Source: Mobula birostris (Eukaryota). From it: 64,000 bases of DNA. This document shows positions 1 through 64,000 of this stretch, in pieces (positions within the stretch are counted from its first letter, which is position 1; each line of letters starts with the position of its first letter). Where the stretch lies: the NCBI RefSeq assembly GCF_030028105.1, contig NC_092392.1, positions 46,795,628-46,859,627 of the forward strand. The letters run 5' to 3'. The notes under the pieces are model-generated. The model searched no databases. It was given only the letters and a program-made list of their open reading frames with translations, and was not told where the DNA came from. Both the position numbers and the translations under genes were made by a program.

Positions 1-958
1 TCCTAAGTTCCTCTGCACCTCTGATGTTTGAATTTTCTCCCCATTTAGATAATAGTCTGCACTTTTGTTCCTTTTACCAAATTGCATTAAAACACATTTC
101 CCAACACTGTATTCCAGTGTCACTTTTTTGCACATTCTTCCAATTAGTCTAGATCTTGCTGCAATCGCATTGCTTCCTCATTACTACCTACCCCTCAACC
201 TATCTTTGTATCATCCGCAAACTTTGCCACAAAACCATCAATTCAATTATCTAAATCACTAACAAGGTGAAAAGTTGTGGTCCCAATACTGACTCCTGAG
301 GAGCACCACTCGTCTCCAGCAACCAACCAGAAAAGGCCCCTTTTATTCCCACTCACTGCCTCCTGCCTGTCAGCCATTCTATTTCTCCCCTGTAACGCCA
401 TGGGATTTTGTCTTGTTAAGCAGCCTCATGTGTGGCATCTTATCAAATGCCTTCTGAAAATCCAAATAAATGACATTCCCTGCCTCTCCTTTGTCCAGCC
501 TGTTTGTTACTTCCTTAAAGAACTCTAACAGATTTGTCAGGCAAGATTTCCCTTCACAGAAACCATGCTGACTTTGCTTATTTTATCATTAGTCTTCAAG
601 TACCCTGAAACCTCCAAGACTTTCCTATCCACTGAGGCTAGGCTAACTGGCCTATAATTTGCTTTGTTTTGCCTTCCTCCCTTCTTAAAGAGTGGAGTGA
701 CATTTGCAATCTTCCAGTCCTCTGGGACCAAGTCAGAATCAAGTGATCTTGAAAGATCATGACCAATGCATCCGTTACCTCTTCAGCAACTTCTCTCAGG
801 ACTCTGGGATGTAGTCCATCTGGCCCAGGTAACTTATCCACCTTAAGAACTTTGAGTTTGCCCAGCACATTTTCCTTTGTAATAGTAATGGCTCTCACCC
901 CTGCTCCTTGACACTCACAGACCTCTGGCGCACCGCTAATATCTTCCACCGTGAAGAC
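1..958 (-). mobile_element. CR1 LINE ORF2 fragment (degenerate, internally deleted)
   Basis: Fragments PGPDGLHPRVLREVAEE and VPEDWKIANVTPLFKKG..NYRPVSL; collinear with the CR1 at 13.8-16.7 kb. Confidence 0.9.
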
Positions 959-2214
959 ACTACTGTCATAGATGAACACAAAATCACTGAATAACATATC
1001 CCCTTTGGGCCATTCATTCATTGGTTTCAACTTATGGTCATTGTGGTGTCACACACTGTCCAGATTGCAGATTCTTATGTGATGCGATGAGTTACTGCAG
1101 ATCCAAATAATTATTGGCTAATGTCCCCAATAATGGATAGGGGATAGGAGATACATCTGAACTAAAGCACCACAAATGCCAGCAATCAAGCCTTGTTTTT
1201 GGCTGTGATTGATGGAGAAGGAGGTGGTTAAAAGGTGCCCAACCAAATACTGGATGTTCCTTTTCAATTGCAATGGCAGCCAAGGTCAAGGTGCTACAAT
1301 AACAAGAGTTAGCCCTTTTGCTTTTTCAAGCTTTAGTATAGTGAGCTACAAGCTGGAGTTAATAATCCAAGAAATACCTCAGGCAAGATGCCAGAGATGG
1401 AGCTATTAATCTAAATTTTCTTTCAGTGAAGCATTCATCTTCAAGTATCTCCACGTTTGATCCAACAATAGCTATTGCCATTATTAATAAACCAGCTAAC
1501 CAATTGCAGGGGCAGCCAATTGCTGAGACCGCTGTTAGTCTATACCACAATAACCATCATTCCTACTGATGAACCTTAAAGTGGCCATCATTTCTAACAG
1601 TCTCTAACAATGACCAATGCTGTCATCTACCCAAATTCAAAGTACCCTTATGTAGCAAATATTGTGGAAGAACATAGGAGACAATTAAGTAACTCTTTGA
1701 AACAATAAGTGTGCTGCAGCTGGCAATGTTACACAATTATGAAGGCAATTTCTCAGTGGATTCTGGCAACAGAATTCAGGTTCAAACTGGAGATAATACC
1801 CATGAGGTATGACCTATATCTTTATTAAATAAATTGCCTCAAACGGCTTAAAGGCCTGGCTTCTTGATCCAATAACAAAGGAATTGCTCAGCTGAGGACA
1901 CAAACAATGTCTCTAATTGAGATACTTAATAAACATGCAGTAGTAGGGCTATTCAAAAACTCCTGGAAAATGCTTCATCCTATCCGTTATTGATTTTACG
2001 GCTTTTTCTTTGCACATTAGCCATGTCTACAAATTTAAATTAAATCAGTGAAATCAGATGAAGGCCTTTCAAATTAATGCCAATCCAGAACATTAACAAC
2101 AGCTGACTGACTGACTGTGGAATGCAAGACAAGGAGTAAGACAGGATGCCGTGTAACCTGAGCTACAGGAATATATGTGTTTCATCAAAAATGCTGAAGG
2201 AATTAGTTAATGTT

Positions 2215-2440
2215 TTAGGAACAGCTTTTTCCGCTCCACCATCAGTTTTCTGAACAGACGATGAACCAACACACGAACACTATCTCAGTCTTTTTCCAAT
2301 TCTTATTTAATTTAATTTAATTTATTTTATACATATTTCTTATTGTAATTCTTAGCATTTTTACAAATTGCACTGTCCCTCTGTCACAAAAGCACAACTT
2401 TCTTGACATATTCCTGTGATATTAAACCTGATTCTGATAA
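2215..2440 (+). mobile_element. Rex1/Babar-type LINE 3' tail fragment
   Basis: ggaacagcttt..ccatcag..ttctgaa start and attaaacctgattctga end, the same tail as 31871-32021. Confidence 0.65.
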
Positions 2441-2649
2441 AAGACACCTCTCACGAGCAAGATAAAAGAGACCAGGTTCATTTACAAGGGAGTATGAAAA
2501 CAGAAAATACTGGTAGGACTCAGTAGCTCAAGTAATATGTGGAGCATGAAACAGAGTTAATGTCACAGATCACAGACTTTTCTATAGGTCTCGCACATGC
2601 TCCTTATCCTGAGTTAACCAAAGGAGAAAACGTCACTCAATTTCACTTG

Positions 2650-2906
2650 CCCCGTCACTGAAATGTTACCAGAACCTATGGACTCACTTTCAAGGACTCT
2701 TCATCTCTTGTTCTCAATATTTATTGCTTATTATTATTATTATTATTTCATTATTTGCAGTTTGTTGTCTTTTGCACACCGGTTTACCCCTCGCTGGTAC
2801 AGCCTTTCATTCATTCTGTTACGGTTACAGTATTGGATTTATTGTGTATACCAGCAAGGAAGTTCTGACATATATGTACTTTGATAATAAATTTACTTTG
2901 AACTTT
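2650..2906 (+). mobile_element. Rex1/Babar-type LINE 3' UTR/tail fragment
   Basis: ggactcactttcaaggactcttcatctc...aataaatttactttgaacttt. Matches the 3' UTR attached to the LINE at 11125-11870 and the copy at 43700-43955. Confidence 0.7.
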
Positions 2907-2944
2907 TAACTTTGAGAAAATATCCATTTTTAGAGGTATTTCAC

Positions 2945-3165
2945 AAAAACAAGAGACTAAAGATGCTGGGATCCGGAGCAAGAAGCCGCTGGTAGATCTC
3001 AGCAGACTGATCAATATATGTGAGAGGAAATGAACGGTCAATGATTTGGGTCAAAACCTACATCTTGAGACCTGGTGCAGGGTTCCGACCTGAAATGTTA
3101 GCAGTTCCTTTCCTCCGATAGATGCTGCTCAACCCACAAAGTTGCTCCAAAAGAGTGTCTGTTGC
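2945..3165. mobile_element. Old Penelope-terminus hairpin element
   Basis: Degenerate inverted pair of Penelope 3' termini (agatgctgg... / ...agatgctgctcaacc). Confidence 0.55.
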
Positions 3166-3969
3166 TTTAAAAGTATTTCTCCTGGTATTAGGTCAGAAAG
3201 ATTAGGATCAGTTTTACCTATACCTCTTTATTATTTTGTGAAGAACAATTGCTGAATGGCAATAGATTTAAGTCCCAATGCATCAGCCACCATGGCCTTT
3301 GGAGGCTTGGATGAAAAGTTTGCATTGCATATATTCAGTTAAGCTTTATAATAAAACAAAGGGATTCCATGTGGTGTTCAACATTTTTACTGGAAGTTAT
3401 AGGTCACAGCCTGATTCACGTTTCCCAAGATCTCTCAACATTCTTTCGGCCCTGTCTTTCTGCCCTCCTGAGGCCAACACCTCACCCTCCCTCCTTGACA
3501 TAGACAGATCCCCAGGATCCTGCATGTACTATTTCCTTACCCTTCCATTTAGCCTGACCTACCTCTCTCTTATTTTTGTGGGATCATTTCCTCATAAGCC
3601 AATATTATCCTGGGTCTTAGCACCCTGTTGCCATTGGTTGTGAAATAGATCTTACAAGTGATTTCAGCCATCCTGTCCATTGGAATGTGAAGCCAGTCAG
3701 GTGTCTGAAAGGCATCAGAGAAGTTGTCTGCACCATCAGTTTCACGCCACTTGCAGACCTTGCCATGCAAGTTTTGTTTGAGACAGTTTTTAAAGAATAG
3801 CAGTAATCTCCCTCAGCAGTGTTCATTTTGAGAACATTTAAAAACCTCTGATTTCTTCAGCTTCCCTCCTTGTTACCCATCTCACTTTCTACATGTTCTC
3901 ACAATGCAATATTGAAGGCACCAGATATCTATATGAAAAGTTATGTTTATACAAAATTGAATCCTATAA

Positions 3970-4675
3970 AATCAGAATCAGAATCAGGTTTAATATTACT
4001 GGCATATGCCATGACACTTGTTAACATTTTAGCTGCAGTACAATGAGATACATGATAAATAAACATAGAGAAAAAAGCTGAATTACTATATATATATCTA
4101 TTAAATAGTTAAGTTAAAAATAAGTAGTGCCAAAAAAACAGAAAATTAAAAAAAAGTGAGGTGGTGTTCATACGTTCAATGTCCATTTAGAAACCAGGTT
4201 GCAGAAGGAAATGTGCTGTTCTGAATTGCTGAGTGTGTGTCTTCAGGCCTCTGTACCCCTTTTCTGATGGTTACGATGAAAAGAGAATATGTTCTGGGTG
4301 GTGGGGGTCTTAATGATGAACACCACCTTCCTAAGGCACTGCTCCTTGATGACGTCTTGGGAATTATGGACGCTAGTACCCATGATGGAGCTGATAATTT
4401 TACAAGTCTCTGCAACTTATTTCGATCTTCTGCAGTAGCCCCACCTTCCTGCCTCCACACATATGGTGGTGCAGCCAGCCAGATGCTCTCAGTAGTACAT
4501 TTGCAGAGGTTTTCAAGTGTTTTAGTTGACAAACCAAATCTCCTCAAACTCTGAATGAAATATACCCAATGTCTTGCCTTCTTTATAGCTGCGTCAATAT
4601 TTTGCATCCAAGTTTGGTCCTCAGAGATATTGAAACCAGCATCTTGAAGTTGCGCACTCTCTCCACTGCTGATCA
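3970..4675 (-). mobile_element. Rex1/Babar-type LINE 3' end
   Basis: ORF2 C-terminus IKKARHWVYFIQSLRRFGLSTKTL..TESI plus a (TTCTGA)n tail at 3970-3987. Confidence 0.85.
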
Positions 4676-4961
4676 GAATTCTTAAGCTTCTATTAATTTT
4701 ACCTACTTGTTCAAATTTATCTTCTAGTTTTGAAGGCCAAGATTCCTTCCATGTTGTAATCAGCAGGTATATTGGAAGTTATATGCTGCAGCACTCAACA
4801 GGATGAAGTCTCGCTGCCTATTGGACCTGAGAACTACTTGAGCAAGGTGGATGGACAGGTGGAAGGGTGTAACATTTTGTAGAGTTGTGGCTGAGGCACT
4901 GAACATCACCCATACAACAGGCTTGGATCTGAACCTCTAAAGTAAGAGGGGGTAAACTGGG

Positions 4962-7225
4962 TTTCAACTAACCCGCTCTGCTCCTTTGCCTGGTCTGGAT
5001 CTTTTCATCTCTGATTGCCAACGAGACTGTAACCATTTCGATTTCAACGTTCCTCTCTCCTCCTGCAACCTGACCCCTTCAAAACGCACTGGCCTCCATT
5101 CTCCCAGCACCAGTCCCAAGCTCACCATTAAACCTGCAGAAAAAGGGGATGCTGTTGTAGTGTGATGTACCAACCTCTACCTGCGGAGGCCAGGCAGCAA
5201 CTCTCAGACGCCTCCTCATACCTACACCTCGAGGAGGACCCCACTCCACACCATCAGAAAACTGTCTCCAACACCATCCCTGACCTCATTCACTCTGGAG
5301 AACTCCCAACCACTGCCACCAAACTCATAGTCCCCTTACCCCGCACTGCTCGTTCTACCTCCTACCCAAGATCCACAGACCAGACTGTCCGGGTAGGCCC
5401 ACTGTCTCTGCCTGCTCCTGAACTGGCGTCCTCATATCTCAATTCCATTCTATCGCCCTTGGTTCAGTCCCTTTCCACCTACATCCACAACACTTCTCTT
5501 GCTCTCAATCTTCTCAGTAACTTTCAATTCCTTGGCTCTGACCGCCTCATCTTCACCATGAACTTTCAGTCCCTATACACTTCTACCCCCCCTCAGGAAG
5601 GTCTCAAAGCTCTCTGCTTCTTTCTTGACAAAAGGACTAACCAATCCCTTAACACCACTACCCTCCTCCATCTGGCAGAACTGGTCCTCACCCTCAACAG
5701 GTTTTCCTTTGGCTTCTCCTACATTCTCCAAACAGAAGGGGCAGCCATGGTCACTCACATGGGTCCAGGCTCTGCCTGTCTCTACGTTGGCTATGTAGAA
5801 CAGTCTTTGCCAGTTATACTCCCTTACTCTACCTCCACCACATTAACAACTGCATTGGTGCTGCTTCATGCACCCATGCTGAGCTCATCAATTTTATCTC
5901 TAACTTCCACCCTGCCCTTAAATTCATTTGGGCCATCTCTGAGACCTCCCTCCCCTTTCTTGCTCTCTCCACCTCCATCTCTGGAAACAAACTGTCGAAA
6001 GACATCTTTTATAAACCTGATGACTCCCATGGTTATCTCAACTACACCTCTTCCCACCCTATCTCCTGTAAAAGTGCTATTCCTCTTTCTCAGTCTCTTT
6101 GCCTCTGCCGGATCTGTTCCCAGGATGCGGCTTTCACTTCCAGGACATCAGAGATGTCTTCCTTCTTCAAAGAACAGAATTCCCCTCCCTCTACTATTGA
6201 TGCTGCCCTCACTTGCTTCTCCTCCATTTTCTGTACATCCACACTTACCCCATCTTCCTGCTGCCGTAGTAGTGATAGAGACCCTCTTGTCCTTACCTAC
6301 CACCCCATCAGCCTCTGCATTCAACACATTATCCTCTGCAACTTCCACCATCGCCAAAGGGATCCTACAACTAAACATCTTTACCTTCTTTCCTCTCCGC
6401 TTTCTGCAAGGAACGTTCCCTCCATGATTCCCTTGTCATTCGTCCCTCACCTCTGCTCCCTCTAGGCACTTATCTCTGCAAGCAGAAGAGACCTGCTGTG
6501 CTACACCTGCCCATACACTTCCTTCCTCACCTCCATTCAGAGACCCAACAGTCCTTTGAGGTGAGGCAACAATTTACCCATGAATCTGCTGGGGTCATCT
6601 ATTATGTCCAGTGTCTTCTCTACATCGGTGAGACCTGTTGTAAATTGGAGGACCACTTCTTCGAGCATCTCCACACCTTCAGCCCCAAGGGTGACTTCCT
6701 GGTTCCCAAATATTTTAACTCTGACTCCCATTCCTGTTGCAATGCATTGATCCATGACGTCCTCTTGTGCTAATATGAGGCCAGCCTCAGAGTAGAGGAG
6801 CAATACACAATATTCCATCTGGGTATCCTCCAACCTGATGTCATGAATATCGATTTCTCTTTCCAGTGAACAAATTCTTCCCTCTCTCTATTGCCCATTC
6901 TGAGCTTTCACTTCTTCTCACCTGCCTATTACTTCCCACTGTGTCCCCTCCTCCTTCCCTTTCTCCTGTTGTCCACTCTCATCTCTGTCAGATTCTTTCT
7001 GCTCCTGTCCTTGACCTTTCCCACCCACTTCGCTTCACCAATCACCTTCCAGCTAGCTTCATTCCCCTCCCCCCAACATTACATTCCGGCCTCTTCCCCC
7101 TTCCTTTCCAGTCCTGTTATAGGGTCTCAGCCCGAAACATTGACTATCTGCACTTTTTCATAGATGCTGCCGGACATGCTGAGCTCCTTCAACCTTTTTG
7201 TGTATGTTGGTTTGGATTTCTCATG
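4962..7225 (+). mobile_element. Penelope-like element (RT + GIY-YIG endonuclease), 5'-truncated and frameshifted
   Basis: IKPAEKGDAVV, MNFQSLYTS and AMVTHMGP..ACLYVG RT motifs; GIY-YIG VIYYVQC..LYIGET..L.DHFFEH; pyrimidine-rich 3' UTR and conserved terminus. Confidence 0.9.
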
Positions 7226-8410
7226 TTTTCAACTAGACTGGCCGGGCATAATTTAAAACCAGAACCCAATGGAGAGGTCAATGGATGGCTAATTTTAAGT
7301 GACTCAATGCCAGTTTAAGCAGCATTGGGGAGTCCTCTGTGTTCGCCAGCATTAGGAAGCAATAGGTTGTAACGTTTGCTAAGACGTGGACAATGGAATC
7401 TAGAGACCAAAAAAAAAGGGGAGGGAAACAAGCCAATAAATTTTGTCCCAGACTATTACCACCCCAACTGAAGTGGTCTACACATTTATTCCTGCCTGCC
7501 TTACTGATCTTTCTCAAGCCTTCTAGGGGTCATTATTGGCATAACACTTGCTCATTATTTAACAGGTTGATTCAATGCTTCCTTGGTGCAGCTGAAATGG
7601 GAAGGGTGATAAGGCATGTATAGACAGCACCAAAAGTTTCAAAAGTCCATTAAGAATGATTACTGAACATGCAATGGAGCAAGACAACAAAAGCTGCTTT
7701 CATTTTCAAGTGGGTATATTCAGAGACTAGAGGATAAAACATTAAGACTTGGGGAAATTTTAAAAGCAAGCTGTATTACCCTTCTAAACTCTTTTGCTAT
7801 TTGGTTGTAATATTTGGTTATTAGGTTCCGAAGAGTTGCAACAAAAATAATTTCAAAATATCAGGTTTGCAATGTTCTGTGTTATTTGTACATTTTGGTT
7901 CAATACCTTAATTCTCTTGGGTAAAGTAAAATCAGAGTAATTCAAATATGACAAATTCTGGCAACTATGGTCAGAAAATAGTACCAGTCACACCTTTTTA
8001 AAATTGATTTATTACCATGGTGTGCTAAAAATTACTGGCCCTTTAAAAGTATAAAACCATTTCACATGAAACATACTTTAAAACACTGAATACATATGAG
8101 AGAATCTTCATGAATCTACTACAAATCAGAAATGCTTTTGGACATCTCTCCACCATCATAAATTGAAGTAACCAACTTTCTTAATTGTATACCGTATTGA
8201 CAAGGACAGGTAATGTTTGCAATTTAGGTCATGAAAGTGCCAGTGAAATGGAAATCCAAATGCTAATTACACAAAAAGAGCACAGCATCTTTCAATAATT
8301 CATAACAATAAAACTCCAAAAGATTAACTTCCATAACCATTAAATCTGGAGCCCAAACTTACTAAAGCAGAACTCATGATTCCCATTCGTACAAGACTCT
8401 GACATTACAA

Positions 8411-8602
8411 CACAAACAAGAGGAAATCTGCAGATGCTGGAATTTCAAGCAACACACATAAAAGTTGCTGGTGAACAGAGCAGGACAGGCAGCATCTGTA
8501 GGAAGAGGTACAGTAAACGTTTCGAGCCAAGATGTCAACTGTACCTCTTCCTAGAGATGCTGCCTGGTGTGCTGCATTCACCAGCAACTTTTATGTGTGT
8601 TG
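8411..8602. mobile_element. Penelope-derived palindromic mini-element with 13-bp TSD
   Basis: Arms about 8450-8514 and 8538-8602 are reverse complements; TSD tctgacattacaa at 8398-8410 and 8603-8615. Confidence 0.85.
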
Positions 8603-8890
8603 TCTGACATTACAAACTCCCTTGTGTGCGCACCATCACAATAACTCACAATATCAAACATCCTTCCTTCACAATACTACGAGATTACAATTTCATAATA
8701 TCACAATGTTAGATTATTTTCAATCAACTTGCAATTATATGTCAATATCATAATTGTATTTATCTGTGTAAATACTACCTGTCTTTGTATTCAGTCACCT
8801 CGGATAATTGTAGCAGCTGCTCAACTTCAAAACAAAAATTCACTTTGATCCTTTCTAACAGATAAGGTGTTTCATTGATTCATACCATAC

Positions 8891-8989
8891 CTTTCTGGTC
8901 TGAACCTTTATTTTCAGAAACTCTGCCTCTCGACTGAGGGCCTGCCAAGGGGCATGTATCCTGACATAGCCAATGCCATGGGAGTTACA
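8891..8989 (-). CDS. ANO2: Anoctamin (ANO2-like) next coding exon, 99 nt; absent from the ORF track
   Basis: Acceptor tattctttcag|, donor AAG|GTATGG, phase 0-0 and in frame with the 25200-25526 exon. Encodes [33 protein letters not shown], matching the anoctamin [15 protein letters not shown] motif of the ANO1/ANO2 33-aa exon. Confidence 0.92.
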
Positions 8990-9396
8990 CTGAAAGAATA
9001 AAACAAAGTAAATTAAAATTAGTTACAAGTAAGTGTTCAGAAGAGTTCAAGAAAGGTAAAAAATCATTACACAAAATTCACACACCCCATTCTTTAGGGT
9101 ATTAATGTCACCCACCAAATCACCTATTTTCCCAATTTTCCAAATGCTCAGATTGGTAGAGGAATCATGCATCTTATTGCTTCATTCCTCTAGATCTGCA
9201 GTCTCCTTCTGAAACTCATCTGATGCTACCATAACCATCCCAAATATCCTTGCTGTTCTAAGTTACTCATCCAAGTTTAAGGTGAGTACCTCAGCCTTTC
9301 CTTCACCGTTTAAACACAAAGAACACCAACAGGCTGAAGCCAAAGTGGAATTTTAGAACAGATTACTGCAAACAGAGAAGAGGATAATTTATCCTA

Positions 9397-9771
9397 CAAT
9401 CAATGCCACTTTATTCAGTACCTCCTCTACCTCTCTCCTTAAACTTTCTCCATAACAAGGCTTTTTCAGAATGGCACTCACTAGATTTTTTTGTTTGTTT
9501 TTACACCATTCTCTCCAAACTCTAGAGACTGTTACATGTGAAAATCCTAAATCAGCTGTTTTTGAGATACTCATGGAACAATCATTCCATGCTCATAGTC
9601 ATTTAGATCACATATCTTTCTCATTTTAATATTTGGTCTGAACAACATCTGAAGTTTTTGACCATGTCTGCACGCTTTTATGCATTGAGTTGCTGCCATG
9701 TGATTGGCTGATTAGATATTTGCAATAACAAGGAGATGTATAAGTGTAGCTAATAAAGTGGCCACATAATG
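9397..9771. mobile_element. Non-autonomous Tc1/mariner-type DNA transposon
   Basis: TIRs ..gccactttatt.. / ..aataaagtggccac.. with TA on both flanks; internally similar to 40234-41033. Confidence 0.7.
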
Positions 9772-9984
9772 TATATTGTCATTTTCTGGAGTAACATGAA
9801 GGAACCAGGAAGGAATGGTATTGTAGAAGCAAGTTGCTAAAGAGGTATTGGAAGAAGACATAACCAATATTTTCAAAAGCAGATTAATTGAGTTGGTAAG
9901 TAAGTATGAGGAGTTCATATCAGAGTCACAGAAGAGGAAATGCATACTCTTGGCCAGTTCAGAGAAGTTACATTAAGAAGAAAT

Positions 9985-10430
9985 TCACTAGAGTGCTCCT
10001 CCTGGATGTAGGCGATCTCAGTTATGAGGAGAGACTGGTTTGTTTTCTTCCGAGCAGTGGTGGCTGAGGGAGAACCCAGGAGATGTACAAATCAATGATG
10101 GTCATAAACAAGATGTATAGTGAGAACTTTTAACAGATCAGAGGTTTTTAAAGTTGGGGACACAGATTGAAGGTGAGAAATATAAAGTTTAGACGGAATC
10201 TGCAGATTTTCCCCTTCACTCGGACAATGAATGTGATCCGGACCACACTGTCCAAGAAGGTGAAGGAGGCAGGCACCCTTTCAATAGTTAAAACACATCG
10301 AGATGAGCACTTGAAATCTCCAAGGCACAGAGTTTAAGGCTGTGGAACAAGTGAGATTAGTGGAGATTGGTATTTGATGGTCGGCATGTACACGATGGGC
10401 TGAAGGGCCTGCTTCTGTGCTGCATGATTC
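9985..10430 (+). mobile_element. Old CR1 3' end
   Basis: Degenerate SYEERL..., agcagtggtggctgagggag, and the 3' UTR gatgggctgaagggcctgcttctgtgctg. Confidence 0.7.
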
Positions 10431-10784
10431 TGCAGCACAACAACTCTAAGAAGGCCAGAAACCAAACAATGGGAACACAGACGGTGGGCTGGGAATCAAG
10501 AGTGAAGGTAAAGTTAGCATCAGGAGGAAGTGGTAATTATAAAATGGTGAATTAAGAAACTTTGAGTACTTAATACGTAGAATGTACAAACAAAACAAAA
10601 GATCGAAAGATTACCTCGATGAAGAACAACAATTCTATGCATACAATGGATGAATACCAGTTCCAATGGTGGGAATATATCTCAGGTAAAAGTACTTTAT
10701 CAAATGCAGGAAGCACAACACTTTAGGAGCTCAAAAGGATCAGAGTTTTAGGAGCATTATTGAAGACCTCTGCTACTTATTCCA

Positions 10785-11122
10785 CGATCTCTTTGACCCA
10801 CTATCATCAGGAAGGAGGTACAGAAGCATCAGAACTAGGAGTGCCAGAATGGGTAACAGTTTCTTCCATCAGACTGTGAGACTAGTAAATACCCTGCCAC
10901 CACTGAGGTCTCATCACTAGGATAGCAAGATGTTTACTGCTTACTGCCTATCTGTGCTGTGCACTACATGAATTTTGAATTATGTTTTATGAGCTTATTT
11001 ATGGTGATACTTTGGTTTATGTGCTGTGTGTGATGTATGTTTTGTGTGTGCATCGGGTTCCAGAGGAACATTGTTTCGTTTGGCTGTATATATGTACGGT
11101 CAGATGACAATAAACTTGAACT
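10785..11122 (+). mobile_element. Rex1/Babar-like LINE 3' end
   Basis: LSSGRRYRSIRTR..NSFFHQTVRL-type C-terminus and an aataaacttgaactt tail. Confidence 0.7.
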
Positions 11123-11124
11123 TC

Positions 11125-11870
11125 AGAATTCAAAGTAAATTTATTATCAAAGTACATATATGTCACCATATACAACCCTGAGATTCATTTTGTGTGGGCA
11201 TACTCAAAAAATCTATCGAATAATAACCATAACAGAATCAATGAAAGACCACCCTACTGGGAGCTCAACCAGAATTCAGGAGACAATGCACGGTGCAAAC
11301 ACACAATGAAAGAAATAATAATAATCATCAATAAGTAAGCAATAAATATCAAGAACATGAGATGAAGAGTCCTTGAAAGTGAGTCTATTGGCTGTGGGAA
11401 TGTTTGAATGGTGGGGCAAATGAAGTTATCCCCTTTGGTTCAACAGCCTGATGGTTGAAGGGTAGTAACTGTTCCTGAATCCGTTGGTGTGAGTCCTAAG
11501 GCTCCTGGACCATCTTCCTGATGGCAGCAGTGAGAAGAGAACATGTTCTGGATGGCAGAAGTCCCTGATGATGGTTGCTGCTTTCTTGTGACAATGTGAC
11601 AATGTTTCATACAGGTGTGCTCAATGGTGGCAAGGACTTTACCCGTGATGGACTGGGCCGTATCCAATACTTTTTGTAGGATTTTCTGTTCTAAGTGTTT
11701 CCATACCAGGCTGCCAATCAATATACTCTCAACTGCACATTTATAGAAGTTTTTCAAAGTTTTAGATGTTATGCTGAATCTCCACAAACCCATAAGGAAG
11801 TATAGGTGCTGTCGTGCTTTCTTTGTAATTGCACTTATGTACTGGATCCAGGACAGGGTCTTCTTAGGCT
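11125..11870 (-). mobile_element. Rex1/Babar-type LINE 3' end, tail-to-tail with the previous copy
   Basis: LSWIQYISAITKKARQHLYFL..L..F..FYKCAVESIL motif and 3' UTR. Confidence 0.85.
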
Positions 11871-12107
11871 TGAACATGAGCACTCAGCTGAACGATTCTC
11901 AGAAGGGTGACAAACGAAACTGAGAGCAGCAAGGTCAGATAGTTTTCAACTGGGAAGGAAATCCAAATATGAGGACAAAAACCCCTAATTCTGTGCTCTC
12001 CATTTCTCAGCATGTGTTCTGTCAATCAATCTCAAAGTCTTGTATCTTTCAATAGGTGTAGAAATTGACACCCTTTTGTTGGTATAAAATAACAAATGTG
12101 TATTCCA

Positions 12108-12734
12108 AGCAACACACATAAAAGTTGCAGGTGAACGCAGCAGGCCAGGCAGCATCTCTAGGAAGAGGTACAGTCGACGTTTTGGGCTGAGACCCTTCAT
12201 CAGGACTAACTACAAGAAGTGCTAGTAAGAGATTTGAAAGTGGGAGGGGGAGGGGGAGATCCAAAATGATAGGAGAAGATGGGAGGGGGAGGGGTGGAGC
12301 CAAGAGCTGGACAGTTGATTGGCAAAAGGGATATGACAGAATCATGGGACAGGAGGTCTAAGGAGAAAGGAAAAGGGTTGGGCGGAGAAAAAACTAGAGG
12401 ATGGGTTAGGGGTATAGTGAGAGAGACAGAGGGAGAAAAAGGAGAGAGAGAAAAAGAATGTGTGTATATGAATAAGTAACAGATGGGGTACGGGGAGAGG
12501 TGGGGTATTAGCGGAAGTTTGAGAAGTCAATATTCATGCCATCAGGTTGGAGGCTACCCAGACGGAATATAAGGTGTTGTTCCTCCAACCTGAGTGTGGC
12601 TTCATCTTGACAGTAGAGGAGGCCGTGGATAGACATATCAGAATGGGAATGGGACGTAGAATTAAAATGTGCAACTAAAACCAGCAACTTTTATGTGTGT
12701 TGCTTGAAATTCCAGCACCTGCAGATTTCCTCGT
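12108..12734 (-). mobile_element. Short Penelope insertion (3' terminus plus inverted terminal copy) with 14-bp TSD
   Basis: TSD aaatgtgtattcca at 12094-12107 and 12735-12748. Contains the end of the GIY-YIG CDS and the 3' UTR; the terminus is repeated inverted at about 12681-12734. Confidence 0.88.
12171..12208 (-). ncRNA. Minimal hammerhead ribozyme motif in the Penelope terminus (one core substitution)
   Basis: Minus strand reads TAGTC-CTGATGA-AGGGTCTCAGCCC-AAAA-CGTC-GACTG: stem I AGTC/GACT, intact CUGAUGA, stem II GGG/CCC, GAAA changed to AAAA (CpG-type change), GUC cleavage triplet. Confidence 0.7.
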
Positions 12735-13849
12735 AAATGTGTATTCCATTTCAGCAATCCAGTCCTATAAAAATCAATGGACTAAATCTTGGAATTACAA
12801 TGACAGCACTAACTACAAGTACATCTAGGGGCTTGTGAATTACAGAAGTTTATTTGGCCCATCAGAACATTTTAATATAAATGACCGGGCATGAAGGGCT
12901 TGCTCCAGAAAGTCAAGCCAATCAGCCATTCCCTCAATTCCAAATATCCTCCTGGTTGACTGGAGCATCAAGGGACCAATGAATCACGACTGCCTCCCAC
13001 ATAACATGCATTTATGTGGATGAAATTGGACACAGTGATTCAGCATTAATTAAGTCCCCTTTGGTTGAATGAATATCATGGGCCAGAGAAGGAGCACCAA
13101 TGGCCACCTGAGGACAACCTAAAGCTTCAAGTACTCATGAAGGCCCCCAATCTACCAAAAATTAAAAGGTCTGCTCATTCAACTGTCTCTCCCATGTGAA
13201 TAACTATGCCCTGTTACATTAGTCTGCTTGAAAAATAGTGATTAATTAATTAGTTCATTTGAAACTGTGCACAAGCTGCTCGAACCGGTTAGTTCTCTCT
13301 GGAATTTCCATAGCACTGGCTAATTAGGTGGACTAATGACGTTATAAACTACAGCGAATGTTGCTCTCTTCCTTCAGAAAGTTTACATCTCTTCATGTAA
13401 AATGGTACAAAACATTTTCAGACCCTCAGGAAAGAAGCAGAACCAAACAGCGCAAGTGCTCAGAGATTGCCAACCAGGTTTTCAGGTCTGTACACATTTG
13501 GACTGCTCGTGGTTTCTGCATCTCTGCCTTCCAAGTCCAAAAGCCCAGTCTCTGCTATTCATTCATTGCTTCTTGCTAAGAGGAAGCCTCACTGAAAACC
13601 TGCACTGTGCTAGAGAAATGATCAAAGGTAAATATTAAAGGTACTTTATAAATAAAGTGAAAATCCAAACTGAAAAGAGCCAATACAAAACAGGTCATAA
13701 ACAACAATCACTGCGGATCCTGGTTACCACAATAATAACATAGTAGTAATGGTTACAAGACAAGATCACAAGACAAAGGAGCAGAAGTAGGCTATTCAGC
13801 CCATGGAGTCTACTCTGCAGCGCCCTCATGAGCTAAACTATTCACCCAT

Positions 13850-16700
13850 CTAGTTCCAATTTCCGGCTTTTTCCCCATATCCCTTGAAACCCTGACTAAT
13901 TAGATACCTGTCAATCTCCTCCTTAAACACCCTCAATGATCGGGCCTCCACAGCTGTATATGGCAACGAATTCCACAAATCCACGAATCTCTGGCTAAAA
14001 AAATTTCTCCTCATCTCTGTTTTAACTGGGTACCCTCTAATTCTAAGACTATGGCCTCTTGTCCTGGACTCACCCACCAAGGGAAACAACCTTTCCACAT
14101 CTACTCTGTCCAACCCTTTCAACATTCGAAATGTTTCTATGAGATCCCCTCTCATTCTTCTATACTCTAATGAATACAGTCCAAGAGCCGACAGACGCTT
14201 CTCATATGTTAGCCCCTGCATTCCAGGAATCATCCTCGTAAATCTTCTCTGAACTCTCTCCAACATCAGTACATCCTTTCTAAGATAGGGGGCCCAAAAC
14301 TGCACACAGTATTCCAAATGAGGTCTCACTAATGCCCCATAGAGCCTCATCAACACCTCCTTACTCTTATACACTATTCCTCTTGAAATGAATGCCAACA
14401 TAGCATTACTACCAATCCAGCTTGGTGGTTAACCTTTAGGGTATCCTGCACGAGGACCCCCAAGTCCCTTTGCACTTCCGATTTTTGAGTTTTCTCCCCA
14501 TCTAAATAATAATCTGCCCGATTATTTCTTCTTCCAAAATGTACAACCATACATTTTTCAACGTTGTATCTCATCTGCCATTTCTTTGCCCACTCTCCTA
14601 AACTGACTAAGTCTCTCTGCAACCTTTCCGTTTCTTCAACATTTCCTGCTCCTCCACCTATCTTGGTGTCATCCGCAAATTTAGCCACAAAACCATTTAA
14701 TCCATAATCCAAATCATCAATATACATCGTAAAAAGAAGCCGCCCCAACACCAACCCCTGCGGAACATCACTGGTAACCGACAACCAATCAGAATAGGAT
14801 CCCTTTATTCCCACCCTTTGCTTTCTGCCTATCAGCCAATTCTGCACCCATTTCAATATCTTTCCTACAATTCCATGGGCTCTCATCTTATTAAGCAGCC
14901 TCATATGCAGCACCTTATCGAAGGCCTTTTGAAAATCCAAATACACAACATCCACAGCCTCTTCCTTGTCAATCTTATTCGAGATTACCTCAAAAAATTC
15001 CAATAGGTTGGTGAGGCAGGATCTTCCCTTCATGAAACCACACTGCCTTCGGCCTATCTTGTCATGCATCTCAAGGTATTTCATAACCTCGTCTTTGAGG
15101 ATTGACTCCAATATCTTTCCAACTACCGATGTCACACTAATAGGTCTGTAATTTTCTTTTTGCTGTCTCCTTCCTTTTTTAAATAGCGGAACTACATTTG
15201 TGACCTTCCAGTCCTCCAGAACCATGCCAGAGTCTATTGATTCCTGGAAGATCATTTCCAATGCTTCCACAATCTCCAAAGCCACCTCCTTCATAACCCT
15301 TGGGTGCACCTCATCCGGACCGGGAGACTTATCTATTCTTAGTCCACTCAGCTTCCCAAGCACTTTCTCTCTAGTAATCTTGACTGTACCTAATTCTATT
15401 CCCTGATACCTCTGGTTATCAAGTATATTGCTCATGTCTTCCACTGTGAAGACTGATGCAAAATACTCATTCAGTTCCTCCGCCATCTCTTTGTTATCCA
15501 TTATAATTTCTCCAGCATCATTTTCAATCGGTCCCACATCTACCCTTGTCACTCTTTTACTCTTCATATATTTAAAAAAACTCTTAGTATCCTTTTTTAT
15601 GTTAATCACCAACTTCCTTTCATAATTCATCTTTTCTTTCCAAATGACTTTCTTAGCTTCCTTCTGTAAGTTTTTAAGTCTTCCAGTCCTCATTTTTCCC
15701 ACTAATTTTTGCTTCCTTGTACACCGTTTCTTTTGCTTTTATTTTTGCCTTAACCTCTCTCGTTAGCCACATTTGTGCCATTTTTCCATTCATGATTTTC
15801 TTTTTTCTTGGAATATATTTTTCCTGCATTTTCCTTATTTCTTGTAGGAATTTCATCCAATTCTGCTCTGCCATCCCTCCATTTAGCTTACTTTTCCAAT
15901 CGACTTGGGCCAGTTCCTCTCTCATACCACTGTAATTTCCCCTGTTCCACTGAAATATCGATACACCTGATACCAGCTTCTCCTTTTCAAATTTGAAACT
16001 GAACTCAATCATATTATGATCATTACTTCCAAGGGGTTCCTTTACCTCCAGCTCCCTAATCGCCTCAGGTTCGTTACACAGCACCCAATCCAAAACAGCC
16101 GGTCCCCTGGTGGGATTCTGGACAAGCTGCTCCAAAAAGCCATCCTGTAGGCATTCTACAAACTCCCTCTCCTGAGATCCATTACCTTTCCGACTTTCCC
16201 AATCCACTTTCATATTAAAATCCCCGATAATTACCTTGACATTTTCCTTCTGACATGCTTCTTCTATTTCCAACTGCTACTTGTAGTCCACATCCTGGCT
16301 GCTGTTTGGAGACCTGTATATAACTGCTATTAGTGTCTTTTTACCCTTGCCATTTCTTAATTCTACCCATAAGGATTCTACCTCTTCTGATCCTATGTCC
16401 CTTCTTTCTATTGATTTGATATCGTTACTTACAATCAGGGCCATGCCACCCCCTTTACCTACCTTCGTATCCTTCCTGTACACTGTGTATCCTTGGATAT
16501 TCAGCTCCCAACCACATCCATCATTTAGCTATGACTCGGTGATGGCCACAATGTCATATCTTTTAACCTGCAGCTGTGCAGCAAGGTCATCCACTTTATT
16601 TCTAATGCCGTGTGCATTTAAGTACAGTACATTTAGATCAGTATCTGTTGCCAATTTTGCTATATTTCTATTTTGCAGCAAATTATCCTGTATATTCACC
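13850..16700 (-). pseudogene. CR1 ORF2 (APE endonuclease + reverse transcriptase), disrupted
   Basis: LYLNAHGIRNK, IIGDFN, LGSNDHN, YLDFQKAFDKV, PQG.VLG, KFADDTK and RPHLEYCVQFWAP motifs, split over ORFs 16277-16483, 15674-16273, 14374-15702 and 13850-14401. Confidence 0.93.
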
Positions 16701-16805
16701 GGCCTGTCCTTCTTGCCATCTTTGCTGCACAGTATTTTTGACTTATTTCTATTTTCCTCTTCCTCGACCCTAACACCTTGGCTTCCTTCCCCTTGCCAAC
16801 TTGGT

Positions 16806-17657
16806 TTAAACCTCCCTAACAGCTATATTAAAGAATCCCGCCAGGATATTAGTACCTTTTGAGTTCAGGTGTAATCCATCTTTTTTGTATAAGTCATACC
16901 TTCCCCAAAATAGATCCCAATGATTCAAGAATTTGAAGCCCTGCCCCCTGCACCAGTTACTTAGCCACACATTCATCTGCTTAATTCTGCTATTTTTACC
17001 ATCATTAGCGCGCAGCTCAGGCAGCAATCCTGATATTATTACTCTGGAAGTCCGTCTTTTCAATTGTCTTCCTAGCTCCCAGTAATCTTTCTTCAGGACC
17101 TCCTCTCTTTTTCTGTCTATGTCATTGGTACCAACATGTACCAAGGCTTCCGGCTGCTCGCCCTCTCTCCTCAGAATACTCTGGACTCGATCTGAGACAT
17201 CCTGTACCTGGGCACCAGGGAGGCAACACACCATCTGGGTATCCTTGTCCGGCTCGCAGAATCTCTTGTCCGTCCCCCTTACGATGGAATCCCCTATAAT
17301 TACCGCATTTCTTCTTGCTCTCTTGATTTCCGCACTGGGCAGAATGCCAGAGTCTCGTTCACTGTGGTCCTCTTCTGTCAGGTCTGCCTCTTCAACAGTA
17401 TCCAAAACGATATATCGATTTCTGAGGGGGACTGTCACAGGGGTGCTATCCACTACCTCTCTATAGGTAGTATCTAACACCTCCTCACTTTCCCTAATTA
17501 GCCGAAGGTCATCAATTTCCATCTCCAGCTCCTTAACACGGTCCTACAGGAGCCTCATCTCAGTGCACTTGGTGCAGATATAATCCTTGGGGAGGCTGGG
17601 AGTCTCCCAGGGTCACCACATCTGGCACTCCAAGCACAACACTAATCCTAGATGCAT
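16806..17657 (-). pseudogene. CR1 ORF1 (CxxC..CxxC zinc finger/leucine zipper + SGNH esterase-like domain)
   Basis: CLECQMW*..YICTKC followed by a coiled coil, then IIGDSIVRG, HVGTND and DGLHLN esterase motifs; two in-frame stops in the N-terminal part. Confidence 0.88.
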
Positions 17658-17842
17658 ACCTCTAATGCTACTGTTTGTACTAAACACCAAAAAACTGAAA
17701 CTTACTCCATTACTATGAGACTCGACGGTCGCAGGAAGCCTCTTTTCGTCTCCGCCGAAGCCCGTTGAGCCAAAGCCCTTTCACTCTGCACCCTCTCACT
17801 CCGCAGCCCTCTCCGACGCTGCCCGCTGGATATGGCGGTTTT

Positions 17843-18132
17843 CTTTTTAAACTGTTCGTGCTCAACTGGCTGATGTCACGCGCCTGTGCAGTCTGGCCTC
17901 TCTCCTACTCCGAGAAATAAAATGTCTTCTCGCTGGAAATCCTTAGCCTCTTACCACTGTCTTCTTGATCCGAAGAGAAAAAGTTTGCGACTTCCTTCCT
18001 CTTTTTAAACTGTTCGCGCTCAACTGGCTGACGTCAGGTGCCTGCGCAGTCTGGCCCCTCTCCTACTCCGAGAAATAAAATGTCTTCTCGTTGGAAATCC
18101 TTAGCCTCTTACCACTGTCTTCTTGATCCGAA
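17843..18132. repeat. Tandem duplication in the CR1 5' UTR (132-bp unit, 158-bp period)
   Basis: ctttttaaactgttcg...cttcttgatccgaa at 17843-17974 and 18001-18132. Confidence 0.9.
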
Positions 18133-18354
18133 TAATATTGTTTAATATAATATAATAATATTGTTTGTGTAGGGTGGGAATCACAAAAATTGCTCATGTC
18201 AATGTAGGTTCAATCTTTCAGACTCAGAATCTAAAACTATATCTATGTACCCATAACCAAGTTCTAAACAGTCATTGTTTAAAATCATTACCCAAAGATG
18301 GCTTGCCTCTATAAGTAGAACAACTCCAACTGAGTCAATGTTCTCTGATCAATA

Positions 18355-18605
18355 TTTGCTCTTCACCTCCTTCTGGTGCCTGTCCTCCTTCCCTTTCTCC
18401 CATGGACCACTGCCATCTCCTATCAGATTCCTTCTTCTTCAGCCCTTTGTCCCTTGTCCACCTATCACCTCCCAGCTTCTACTTCAACTACCCCACAACC
18501 TCCCACCCACCTTCCCCCTCATAGGTTTCACCAATTGCTTGCCAGCTTGTCCTCCTTCTCCTCCATCCACCTTCCTATTCGGGCTTCTCCCTTTCTTTTT
18601 CCCCC
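18355..18605 (+). mobile_element. Penelope 3' UTR fragment
   Basis: ctcctatcagattccttcttcttcagccctt..cctatcacctcccagctt, as in 6900-7110. Confidence 0.7.
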
Positions 18606-18609
18606 TTTA

Positions 18610-19325
18610 GTGTTTTAAACGTCTTTTTTTATGATCGCAAGATCATAATGCTGTACGTTAAGAACTTCAAGTACTGCAAGTCTACCCCATTAGCAAGTTG
18701 CTCATTGGCAGAGGAGCTGGACTGGTGCGGACCGTGTTGTTGGCTGCTACTCAAAGGCATCGGGGTTGGTGCATGAAGGTGGTGTGCAGTCTCACAGCGG
18801 ATGATTGTCTCAGGTAGCTCTCTTGTGATTGCAAGACCCTGTTGGACATTAGTGATGTAGAATACAGCAAGTCTGGTTCACTGGTTTATTGAAAAGACCA
18901 ATGGCGGGGGAGCTGCGTAGGCTCACTTATAGTGTGGACTGGACCTCATGCCATGGGGTCTCCTGTTGTAGCCACCCAGGAAAGGATATGTCAGAGGCGG
19001 TGTGCGGCGGCGTCCATACTGTGTTGGGGGCTGTCCCCTTCCATTGGTGCTTCCCTCCAGTGTTCGTTCGCTGGAAGACAAGCTGGGTTGTGTTCATCTG
19101 CAGAGTGCTGTGGGCCCTTTGTTGCTGACAACATCTATGTAGCATCAAACTACAGGAAATGACTCTCAGCGGCTTGAGCTAGATTAAATTTTTCTGTGTG
19201 ACTGTACACTCACTACTATTTTATGTGTGCTACATATGTTTGTGTTGTGTAATGTATGACTGTTGGCACAGTGCTTTGCACCTTGGCCCAGAGGAACACA
19301 GTGTCAATTGGTTGTTTATACATAT
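18610..19325 (+). mobile_element. Probable non-autonomous LINE-derived element
   Basis: The 3' part (gcaccttggcccagaggaacac..ttggttgtttata) resembles the tail at 11050-11100; the GC-richer body has no credible ORF. Confidence 0.4.
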
Positions 19326-19689
19326 ATAAAACATACATAAAGAGAGTATCAGCTATTCCCTCACACAATTCATGTTACTATTAGGCTCTCCTCTCTCAAA
19401 TTCCTGTGGGTGGGAGTGATGGACTGAGTGGTCTGTTTTTCTGTAAATTTAAATTTAGTAGTTAAATAAATCTTGCTACTGAAGCAGACAGGGACTGAGT
19501 TTTCTGAAATAAATTGTTCACCTAATAGTTTATATCTTTCCAATATATGCAATGGAGATGAAATGTTTGAATGCTCTGTACTTGATTAAGTGTATCTTCA
19601 ACATCACTTAAAGAGGTCAACCCTGTGAGTATGGTACTGTTGGTTAACTTACTGGACTAGTAACCTAGGCTTTATCATTGAGGTCCCCC

Positions 19690-19791
19690 ATAATCCATCA
19701 TTAAGTACCCTCATCACCCAGCCCATGCCCTCTTCTCACTGCTACCATAAGGGAGGAAGTGCAGGGGCCTGAAGACACACACACGCACGCG

Positions 19792-19831
<40 letters not shown>

Positions 19832-19922
19832 GTTTTCAGAACAGCTTTTTCTCCTCTACCTTCAGATTTCTGAATGGACAATAAACCATCAACCCATGAA
19901 CACCACCTCAGTATTTTTGCAC
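19690..19922 (+). mobile_element. Rex1/Babar-type 3' end with an expanded (CA)n microsatellite
   Basis: catcacccagcccatgccctcttctcactgctacca..gaagacacac(ac)n..aacagctt..ttctgaatggac. Confidence 0.75.
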
Positions 19923-19924
19923 AT

Positions 19925-20787
19925 ATTGCTAATGAAAAAAAGCATACCTTTGCCCGTGAAGACTTTGCAAATTGCCACTTAAATGATATTGTGAAGATGC
20001 GGAAGGTCTTGTGGTCAGATGAGACTAAAGTGAAAAATTTTGGCCTCACCACTAAGCGGTACATATAGCGTAAATTTAATACTGTGCATCAGCCAGATAA
20101 CAGCGTTCCTACTGTAAGGTATGGTGGAGCTGGCTTCATGCTGTGGGGATGCTTTTCAGAAGAAGGGACTGGAAATCTAGTCAGGATTGATGGGAAGATG
20201 AATGCTGCTAAGTACACAGAGAGATCCTAGATAAAACCTTCTAGCCTGTGCCAGAAAAGTTAAGCTGGGAGGAAGTTCATCTTTCAGCAGGACAACAACC
20301 CAAAGCGCACTGCCAGAACAACCATGGATGGCTTCAAATGAAGAAAATTGATGAACTTGCATGGCCAGTCAGAGTCCTGAGCTTAACCTGATTGATAATC
20401 TCTGTGAAGACCTCAAGATTGTTGTCCATCACCGCTCCCCAAATAACCAGGCACAGCATGAGCAAGTTTGCAAGGAGGAGTGGGCAAATCTTGTTCCATC
20501 ACTTTGTGCAAAGCTAATAGAGACTTATTCGAAAAGACTACTAGCTGTAATAGCTGCGAAAGGTGGTTCAGCTAAGTACTGAGCAAGGGGGGATGAGTAG
20601 TTTTGAACTGCTGACATTTCAGTTTTTGAATTTTTAGTATTTTATACTTCCCTGTTTTGGGCTTTTACTGTGAAAAATGGAGCATGGAGCATATTCACAG
20701 ACAAAAATTCTGAGTTAAATTGATCAAAATTCCTCGGTCATTTATGTGAACAAAGATTTGGGAGCTGCATACTTTTTCAAGGCACTG
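19925..20787 (+). mobile_element. Tc1 transposon, 3' half of a degenerate transposase plus right IR/DR-type TIR
   Basis: VLWSDETK, V.YGG...MLWGCF, FQQDNNPK, SQSPELNLIDNL and KGGSAKY* motifs; ends ...tttttcaaggcactg. Confidence 0.9.
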
Positions 20788-20820
20788 AATACCTGGATAA
20801 TTACCTCTATTCTCCAAAAG

Positions 20821-21281
20821 AACCACCAGTGTAGTTTGGAGGCTTTTGTGCCTCGATGACCTGGAGAGCTATGTGGCTGGAGTCATGGCCTCACGCTTTG
20901 GCTTTTGGTAGGGTCACCCGTGACAAACAGGCTAAAAGGTAGAGGTCAAGCTAAGGTGGCCCACCAGTCCTCTAGGTTTGAGGGTTCAGCTCAGACAAAA
21001 CTGTTATGGAAACAGCAATGAAGAATCCTTCTACATCTGTGTGAAACTGTATTCCTGAGTCTCCACCCGGACTTGCATGGCTGACAAATGAGAAAACCGA
21101 AAGGAAGCTGCAGGCATGATGAGGGAAGCCCTGAAAACACCATCGAGAACATGGCCAACTTTGGGTTAGGACTCTGAACTACACTTGTGGCATTATAGAG
21201 AAGATGGCCAAGGACGAACAGTGATGGGGGATTTTCACTGCTGCCCTTAAATGCCAGCAGGCTTAACGGGCAGTAAGTAAG
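20821..21281 (+). mobile_element. Non-autonomous RTE (Expander/Rex3-like) bipartite element
   Basis: RTE-like 5' UTR (gagagctatgtggctggag..ggtagggtcacccgtgacaaacagg) joined to an RTE-like 3' end gctgcccttaaatgccagcaggcttaacgggcagtaagtaag. Confidence 0.65.
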
Positions 21282-23422
21282 CAAACAGAAAATGACCTCC
21301 ATGTTTACACAAGAGAATGGGAGAGCTGGGTGAAAGAGCAGTGGTAATATATTAGGTGGAAAGGGTGCTGTTACTGGGTGCAGTGGTAACAGACTGGAAA
21401 GCTTGGAGGTGCCAAGGTTCTATCTTATGAAAATGTAATTCACTTTTTAAAATTCTATGCCTGTGCACATATATGTGCGTATGTCTGCATGTATATCTAC
21501 GTTAAATTTCAACAATTAAATGTTACAAACAGAAGGAATCAGACATTTATTTGTAGGAGTGGTATGTGTGCCCTTCACATCCTGCTGACCCATCAGGACG
21601 CTCAAATGAATACTTGCCTTCAAGAGCCAGCTGCATCCCCTCCAGGCTCTGGAAATCTCACTACCAGCTGTTAATTTAAACTTAAGTTGCCAATTGCACA
21701 ACAGGAATCTGGCACAAATGTTATAATGAAGTCTTTCACAATCCAGAATGGGACAACCCATCACTAAAAATATCTTTGCACATTCTTCGTTTTTAACTCC
21801 AACTTGTGCGACATTGTTATCAGCCAACATTTGTTTCCGTCTTTCAGTGCACAGAGATCATTGTAATTAATGTACTGTATTTCTTCAAGGACAAACCTTA
21901 CTTTGCTTATTCCTAATAATTAATCTATTGTCAGCCATCAATGCATTATGATGATGAATTGTGTGCATGTTCTTGGTTTGAGACATTGCCAAGCTAAAGT
22001 TAAGTATGGCAGCCAGAAAGGACCACAAATCATCTCAATGTTTAGGATCAAATAAAAAGTACAAAAGGTTTTTCACTTTTTTTAACAAGATGAATTCAAT
22101 TACAAGTCGTGAATCTCATTAGCTAGACCAGCAGCCAATATCCATCCTTAAATGCCTCTGAACAGAGTGATTCATTGAGCTTAGAGTGTAGATGGGGTTG
22201 CCAGCAGCTCTGCCTGATAATCAGGCCTAATAAAGCTCTGTTAAAGGACTATATGAATGTGAAGCAGGAAATGGACAGAGCTGAACAATCTCACTATGTG
22301 CAACAGAGTCAAACAGCACAGAAACAGGCCCACCACATCAATGCCAACCATTTTGCCCATCTATTCTAATGCTATATGCCTATGCAAGATTCACACCCTT
22401 TATGCCTTGCCTTTACAAGTGACTGTCTAAATGTCTCAAAAAGATAATACTGTCCTCTCCTGCAGCAAAAGTTTCTGATATCAACCAAACTAAAAAAAAT
22501 CTGAAACAAAGGTAAAAAAGCAAGCTGAAAACGCTCATCAGGTCAGGCAGCAAATGCACAGAGTAACCGCTTCAGATTCGAGACAGGGAACATGCTTATC
22601 TTTTCGCTGATCTTGCCTGAGTTACGGAGTATTTCCATTTATCTTTCTACTTCTGTATTCCTTTAAATAGTGCAGGTACAAAGTCTAATCCCACCCTCCA
22701 GGCTTGATTTCTACATGTAGGTCACTCTGGTGTTGATTGGATTGAATAGAGGTGAATTAAGAACACAACAGGGTATTAAATTTGTATTGCACACAGAACA
22801 AGAACAGCTCTACACATAGGTCAAGCAAGGAAAAACGCAACTTAATCATGTCATTGCTTACACTTCATGATCAATTTTACGGGTCAGTATAGTGCTTAGA
22901 AGTATGCACTATACAACTGATCTTTTCACCCACTGCTTATGTACGAAACCTTATCTGTTCAATAACAGAGGACAGATAAATTGACCTTTCCCTTAGCTGA
23001 GCCCATGTGAAAATTTCCCCTTGTCACCAGTGAAATTGTTTATATATCATTTTGCTGTTTGTGAATGGAAAATATTTAGTATTTAAATGGAGAATAAAAA
23101 GATCTGCCACCCATAACCCGCCTCACCATTGTGCAACACTGGGCCCACTAATGTGGGCAACTCTAACTTCCATCTTGGAGACTTTGAGGATGGATTTCAA
23201 ATGTAGTAACTTGTGAACAAGCAGCATACAGAAGATCCAGACAACGATTTTCATTAAAAGGAACAGACCCTCAATAATTGATGATCGTTCTTGGGGATGT
23301 GAGTGAACAAATGGATTATTTGACTCTGAATATGAGAAACAAATTTAATGGGGTATTATAGATTGAGATTATCAGATGCAGCTTCAGATTCAGATTTATT
23401 TATCACAAGTAGATAGAAGCAT

Positions 23423-23778
23423 TGTTACGCTATGCACCAGCCTCTGGGTTTGAATATTTGGAGTATGGATACCAACGCAGTCACTTAAAGATTCTGGCTT
23501 GCTTCGCTAATTGGCGGCCATGTTTTGATGCCAAGATTTGGATACTTAATGAGCATTTGAACTCAGGTTCAGTGCTCAATCATCAGCTCAACATTGATTC
23601 AGTCTGTGATCGTGGGATTCTGTCTCGTTCAGATTCGTGGCTAGTCTCGTCAGGTTCTCATTTAGCATCTAGTCAAGAAACCTGTTCCTGTCTCAGTTTT
23701 GAAATCATGTGTTTGTACTAGTCTCAGATATTCCAGCACTTGGGTCCTCACAATCCCTTGCCGAGGCCTCTTGTCACA
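23423..23778 (-). mobile_element. Solo LTR (356 bp) with 5-bp TSD
   Basis: TG...CA termini (tgttac...gtcaca); TSD agcat at 23418-23422 and 23779-23783; interrupts a LINE tail. Confidence 0.8.
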
Positions 23779-24459
23779 AGCATACTGTGAAATATATCAT
23801 TACATTAATACACCTAAGTATGTGCTGGGGACAGCCTGCAATGTGATGTTACAGAAGTTCCTGACAGCAGAAATAGAGAAATTATTTCCACCAGTGAAAA
23901 GAATGAATATCATGGGACTCATATTTTAAATAACTCTCAAAAGAACCAGGTTGGATTTGTGTAACAAATTGTTATTGTGCAGACAAGCTGCAAAAGCATT
24001 TTGACAATAACTTTCAAAGAATTGAATATATAATTGCAACAAATTTTAAGAGCTACTGGGGAAGACTGTGGATTGGGACTGATCCTGTAATTGTACAAGA
24101 TTTGTTGAAGCAGGTAATCTTTTTATGTCTCTTTATCCCATCAAAATACTGAGATGCAACTTATAAATTAATGTCTCTGCTGTTTGTTTCTGCACAGGAA
24201 GCTTGGCTTAACTTAATGAATAGTTACTTAAAATCAGCTATGAAAAATAACATCTGTTTAAACATAAATGGATGACTGGTTTACTGAAACAGAGATGCAG
24301 AGAATTAGAAAGAGATTTATTTAACATTCCTGCATATTACCCTGGAGTAGAAATTTGAAGACCTTTCTAATTATAGAGTTCCATGTTTTATTTTCTATTT
24401 TTAATTGACTACAAAAGTTTATCTGAGATTTAGGAAAGAATTTTGTAATAAGTAGGATT

Positions 24460-24572
24460 GAGCCTGAGGAACGGTCTCAGCCCAAAACATTGACTGTTCA
24501 TTCATTTCCGTAGGTGCTGCCTGAGCTGCCGAGTTCCTCCAGCATTTTGTGCGTGTTGCTCTAAAATTCTAG
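24460..24572 (+). mobile_element. Penelope terminal fragment with a degenerate hammerhead motif
   Basis: ctgaggaacggtctcagcccaaaacattgactg..gctgcctgagctgccgagttcctccagcattttg. Confidence 0.7.
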
Positions 24573-25199
24573 GAATATGAACGGAGTCTTAAAACAAAAT
24601 CCAATCCAATTGTCCAAGGGCTATCAAAATCAAAAAGCACTTTATATTGCACTCACTTGCATATTAGCTCATTGCACACAAAAAGATACTGACGCCAGTA
24701 CAAATTAAAAAATGCCAAAGCGTTTACTTGTTACACAAGTTTAAATACAAAGAAACTGGAATTAGTTGTCCCAGTTTGGCATTATATGTTCAAAATAAAA
24801 TTAGTAGTTTAGTCCATCAGATTACTTTTGGTGAGTCTGTGATTAACTGTCCCATTAACAAAATGTAGGCGAGAATTTGCTGATAGAACAGAAGACTTCT
24901 GTAGCATACAGTACATTCAGTGATCTGCGGGATTTCTAATGTATGACAGATGGATTGCTTTCCAATAGGCTGCTGTGCCTATAGCTCAAGTTCTGGATAT
25001 TACTGCACAAACATCTTTGCCCATGGCCCACCTTTATTTTTTTTAAACCTCTGTTAAGGTACGGTGAGGGCACGACACCTAAATTGTTGGGTAAATAACC
25101 CAGAAGCCTGTACCAATAATCCAGAGACTGAAGTTCAAATTCCAAACTCGGATTTAAGGTTTAATAAATTTCTTATCAGAGGACAATTCATATTCTCAC

Positions 25200-25526
25200 C
25201 GTTTTGTCTTTCTCTATCTCTAGTCCGCTCTCCATGAGGTTCTTCTCAAATTCTTCTCTACGAGCTCTCTTTTCTTCCTCCACAGACCCATGCGGAATGC
25301 CAATCTCCAGCACAACCTCTTGTTGACACTCTTGATGTTCTGCGTGGTCTTTAATTTTGTGCAAAGTTGTTGCAGATCCATTCAGGACAAAAGCTCCTGT
25401 GGACAACGAAGTGACTTTTTTGTTTTGATAAACCAGGACATAGTCTACCTTTCTCTTTCCATCTCTGAAATACAAGCCTTTCTTACAGTCTTGTTTTTCA
25501 TTATCTTCAATGTAGTTGTTAACAAC
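25200..25526 (-). CDS. ANO2: Anoctamin (ANO2/TMEM16B-like Ca2+-activated chloride channel) internal coding exon, N-terminal cytoplasmic region
   Basis: Polypyrimidine tract plus AG acceptor (ttttttctctttccttag|), 327-nt open phase 0-0 exon, donor ACG|GTGAGA. Encodes VVNNYIEDNEKQDCKKGLYFRDGKRKVDYVLVY...EEEKRARREEFEKNLMESGLEIEKDKT. The VxNNY start and REEFExNLMExGLExEKD match ANO2 better than ANO1, from remembered human sequences. Confidence 0.9.
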
Positions 25527-26524
25527 CTAAGGAAAGAGAAAAAAAACAATGCCCATGAAGTTTTTATCTGCAATTTCCCATTTTTTATAACTAGTAATGA
25601 CCACTTAATGAATCTAAACAAACAAAAATCACAACAAAACATTGTTTTGTTAATATTGTTATTTAAGATTTAGATGCGTACAATTTGTTTTTCTATAGTT
25701 TCAGTATTTGTAATATATACATCAGCAAACCTTTTGTATAAAGAAATAAACTTTGATTTCCTGCAGGATGAGGAAAATGAAATGAGTCATTACAAGTGTA
25801 ACTAATTTTGAAATCTCATGAATATCCCTGGCACCTTGTTGTCTGATATTCAGATTAATGGAATTCAGCAGAATTGACGGCAAAGTAGATAGCACATGTG
25901 ATTTACTTAGTGTCTCCTTGCAAAGCAAAATACAAACTAGGACTCTCTCAAAACTAACTGCAGATGAGTTCTAAGAAATATTATTCATAAACTTGTAGAG
26001 AGGGAAAGTTAAAGACAGAAATTATCCAGCAAACTCATGTCTTTATATTAACATTAATACAAATATATCCCCAACACAATGAAGCACAGATGAAGAGACA
26101 AATAAAGATATGACATCTTTCACCTGAAACAGGCTACCTGTTATTATACTCACAATACAACCAGGAGGAATAACAAGATCCATGAGACAATTCCAATGTT
26201 AGTTGAACAAACAACGTGAAGGCAGCTGGTGCAGAACAATTCAGCAGTTCTTCTTTGCCAAAAGAAGCAGCTTATTTCCATCAATTTTCAACTGAACAGA
26301 GCAGACATTTTTCTTACATCTCTTCTCCCCAAAAGAAGATCTGCTGAGGGGTGGAAACCAAATGGAAGAGCCAGCACTTAACATTGCAAGTGCTAACCAT
26401 TAACCACTGCTTTGTTCTGGTTAGGTATTTTTTATAGTCAGCCTGTTACAGGCAAATCCAGGGAGATATAATCTTCATTTACTGTTGCCAAGACAACTCT
26501 GGTAACAAGCTACTGTTTAATTAT

Positions 26525-26786
26525 ACACAGCAGGAGGTACTCAGTGGGTCAGATATCATCTACAGAGGGAAATGGACAGTCCAAATTTCAGGTCAAGACC
26601 CTTCATCTGCATTGAAAGATAGTGGGATAGTGGAGAAAGCCAGTATAGAAGGATGGCAGGAAGGGGTAGTACAAGTGCTGGCAGGTGATAGGTAGATCCA
26701 GGCGAATAGGTAGATCCAGGCGAGTGGGGTGATAGGCAGATGAGGAGATGCATCAGGAGCCGGGAGGAGATAGGTGGAAGTGACAA
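26525..26786 (-). mobile_element. Penelope terminal fragment
   Basis: Reverse-complement Penelope terminus and purine-rich UTR. Confidence 0.65.
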
Positions 26787-27032
26787 AGTGTCTCAGAAAG
26801 GCAGCGTCCTGTATTAAGAACCTCCAGCACCCAGAGCATGCCCTTTTCTCACTGTTACTATCAGGTAGGAGATACAGAAGCCTGAAGGCACACACTCAGC
26901 AATTCAGGAACAGCTTCTTCCCCTCTGCCATCCGATTCCTAAATGGACATTGAAGCTTTGGACACTACGTCACGTCTTTTTAATATACAGTGTATCAGTT
27001 TTTGCACATTTTAAAAAATCTATTCAATATAC

Positions 27033-30000
27033 TGTGACAAGAATACACATAGATAAGATGTTAGCTGTCCTGTGTGATCAGCAGTTGGTCTGCCACCTGT
27101 CTTCAGGAGAGAGAGAGATAAGGAAAACAATGGAGCAGCATTTGGAGATGTGTAATGAAGGGGAAGGAGAGCTGTCAAGAGCGGCTCCCCCTTTGAACCC
27201 TGAACTGTTTGAAGTGATGGACAGGCGATACCCCAGCAGGGGGATAAAAAGGGACAGGTTCACTAAGGCAGACACACACGACACCCGAGGTAACAAGACC
27301 CTGGAAGCGGTGCGTCTCTCACAAGTCGGTGGGAAGTACCGGGCCATAAACGCACAGGGTGGAAAGGCACGATCGGCGGGAACCTGGTGTGTGTCCACCC
27401 TTGCCTGGGTGCCAGGTTCAGCGCAGGGAAACGATCGTATCTGGAAACGGAGGGGTCACGGTCGGTGACCTCAGATGACATCACAAAGGACTCGCCCGAC
27501 AGCTGACTGCGAAGGTCTGTGTGTGGAAGCTGTGTTGAATATTCATTCGTTTTGCTCTCTCTCCTTCCCCCCACTGTCTGCGAACTGAACTGAACTAAAT
27601 TGAACTGAACTTTGTGTCACTTTGAAACGGGTCATTTGCCCCTAGACAACGATAGAGCTTGATTGATCCTGAATTCTGTGTGCATGTATGTTTATCATTG
27701 CTGAACTGTTGCATTCATTATCCTTTTGATTAGAGTACTGTGTTGCTTGTTTCTTTAATAAAACTTTCTTAGTTCTAGTAATCCAGACTCCAACTGAGTG
27801 ATTCATTTCTGCTGATTTGGCAACCCAGTTACGGGGTATGTAACATAAGTGGGGTTCTCGTCCGCGATTTTGAATGCTAAATTTGGGACGGAGTAAATTG
27901 ATTGGGTCAAAATTCCCGAAAGAAAGAAAAGACAAACAGCAGAAATGGAGGCTGAGGAATTTATAAAGGCGCCGACCTTGGAGGCATTAGAGGATGCCAG
28001 GAAATCGGAATGGTAGCTGTGGCCAAACGGTTGAATCTTACTAAGGGGAAGTCAACAATGAGGAGAGAGGAGATACACAGAGCTATCGTAGAGCACTATG
28101 TATCAAAAGGTGTGTTTCCCCAAGGCGAGCTGGAGGTGGTGTCTATTGAAAAACCTGCTGGAGACGCAGTACAGGTGCAGCTTGAAAAACTGAGACTCGA
28201 GCACGAGTTCCGGGTACGACAGTTGGAGCGAGAAGAGAAAGAGAGGGACAGACAGTTGGAGTTAGAAAGGCAAGAGAGAGAGTTAGAAAGGCGGGAGAGA
28301 GAGAGGGAGAGAGAGAGAGACAGTGGGAGCGAGAGGAGAAACAGAGGGAAAAGGAATTCGAGCTGGAGAAGTTAAGGTTAAGGGCCGAGCAGGGGCTCGT
28401 GCCGAACCAAGGTGGTGGGTTCCGGGTGACCCAGGAGGTTAGGCTGGTTCCCCCATTTGACGATACCGACGTGGATCGGTACTTTCTCCATTTCGAAAAA
28501 GTGGCTATAAGTCAGGACTGGTCGAGGGATAAGTGGGTTGTTTTGCTTCAGAGTGTACTGAAAGGGAAAGCCCAAGAAGCTTACTTAGCTTTGTCCGCGG
28601 AAGATGCCCAGAGGTATGAGGTGGTGAAAGAGGCCATCCTCAGGATTTATGAGTTGGTCCCGGAGGCATACCGGCAGAGGTTCCGGAATGCGAGGAAGCA
28701 GTGGAACTGCACGTATTTAGAGTTTGCCCGTGAGATGCAGACATATTGTGAGCGTTGGTGCGCCTCGAAGGGGGTAGAGGGGGATTATGACAGACTGCTA
28801 CAGCTGATCCTGATTGAGCAGTTTAAAGGTTGTATCCCTGAGGGTATGAGACCCTACCTAGATGAGAAAGAGGCAGCCACGTTAGCCGCAACTGCTAAGT
28901 TAGCGGATGAATATGCATTGACGCATAAAATGAAGTTTGCCCCGAGTAAAGGCTACCAGAAGGGTAGTCAGGACGGTGGGGAGAGTCCACCAGAAAAGTC
29001 AGAAAGTAAGCCGGGGACTAGTGAGAAGGATAAGGTAGACCGGGAGCAGTCTGGTAGGAAGTCTCCTGGGGTCGTCTGTTATAATTGCGGGAAAGTCGGA
29101 CATTTTGCGTCCAGGTGCTTTGCCCCAAAGAAGAAGACGGAAAAAAGAAAAGCGGTGATTTTGACTGGCTGTATCGAGCTGGTAAGCAAACCGCTAGGAC
29201 AGGACAGGTCTGCCAAAGTTCAGGAAGGGCGCGAGAAGTTCATCTCGGCCGGATTGGTGTCGGTGAAGGAGGGGGGTTAAAACCAGTTCCAGTGCGGATC
29301 TGGAGAGACACGGGAGCGTGTCAGTCACTGATACTGAAGAGTATATTAGAGTTTAGCTCAGAGACCCAGACTGGGGAGGTAAAGGTCAAAGGTGTTGGAG
29401 AAGGGACAGAGACAGTCCCTTTGCACCAGGTACACTTACAAAGCAACCTGGTCTCTGGACTAGTCACGATCGGGGTGAGGTCCGAATTACCGATGAAAGT
29501 CGTGGAAGTATTGCTTGGTAATGACGTCGCCGGGAGAACCGTGTTCCCAGTCGTGAGATTGACAGGTCAGCCTGCCAGCAGTGAGGCCCTGCCCATGGAC
29601 TCACAGGTTCATCACGGGACTGCGGTGGTAAGTTTAGCTGAGACGTTTCTGTCAACCTTGTACGAGAAGGGGGTAGAAAATGAAAAGAAGGAGTGTAGTG
29701 AGACAAGAGGTAGTGAGGGAGCTGAGATAGACTTAGCATTAGCCAGGAAAGAATTTGTGCAGATGCAGGAGTGAGACGAGGGGCTGATGGTTTTGGCAGA
29801 GACAGCTCTCTCTGACACAGACTTGACAAGGGAACTAGTAGGCTATTGTGTGGAGGAGGAAGTGCTAAGGAAGCAAGGGAGACCAAGTATCGTGCCCGCA
29901 GATGAGGAATGGGGGGTGGTGCAAAAGAGTTATGGGGTTGGGGTTTTTAACCTGGCCCCCAAGGTACTCCCTGGTGGACATTTTGCAGTGCTGGAGGAAA

Positions 30001-31866
30001 CAGTTGGTGGAATCATGAAAGAGGTTTACCGGCTGCCCAGGGGGAAGGATGTTATTAATTATGGCCGACGCGAACTGGGACGGTCACAGGCTTTTGATAT
30101 GCTAACAAACCTCGTCGGTGTTAGCGCGGAAATCAATGAAGCTAGGGTCCCTCCGATAAGAGAAAAAAACCATTTTGAAAAGATGAGTATGGTATCGACC
30201 AGATGGGAGAAGGCTATTGTTTTGGCCAGGTCTGCTGATAAGGTCTCTCCCTTAATCCCCGAACAAAGCGACTCTTTAGGAGAAGTAATTAAACGACTCG
30301 CACCCGTGTGTTTGATTGTCCGAGGCGATGCAAAGAACTGGGACGTTGGGTGGTGTCTGTTACAATAGGTCAGCCTAGTAAGCAACATCTATATAGAATG
30401 AGTAATTCAGTGACTAAAGGGCTGACGAACACAGAGGTGTGTATTGGCAATTTAATACGGCTGTCTGAAGCCAGCTTGATAGTGAAACTTGAAAAAAATG
30501 AGTTCGGCCACACGAAGGTCACTTATCTGGGAATTGTGGTGACACAGGGGCAGCTGGCAGCGATGCAAGCTACAGTGCAGGCTATCGCTGACCTCCCAAC
30601 CCCGACAGACAAGAGGGCCCTCAGAAGGCTCTTGGAGATGGTGGGGTACTGCAGGAAGTTTTGCAATAACTCTGCGGTCACTACCCCTCCCCCTCCTACT
30701 AAGCCCTTGCGAGAGAAAACTAAGTCGGAATGGGACGACCCTTGATATTGTGGTCCGGGACAAAACCAAATGAGAGGTTACATTGATCGCAATTCATCAG
30801 TGTTTTTGGCCACTATGAAGTTTGCTAAGTTGGAGCCTGGTCTAAGGGATTATTAATTACACATATAAAAGGAACAGAAAATGTGATTGCTGACTGTCTG
30901 TCAGGTGTTGACAACTTCAAACTCGCTGTATTAGCCAAATAGCTGATAAAGATGTATATTTGTGTGTGTATCAAATAATGTGTTCATGTTTGTAATTTTT
31001 ACCCCCCAGTAAAAATCCTTAAAGGGGGGAAGTGTGACAAGAATACACATAGATAAGATGTTAGCTGTCCTGTGTGATCAGCAGTTGGTCTGCCACCTGT
31101 CTTCAGGAGAGAGAGAGATAAGGAAAGCAATGGAGCAGCATTTGGAGATGTGTAATGAAGGGGAAGGAGAGCTGTCAAGATCGGCTCCCCCTTTGAACCC
31201 TGAACTGTTTGAAGTGATGGACAGGCGATACCCCAGCAGGGGGATAAAAAGGGACAGGTTCACTAAGGCAGACACACATGACACCCAAGGTAACGAGACC
31301 CTGGAAGCGGTGCGCCTCTCACAAGTCGGTGGGAAGCTTTTGGCCGGCTGATCGCGGGATCAAGCCTTAGACGCTCAGGGTGGAAAGGCACGATCGGCGG
31401 GAACCTGGTGTGTGTCCACCCTTGCCTGGGTGCCAGGTTCAGCGCAGGGAAACGATCGTATCTGGAAACGGAGGGGTCATGGTCGGTAACCTCAGATGAC
31501 ATCACAAAGGGCTCGCACGAAAGCTGACTGCGAAGGTCTGTGTGTGGAAGCTGTGTTGAATATTCATTCGTTTTGCTCTCTCTCCTTCCCCCCACTGTCT
31601 GCGAACTGAACTGAACTAAATTGAACTGAACTTTGTGTCACTTTGAAACTGGTCATTTGCCCCTAGACAACGATAGGGCTTGATTGATCCTGAATTCTGT
31701 GTACATGTATGTTTATCACTGCTGAACTGTTGCATTCATTATCCTTTTGATTAGAGTACTGTGTTGCTTGTTTCTTTAATAAAACTTTCTTAGTTCTAGT
31801 AATCCAGACTCCAACTGAGTGATCCATTTCTGCTGATTTGGCAACCCAGTTACGGGGTCCGTAACA
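27033..31866 (+). mobile_element. Gmr1-like Gypsy LTR retrotransposon, young and internally deleted
   Basis: LTRs 27033-27845 and 31033-31866 (TGTGAC...GTAACA); 4-bp TSD ATAC; tRNA-Pro-like PBS tggggttctcgtcc after the 5' LTR; PPT aaaggggggaag at 31021-31032. Confidence 0.95.
27945..30745 (+). pseudogene. gag (SCAN-like capsid domain + CCHC) - protease - remnant pol of the Gmr1-like element
   Basis: VPPF...DRYFLHFEKVA, LKGKAQEAY, YELVPEAYRQRFR, LILIEQF; CYNCGKVGHFASRC; RDTGACQSLI protease; only patches of RT remain (EFGHTKVTYLG, RRLLEMVGYCRKF). Frameshifts near 28010, 28370 and 29275. Confidence 0.88.
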
Positions 31867-32116
31867 ATACCTAATTGATTTAATTGTTTATTTATTATTA
31901 TTATGTTTTATTTTATTTTTTTCTCTGCTAGATTATGTATTGCATTGAACTGCTGCTGCTAAATTAACAAATTTCACGTCACATGCCGGTGATAATAAAC
32001 CTGATTCTGATTCTGATTCTGAAGGAAAGAAGTGGCGGAGATGGAAAAACTGAGTCAAAGGAATGGTATCTTTTTACAAGTGACAGGGCCTGTAATAAAC
32101 TGCTTTAGTAACCCCT

Positions 32117-32124
32117 TACACACA

Positions 32125-32190
<66 letters not shown>
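32117..32190 (+). repeat. (CA)n microsatellite
   Basis: About 36 AC units with one interruption. Confidence 0.95.
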
Positions 32191-32194
<4 letters not shown>

Positions 32195-32955
32195 CTTACC
32201 AGTGGGAATCCTGGCTCCTCCATACTGAATGAGTTTGAGGTTGCATGGTCCACAGCTCGCTCAGAGTCATTGAAATGTATCCTGGGCAAGAACTGTGGAA
32301 CTGTCAAATATTTCTCAAACTGTGCTGGTCCAGCCCTTGACACTTCTACAGATTTCTGACATGAGCAGGGTGGTAGAATCACAGGGCTACCTGCTGGCAA
32401 AAGAATTAAAGAAATTGTTTAAATTTACTCATATAACAAAATGTATTTTGGTTTTTCAAGTATATGGGACAGTATAACCTTTTTGATTTAAAATCTGACC
32501 GCATCAAGTAAATTAACAAGTGTCACTTTGCTCTTAAAGAAGGAAGAAAATTATAGTCTGGTTAACCTGACTCCAGTGCTTGGGAAGATATTAGAGTCCA
32601 ATATTAAGGATGAATTTTTCGGGGTACTTGGGGGCACACAACCAAATAAATTGAAGTCTGCATGGTTTTCTTCAGGAGACATCTTGACTGGCAAATCTGT
32701 TGGGATTCTTTGAGGAAGTAACAGACAGGATAGACAAGATAGAGTTGATGGATGTTGCTTACTTGGATTTTCAGAAGGTCTTTGACAAGTTGCTACACAT
32801 GAGGCCACTAAACAAGATAGGAGCCCATTCGACTACAGTAAAGATACTAGTATGGACAGAAGATTGGCTGACTGGCAGAAGGCAAAGAGTGGGAATAAAC
32901 ATGTAACTTTCTGGCTGACTGGTGGAGTTTCTCAGGGGTTGGTGTTGGGTATGCT

Positions 32956-35900
32956 TGCAGGCTTTTGCAAATAAAATGGCAGAGGCATTTTATGTTTCAG
33001 AAAATTCGTAGCAACTCATTTATTGAACAACAGAAAACTGAATTCAAAGCACTCTAAAAACCCTTTACATTATTACGTCATCACATCAGACCAGACCCTT
33101 AAAGTGAAACTCCAATTCAATGTCGGTGGTTGTGAGAATTATGTACATTCCCAACAATTACGTTACCTACACAGGTGCCCCCCAGAATTCACTGAAACCA
33201 GCATTGCAAGCCTGTCCAGAGCATGGATAAGCCAGCTGGCTTGGGTACAATGTTCCAAGAGTTACAGTTGCTGCCTTGGGCTCATTCAGAGGTGCACTGA
33301 CACACTCATGGTCATGTTCTAAGGACAGAGGCATGGTAGTGGAATTTTCCCAATCTGGGTGGGTCAGTTTACAGTGATCTACCGAAATATATTCAGATTT
33401 ACCCCTCTAATCTATGATAAAAGTCTTTTCTCTCCATTCCAAAACACAGACTGGGCCATCGTAAGGGACCCAAAAGGATGTTGGTGTGCGTCATTGAGGA
33501 TGAAAACAATTGAGGCAGAACGTAAATCAACAGGAGCCCAAAAGTGCTGCACACCATGGTGAGAGGTAGGAATAGCTGCAAAGGAATTTAATTTACTAAA
33601 GAGGTGGAACACCATTGAGAGGCCAACCAGGCAGTCAGGAATGAAATCACCTGGCACTCGTAACGGCTGTCCATATACCAACTCTGCCACAGGCAACTGC
33701 TGGTCCTCTTTTGGAGCTGTTCTCAGACAATTATGCCAACACTTGTCAGTCAGGGAAGCCCTCAGAGAGGCCTATAAGGAGCAGTGAAACCACTCGCCTT
33801 GGCCATTGGACTGCGGGTGATATGCTGTGGTGTGATGTAGTCTAACACCGAGGTTCTGGATCATCGCAGCCCAGAGGTCTGATATATAGGAATTGGGGAC
33901 CCCAGTACAGAGGAACTATCAGATGGGGTGCTAAACCAAGCAACCCAGGTGCTGATGAATGCCTGAGACATGTCTGCAGCTGTCATCGATGCTAGAAGGA
34001 TGACCTCTGGCCACCTGGTAATACAGTCCACCGTAGTAAGGCATGTGGAACTGTGAGAAAGGTGTAGAGGACCAACAAGGTCCACATTGATGTGGTCAAA
34101 CCATCACCCAGGGACCTCAAATTGTAGCAATGGCGCCTGAACATGACGGTTACTTTTTACAATCATGCACATCTTTTCTGAGGTTCTGTCACACAATGCA
34201 ACCAGTTTCTGTGAGGACTTCTGGACCAGATGCGAGAGTCAATGTATGGAGTCAAAAACAGTCCGTCTCCAGTTTGTGGGCATGATGGGATGAGGGCGAC
34301 TGGTTGAGATATTGCACAGGAGCGAAACGCCAGCTGCTATGAACTTATTGTCAGCCATCCGCAGGCCCATGACTACTGTTCTGTAAGCCTGGACATCTGT
34401 GTCAGTAGCTTGCCAACGCAGTCAACCCCTATGTGTATGGCCTCAACGGCTGGCCATGAGAGGGAATCAGCCGTGGAATTAATTTTCCCCTTGAAATGTT
34501 GTATATCAGTTGTGAACTCGGATATGTAGGCCAGGTGGTACTGCTGCCGTGCAGACCAAAGGTCTGATACTTTGGCCATCGCGGGCATGAGGGGTTTGTG
34601 GTCAAAGAACGCTGTGAAATGACGACCCTCTAAAAGAAAGTGAGTGGCTGCCACACACCTCCAACCAACTATTTGTGCACAGCACCCACAACATAGTCTG
34701 AAGCGTCAGTAGTAATGGCTATGGGTGTGTTGGCAAGTGGGAGCACCAGTAGGGATGCCTTCTCATCAACAGGCGATCCTGGCAGCACACTCAGTTGATC
34801 TCACCCCATAAATCCAGGGAGACCATAGAAACCTTTGACCTCACCAGACTCCTGCAGGAATATCATGATTTGGCCATCACCTTCAGTAAACGAGAAGCCA
34901 GCACTCTGCCGCCTCGCAGACCACATGAATGTGTGATCGACCTCCTCCCAACACCACCCCTCCCCTAGGAGCCTGTCCGGTATCATCAAATGCCCTGGTC
35001 ATGTCCACTGACCAGTCAAGCACTTGATTAGCGATATTGCCTTTACCACCGATGCCACCATCAGACTTTGGGACCATATGGAGTGGTGAAGCCCAGGGGG
35101 TATTTGACTGGCATACAATGCCAAGTCTTTCTAAGCTGGCAAACTCAGCCTTCACGGCAGCCAGCTTTTCTGGGTTTAGTCTACGTGCATGGGCATGTTC
35201 TGGTGGGACAGTTGTGGAAAATTGTTCTCGGCCCCCAGTTTCAGTAACTGTAGTGGAGAATATGGCTTGGTGAGGTTTGGAAATTTGCCCAGCAATTGAG
35301 GAAACTCACATATAGTGGCACAGGCGCGTGACAGGGTTGTTGTAGGTAACTTACTGGGGGAACAGTATAACGATCGAAAGTCTTTGACATCTACAAGCTG
35401 GCAGTCCTTAAGATCAACCACACAGGCACACAGGAAGTTTTCACTGAGCAAAGGTCTAGCCACTTTAGCCAGGACAAAGTCCCAAGTGTAATGTCATCCA
35501 CTGAAACAGAGTGTCACCCACCATGTCCTGTAAGTCTGGATCTTACTGCCATTAATGGCCTCCAGTGAGGTTTCATCACTCTTTGCCTTCTCATCAATAG
35601 GTGATGCTGGCAACACACTCTCTTGATCATCCGTGTCACATAAGAAATGTCGCCCTCAAAGGCAGTCCATAATGAATAGTAGCTAATTGGTTCCTCGCTG
35701 ATGGAACCTATAGTGTTCGCCGATCTGCTGGGACTGTCGAAGCTGCAAGACAGTCAGCACTTCCTTGCATTCCTGCCAGGGTGAGCATGGTAAAAGCACA
35801 GGCCTGGTGTTGTCTGTTTCACAGGCACGGCTGTCCTTATGTTGGGATCTTGCTGACTGGGGTTACTGAGGTAGAGAAAGGAGCAGGCTTGAGGTATCGC

Positions 35901-36633
35901 TGCCTAGCTAAGTGTAGACATTCAGCCATTTTTAGCAAGCTCCCTATAGTCCATCACGGGTGCATTAGCGAGGGCTATGTGAACTTGTTCATGCATTCGC
36001 TGCATGAAGAGTTCTCAAAAATAAAAAAAAAATGATTTCCCAGGAGATACAGCATGTGGTCCATTAGGTCCGAGGACCGAGGAATACCATCGGCAAGGCC
36101 GGGCAAGGAGAGCAACTGTTTGGCACGCTCATACTCTGACAGCCCAAAAGTCTGTAAAAGTTGAGTTTTCAGTGATTGGTATTTATCATGTGCAAGCAGA
36201 TGTTCTAGTAGTCTCACCACTCTTGCAGAGCAACGCTGCTACACAGAAATATTTGGTGTTGTTGGCAGAGAGTTCTCAAAGAGCAAATTGAGCCTCAGTT
36301 TGTATGAACCAAGGGACAGGATTTTTGCTCCCAAAGTTCCGACTGTTTCAAAACAACTGCGTTGGCCGACATGTTCAATAATTCTGGAAACGTCCTGGAG
36401 CATTGGGGTCACCAGTGTAAGATTTCACAAATACATAGCAGAGGCATTTTATGTTTCAGAAAAGCCTTGGCAACTCATTTAATGAACACGAAAAAAACTA
36501 GGAACTCAAAGTGCGCTAAAAAAACCCTTTACGTAATTGCATCATCACATCAGACCGGCCTCTTAAAGTGAAACCCCAACTCAATGTTGGTGGCTGTGAA
36601 TTATGTGTATTTCCACCAAATCCGTTACACCAA
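32956..36633 (-). mobile_element. Old Gypsy LTR retrotransposon (gag-PR-partial RT-RH-IN), RT largely deleted
   Basis: Diverged LTRs about 32956-33171 and 36416-36633; TSD ATGCT (32951-55 / 36634-38); PBS TGGTGACCCC (tRNA-Trp-like); G-rich PPT. Motifs LK..LLQTFGLSE, PWASPLHMVPK, LEGRHF..F.DHKPL, VDLVGPL, AELVYGQPLRVPGDF. Confidence 0.9.
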
Positions 36634-36770
36634 ATGCTACTTTTAACATTATGTGTTAATAATCTGCATGATGGAATCGTTGGCTTTGTGGCCAAGTTTG
36701 TTAATGATACAAAGAAAAGTGCAGGCCAAGTTACGATGAGAAAGTAAGGAGTCTGCACAAGGACTTAGGC

Positions 36771-36850
36771 CAGGGTTTTTCCAACTTTTTTATGCCATGG
36801 GCCATTACCATTAAGTAAGAGGTCTGTGAATCCCAGGTTGGGAACCCCTG
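36771..36850. mobile_element. 80-bp hAT-type MITE inside CR1
   Basis: TIRs cagggtttttccaac / gttgggaacccctg; 8-bp imperfect TSD acttaggc / acttcgac. Confidence 0.8.
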
Positions 36851-37091
36851 ACTTCGACAGATTAGGAGAACGGGCAAAGAAATAAAATGTAGGGAACTGT
36901 ACTCTTATGCACTTTGGTAGAAGGAATACAGGAGTAGACTATTTTTCAAATGGGGAGTGAATTCAGAAATCTGAGGTGCAAAGAGACTTGGGAGTCCCAG
37001 TACAGGATTCCCTAAAGGTTAACTTGCAGGTTGAGGTCATACTAACAGAGGCTAATGCAAAGTTAGTATTCATTGCGAGATGACTAGAATA

Positions 37092-39157
37092 TTCCTCTCA
37101 AAAAATTCAGGAATATCTGTCCAATAGCGTTAGTGGCTGGGCATCAAGGGCATCACTGACTATGCAAGGAAGAACAGATCGATTGTACCAGTGATGCCTC
37201 GCTCCCTGACACTTGCAGCAACTTTCCTGCACACTTCCAGGCATGCAACGTAACCGCTACCCCTCTCCCAGATGAGCACCCACTGTCCGTAACAACAAAC
37301 ACAAGAAGGACTCTGCAGGGAGCCAGAAACATGAGAAAATCTGCAGGTGCTGGAAATAAAAAGCAACACACACACAAATTACTGGAGGAACTCAGCAGGC
37401 CAGGCAGCATCCGTGGAAAAGAGCAAACAGTTGACGTTTTGAGCTGAGACCTTTCATTGGGACTCATGATAAGGGGTCACGGCCTGAAAAGTTGACTGTT
37501 TGCTCTTTTCCATAGATGCTGTCTGGCCTGCTGAGTTCCTCCAGCGACTTGCACGTGTTCCTCCGCAGAGAATCAACCCTTATAAGGCAGCTGGGCCAGA
37601 AAACATCCCAAGTCAAGTACTCAGGGAGTGTGCAAAACAGCTCACTGACGTCTTCAAGGACATTTCCAACACATTGTTCAACCAGACTGCTGTCTCCATA
37701 TGCTTCAAGTCAGTCACCCTCATCCTTGTACTGTATTAAGGAACTCTTACATCTTAAAAACTACTGCCCAGTGGTACTGACACCAATCATTATGAAGTGT
37801 CTTGAACGGCTGGTAATAGCACACATCAAAAGCTCCATTCCTGCCAAACTGGACACTCATCAATACGTTTATCGACATAATTGCTCCATAACTAATGTCA
37901 TAGCATCTGTCATACGCCTGACACACCTCAAATGCTGTTTCTGGATTTCGGTTTGGCATTCAACACTATTGTCCCATTGACCTTGGTGAACAAACTCCTA
38001 CTCCTTGCTCTGAATACATTACTGTGCAACTGGCTGTTGCACTTCCTACCGAGCAGACCTTAGATAGACAAAATGCACAACCCCTCCGCCCTCCCCGTCA
38101 TCCACAACATGGTTGCCCCTCAGGATTTCCAGCTAAGCCTATTGCTGTACACTCTGCTCATACATTACTGCACAGCCAGTTGCCCAAGTAATCACATTGT
38201 CAAGTTCACCAACGACACTACAGTGGTGGGGTTCATCACCAACAACAATGAGATGGCCTAGAGAGAGGAGGTGGAAGAGGGTCAAGGCCTGGTACCAGGC
38301 AAGACACCTCCTCCCCAATATCAATAAGACAAAGGAGATGGTTATCAGTTCCAGGAGAATTTGTACCATTCACACCCCGCTTTACATTAGCAGCCCAGTA
38401 GAGTAAATTGTGAGCAGTTTCAACCTTCTGACAGTGCACATCTCACACAATCTCTCATGGTCGCAGAACACATTCTACACAATCAGGAAAACTCAGCAAT
38501 GCTTCTGCTTTCTGCGGAGGCTGAAGAGAGCTGGACGATGCACATCTATACTCATGACCTTCTGCAGATGCAGAATAGAGAGCATCCTAACAAGCTGATC
38601 ACTGCATGGTACAGCAACTACATTGCAGCAGACAGGAAGGCTCTGCAATGGGTACTACAAACTGCCCCGCACATCAAAGGTACTAGCCCACCAGCCATCA
38701 AGGGTGCATATACAGATAGGTGCCGGACAAAGGCCAGTAACAACATGAAGGATCCCACCCAACCTGCTGATAGACTATTCCCCTCACTTCCATCAGGGAC
38801 GAGGCCATGTAGCATCTATGCCAGGGCAACCAGACTCAAAGGCAGTCACTTTCCCCAAGAAGTAAGGCTGACCAACACTTCCACCCACTAATCCACCCCA
38901 CCACCACTACTTTAATTTTTCCCGTCAGTCACCTTATGTATAGATATTCCTGTGCCTGGCGTCACTTTGTAGACATACAATCATTCTATGTATAGAAGTT
39001 ATCTTATGTATTTATATTTATTGTGTTTTTGTTATTATTATTATTCTGTTTCTTGTCTTATTGTGTGTTCTTTTTGAGTCGCATTGGGTCAAGAGTTAAA
39101 ATTATTTAATTCTCCTGAACACCTGTGTATTGGACAATCCTGAAGTTTGCATCTTGA
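37092..39157 (+). mobile_element. Rex1/Babar-type LINE (RT half) inserted in CR1
   Basis: INPYKAAGPENI, YCPVVLTPIIMKCLERLV, IVKFTNDTTVVG and FLRRLKRAG motifs; 3' UTR ending tcttgaa. Confidence 0.88.
37325..37560. mobile_element. Penelope-derived palindromic mini-element inside the Rex LINE
   Basis: Arms about 37380-37435 and 37491-37545 are inverted; two oppositely oriented degenerate hammerhead motifs lie in the centre. Confidence 0.8.
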
Positions 39158-39739
39158 ATAACGGTAAGAATGTAATGCTGAGACTTTACAAGCACTGGTC
39201 TGGCCACACTTGGAGTATTGTGAGCACTTTTGGGCCCTATATCTAACAAACAGTGTGCTGACATTGGAGAGGGTCCAGAGGACGCTTACAAGAATGATTC
39301 CAGGAACAAAAGGGTTAATGTATGAGAGTGTTTGACCGTTCTGGGCTTATACTTGCTGGAGTTTTAAAGAATGAAGGAGAATCTCATTGAAACCCACTGA
39401 ATATTTAAAGACCCAGGTAGAGTGGACTCGAAGAAGATGTTTCCAATAGTGTGAGAGTCTAGGCCCGGAAGAGAAGGGCATTTCTTTAGAACAGAGATGA
39501 GGAGGAATTTATTTAACCGGGGTGGTGAATCTGTGGAAATCACTCTCAAAGATGGCAAGGGAGGCCAAGTCATGTGGTATACTTAAAGCAAAGTTTGTTA
39601 TGTTCTTGATTAGTAATGGTGTCAAAGGTTACAGGAGAAAGCAGGAGAATAGAGTCAAGAGGGAAAAAAAAATACCCATGATTGAACAGAGGAGAAAACT
39701 CGATAGGCCGAAAGTCCCCATTTCAGACATTTTTGGCAG

Positions 39740-40200
39740 GATGGTTATGCCAGTGATGCCAACATTTATTGCACATCCACAATTGCCTTGTGGGCAGTGA
39801 TGCAAGACCATCTTCTTCAAACACTACATTCATCTGGCGAATGTATTCCAAATGCACTGTGTAGGGAGCTCTAGGAATAGATACTGCAACCATGAGAGCA
39901 CGGTATCATATCCCCAAGTCCATAGGGCTACAGGACTTGGAGGGGACCCAGCATCTGGTGGTGTTACCATGCACCTGCTGTCTTTGACCAACTTGCAGCT
40001 CGACATCACGGTTTTGTGAAGTGCTGTCAGTCATCCTTGTACTGATGGTGTGCACACTGTGTCACTAATGGAAGGAGTGAACATGGAGCAGGCTACTTTC
40101 TCCCACAGAAAGTGGAACTTGAGTGTTGTTGGAGCAGCTGTACTCATACAGGCGAGTAGAGAGTTTTCCACCACACTGCAGGTTTTAGCTCGGAGGACCT
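39740..40200 (-). mobile_element. Old CR1/L2-like LINE 3' fragment
   Basis: gccaacatttattgcacatccacaattgcctt terminus; related reverse copy near 49040-49120. Confidence 0.45.
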
Positions 40201-40233
40201 GCCTGGTTCTTCAGGATTTACACATCAGAACCA

Positions 40234-41033
40234 CACTTGGTGACCACTTTATTCGGAACTGCTGCACCTAGTAAAGTGGCACTGAGGGCACGGTCGTGGT
40301 CTTCTGCTGCTGTAGCCTATTCACTTCGTTTAATGTGTTGTGCATTCAGAGATGCTCTTCTGCACACCACTGTTATAGCACGTGCTTCGTTGAGTTACTG
40401 TCACCTTCCTGTCAGCCTGAACCAGTCTGGCTATTCTCCTCCATCCTTTTATCAACAAGGCAATTTTGTCCACAGAACTGCTGCTGTTCACAGGAATTTT
40501 TTTTTGTGTTCTTCGCACTAATCAATCTATGTATTTATGTTGTTATTGTGCCCTTTATCTTGTTGTATTTTTTTTTGCACTGCTTTGGAGCCAGAGTAAC
40601 AATTATTTCATTTTCTTTTACAATTGTGTACTGAAAATGACATTAAATTATCTTGATTGCCTCATTTTATGTAAACTCCTGAGACTCATAAACACAAGAC
40701 ATTCTGCAGATGCTAAAAATCCATATATAAAAATGAATAAACTATCTGTTTCAGGTTGAGACACTGTATCAGGACTCCAAAGACTGTATGTTTTAAAATC
40801 CCAGGAGATCAGCAGTTTCTGAGCTATGCAAGCCACCCATTCTGGCACCAACAAACATTTTAAGGTCAAAAATCACTTAGATCACATTTCTTCCCCATTC
40901 TGATGTTTGGTCTTAGGAACAAATGAACTTCTTGACCATGTCTGCATGTTTTTATACATTGACTTGCTGCCACTTGATATATATTTGTTAACGAGGAGTT
41001 GTAGAGGCGTACCTAATAAAGTGGCACTGAGTG
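40234..41033. mobile_element. Non-autonomous Tc1/mariner-type element carrying nested LINE-tail (about 40520-40655) and Penelope (about 40690-40780) fragments
   Basis: TIRs cacttggtgaccactttatt / aataaagtggcactgagtg|ta; same family as 9397-9771. Confidence 0.7.
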
Positions 41034-41967
41034 TATACCTCAACAATCAGACACTGTCGGAGTTAGCACAACACACACAAAATACTGTAGGAACTCAGCA
41101 AATCTGGCAGCATCTATGGAAGGGAATAGACAATCAAAGTTCCAGGCCAAGACCCTTTATCAGGACCCTTTCTCTGAAGGAATTATCCTCTCATACAAAT
41201 GTATAATAAAATGAAAATGTAGCATTGATTTGAATCATTTTGTTTTCCTGCTAAGGGCCTGTCTGTTACTTCTACAGAGATTTGGTAAACACAACAAAGG
41301 GATTTCAAGGTTATCTGCTGAGGGATTACAAACTTCTTTTTATAGCCACCTCATTCGCTGCAGACATCTAATCCTAACATATTAGTGTCCAATCTTCTTC
41401 ATTATTAAGTCTACCTAAGTTAACAGGTATGAAGCTTTGTTTAAATGGATTTAAATAGTAATAAATAAAATATTGTTGTAGATGCCATTTTACATTACAT
41501 TTATTATAATTGAGGGCACTTTGTGCAGGCTCATATGTCAAGATGTTCAAAAGGGCAAGATAAACAATAGGATTAAAAAATTGTGCTCACATTTCAAACC
41601 GACACCAGATGAAGTTCAAACACAGGGAAATACTGAGATAAGGACGATGAATGATAGGGAAAAGGGAATATGGGAAACCAGCTTTACCTCTCTGAACCAG
41701 ATCAAAAACCAAAAAGTCTGTTTGCCCCAATTCCACAAGGGGACTAGAGAAGAGCATTTCAAAAGAGACGAACCAGTTCTAAAACAATAGTGTTTTACGG
41801 TGTAATGCACTTAAAAGTGTGAAACCATCTGAGAAAGATAAACCCACTTTATTCAATGGATGTTATTCAGACTCAGAACAGGATTAAACCTAGGATTCTA
41901 GCTATCAATCTGGTGTCAGAGATCTGTCCCACAATTGTGGTCTCCAATTAATCACCCTATTCAAATT

Positions 41968-43360
41968 AGCACTCACAACGTGCTGGAGGAACTCAGCAGG
42001 TCAGGCAGCATCCGTGGAAATGATCAGTCAATGTTTCAGGCCAGAATCCTTTGTCAGGACTGAAGAAGGAGGGGGCAGAGGCCCTATAAAGAAGGTGGGG
42101 GAGGGTGGGAAGGAGAAGGCTGGTAGGTTCCAGGTGAAAAACCAGTAAAGGGAAAGATAAAGAGGTGGGGGAAGGGAGGCAGGGAGGTGATAGGCAGGAA
42201 AGGTGAAGAAGGAATAGGGAAAAACACAATGAGTAGTAGAAGGAGGTGGAACGAAGAGGGAGGTGGTAGGCAGCTGGGGGAGGGGGCAGAGTGAAACTGG
42301 GATGGGAGATGGGAGGGGGAGGGAATTACCGGAAGTTGGAATATTCAATATTCATACCAAGGGGTTTGAGACTACCCAGACGGTATATGAGGTGTTGCTC
42401 CTCCAACCTGAGTTTAGCCTTATCATGCAGTAGAGGAGGCCGTGTATGGATATATCCGAATGGGAGTGTGAAGCAGAGTTGAAGTGGGTGGCAACTGGAA
42501 GATCCTGTCTGTTGTGGCGGACAGTGTGGAGGTGCTCGACGAAGCGGTCCCCCAATCTGCGTCGGGTTTCACCGATGTAGAGGAGGCCGCACCGGGAGCA
42601 CCGGATGCAATAGATGACCCCAACAGATTCACAAGTGAAGTGTTGCCTCACCTGGAAGGACTGTTTGGGGCCCTGAATGGTGGCAAGAGAGGAGGTGTAG
42701 GGACAGGTGTAGAACTTACACTTACAGGGATAAGTGCCAGGTGGGAGATCTGTGGGGAGGGACGTGTGGACCAGGGAGTTGTGGAGGGAACTATCCTTGC
42801 GGAAACCGGAAAGGGGTGGAGAGGGAAAGATGTGCTTAGTGGTGGGGTCCTGTTGAAGGTGGCGGAAGTTGCAGAGGATAATGTGCTGGATCCGGAGGCT
42901 GGTGGGGTGGTAGGTGAGGACAAAGGGAACTCTGTCCCTGTTGTGGTGACAGGAAGATGGGGTGAGGGCCAAAGTGCGGGAAATGGAGAAGATGCAGGTG
43001 AGAGCATCATTGATGATGGCAGAAGGGAAACCACAATCCTTAAAGAAAGGATATTTGAAATGTTCTGGAATGGAAAGCCTCATCCTGGGAGCAGATGTGG
43101 CGGAGATAGAGGAACTGGGGATAGGGAATGGCATTTTTGTATGTTGCAGGGTGGGAAGATGTATAGTTGGGGTAGTTATGAGAGTCAGTGGGCTGATTAA
43201 AGATGTCAGTGGATAGTCTGTCTCCAGAGATGGAGACCGAGAGGTCGAGAAAGGGGAGAGAAGTGTCCGAGATGGACCAAGTGAATTTGAGTGCTGGGTG
43301 GAAGTTTGAAGTAAAGTCGATGAAATTGATGAATCCAGCATGGGTGCAGGAAGCAACACC
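41968..43360 (-). mobile_element. Penelope-like element 3' part (RT C-terminus + GIY-YIG + terminus)
   Basis: RDRVPFVLTYHPTS and VIYCIRCSRCGLLYIGETRRRLGDRFVEH..VATHFN motifs. Confidence 0.92.
42025..42062 (-). ncRNA. Minimal hammerhead ribozyme motif in the Penelope terminus (core G8 mutated)
   Basis: CAGTC-CTGACAA-AGGATTCTGGCCT-GAAA-CATT-GACTG: perfect stem I, stem II AGG/CCT, intact GAAA. Confidence 0.65.
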
Positions 43361-43699
43361 CTAATCAAACCATGCTGTTACAACACAACAATGAGTATAA
43401 AGTGCCCATTCTGTGGTGAGGTACCATCCTCACTCTCAAGAAGGATTGTCCCGCGATTAGGTTAGGATTAAATCATGGGATTGCTAGGAGACCTGCCTCA
43501 AAGGGCTAGAAGTGCCTATTCTGTGCTCTATCTTAATAAATAAATATCCCACAGTACTGGGAAGACTGGATTGAATGGTTGTCCTTTGATGACATCAAGG
43601 TCAAAGTTATGTATTGTAACAAGAGCCAGAATGTTAATTCACAAACAGCAAGATCTCACAAACAATAATGCCAGAACGTCCATTTCAAGCAAGGCCTCC

Positions 43700-43955
43700 A
43701 GTGAGTCCATATGAGACTCTTCATCTCATGATCTCAATATTTATTGCTTATTTACTATTAATATTATTTCATTGTTTTCTTTCTTTTTGTATTTGTACAG
43801 TTGGTTGTCCTTTGCACATTGGTTGTCCATCCAGTAGGAGCGATCTTTCATTAACTCTGTTATGGCTATTTGATCTACTGAGCATGCCTACAAGAAAATG
43901 AATCTCAGGGTTGTATATGATGGCATATATGTACTTTGATATTACATTTACTTGT
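43700..43955 (+). mobile_element. Rex1/Babar-type 3' UTR fragment
   Basis: Same tail as 2690-2906. Confidence 0.65.
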
Positions 43956-44299
43956 AAGTCCTGGTTAACTGAAGATTGGCCCGGAGCCCAAGGGAAATCT
44001 CCTGCTCTACCAACAGGGCCATGGGAATATCCCGTGTTACTTGGTAGGGCAGCTGGGGACTCTTATTTCAGAAATACTGATGGAGTATAATATTGCACCA
44101 GGTGCTCAACCTTTGGAAGTAGGGCTTGAATCCACTATCCTCTTACTTCGTGGTGAGGGAGCGCATCACGGGGCCAGGCGTGTACCACCAAGCAAACCCA
44201 CGCTTCATACGAGTGCGATGTTTACAAAGACTCACATGTTGCCCTCATGTTAAAATCACATCATGTGTTACCGCAATTGCTTTGTTTACACTAGAATTA

Positions 44300-45250
44300 T
44301 AACTGTGATTTGCATTACACAGAAACAACACTGCTTATTGAAAGCGCTTATCTCGACGAACTCTCCATTTTCGTTAGCCTAACTCTGTACGGTGGGAAAC
44401 CGGGTTCGTTGAGGGACCGCTGTTCAAGCAACTTAAAATATGGTCGCAAAACTCAAATGAATACATTGCTAAAAGAAAGTAAAGAGAACGTTTAGTTGCA
44501 ACCTGAGTGCTGCTGTGTACTTCTGTGGTAGATGCTGACAGGTTATAGATTTTTTGCGCGTACTTCACTGTCAGCGCACCGTGGATTGTCATTGTGCAGA
44601 TAATCAAATCTCATTCAGTACAAAGAACTGTCGATATCATTATAAATCTCACGCAGCGGGAGCAAGGCCATGGCATGCCTTTAAGCGTTTATTAAAGTCC
44701 TCATTTGTTAGTTTGGTTTTCGTCCTAGAATTAATATGCGCCGAGAAAATACAAATTGCTGACAACATTGATACACTTATTGTGTTCTTGCAACAGGTTC
44801 CGTCAGTCTGCCCAGTCACAGACGCTTCACACACCTTCCACACATCCACCCCCAACAACTGAGCCATCCATTGCTGATTCTCCCCTTCACAGTGAACGTA
44901 AAGCGGAGACCTACCGGGTGCTGGCCGGCTACGATCTGTCATGTTGACCCCGGGAGCATCTGTGCGTACTACAAATGATCCACAGAGAGCTGATCAGTCC
45001 CGGCGAGAATATCACAACGTGGGCAGCATTTTGTGCACTGAGTGAGCCAGCCAGCGCTTCTTGCAGCTAATCCCACCTCTCGGTACCCCGTGTTGGGTGA
45101 GCGAGGAAGTCATAATTAGGTAAACTTCGCGTCCCACGAATTCCCTGAAAATAAAGAGACTTCCAAGATGACCGTCAATCCGCTTTTCTACAACATCTTT
45201 TAGTTTCCATAGGGACGGAGGTAATCTTCATATGAGAAGCTGGATATTAA
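44300..45250. promoter_or_regulatory. CpG-enriched unique region, possible promoter/5' end of the minus-strand anoctamin gene
   Basis: Visibly more CpG dinucleotides than the surrounding depleted DNA, no TE motifs, and it contains the candidate ATG exon. Confidence 0.4.
44915..44942 (-). CDS. Candidate first coding exon of the anoctamin gene (MTDRSRPAP + 1 nt)
   Basis: aacATG followed by 28 nt and a good donor CCG|GTAGGT, in non-repetitive CpG-enriched DNA upstream of the ANO2 exons on the same strand. No homology support; the phase-1 end needs an intervening exon to join 25526. Confidence 0.35.
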
Positions 45251-45599
45251 GTTACGAAGTCAATCTTCTTCAGGAGTTTAACTCTGGGGGATAATTAAAC
45301 CTGTCAGACCACAGGTGGATGAATTTCAGTTGGGTGGCAGTATCAAATGAAGAACGAATGGGGATAGGTATAAACCTAGTACCATAAAAGTCAACAGGGG
45401 AGTGATTTGCCTCTATCCTGAGGAGGAGTGTCTCAAATGGGCCGTATCTTATTGGACATTAAGTAATAATTCCGGTTACTCGGCTCTGTTCCATAATCCC
45501 TTGATAACTTTAACAAAAATAGGGCAGTCTCAATCCTGAGCATATCAATTTTGTACTCACTTGGGCTCCCCAAACAGTTGAGTCGGGTTTCTATGCTGA

Positions 45600-45732
45600 N
45601 NNNNNNNNNNNNNNNNNNNNNNNNNNNNNNNNNNNNNNNNNNNNNNNNNNNNNNNNNNNNNNNNNNNNNNNNNNNNNNNNNNNNNNNNNNNNNNNNNNNN
45701 NNNNNNNNNNNNNNNNNNNNNNNNNNNNNNNN
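45600..45732. other. Assembly gap (133 N)
   Basis: Run of n characters. Confidence 1.
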
Positions 45733-46314
45733 AAACGTAACTGGAAATGCATAATGAAGGTAAATGAATATACTTAAATTTACCCGGTTCAGAAGCACAC
45801 CACCTGAGAGACTGCTAATTTATCAATCGGAAAGAGAATGATTTTTAAAAACGGACTTATCGTTATTCTCAATCATATGTTTTTCAATAACCTCATGAGG
45901 TTTCTCGTGATCATGCTCGATTTAAAAGAAAACAACAGATAATGTCTATGTAAAATACTGTTCTTTGTGCCTGTCCAATCAGATAATAATTTAAGGAGTT
46001 ATCTTTGTATAAAAAGCTGAGGATGGCATCCAAGATGTGTGTTTGCATGCTATGCAGACAACCTAGATCTTCAGACTGAGATTTGGCACACCCACTTGAT
46101 TATTTATTGAAAACTGTTCCTAACTCTAAGTCCTGACCTTTTTAAAGAATAACTAAATTTCCTTCTGACAGAAAGTCTATTTTCTGGAATGATTTTGCAA
46201 TTTGGGAATTGTTGTTTTGACAATGGAGTCATGTGTAATTGGAATCATAATTCATGTCTAAATCATATGTAATTGATTTGCAAGATAAGGCACCTGTGTG
46301 TTAATTTCCTTCTT

Positions 46315-46690
46315 TCTAGATTCCTTCTTATCCAGCCCTTTACCTTTCCCCCTATCACCTCCCAATTCTTACTTCACCCCTCCTCCCCAACCCACCTGGC
46401 TTCACCTATTGACCTTTTAGCTTGTCCTCCTTCCCCTCCCCCTTTTTTATTCTGGCATCTTCCCCTTCCTTTCCAGTCCTGATGAATAGTCTTCATTTAA
46501 GTACATAAGACCATAAGATATAGGAGCAGAAGTAGGCCATTTGGCCCATTGAGTCTGCTCCACCATTCAATCATGGCTGATCCAATTCTTCCAGTCATCC
46601 CCACTCCCCTGCCTTCTCCCCGTACCCTTTTCCATAGATGCTGCCTGTCCTGCTGCATTGCTGCATCACTTTGTGTGTGTTGTGTGTTCA
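46315..46690 (+). mobile_element. Penelope terminus split by a minus-strand CR1 3' tail (about 46503-46628)
   Basis: ttccagtcctgatgaa ... catagatgctgcctg flank cataagaccataagatataggagcagaagtaggccat, a CR1 tail like the one at 13755. Confidence 0.7.
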
Positions 46691-46959
46691 TTACATCCTG
46701 CTTATTGTGCATCTGTAAACTTTAAGTAGAACTAATAATACAGAATACTTCAGCATAGAAACCAGTCCCTTTGCCCCCAATGTTGTGCTATACTAATTAA
46801 ATAAGCAATTAAAAGCCTAACTAAACTAATCCTTTCTACTGACACAATGTCCATGTCCCTCCATTTTCTTCCTATTCACTAAAGAGGATAGAACATCTCC
46901 CTCCCCTCCAATAGCATCTGAATTCACAAATGCCATTGTGGATGTAAGATCAGTCTTCC

Positions 46960-48190
46960 AGGAAGTCAACCCATGGAAAGCAATTGGCCTGGATGGAGTA
47001 CCTGATCCTGATATCCAGCGCAGATCATCTGGTGAGAGTATTCATGGACTTCTGTAACTGCTCCCTTCTTTAGTCTGAAGTTCCCATCTGCTTTATGAAG
47101 ACTGCTAACAGTTCCTAAGAAAAACAATGTGACATGTTTTAATGGCCACTGGCCTGTTGCTCTAACATCCAACATTGTAAAGTGCTTCAAGAGGTTGTTC
47201 ATGAGACACATTAACTCCAGCCTCCCAGACAATCTGGACTTGCTGCAAATCTTCTACCACTGAAAGAGGTCTATGGCAGATGGCGTTTCCCTAGCCCTAC
47301 ACTCATCTTTGGAGCATCTGGATAGTAAAACCATTTATGTTAGACTATCATTTATTAACTACAGCTCTGCCTTCAATAGTATAATTCCTAGCAAACTCAT
47401 CTCCAAACTCCTAAAACTGAGACTCAATGCCTTCCTCTGCAAATGGCTCCTTGACCTTCTGATGAACAGACTACAATCAGTAAGAATAGGCAGCAACACC
47501 TCTTCTATGATTATTTTAAACTCACGTCCTCCACAACATGCATCCTCATCCCCTGCTCCACTCCCTGCACATTCATGAATGTGTGGCTTTATTCTGCTCT
47601 AACTCTATCTTCAAGTTTGCTGATGATACCACTCTAATGGACTATATCTTAAATAATGATGAGTCAGAGTACAGGAAAGAGATAGGGAGCCCAGGGAGAT
47701 GGTGTCATGACAACAACCTTTCACATAATGTCAGCAAATTAAAAGAGATGATCATTAGCTTCTGGACTGGGAATAGAGCAAGTGCTCCTGTATACATCAA
47801 TGCTGCTGAGGTTGAGGAAGTTGAGAGTTTCATGTTGCGAGGAATGAACATCAGCAATAGCCTGCCCTGGGCCAACCACACTGGTGCCACAGCCGAGAAA
47901 ACTTTCCAGTGCTTCTACTTCCACAGGAAGCTAAAGAAATTTGGCATGTCCTTTTTAACCCACACCAATTATTATTGATGAACCATGAAAGCATCAAGGA
48001 TCTTTACACCAAAATACTGCAGAAATTTGTGGAGATATGTCAATGCATTCCTCCATAAACTCTATCTCCATTTCTTGTTGCCTCAGTGAACACAATCAAA
48101 GATCCGCCCACACATTGGGCATTAGATACAAAGGCCAGAAAGCACAAGGCTCAATACCACAACTTCTACTCTACTATTATAAAACTATTG
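46960..48190 (+). mobile_element. Degenerate Rex1/Babar-type LINE RT region
   Basis: SLALHSSLEHLD..YVRLSFINYSSAFNSI and IFKFADDTTL motifs. Confidence 0.85.
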
Positions 48191-48199
48191 AATGTCTCC

Positions 48200-48480
48200 T
48201 TGTCTATCCTCTATTATGAGCAAGTCAGTTCTGAATCTAAATGCTCAAGTCACCATGGATACCATGCAATATAATCTGGATGAGCCTCCTATGAGAGACC
48301 TTGTCAAACTCCTTACTAGACTCCCTGTAGATAATATCCACAGCTCTACCTTTACCACTCAATTGCATCACCTCCGCAAAAAACTTGATCAAATAAGACA
48401 TGACTTACCCTGCAAGCTTTGCTGACTGTCCTTAATTAGACCATTGTTTCAAATTGTTCATAAATACTAAGAATTCTCTC
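48200..48480 (-). mobile_element. Old CR1 RT fragment
   Basis: Reverse-strand VDIIY..FDKVSHRRL-like segment. Confidence 0.6.
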
Positions 48481-49714
48481 CTAAAACTTGGTAAAAATTA
48501 TTTTGAATATACTGAGACTTTCTTTCAGTTACAGTAATAGAATGTCTCAAGACATTTCTCAAGTCTTGAGATATTTGTTAGGTATGACTATCACTATAAG
48601 TAGGTGTTGGTATATTCTAATAACACTCCACTTCTCAGCAGCATCACTAAACAATGTTTAATGTCAAGTAATGTAAGGAAGTATTAGAACAGCAGATGAA
48701 AATCAAAATCAGAGATGTATGCAGCTGTTAAGGTAAATATTGAGGAAGAAATTGTAGGGTAGTCTAGAGCGATATGGGGAGGGAGTTCCAGAGTCCAGCC
48801 TCTGTAATGGAGACAAAGTGCCTAATGCTGAGAGATTATGAGTTTTAAATTATTTGTTGTTTCTGGTAAGAATGAGCTTATTCAAAAATAGTAGCGAAAC
48901 CTCAAGCAAAATGAGAAAGAGTTTCATTTCATCAGCTCACTGGAATGTCTCAATGTGCCCTGTAACTAATCAAACAATCATTGTTATAAACCCATGTGGT
49001 GGAAACTTAAAATGCTCTCCAGAATGACCTAGCATACTGTTCAGTTTCACTTAGATGCCTTGCCACATTTTCCTGAGAGCAATTTGGGATGAACAATAAA
49101 CAGTAGGCTAGACAGCAATGCCAAGATTCTTCAAAGATTGATTTTTTTAAGAAATGATGGAAGCAGAGTAGTTTATTTTCTGTTAAGAATGGCTTTATCA
49201 AATTGTGAGTGACTCTCAAAATAGAAAGGGCATTTATTCTTAATCCTGGTTCTTACATGTACTCTAAAATGCCACTTATTTTGTAAAATGTAAGACAATA
49301 ACTGTCACAAATATTAAAAAGTCACAAAATAGAATATTAAATAATTGAATAAGAACTAACAAATTTAATAAAAGAAAACAGCAGAACTAAAACACTTTAA
49401 AAAGATAATAAACATTCAAATTGATTAGAGCACTTCAGCGCTGACTGACTGCAGTTGCGACCTATGACCATTGGCATAGTGCAGAGGACTTAATTTTGGG
49501 GACTCTGTGATTAATGTTATTTATTTACCTTTCATTTGCTAGATTGGCTCTTTTTTCACATGTCGGGTATTCGATGGTCTTGTGTGGGGATTTTCTTTGA
49601 ACTTGTTCTATTGGGCTTCTTGGTTTTGCGGCTGCCAACAGAAGACAGATCTCAAGGTTGTCTGCTGTATACGCACTAATAATAAATGTACTTTGAACTT
49701 TGAACTGCAAGTAG

Positions 49715-52700
49715 TCTTGTGTATTTAATATCTCAGTGGTATTTGAGTAATAATATAAATATATTGTTTGATTAAACATTTTTGTTTGTTTAAATAATTC
49801 ACAACAGTTTATATGTAAAAATAGGTGAGCTCCATATGTCATGATACTACCACGTTATATATGTGTACCTTGCTTAAAGTAAAAGACAAACCAAAACTTA
49901 CATCTCTTGGCTTTCTTGTTTTCCATTGAATTACTTCTAACAGTGGCAATGAGGTATTTTTAAAATTAACCAGAGATAGCAACCAACCCGTTGAAGTACA
50001 GCAAGACATTCGAAATTTTAAAAAGCGTATTGAGGAATAATTGAATAAAAAAGAAAATAGCATAGCAGGTGCAGAGGCAGTTGAGTTAAAAACAAGGCAG
50101 AGATTGGAAAAATTCATGCGTTCAGAAACAGTGAGCACCAGGTGATAATAATGATAAAAAAGAGCAGAAATGGCTGGCTACATAGGAAAATAGACACGTT
50201 TGATTGCTTAATGGGTAACTGGCTCATATACTTTGAGCTAATTGAACAGTATTTTGAAGCAAGTGAAATAGCCAATGACAGACAAGCACGAATTTTGCTG
50301 AGTTCATAGTAGATAAAGGCATACAGTTTGCTTCAAAGTTTAACAGCTCCAACCAAACAAGCCAAAGTGAGCTTTGCTGATATTGTGAAAGTAATGCAAA
50401 AACATTTAGAGCTGAAACCACTGATGATTTCAGGATGCTTTATGTTACTTAAGTGGAATTAAAAAGAAGGGTAAGTCCATTTCAGCATACGTGGCTGAAC
50501 TGAGGAGATTGTATGAGCATTATCAGTTCAATGATGGGCTTATTGATGCACTGAGGTATCGTTTAGTTTGTGGAATCTTACAAGAAGCCATTCAAAAACA
50601 GCTCCTAACTGAAGCACAATTTACATTTAAAAGAGCAGTTGAAATAGGTCTATCAATAGAAACAGCAGATAGAGACGCAATTGAGTTGCAATCAGGAATA
50701 AAAGTGAGTGTGAGCAAAATTACATCTCTGAACAGAAACTGGGCTGGCTGAAGAAATTGTGTTACCATTGTGGGAGGGGCTCATATACACCAGATCAATG
50801 CAGATTTAAATGTGAAACTTGTACAAAATGCAACAAAGTGGGACACATAGGGTATGTCTGGCAGACAAAAGTAAATGGACTGCACAAGGAAGTGAAAAAG
50901 ATAAAAGTCAAGTTGATGTTTCAAAAAGAGCATTAATCTGCTGCTATTGATGAAAAATCTGATAATGATGAGAGTAACACAGGACTGGGTAGCCTCAATA
51001 TTTACATTGTGAAAACTAACAATAGGCGAGCAATATGCTATAACACAAAAAGTGAATGGCAAATTAGTTAAAATGGAATTGAACACTGGCTCAGATGTTT
51101 CAGTCATTCCATAAATTGAGTTTGAACAGCACTTTAAAGATATTAAAGTGAAGCCTGTAGATATCCAAATAAGAATTAATACTGACATAAAGATAACTTC
51201 TGTGGGACTGACATTCATGATAATGAAATACAACAACTAACAAGCCACATTGGGCTTGTCTGTGGTAAAAGTAGGAGGGCCAGCACTGTGAGGGGGTGAT
51301 TGGCTGGGTCAACTATAATTTGATTGGAGATCCACCCACCATTTGCATGCCACATCCCCAGCAATAAAGCCAACTGGAAGCAAATTAAGAATGGTATTGG
51401 ATGTCGCCACAGTAGTGTTCAAAAGTGACATTGGAAAACTCAAGCATATTAAGGGTAAAATAGTGTTAAATGAAAATGCTGCACCCAAGTTTTGCAAAGC
51501 CTGTCCGATTCCTTACACCATCCACGACAAAGTAGCCAGTGAGCTAGATCGCATGGGAGCTGAAGGAATTCCTTCTAAGACTGAGTGGAGCCACCATGGT
51601 CAAAACTAGTGGTGCTGGTAGCAAAGCAGAATGGGTCTGTCAGGATCTGTGGTGATTTTAAGGTCATCATCAACTCAGTACTGAAAGTAGATCAATACCA
51701 TCTGCCCAGGATAGAGGATATCTTTGCAAACCTTTCTGGAGGAAAACAGTTCAGCAGAGTGCTCTTATCAAATGCCTACCTATAGATGGAGATGGAAGAA
51801 GGTTCCAAAGTGTTTCTCACCATAACCATACACAAACGGCTTGATCGCTATAAAAGACTTACTTTTGGAGCAGCATCTGCACCTGGACTCTGGCAGAAAC
51901 CTATGGACCAGGGGCTGCAAGGCTGCCCAGACTCTCAGTGTTACCTGGATGACATCATTGTTACCTATAAGGACAACAAAGGACATTGCAAAAACCTCAA
52001 TATAGTGCTAAAACAATTAGAAAATTATGGACTCAGAGCACAACACAACACAAACCAAGCATCACTTACTGTGGTCACGCGATTGACATGCAAGGATTAC
52101 ACAAATGTGCTGAGAAAATACAAGCAGTGTCCAAGATATGTGTCGCAGTTGCAGAAACTTTTAAGATTTGACAATTACTGTAACAGGTTCCTGCAAAGCC
52201 TGGCTACTGTGTCCCACCTGTTGAACTCATTACTGCAGATTAGGAAAAAATGGCAGTGGACAAAGCAGTGTGATGTGACTTTCAAAAAGGTAAAGGAAAC
52301 AGTGATGTCAGGCCCTGTACTCACACATTTTGATCCACATCGTCCAGTGAAGCCTGCCTGTGAGGCTTCAATTCATTGTTAGGTGTAATAATGTCACATG
52401 CTACGAGTGATGGAAATGAATGCCTTTGCATCATGTTGTCTTACCGCTGCAGAGAAAAGTTATGCACAGATTGACTGAGAGGCTGGCTTGCAATCTAAAA
52501 CATTTCAACCGGTACTTGTAAGGGAGAACGCTTACCCTCATTACTGATCATCAACCACTACTGATCACTTTCGATTCACGGAAGTGTGTTCCACTAACAG
52601 CAACAGCACAAATACAGAGATGGGCTCAGTTTCTTGGCATCCACAATCACAAGGTTGAATTCAAGAGGATAATGAATCATGGAAATGCTGATGGATTGTC

Positions 52701-54435
52701 CCATTTACTCTCAGAAAGGAAATACTGAAAGTTTTATAAAAAAGGACACTCCTCTGATATATTCTCCCTCAAGCAAATTGAAAGTCTCCCTGTGATGGCA
52801 GAGATGAGCCAAAGGGAAACCAAAAAAGACCACACACTGTCTCAGGTCTATATGGCCACCCAAAATGGCTGGAATATACAGCAGAAGCTCCAGTTTCCCC
52901 ATTCTTACTAGTGCTGAGATGAACTTGCCCTTGAAGGAGGTGGCCTCTTGTGGAGATTGAGAGTTGTTGTACTATCCATGCTGAGAGTTAAAGTGTTGGG
53001 GGAGCTACATGCTGGTCAGCTAGGCGTGCTTAAAATGAAAGAGTTGCCTCAGAGCTTTGTCTGTTGGCCTGGGATAGATCAGTAGATTGAACAGCTCGTG
53101 AGATGCAAACACACCCAGAAAATGCCAAGAGCCGTGCTTCTCCATTCCTGGTAATGGCCTGCATTCCCCTAAGGATTCATGTGGATTTTGTTGGACCATT
53201 CATGGACACAAATTTCTTGATAGTAATAGATGTAGCTACAAAGTGACCAGAAGTGTTCCTACTAGCCTCCACTAGAGCCTCACACACTTTTGATGTGTTG
53301 AGAAGCCTCTTCACGAGAAGTGGCGTTCCAGGACACTTAGTCAGTGAGAATGGACCACAGTTTGTGATGGAACAGTTTCAGTCATTCCTAAAAATGAATG
53401 AAATAAGACATATTACATCTGCACCATACCACCAAGCTACAAATGACTTGATGGAAAGCTTTGTCCAGAGTCTCAAGAATGCACTACGAGCAAAGTCAGC
53501 AGAACAGATTATGCTGACACTGAATCAGAAGCTCGCTGATTTCCTTCTTACATATCACAATGCAACAAACTCCACAGCCAACAACTCACCAGCCACACTG
53601 TTCCTGGGTCATCCCTTGTGTTCAGGCTTGGATCTCATTCTCAGGAGGAGGATGTAGGACAAATAGTTGTGACATACTGAAGGCTCCTGAAACAAGAAAG
53701 TTTGACATTTCACTCTTGGACGAGCAGGGACTACAGAGGTGATTAAAAGTGGGTACTTAGGAAGATTAAAGGCAGAACTGGACCACTCTGCTACACAATG
53801 GAGATTGCACCTGATATCATCAGGAGGCGACAACAGAGCAGAGCAGAATCAATTGTTAGGAAAGAAAGGTGGCTACTGCTGTCAGAACCACCTTCTGCAG
53901 TCTGAGTCAACTCCGAAAACCACCACAGAGGAGGCCCCAGAGCCTGAGATTGTTTGACAGCCAGAAATCGCACCTGCCAAGTAGCGTGAACTCTCTCGTC
54001 AGGAAAAACGTTATCCCACAAGAGGAAGAAAACCTCTTCAGCAATTCAATCTTTTGGACTGAATGGAACAATTACAAACTTACTATGTGGTAGATGTCTG
54101 TACAGTAGTTCTATTATTTCACATACGGTATATATAGTGGAGATGCATTCTATATTGAGTTGGAGTTTATAGCTATGCAGGGGAGTATTGCATATTTAAT
54201 ATCTCCATAAAATATGAGTAATATTGTAAATATATTATTTGATTAAGCATCCTTGATCCTTTAAATAATTCACTACATGTTATATGTAAAAGTACATAAA
54301 TTGCATATGTCATGATGCTACCATGTGATATTTGCGCACCTCACTTATGATAAAAGGTGACCTAAGACTCGCATCTCTCGGGTGTTTTGGTTTCCTTGGA
54401 ATTAGTTTCATGTTTTGTAGTCACTAAATATAACA
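49715..54435 (+). mobile_element. Old full-structure Gypsy LTR retrotransposon (gag with two CCHC-like knuckles, PR-RT-RH-IN)
   Basis: Diverged LTRs about 49715-49942 and 54186-54435; PBS tggcaatgagg (degenerate tRNA-Ser-like TGGCGACGAGG); PPT gcaggggag. Motifs LRYRLVCGI, MELNTGSDVSVI, RICGDFK, CYLDDIIV, IHVDFVGPF, LVSENGPQF; many stops. Confidence 0.9.
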
Positions 54436-54800
54436 GTTCTGTTATCAGACAATGGGATAATATGGCACTGTGGTGCAGACTGAATGCAGAAATACCTACA
54501 AAAACATCAAGGTGCTGTTCCCACATGATAAATCCACACTGACTTCACTGGAGAACCAGGGCTCGTCTATTGTGGTATTAATGAACAGGAGCTGAGCCCA
54601 TTGCTGTACACACTGCTCACTGCTGACTGCATGGGCAAACACTCAAGTGATCACCTTGTCAAGCTCGCTGGTGACAAGACAATGGTGTGACTCAGCCCCA
54701 ACGATGATGAGAGGGTCTACAGGGAGGAGGTGGAAGAGCTCGAGGCCTAGTGCAAGACAAATAATCTCTTTCTCATTGCCAAAAAGACAAAGAAAATGTT

Positions 54801-57800
54801 TATCCCTACATGATCAACTGTCAAAGTATCATCATGTTTACGAATCTTAGTGATTTGACGTTTAACCGAATTGAATTTCAATTGATTAGCTAATAATTTA
54901 CCCGATTTATCACTATGAATATAAAAATCACTTCTAGTTCTCATTAATTGATTTTCAATCGAGGATGTTAATAATAAGCTATGTTCCAATTGGAGTTCAA
55001 CTCTGTGTTTATATAGCTCCTTAGTGGGAGAAATAGCATATTTTTTTATCGATTTCTTTAATTTTATCAACCAACAAAAGTACTTCATTCTTAACACTTC
55101 TTTTCAAACCAGCTGAATAAGAAATAATCTGACCACGGATATAAGCTTTTAAAGCGTCCCAAACTGTTCCATTGGAAACTTCTTCCGTGGTATTAGTTGA
55201 AAAGAAGAAATCAATCTGATCCTTTATAAACTTGACAAAATCCGAGTCTTGAAGCAAAATAGGGTTAAATCGCCATTGTCTATTAGTAGAAGAAGTATCC
55301 ATTAACTTGATAGAAAGTTTCATTGGAGCATGATCTGAAATGGCGATAATGTCATAATTACAATCAATTACAGATGGGATTAATCGAGAGTCAATAAAAA
55401 AATAGTCAATTCGAGAATAAGAATGATACACGTGTGAAAAAAAAGAGAATTCTTTGTCATTTGGATGTAGAAATCTCCAAATTTCTGAGATCCCAGAATC
55501 AAACATAAAAGAGTTAATAAGAGTAGCCGACTTATTCGGTAAAGCCGGACTACCTATGGATCTATCCAACATGGGGTTCAAACATAAGTTAAAGTCACCG
55601 CCCATTATCAGCATATACTCGTTTAAGTTAGGAAAGGAAGTGAATAGGTGTTTAAAAAACTCAGGATGATCCACATTCGGAGCGTAGACATTAACCAGAG
55701 CAACCTTTTTATTGAAAAGTACCCCAGTGATTAATAAAAATCTGCAATTAGGATCTGAGATAATATCTTGATGAGTAAATGTAATTGAGGGATCTATAAA
55801 AATTGAAACGCCTTTAATTTTGGCTTGAGCGTTGGAGTGGTATTGTTGTTCCTTCCAAAACTTAAAGAAGCATTGATTATCCTCTTTCCTTACATGAGTT
55901 TCTTGTGCAAAAATAATATGAGCATTCAGTCTTTGGAATACTTTGAAAATCTTTTTCCGTTTTATTGGATGGTTTAAACCATTTGTATTCCAAGAGACAA
56001 AATTAATAATGTGAGCCATAATTTAAAACCTTTCAAGAATTTTATACCTCTCTATATCACTCTGATTTTCTTCATGATTCCAATTTCATGCATGATTTTT
56101 TAGATAAGCTGAATTTTCCAAAATTATCACCCAAAGATTGCTTATCATTAGAAACTCCCATTACAGAGGAAGAAATAATAACTGCAATCTCATCATTGAA
56201 TTCTGGTAAAGCACCCGGTCCAGATGGGTTTACAGTGGAATTTTTAAAATTTTTTTCCTCCATTTCTTCTCTGAAGTTGTCTAGAATATTCAAAGAAGCA
56301 ATCAGTTTAGGAAAATTACCACAATCGTTTTATGAAGCCTCTATCTCTTTAATTCTTAAAAAGAATAAAGATCCTACTGATTGTGCATCACCTACACCTA
56401 TATCTCTTTTGAATGTAGATTCAAAAATTTTTTTAAAAATTCTAGCAACTAGGTTAGAGAAGACATTACCTCAAATTATATCTATGGATCAAACTGGATT
56501 TATTAAAAATTGTTATTCATCATTTAATATTAGGAGGTTAATGAATATTGTTTATACCCCTTCACTTATTACCCCAGAATGTATTATCTCATTAGATGCT
56601 GAGAAAGCCTTTGACAGAGTCGAATGGCCTTATTTATTTAATGTCCTTGAGAAAATCAATTTTAGTCTGACATTTGTATCTTGGATTAAATTGTTATACT
56701 ACTCCCTTGTAGCCTCGGTTTGTACTAATAATCATAAATCTCCTTTTTTTCATCTTTTTCGTGGTACTAGGCAAGGATGTCCTCTTAGTCCCTTACTTTT
56801 CAATATCGCCCTTGAACCTTTAGCAATTGCTATCCGTGACTCACCCAACATTTTTGGTATTACCCGCGGAAACGAAACACATAAATTATCACTATATGTA
56901 GACTATCTGTTGTTATACATCTCCAATCCGGAGAAGTCAATTCCTGCTACTCTAGGTTTGTTGGCTCAATTTAGTAGTTTTTCTGGTTACAAATTGAATC
57001 TTAATAAGAGTGAATTATTCCCCCTAGATAAGCAGGTACCTATTTATGGATGTTTACCATTTAAATTGGTTATTGATTCATTTATATATTTAGGGATAAC
57101 AATTATGAAAAAGTATAAAGATTTATTTAAAGTTAATTTCTTACCCTTAATTGATCAGATTAAACTTTTGTTTACTAAATGGTCACCAATCTCTTTGTCT
57201 TTGATTGGTCGGATTAATGTTATTAAGATGATTATTTTGCCCAAATTTTTATATGTATTTCAATTGGTTCCAATTTTTATCCCAAAATCTTTTTTCGATA
57301 ACATAGACTCAAAAATTTCTTCATATATATGGCAGAACAAAAATCCTAGGTTAGGTAAAAGGTATTTACAGAAACCTGAAAAGGAGGGGGGACTTGCCCT
57401 CCGGAATCTTAGATTTTATTATTGGGCAATTAATATTCGATATTTATAATTTTGACTACGAGATTTGGATGTATCTTTAAGCCCACATTGGGTAAATCTT
57501 GAATGTAATTCATTACAAGTGTTTTACTTGGGTTCGGTTTTAGGAACTTCCCTTCCTTTTACTTCTTCCAAACTGTATAAACAAATGAATAATCCAATAG
57601 TTAAGCATACTTTAAGTATATGGTTTCAATTTCGAAGATTTTTTGGGTTTAATCAATTTATTTTAGCAAGTCCTATTATATCTAATTTCCTTTCTCAACC
57701 CTCCACTATGGATCAAGCTTACTCTGATTGGAAAACCAAAGGTATAATTCGTTTTCATGATTTATTTCTGGATAATTGTTTCATGTCTTTTGATCAACTT

Positions 57801-59537
57801 TCTAATAAATATAACTTACCCAGATCTCACTTTTTTAGATATCTACAGATTAGAAACTTTTTAATTACTGGTTCTCCTAATTTTCCACACCCATATCCAA
57901 TAGACACTTTGGAAAAAATTTTAGATTTAAATCTTTCACAGAAAAGTGTTGTAGCAATTATATAAAGTATAGTTATGAGTTTATGCCCTGATGTTTCCAA
58001 TAAAATTAAAGCTGACTGGGAAAGAGAACTTAAGATTATTATACCAATTGAAAAATGGGAAAAAATTCTTCAGTTGGTTAATTTATCCTCTATATGTGCT
58101 AAGGGGTATATGGGGTGTCAGGGAGGGGTAGCACCTCTGGTGGGGGAACATGTCGCGTCCTTTTCAGGGCGGTTAGTCCACCTTTGGTCCCCACCTGGTA
58201 CTCAGCTCTCACCTGTGGCTCCCCGTAGCTGTTTGCATGCGACAGCGGCCACACCCCGGGCAACGGCTTCAACAAGCCGGCTAAACCAGGTGAGAGTAGC
58301 CGACAGGTCTCAAACCCTTGGTGAGATAGGGAGTTGTCTATCCCAGCATGTGAAGACAGACTCCGGCGGATTGAGCGGACGAGACCAGCGGAAAGTTCAA
58401 CGGTCAAGAAGGCGGTCTCTGCAAGCGTCGTGGAACATGTAGAGCAGGACAAGACACAGAAGACGTCCTGGTCATCCACTGCGCCTAGTCCCATCTCCAG
58501 CCGTCTAGACTCTGTCTTGCCACTGGATCCAGATGGGAATTGGGAAGAGAGAGTGAGGCTGACGCTGTGCAACTCTCCCTCACTTAAATCCAAATCATGC
58601 ACTAGTCTCGACACCATCATTATGGTGTCGAGGTCCTCTTCGATGTCAACGATGGATGAACAACAATATGTGCTAAACATGTGTTGATACAGTTTAAAGT
58701 TGTGCACAGGGCTCATATGTCCAAAGATAAACTATCTCGTTATCATTCTTATATTAATCCAGTATGTGATAGATGTCATTGCGAGATAGCTTCTTTAACT
58801 CACATGTTTTGGTGATGTCCTTTGTTGGAAAAATATTGGAAAGATATTTTTGACATTATTTCCACGGTTTTGAATACAGACTTACAACCCCATCCAATTA
58901 CTGCTATTTTTGGATTACCAATGATAGATTCAAATTATTTAACCTCTTCAGCACGTAGGATGATTGCATTTCTTACTCTAATGGCTAGAAGATCCATTTT
59001 GCTGAATTGGAAAGAGATTAACCCTCCTACTGTATTTCATTGGTTTTCACAAACTATGGTATGTTTGAATTTGGAAAAAACTAGAAGTGCGGTTTATGAC
59101 CCTTCTATTAGATTTGAAAAAACTTGGAGGCTATTCATTCAGCATTTTCATTTGATGTAATTTGACTATTTCCAAACTTTATTTCTCCGTACTGTTGGTT
59201 GAGAGGAATGGAGTCGTTTTCCTTTTTCCCATTTTCAAGTTGTTAGCATTGCCCAAGTCTTTCAGTTCAGTTTACTAATTCTTTTTAGTTTAGCTTTTTT
59301 TGGGGATGGGGTTTGTTTTCTTTTCTTTTTTTTTTCTTTTTCATGATTTTTCTTCAGTTTTTTTTGTTTTGTTTTACTCATTGTTATTTTACACGATTGG
59401 GAGTTTCGTCAATTTATACTATATGGTTTTACAATTACTCATTTTAACTGTAACAATGTATCTCCTACTACTTGTATTTTTGTTTTGTTATATTTTCATT
59501 TTATGAAATTAATAAAAAGATTGAAAAAGAAAGAAAG
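54801..59537 (+). mobile_element. L1 LINE (ORF2 only) with 5' inversion
   Basis: Inverted part 54801-56024 encodes the ORF2 start/APE (SWNTNGL, QETH, MGGDFN, SRIDY, ISDH). Forward part 56025-59537 encodes RT (KAPGPDGF, SLDAEKAFD, RQGCPLSP, YVDY), a C-terminal zinc knuckle (CDRC..HMFW*C), AATAAA at 59511 and an A-rich tail. TSD aaatgtt at 54794-54800 / 59538-59544. Confidence 0.93.
58103..58665 (+). mobile_element. 563-bp non-autonomous retroposon (RTE-like) inside L1 ORF2
   Basis: 11-bp TSD atatgtgctaa (58092-58102 / 58666-58676). L1 frame LSSICAK|HVLIQFKV is restored on removal. 3' hairpin plus (CAA) tail; CpG-rich. Confidence 0.85.
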
Positions 59538-59790
59538 AAATGTTGATCGACTTCAGGAGAACTCGCACCACTCACACTCAGTTTTATGTTAGCACAACAG
59601 TGGAAACTGCGAGCATTTTCAAACTTCTGGGAGTACACATCTCGCACAACCATTCATAGTCGCAGAACATATTCTACACAAAGAGGAAAGCTCACCAATG
59701 CTGCTACTTTCTGAGAAGAGCTGGATTATGCATAGCTATACTCATATCATCCTACAACTGTGCAGTAAACAACATCCTAAAAAGCTGCTC

Positions 59791-62700
59791 TGGTTAAGAT
59801 GGCATCGATAAGTGGTGACTGACTTCACTGGAGAACCAGGGCTCACTTATTGTGGTATTAATGAACAGGAGCCGGGCCCATTGCTATACACTCTGCTCAC
59901 ACCTGACTGTATGGGCAAACACTCACATGAATAGCTCCAAATGGTATCCTCAAATTTCCCATTGAGGACTACTACAGCTGAAATCCACAGTCACAGCCAT
60001 GGGTATTTCAGTAAGCAACATTTTTATCAAAATGTTTTAAAAATCTATTGAAACTCAAAATTGACAGACCCCAGAGAGCAGACTCAGAACACGAGTGCAA
60101 TTCCCCTTTAAGAAAAAGAAGGCACACTGGTTTACAGGTACAATTGAAATGCCAAGGCCTTAGAACACCTCTCCTGACTATCCTGCTAATGAATGTACAG
60201 TCTCTGGAAAATAAATTGAAGACTTTAGAGCAAGATTACTACACCAGCAAGACACCAGGGGTTGCTGTATACTTTGCTTCACGGAAACTTGGCTGTCTTC
60301 CACCATCTCGGACACAGTGCTGCTTCACCATTCCCTACAAAGTCAGAACAGCTCAGGCTTTTAAAGATAGAGGAGGTGGAGTATGCTTTATGATTAACTC
60401 ATCATAGTGCATAGATGTTGCAGTTCTGTTTTAGTCCTGCTCACCCGACCTGAAACAACTTGCAGTCAAATGTCATCCATTTTATCTGCTGAGGGAGTTT
60501 TCTGCCATCATCCTGGTAGCCACGTACATTCCACCTCAGGCCAACATCAGTAAGGCACAGGCAGAGCTGACCGCTATAATCAACAGGCACAAAACTGTGT
60601 ATCCTTGATAGCTTCCCTATCATTGCAAAGGAAATCAACCAGCCCAGCTTGATGGAGTCTCTGAACAACTACCATTAACATATCATTTCTGCAACCAGAG
60701 GACCACAGCACCAGTGGTGAGGACCAAGAAAATATGGTCAAAGGAGGTGGAGGAGTGCTCTTAGGACTACTTTGACTGGACAATACTTAGGGATTCATCT
60801 TCGAGCTTGAATGAATATATCACAGTTGTCACCGACTTCATCAAAACCTGTGTGGATGAGTGTGTGCCTTCGAGAACATAACAGACATACCCAAACCAAA
60901 GGCAGCAGATGAACCAGGGATATATGGTCTGCTTAGGACCAGATCTGTGGTATTCAAGTCTGGTGATCCAGAACTATACAAGAAGTCCAGGTATGAACTA
61001 TAAAAGGCCATTTTAAGAGCAAAAACTCAATTGAGGTTAGAGACAAAATTGGATGCAAGTCAGCTCTAGTAGGGTATGCAGACCATTACTTCCTACAAAG
61101 CAAAACCTAACACTATGAATGGCTGTGATGGTTCACTCCCAGGTGTGCTCAACGTCTTTAACGCATGATGTGAAAAGGAGAATAAAACTACACCTGTCCA
61201 AATCACTGCAGCAATTGGTGACTATAGAGATCTTTGTCTCAAAAGCCCGATCTCAGAACATCTTTCAAGAGGGTGAACCTTCGCAAGGCATCATGCCTTG
61301 ATGGTGTATCCGGCAGGGCTCTGAAAACCTGTGCTACTCATCTGGTGGGAGTGTTCAATCTCTCACTGCTGCCGTTGAAGGATCCCACCAGCTTCAGAAG
61401 GCTGACAATCAGATCAGTGTTCAAGAAGAGCAGGGTGAGCTGTCTCAATGACAACACCCAATGGCACTCACATCTACTGTGGGAAATGCTTCAAGAGGTT
61501 GGTCATGACTAGAATCAGCTCCTGTCTAACCATTAGTCTACAGTGGAAGCAGTCTCACTGGACATCCACTCGGCCTTGGGTCATCTGGACAATAGTAGTA
61601 CCTCATCAAGCTGCTATTTTAGTTATTAGCTAGCGTTCAACACCATCGTACCCTCAGTCCTGATCAACAAGCTCCAAAACCTGGGCTTCTGTATCTCCCT
61701 CTGCAACTGGATCCTTGACTTCCTCGCAGGGAGACCTCAATCTGTGTTGGATCAGTAAAAACATCTCCTCCTCGATGACAATCAACACTGGTGCACATCA
61801 GTGGGTGCTTAGCCCACTACTCTACTCTTCTACACTCAAGATTGCGTGGGTAGGCACAGATCAAATGCCATCTATAAATTCTCAGACGAAACAACTATTG
61901 TTGGCAGAATTTTGGATGGTGATGAGGAGGCATACAGGAACGAGATAGATCAGCTGGTTCAGTGGTGTTGCCTCAACAACCTTGCACTCAACATCAATAA
62001 GACAAAGAAATTATTTGTGGACTTCAGGAAAGGGAAGTTGAGAGAACACGTCATTGAGGAATCAGCAGTGGAAAGGGTGAGCAGTTTCAAGTTCCTTGGT
62101 GTCAACATCTCTGAGGATCTATCCTGGGTCCAACATATTCATGCAATTACTAAAGGGTTTGAGGAGACTTAGTATGTCATCAAGCACACTTGCAAATTTC
62201 TACAGGTATACCATGGAGAGCATTTTAACAGGTTGCATCACAATCTGGTATGGAGGGACCACTGCAGAGGTTTGGGCAAAGCTGCAGGAATTTGCAAAGT
62301 CAGACAGCTCCATCATGGGTATGCTCTCCAGCATCAAGAACCTCTTCAAAAAGTGATCCTTCAAAAAGGCGGCCTTCATCATTAAGGACCCCATCACCCT
62401 GAAATGCCCTCATCTCACTATTACCAGGGAGGAGGTACAGGAGTCTGAAGATACACACACAATTTTTAAGGAACAGCATCTTCCCCTCTGCCATCAGATT
62501 TCTGAATGGACAATGAACCCATGAACACTACCTCACTATTTTTTTCTCTCTTTTTGCATGACTTATTTAATTTTTTTAAATATATATTTATTGTACTGTA
62601 TAGTTTTTTCATTATTATGTACAGACACTCCAGTGCCTAGCATCACTTTATGGACATAGAATCAATCTACGTATGTAAGTTATCTTATGTATTTGTATTT

Positions 62701-63395
62701 ATTCTGTGTTTTTTAATTATTGTGTTTTTTTTGGTGCTGTATCGATCTGGAGTAACAATTACTTCGTTCTCCTTTACACTTGTTTCTGAGGTCGGAGGCC
62801 TCCGTCAGTCAGAATTGAACATTGATATTGCATCCTAGCTGTCTAGATATGTAAGCCTGGCAGTATAATACGGAGAGGAAGCTGTTGCCCATGCAGCAAA
62901 CTCCTCTTCTCCATGCATCTGATAAACCTAAAGAAATGGCAGAGACCAATACAGTTTGGTACCAGAAGTGTCACAGGAGTTGTCAGTCAGCATTGGACTC
63001 AATGTAGGACTGCCTTAGGACTTCCAGCTCCGGATTTTTCCCTCAGCAGTTACTCCTAAAGCCTTCCCCATGAGTGGGTATAGCTGCAAGGCAGTGGAGA
63101 TTTGAGATCAGAGTTTTCCTCCTCCTGGATGAGCTGCCAACCACAGTTGGTGAGCCCTATCTGTCCAAAGCCACTGGTTTTAAGGTACCTTCTCCTGCCA
63201 GTAAAAACAGTTCCGCTGGGCTTAGTAGCTAAGCACACATGAAGGCCAGGAGCCAGACTTGGTTGTCAGAGGCTATCTGAGATGCACGCCATTGGGAGCA
63301 CTTAATAGGTAGTGGGAGCTTATCCCCATTAGCACCCCCAGCTATAACAACCTTAAGGAACTTGTGTACTGGAAATGACATTAAACAATCTTGGA
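59791..63395 (+). mobile_element. Near-full-length degenerate Rex1/Babar-type LINE
   Basis: 5' aagatggc start; motifs LLTILLMNVQSLENK, CFTETWL, RGGGVCFMIN, RVNLRKA, IYKFSDETTIVG, SFKFLGVNISEDL; composite 3' UTR that resumes after 63359. Confidence 0.85.
62784..63359 (-). mobile_element. 576-bp non-autonomous retroposon (RTE/Ingi-like) inserted in a LINE tail
   Basis: TSD acttgt at 62778-62783 / 63360-63365; removal restores ctcctttacacttgtgtactggaaatgacattaaac, the tail also seen at about 40615. No ORF. Orientation and family are inferred. Confidence 0.7.
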
Positions 63396-64000
63396 ACAGG
63401 AGTGAAATAAACAATACTAATTATTCTTCAGTGATTATCCAACCGAGTGACCAGGTAAGTGTTTTGCAGATTTAATTTTACATTTTCACATTGCGATTAT
63501 TTCTGTATCCATTGAAAAGTAAGGAGGTTTTGTAACTTGGTGCGATTTGCTCTCAACACTATCATTATTTCTTTATTGTGCTTTATATACAGAATATGAC
63601 ATTGAATTTGTTATCTACGTATATCAGAATGCTTCATTAGAGATTGTTCAATCTGAATGATTAAAGAGAATTACATTTGCTTGACCGTTCACTGGAGTTG
63701 AACTTCCATGTAGAAGGTGCTCTCCTGTTTCAGCATCCATATCCCCTTTGGTTCTATTGCATTAGCTCTTTGAATTGGTCATTGACAAGTGTCATTGTAG
63801 AAATGAGTGTCTGTTCATTTATTGCCATACTCAAAATCATGCCCAATATTTAGTATATATCTCCTGTATATTGCATAGTACATTGTCTCTATCAGTTGTA
63901 CGCTGCTTCCTGTGAACCTGGACACTCTCCCGACTCAGCTCCCACTCACTGGCTAACACAGTGTGTCAATATCCAGAGTCAAAATCAATCCCAGACCCAC

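Follow-up and report, generated by a model that had tools for sequence, protein, structure and literature searches.

We analyzed a 64-kb stretch of DNA (the window), which holds two exons of an anoctamin gene, two broken coding bodies of a Penelope-like retrotransposon, and scattered copies of a ~38-nt hammerhead-like motif. Both exons are on the reverse strand, have AG and GT borders, and are in phase with each other. The 99-nt exon at 8891..8989 matches Anoct_dimer from Pfam (E = 2.3e-6), and the 327-nt exon at 25200..25526 has matches in Pfam (E = 5.1e-13) and to Anoctamin-1 in the PDB (E = 3.9e-15). Of the 361 short frames that lie outside repeats, Pfam matched 7 at E up to 0.01, and just these two passed the curated cut-off. 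A search for an exon upstream of 25526 found none. As the initial annotation had proposed, some of the motif copies are inside a host intron: the intron between the two exons (25199-8990) contains the copies at 12171-12208, which is sense to the pre-mRNA, and at 24459-24496, which is antisense. Across the window, 8 arms are sense to the host gene and 6 are antisense. The copies are located within anoctamin introns or close to them, in either orientation, and are passengers.

The first Penelope body (4995..6863, forward strand) is truncated at its 5' end and broken by frameshifts. Using tblastn with the proteins P0004 and P0022, we found its RT, thumb, linker, and GIY-YIG endonuclease. The second body (42329..43360, reverse strand) retains the thumb, the cysteine linker, and GIY-YIG, as found by tblastn; its GIY-YIG match in Pfam (E = 0.0022) is below Pfam's cut-off, and Pfam found nothing in 3/4 of the broken Penelope frames. 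Together, Pfam, homologues, and tblastn indicate that the element encodes an RT and then a C-terminal GIY-YIG. The closest proteins to its frame are from rays, and in the pieces that align, the bodies share 47-85% identity with named ray proteins. The linker between RT and endonuclease (CX2-5CxxC) is present in the ray proteins P0002 and P0003 and in 57/61 of the fetched proteins that have a recognisable GIY-YIG box, and it is decayed but visible at 42329-43360. Judging from these sequence features, the element is a Neptune-type Penelope-like retrotransposon, with the placement in this clade resting on the linker motif, which Nematis also has. When we looked among 247 fetched proteins for peptides that the element's terminus encodes, we found short chance matches only.

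Copies of the motif and their surroundings

The initial annotation had listed about ten Penelope ends that carry the ~38-nt motif. An ungapped scan of the window with its 38-nt consensus recovered 10 motif copies, with 2-13 mismatches each, at or near the listed positions, and a gapped scan found a 19-nt motif start at 46474-46492 (forward strand), so all ten were located. In 5 shuffled windows, the top local score was 24-26, and none (0/5) reached our cut-off of 30. We built a covariance model from the 10 copies; by construction, it recovers them at 44-55 bits, and it has weak extra matches at 3029-3076 (reverse strand) and 46469-46497 (forward strand). The list itself stood for its ten sites and had overlooked two others, the arm at 3034-3071 on the reverse strand and a truncated pair at 8411-8602.

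Three copies follow RT/GIY-YIG coding sequence, which bears out the claim that the motif belongs to Penelope ends; the motif is 250-300 bases past the frame. The copy at 7109..7146 (forward strand), with core 1 mutated, is at the 3' end of the first body, ~245 bases past the frame's end. The copy at 42025..42062 (reverse strand), in which G8 is altered, is ~270 bases past the frame's end of the second body. The copy at 12171..12208 (reverse strand) is the best preserved: according to the scan and a check of the core, only G12 of GAAA is altered. The tblastn search found a recognisable coding body upstream of just these three. Two others, at 26577..26614 (reverse strand, decayed, with ~170 bases upstream) and at 46474, have only the pyrimidine-rich 3' region upstream, and 6 lack any element sequence on that side. 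The copy at 46474..46492 (forward strand) had been called truncated. Indeed, just the 5' half is at that site, but the motif is interrupted by ~130 bases of another repeat, and the tail resumes near 46626 (~46626-46685).

Three solo ends start at the ribozyme's 5' edge: 24459..24496 (forward strand, GAAA mutated), 40740..40777 (reverse strand, strongly decayed), and 41131..41168 (reverse strand, both cores mutated). The remaining copies form head-to-head pairs. One pair comprises a decayed, long-tailed arm at 3034..3071 (reverse strand, tail to ~2944) and a decayed arm without an upstream body at 3067..3104 (forward strand, short tail to ~3168). In another, the long-tailed arm at 37428..37465 (reverse strand, tail to ~37324) and the short-tailed arm at 37461..37498 (forward strand) have the 5-base junction 37461-37465 in common. 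The third pair (8411..8602), with its long tail on the left and its short tail on the right, is joined inside stem II and lacks core 1. Weak microRNA matches in Rfam at 8485-8566 and 37400-37526 correspond to head-to-head pairs.

Pattern scans for further copies found 0 in metagenome contigs, 0 in viral contigs, and 0 in prokaryote genomes. A looser pattern had two matches (L001 and L002), which we rejected as chance: they are in GC-rich coding-like DNA and have no stem I and no cut site. Their scores of 21-22 bits with the covariance model arise through the searched pattern itself.

Consensus, decay and predicted fold

By column majority, the 10 copies read CUGAUGA, A, stem II, and GAAA. For CUGANGA, the majorities range from 5 to 9 of 10 copies, and the G8 column ties G with A; the element as a whole is intact in 2/10 copies. 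GAAA is intact in 6/10, the single unpaired base that separates A9 from stem II is A in 9/10, and the UH triplet is present in 8/10. The closing pair G10.1-C11.1, in which C11.1 is a CpG site, is G-C in 2/10 copies and G-U in 6/10. The palindromic positions 15.2-16.2, with no or a tiny loop 3, read CG and then UC in 2/10 copies, and the others mostly have CpG transitions of these. Because the plain majority differs from the initially annotated letter at three CpG-prone columns (T at 30, a G/A tie at 36, and T at 38), the consensus needs CpG correction.

None of the ten full-length arms keeps CUGANGA, GAAA, and UH together, so the statement that no copy is intact was correct. Non-CpG letters were changed as often in the core (16/100) as elsewhere (28/180; 16% each), while CpG letters were changed much more often (37/80, or 46%). 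The copies decayed neutrally after insertion, mainly at CpG sites. Covariation in stems I and II had been suggested as a check, and there was no signal: 77.8% of cells in the 10 copies were paired, vs. 79.3% in shuffles, and the covariation score was reached by 452/500 shuffles. Stem pairing of 78% compares with 23-46% when the stems are slid, without an excess over shuffles, and ten decayed copies of few masters could not be expected to reveal compensatory changes.

The consensus had also been described as a complete type I hammerhead. It is a minimal type I hammerhead and fits the published consensus, but its ACGU has no loop, and therefore helix III cannot form within one molecule. The features of a canonical type I hammerhead, which include a real helix III and loop contacts, are absent from the window, with no match to an Rfam model and no loop 3 in the sequence; the suggested Rfam search of the window, at E up to 5, gave 9 matches, of which 0 were to a hammerhead family. 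In the predicted monomer fold, the core is paired with the cut site. Nearest-neighbour energies, which ignore the tertiary core, do not favour an open-core monomer (-10.5 vs. -12.7 kcal/mol). Nor do they favour the double hammerhead, which is at -19.9 kcal/mol, compared with -25.4 for a pair of monomers and -28.6 for a different dimer.

In an active element, the catalytic fold would consist of CUGANGA-A, a stem II of 4 pairs, GAAA, and the palindrome ACGU without a loop. It would require either the pairing of two copies or help from the element's own protein, and the cut would be after GUC. We infer this fold and this cut from published work on relatives. In published assays of such motifs, cleavage was low or protein-dependent. 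Given those results and 0/10 intact copies, the proposal that the genome holds very many self-cleaving motifs is not supported in that form: none of the copies is predicted to cut RNA, and they are fossils rather than working ribozymes. Overall, these are very probably mutated copies of a minimal hammerhead that belongs to the 3' end of a Neptune-type Penelope-like element, and this element is likely from a ray.

Insertions and the 5' ends of short copies

The tail after the motif comes in two lengths. The insertion at 12108..12734 can be followed from end to end: short tail, motif, 3' region, GIY-YIG end (12684-12511), and inverted long tail (12680-12734), flanked by a 14-bp target duplication (12094-12107 and 12735-12748). 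A 13-bp target duplication (8398-8410 and 8603-8615) flanks the pair at 8411-8602, and a 9-bp direct repeat with 1 mismatch (2934-2942 and 3171-3179) flanks the pair at 3034-3104. We looked for a clear target duplication around the three solo copies, the pair at 37 kb, and the bodies at 26, 42, and 46 kb, and did not find one. The tail, the inverted arm, and the target duplications agree with known Penelope architecture. Comparing the window to itself, we found dispersed and head-to-head copies only, and no head-to-tail tandem units. No arm starts at the cut site, so we infer that the inserted templates were uncleaved RNAs. The motif follows the RT/GIY-YIG frame, precedes a tail of either length, and moves in insertions with target duplications, often head-to-head; the inserted copies would come from uncleaved templates, and they decayed neutrally as passengers in anoctamin introns.

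Five separate insertions (3 solo copies and 2 pairs) begin at -5 to -2 before C3, within ~4 bases of the ribozyme's 5' edge. The chance of this clustering is roughly 1e-6 (binomial), for a pattern noticed after the fact in few copies. Solo copies have G at -5 (2/2 directly and 3/3 with a one-base gap), while all five body-linked copies have C or T, and the 3' arm of the solo copies is not altered to match the G. Two pairs join on an identical 5-base near-palindrome, which needs the -5 G, and the third joins at a different near-palindrome, inside stem II. This sharp boundary is the part of our results that might be important, as it touches on how solo and head-to-head Penelope ends form and on the role of the hammerhead.

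The -5 G and the starts at the 5' edge hint at a capped RNA that begins there and was copied uncleaved. That is, the element's RNA might start at the first bases of stem I, with the cap copied as an extra G, and the short copies would be run-off products that extend from internal priming sites up to the 5' end of this RNA. An extra G is a mark of full-length L1 insertions, and internal priming at two sites was shown for an element from Anolis (PMC11167929). However, the sample is tiny, the -5 G in the pairs is also the plain complement of the partner arm, loose-end piles across the genome are mixed with body-linked subfamilies, and the Drosophila start is ~120 bases upstream, before an intron. 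We consider this reading possible but tentative. A fuller model, which we hold to be rather doubtful, is that the capped RNA of the ray Neptune element starts at the hammerhead's first bases and that the short copies are run-off cDNAs of the uncleaved leader, ending in a cap-derived G. A pair of these cDNAs, one made on each target strand, would anneal via the near-palindrome that this G completes, giving head-to-head pairs. The hammerhead would then serve as a switch for taking off the cap and the first ~32 bases, and not for cutting tandem precursors. If so, the very many copies in the genome would amount to a fossil map of where transcription of the element starts, and the family is large enough for counts alone to test the model.

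Instead, reverse transcription might stall at the border of the folded motif, or be resolved there by microhomology, without any RNA end at that place. The junction of the third pair inside stem II fits with this, and palindromic head-to-head junctions are known and were interpreted as self-priming. By itself, this account would leave the G before the solo copies unexplained, and we think that it is somewhat unlikely. As to splicing, the 25 bases before the motif in body-linked copies are 68-92% pyrimidines, followed by CAG or TAG in 4/5 cases, and might be a splice acceptor, as in D. virilis, where the intron extends to helix I's 5' end; short copies from spliced RNAs are improbable, as the solo copies have no common first exon upstream and 0 of the 15 joints listed (of 218) were splice-type ends at the motif's edge.

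Related elements and the role of the motif

The association of minimal hammerheads with Penelope elements has been in print since 2014, and our main result is only an extension of it, to what is likely a ray genome, with the motif at high density. As the initial annotation recognized, minimal hammerheads in Penelope ends are established: our consensus fits the descriptor for metazoan Penelope-like pseudo-LTRs (Cervera and de la Pena 2014, PMC4209133). The two share the type I layout, CUGANGA with one unpaired base, G10.1-C11.1, GAAA, the loopless palindrome, UH, and a short stem I, and both occur mostly as single dispersed copies from truncated elements, in thousands per genome. Stem II here is at the short end of the published range (4 pairs, one of them G-U), and no cartilaginous fish is in that study's Table S1 or Figure S3. 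The element resembles the Neptune clade of endonuclease-positive PLEs (Craig et al. 2021, PMC8557442) in its RT and C-terminal GIY-YIG, cysteine linker, 5' truncation, inverted arm, and optional tail of 30-40 bases, although the window has no full-length copy and the linker also occurs in Nematis.

Poseidon PAc of Anolis (Frangieh et al. 2024, PMC11167929) is from another clade, and its frame starts in stem II, where our element has no AUG. PAc also has two 3' end lengths and inserts uncleaved RNA, and both of its target strands are extended, which would give head-to-head arms as seen here. According to a preprint (Li, Clavereau, Pollet, bioRxiv 10.64898/2026.07.22.740005), non-LTR retrozymes are likewise short and non-coding, with units that carry a type I hammerhead derived from the ends of Penelope elements, and they were reported in one chondrichthyan genome. 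As described there, they form head-to-tail tandem arrays, whereas the units here are single or head-to-head.

Even in an active element, the motif might not be needed as a cutter, and might be kept as a folded signal (for example, for protein binding or the start of translation) or travel along as a parasite. In the Anolis element, catalytic mutants had no effect on insertion in vitro and no RNA-seq reads begin or end at the cut site (PMC11167929); Naiad elements thrive without the motif; and, as noted above, arms that begin at the cut site are lacking here. We think it unlikely that cutting is dispensable, because the exact catalytic letters recur in distant animals with different stems (PMC4209133), and the Anolis motif cleaves with protein, with partial rescue by a compensatory double mutant (PMC11167929). 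Self-cleaving RNAs that act on host introns are not what our results show: the near-intact 12171 copy lies within a proven anoctamin intron, in sense orientation to the pre-mRNA, and the sense copies at 40740, 41131, and 42025 are within 1.3 kb and could pair in principle, but working ribozymes that cut this pre-mRNA are highly improbable, with no copy keeping its core, 12171 lacking G12 (the proposed general base), equal decay of core and non-core letters, and no depletion of sense copies.

The family is very abundant: in a single related run, over 136,000 contigs can be aligned with a 626-base stretch of it. The runs were read as contigs only, and contigs of two runs labelled as RNA (a label that is a guess) mark neither transcription nor RNA ends. 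Comparisons with the family stretch used the 40 differences listed of 121. Across the family, the share of depth with an intact G12 was 67, 72, 76, and 72% in 4 runs. Loose ends pile up at 12170 and 12205-12207, which are the motif's own edges, and therefore the 38-mer is common to copies whose flanks are unlike those of 12171. In coelacanth and frog, 4,000-9,000 copies were counted (PMC4209133). With 12 arms per 64 kb that keep at least part of core 1, an extrapolation that counts dead copies which the published descriptor would miss suggests that this genome has far more copies than either.

The motif family and its anatomy

The motif family is a real feature of this window. As the initial annotation had listed, a 38-base motif recurs in 10 full-length copies (starting at 3067, 7109, 12171, 24459, 26577, 37428, 37461, 40740, 41131 and 42025) with 2–13 mismatches each, and a 19-base motif start is present at 46474, truncated as described. 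At the same cut-off, five shuffled windows gave 0 matches. Absent from that list were an inverted partner arm (3034–3071) and a head-to-head pair without core 1 (8411–8602); there is also a tail without the motif (12680–12734). An Rfam scan of the window with E up to 5 reported no hammerhead family.

The 5' arm of stem I (5 pairs) comes first in the sense-strand consensus. It is followed by CUGAUGA (core 1), a single unpaired A, stem II (4 pairs, 4-base loop), GAAA (core 2), CG and UC, and the stem I 3' arm comes last. These features agree with the minimal-hammerhead consensus that Cervera and de la Pena (2014, PMC4209133) published for Penelope elements of animals, as the annotation had proposed. 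Of the claimed type I layout, stem I, both cores, stem II and the UC hold up, but a mini-stem III within one molecule does not: with no loop in ACGU, helix III is possible only between two copies. For a consensus-like sequence, the predicted monomer pairs core 1 with the cut site (−12.7 kcal/mol, versus −10.5 with an open core), and both two monomers (−25.4) and an alternative dimer (−28.6) are predicted to be more stable than the double hammerhead (−19.9 kcal/mol); no tertiary contacts enter these values.

Decay and abundance

No copy is intact, as had been noted: both cores and the UH are kept together in 0 of 10 copies (CUGANGA in 2, GAAA in 6, UH in 8). Across the ten copies, 16 of 100 non-CpG core letters changed, compared to 28/180 other non-CpG letters and 37/80 CpG letters. 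By our own arithmetic, about 12% of copies of such age should retain the whole core, so finding none among ten is unremarkable. Stem pairing was 78%, versus 23–46% with slid partners. The suggested covariation check failed within the window: 451 of 500 shuffles gave equal pairing and 452 of 500 reached the covariation score. (This is weak evidence against a ribozyme, because a set of ten copies that stem from a few masters and have decayed neutrally could not pass such a check.)

The annotation also expected very many self-cleaving motifs in this genome. Contigs from four runs, under two species labels, were aligned to 12050–12675 at 80% likeness, and they show a very large family in both labels: 136,287, 156,568, 7,975 and 11,533 contigs aligned anywhere on this region, which are not copy numbers. 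Among the 24 loose-end positions listed, ends accumulate at 12170 and 12205–12207, which are the motif's edges; these piles combine solo ends, which lack the element's body, with body-linked copies. Details of these alignments rest on 40 of 121 differences and 15 of 218 joints listed. The annotation's consensus differs from the plain ten-copy majority at CpG-prone columns, so it is a CpG-corrected version. At G12 (the G of core 2), the correction is backed by the contigs, because the intact base prevails, with 67, 72, 76 and 72% of depth. In alignment A2 (columns 15–16), half of the ten copies have A in place of G8 and one carries C at the preceding position, a pattern that suggests CUGACGA in older subfamilies and later loss of G8 via CpG decay.

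Penelope bodies and the 5' ends of solo copies

The motif lies 245–300 bases downstream of each of three Penelope coding bodies (4995–6863, + strand; 43360–42329, − strand; and a piece at 12684–12511, − strand). The named proteins closest to them belong to Mobula, Hypanus, Leucoraja and Amblyraja (52–72% identity), which makes a ray the likely host. Full-length relatives have RT and GIY-YIG domains, and the protein family is huge, with 20,530 representatives at E ≤ 0.001. A CX2-5CxxC linker motif points to the Neptune clade. Five ray or skate gene models with host names (P0001, P0004, P0006, P0011 and P0086; NLRP3-like, DIPK1C, CHID1, NMRK1 and NYAP1-like) are partly or mostly Penelope sequence, and are likely annotation artefacts or exonised pieces. 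The C-terminal residues of P0006 are compatible with an intact core 2 and cut site.

By eye, one arm has a longer tail than its partner in all four inverted insertions. Target duplications are an exact 13 bases in one and an exact 14 in another; a third has a flanking 9-base repeat with one mismatch. Earlier work on Penelope elements already describes tails, inverted arms and head-to-head junctions that are palindromic (PMC8557442, PMC3846280), and a study in Anolis linked two internal priming sites to two tail lengths and showed extension of both target strands (PMC11167929).

Five copies have element sequence upstream of the motif, in which a pyrimidine run leads into CAG or TAG (or CAA, a decayed form) and on to UC-CUGAUGA. 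No such sequence precedes the motif in six listed copies and the extra arm; all of these start at −5 to −2 (counting before C3 of core 1), which amounts to five insertion events. The other 5' ends fall well upstream, within stem II for one pair, or within the tail for one arm; the cut site has none. Under a simple uniform null, a rough binomial estimate puts the chance of this clustering at ~1e-6, for a pattern noticed post hoc in small numbers. At −5 the solo copies have a G, which is direct in two and needs a one-base gap in the third. Because the G in the stem I 3' arm is unchanged, a stem pair particular to one subfamily does not explain this. The two complete pairs share an identical 5-base near-palindrome at their junction. 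The simplest account of the clustered ends, though we consider it a doubtful one, is a capped RNA that starts at about −4 and whose cap is copied as G. The context at about −4 resembles the vertebrate initiator. Copying of the cap as G was reported for full-length L1 insertions (PMC11702581). Alternatively, there might be a splice acceptor just before the motif; in D. virilis, an intron end coincides with helix I (PMC4209133, PMC2377424). Stalling with microhomology is another rival explanation. Our literature search found nothing on 5' ends clustering at a hammerhead's edge.

A fragment of the pyrimidine-rich 3' region at 18383–18612 (+) ends at AG right before the expected hammerhead start, the mirror image of solo ends, perhaps through a small deletion. 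At 37320–37470 (−), an AUG lies ~20 bases past the cut site and its frame continues through that copy's long tail; this could be where the element's frame begins, or a chance AUG.

Host gene, proposed working and other repeats

Among 361 short frames outside repeats, two exceeded Pfam's cut-off for the anoctamin dimerisation domain. These exons (25526–25200 and 8989–8891, both − strand) have AG and GT borders, are in phase with each other, and flank a 16.2-kb intron; the assignment is to the gene level, not to a paralogue. The copies at 12171 (sense) and 24459 (antisense) sit in this intron, so motifs do occur inside host introns, as had been inferred. Copies below 8891 should also be intronic, because the anoctamin protein must continue, and those above 25526 likely are, with no exon upstream of 25526 found by searching the window's frames against Pfam. 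Relative to the host gene, 8 arms are sense and 6 are antisense, so there is no sign of selection against sense copies.

Besides the structure, position, decay and abundance of the motifs, which we observed, relatives hint at how they might work. The RNA might cleave weakly after GUC as a dimer (PMC4209133), or else with help from the element's protein (PMC11167929). Judging from the copies, the insertion template would be uncleaved RNA, as in the Anolis assays (PMC11167929). The copies within the host gene are most likely inert. We found nothing in the literature we searched on hammerheads in ray Penelope elements; a 2026 preprint describes retrozymes in one chondrichthyan (bioRxiv 10.64898/2026.07.22.740005).

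The window also contains an assembly gap (~45460–45600), with 133 N over its whole length of sequence, and a 133-base local direct duplication (17842–18132, 95% alike). At 27033–31866, gag- and pol-like frames and direct repeats of 834 bases (95% alike) mark an LTR retrotransposon-like element. By eye, 13850–17543 (−) is CR1/L2-like, with an esterase-like first frame plus endonuclease and RT pieces, and the endonuclease and RT frames at 55021–58442 are L1-like.
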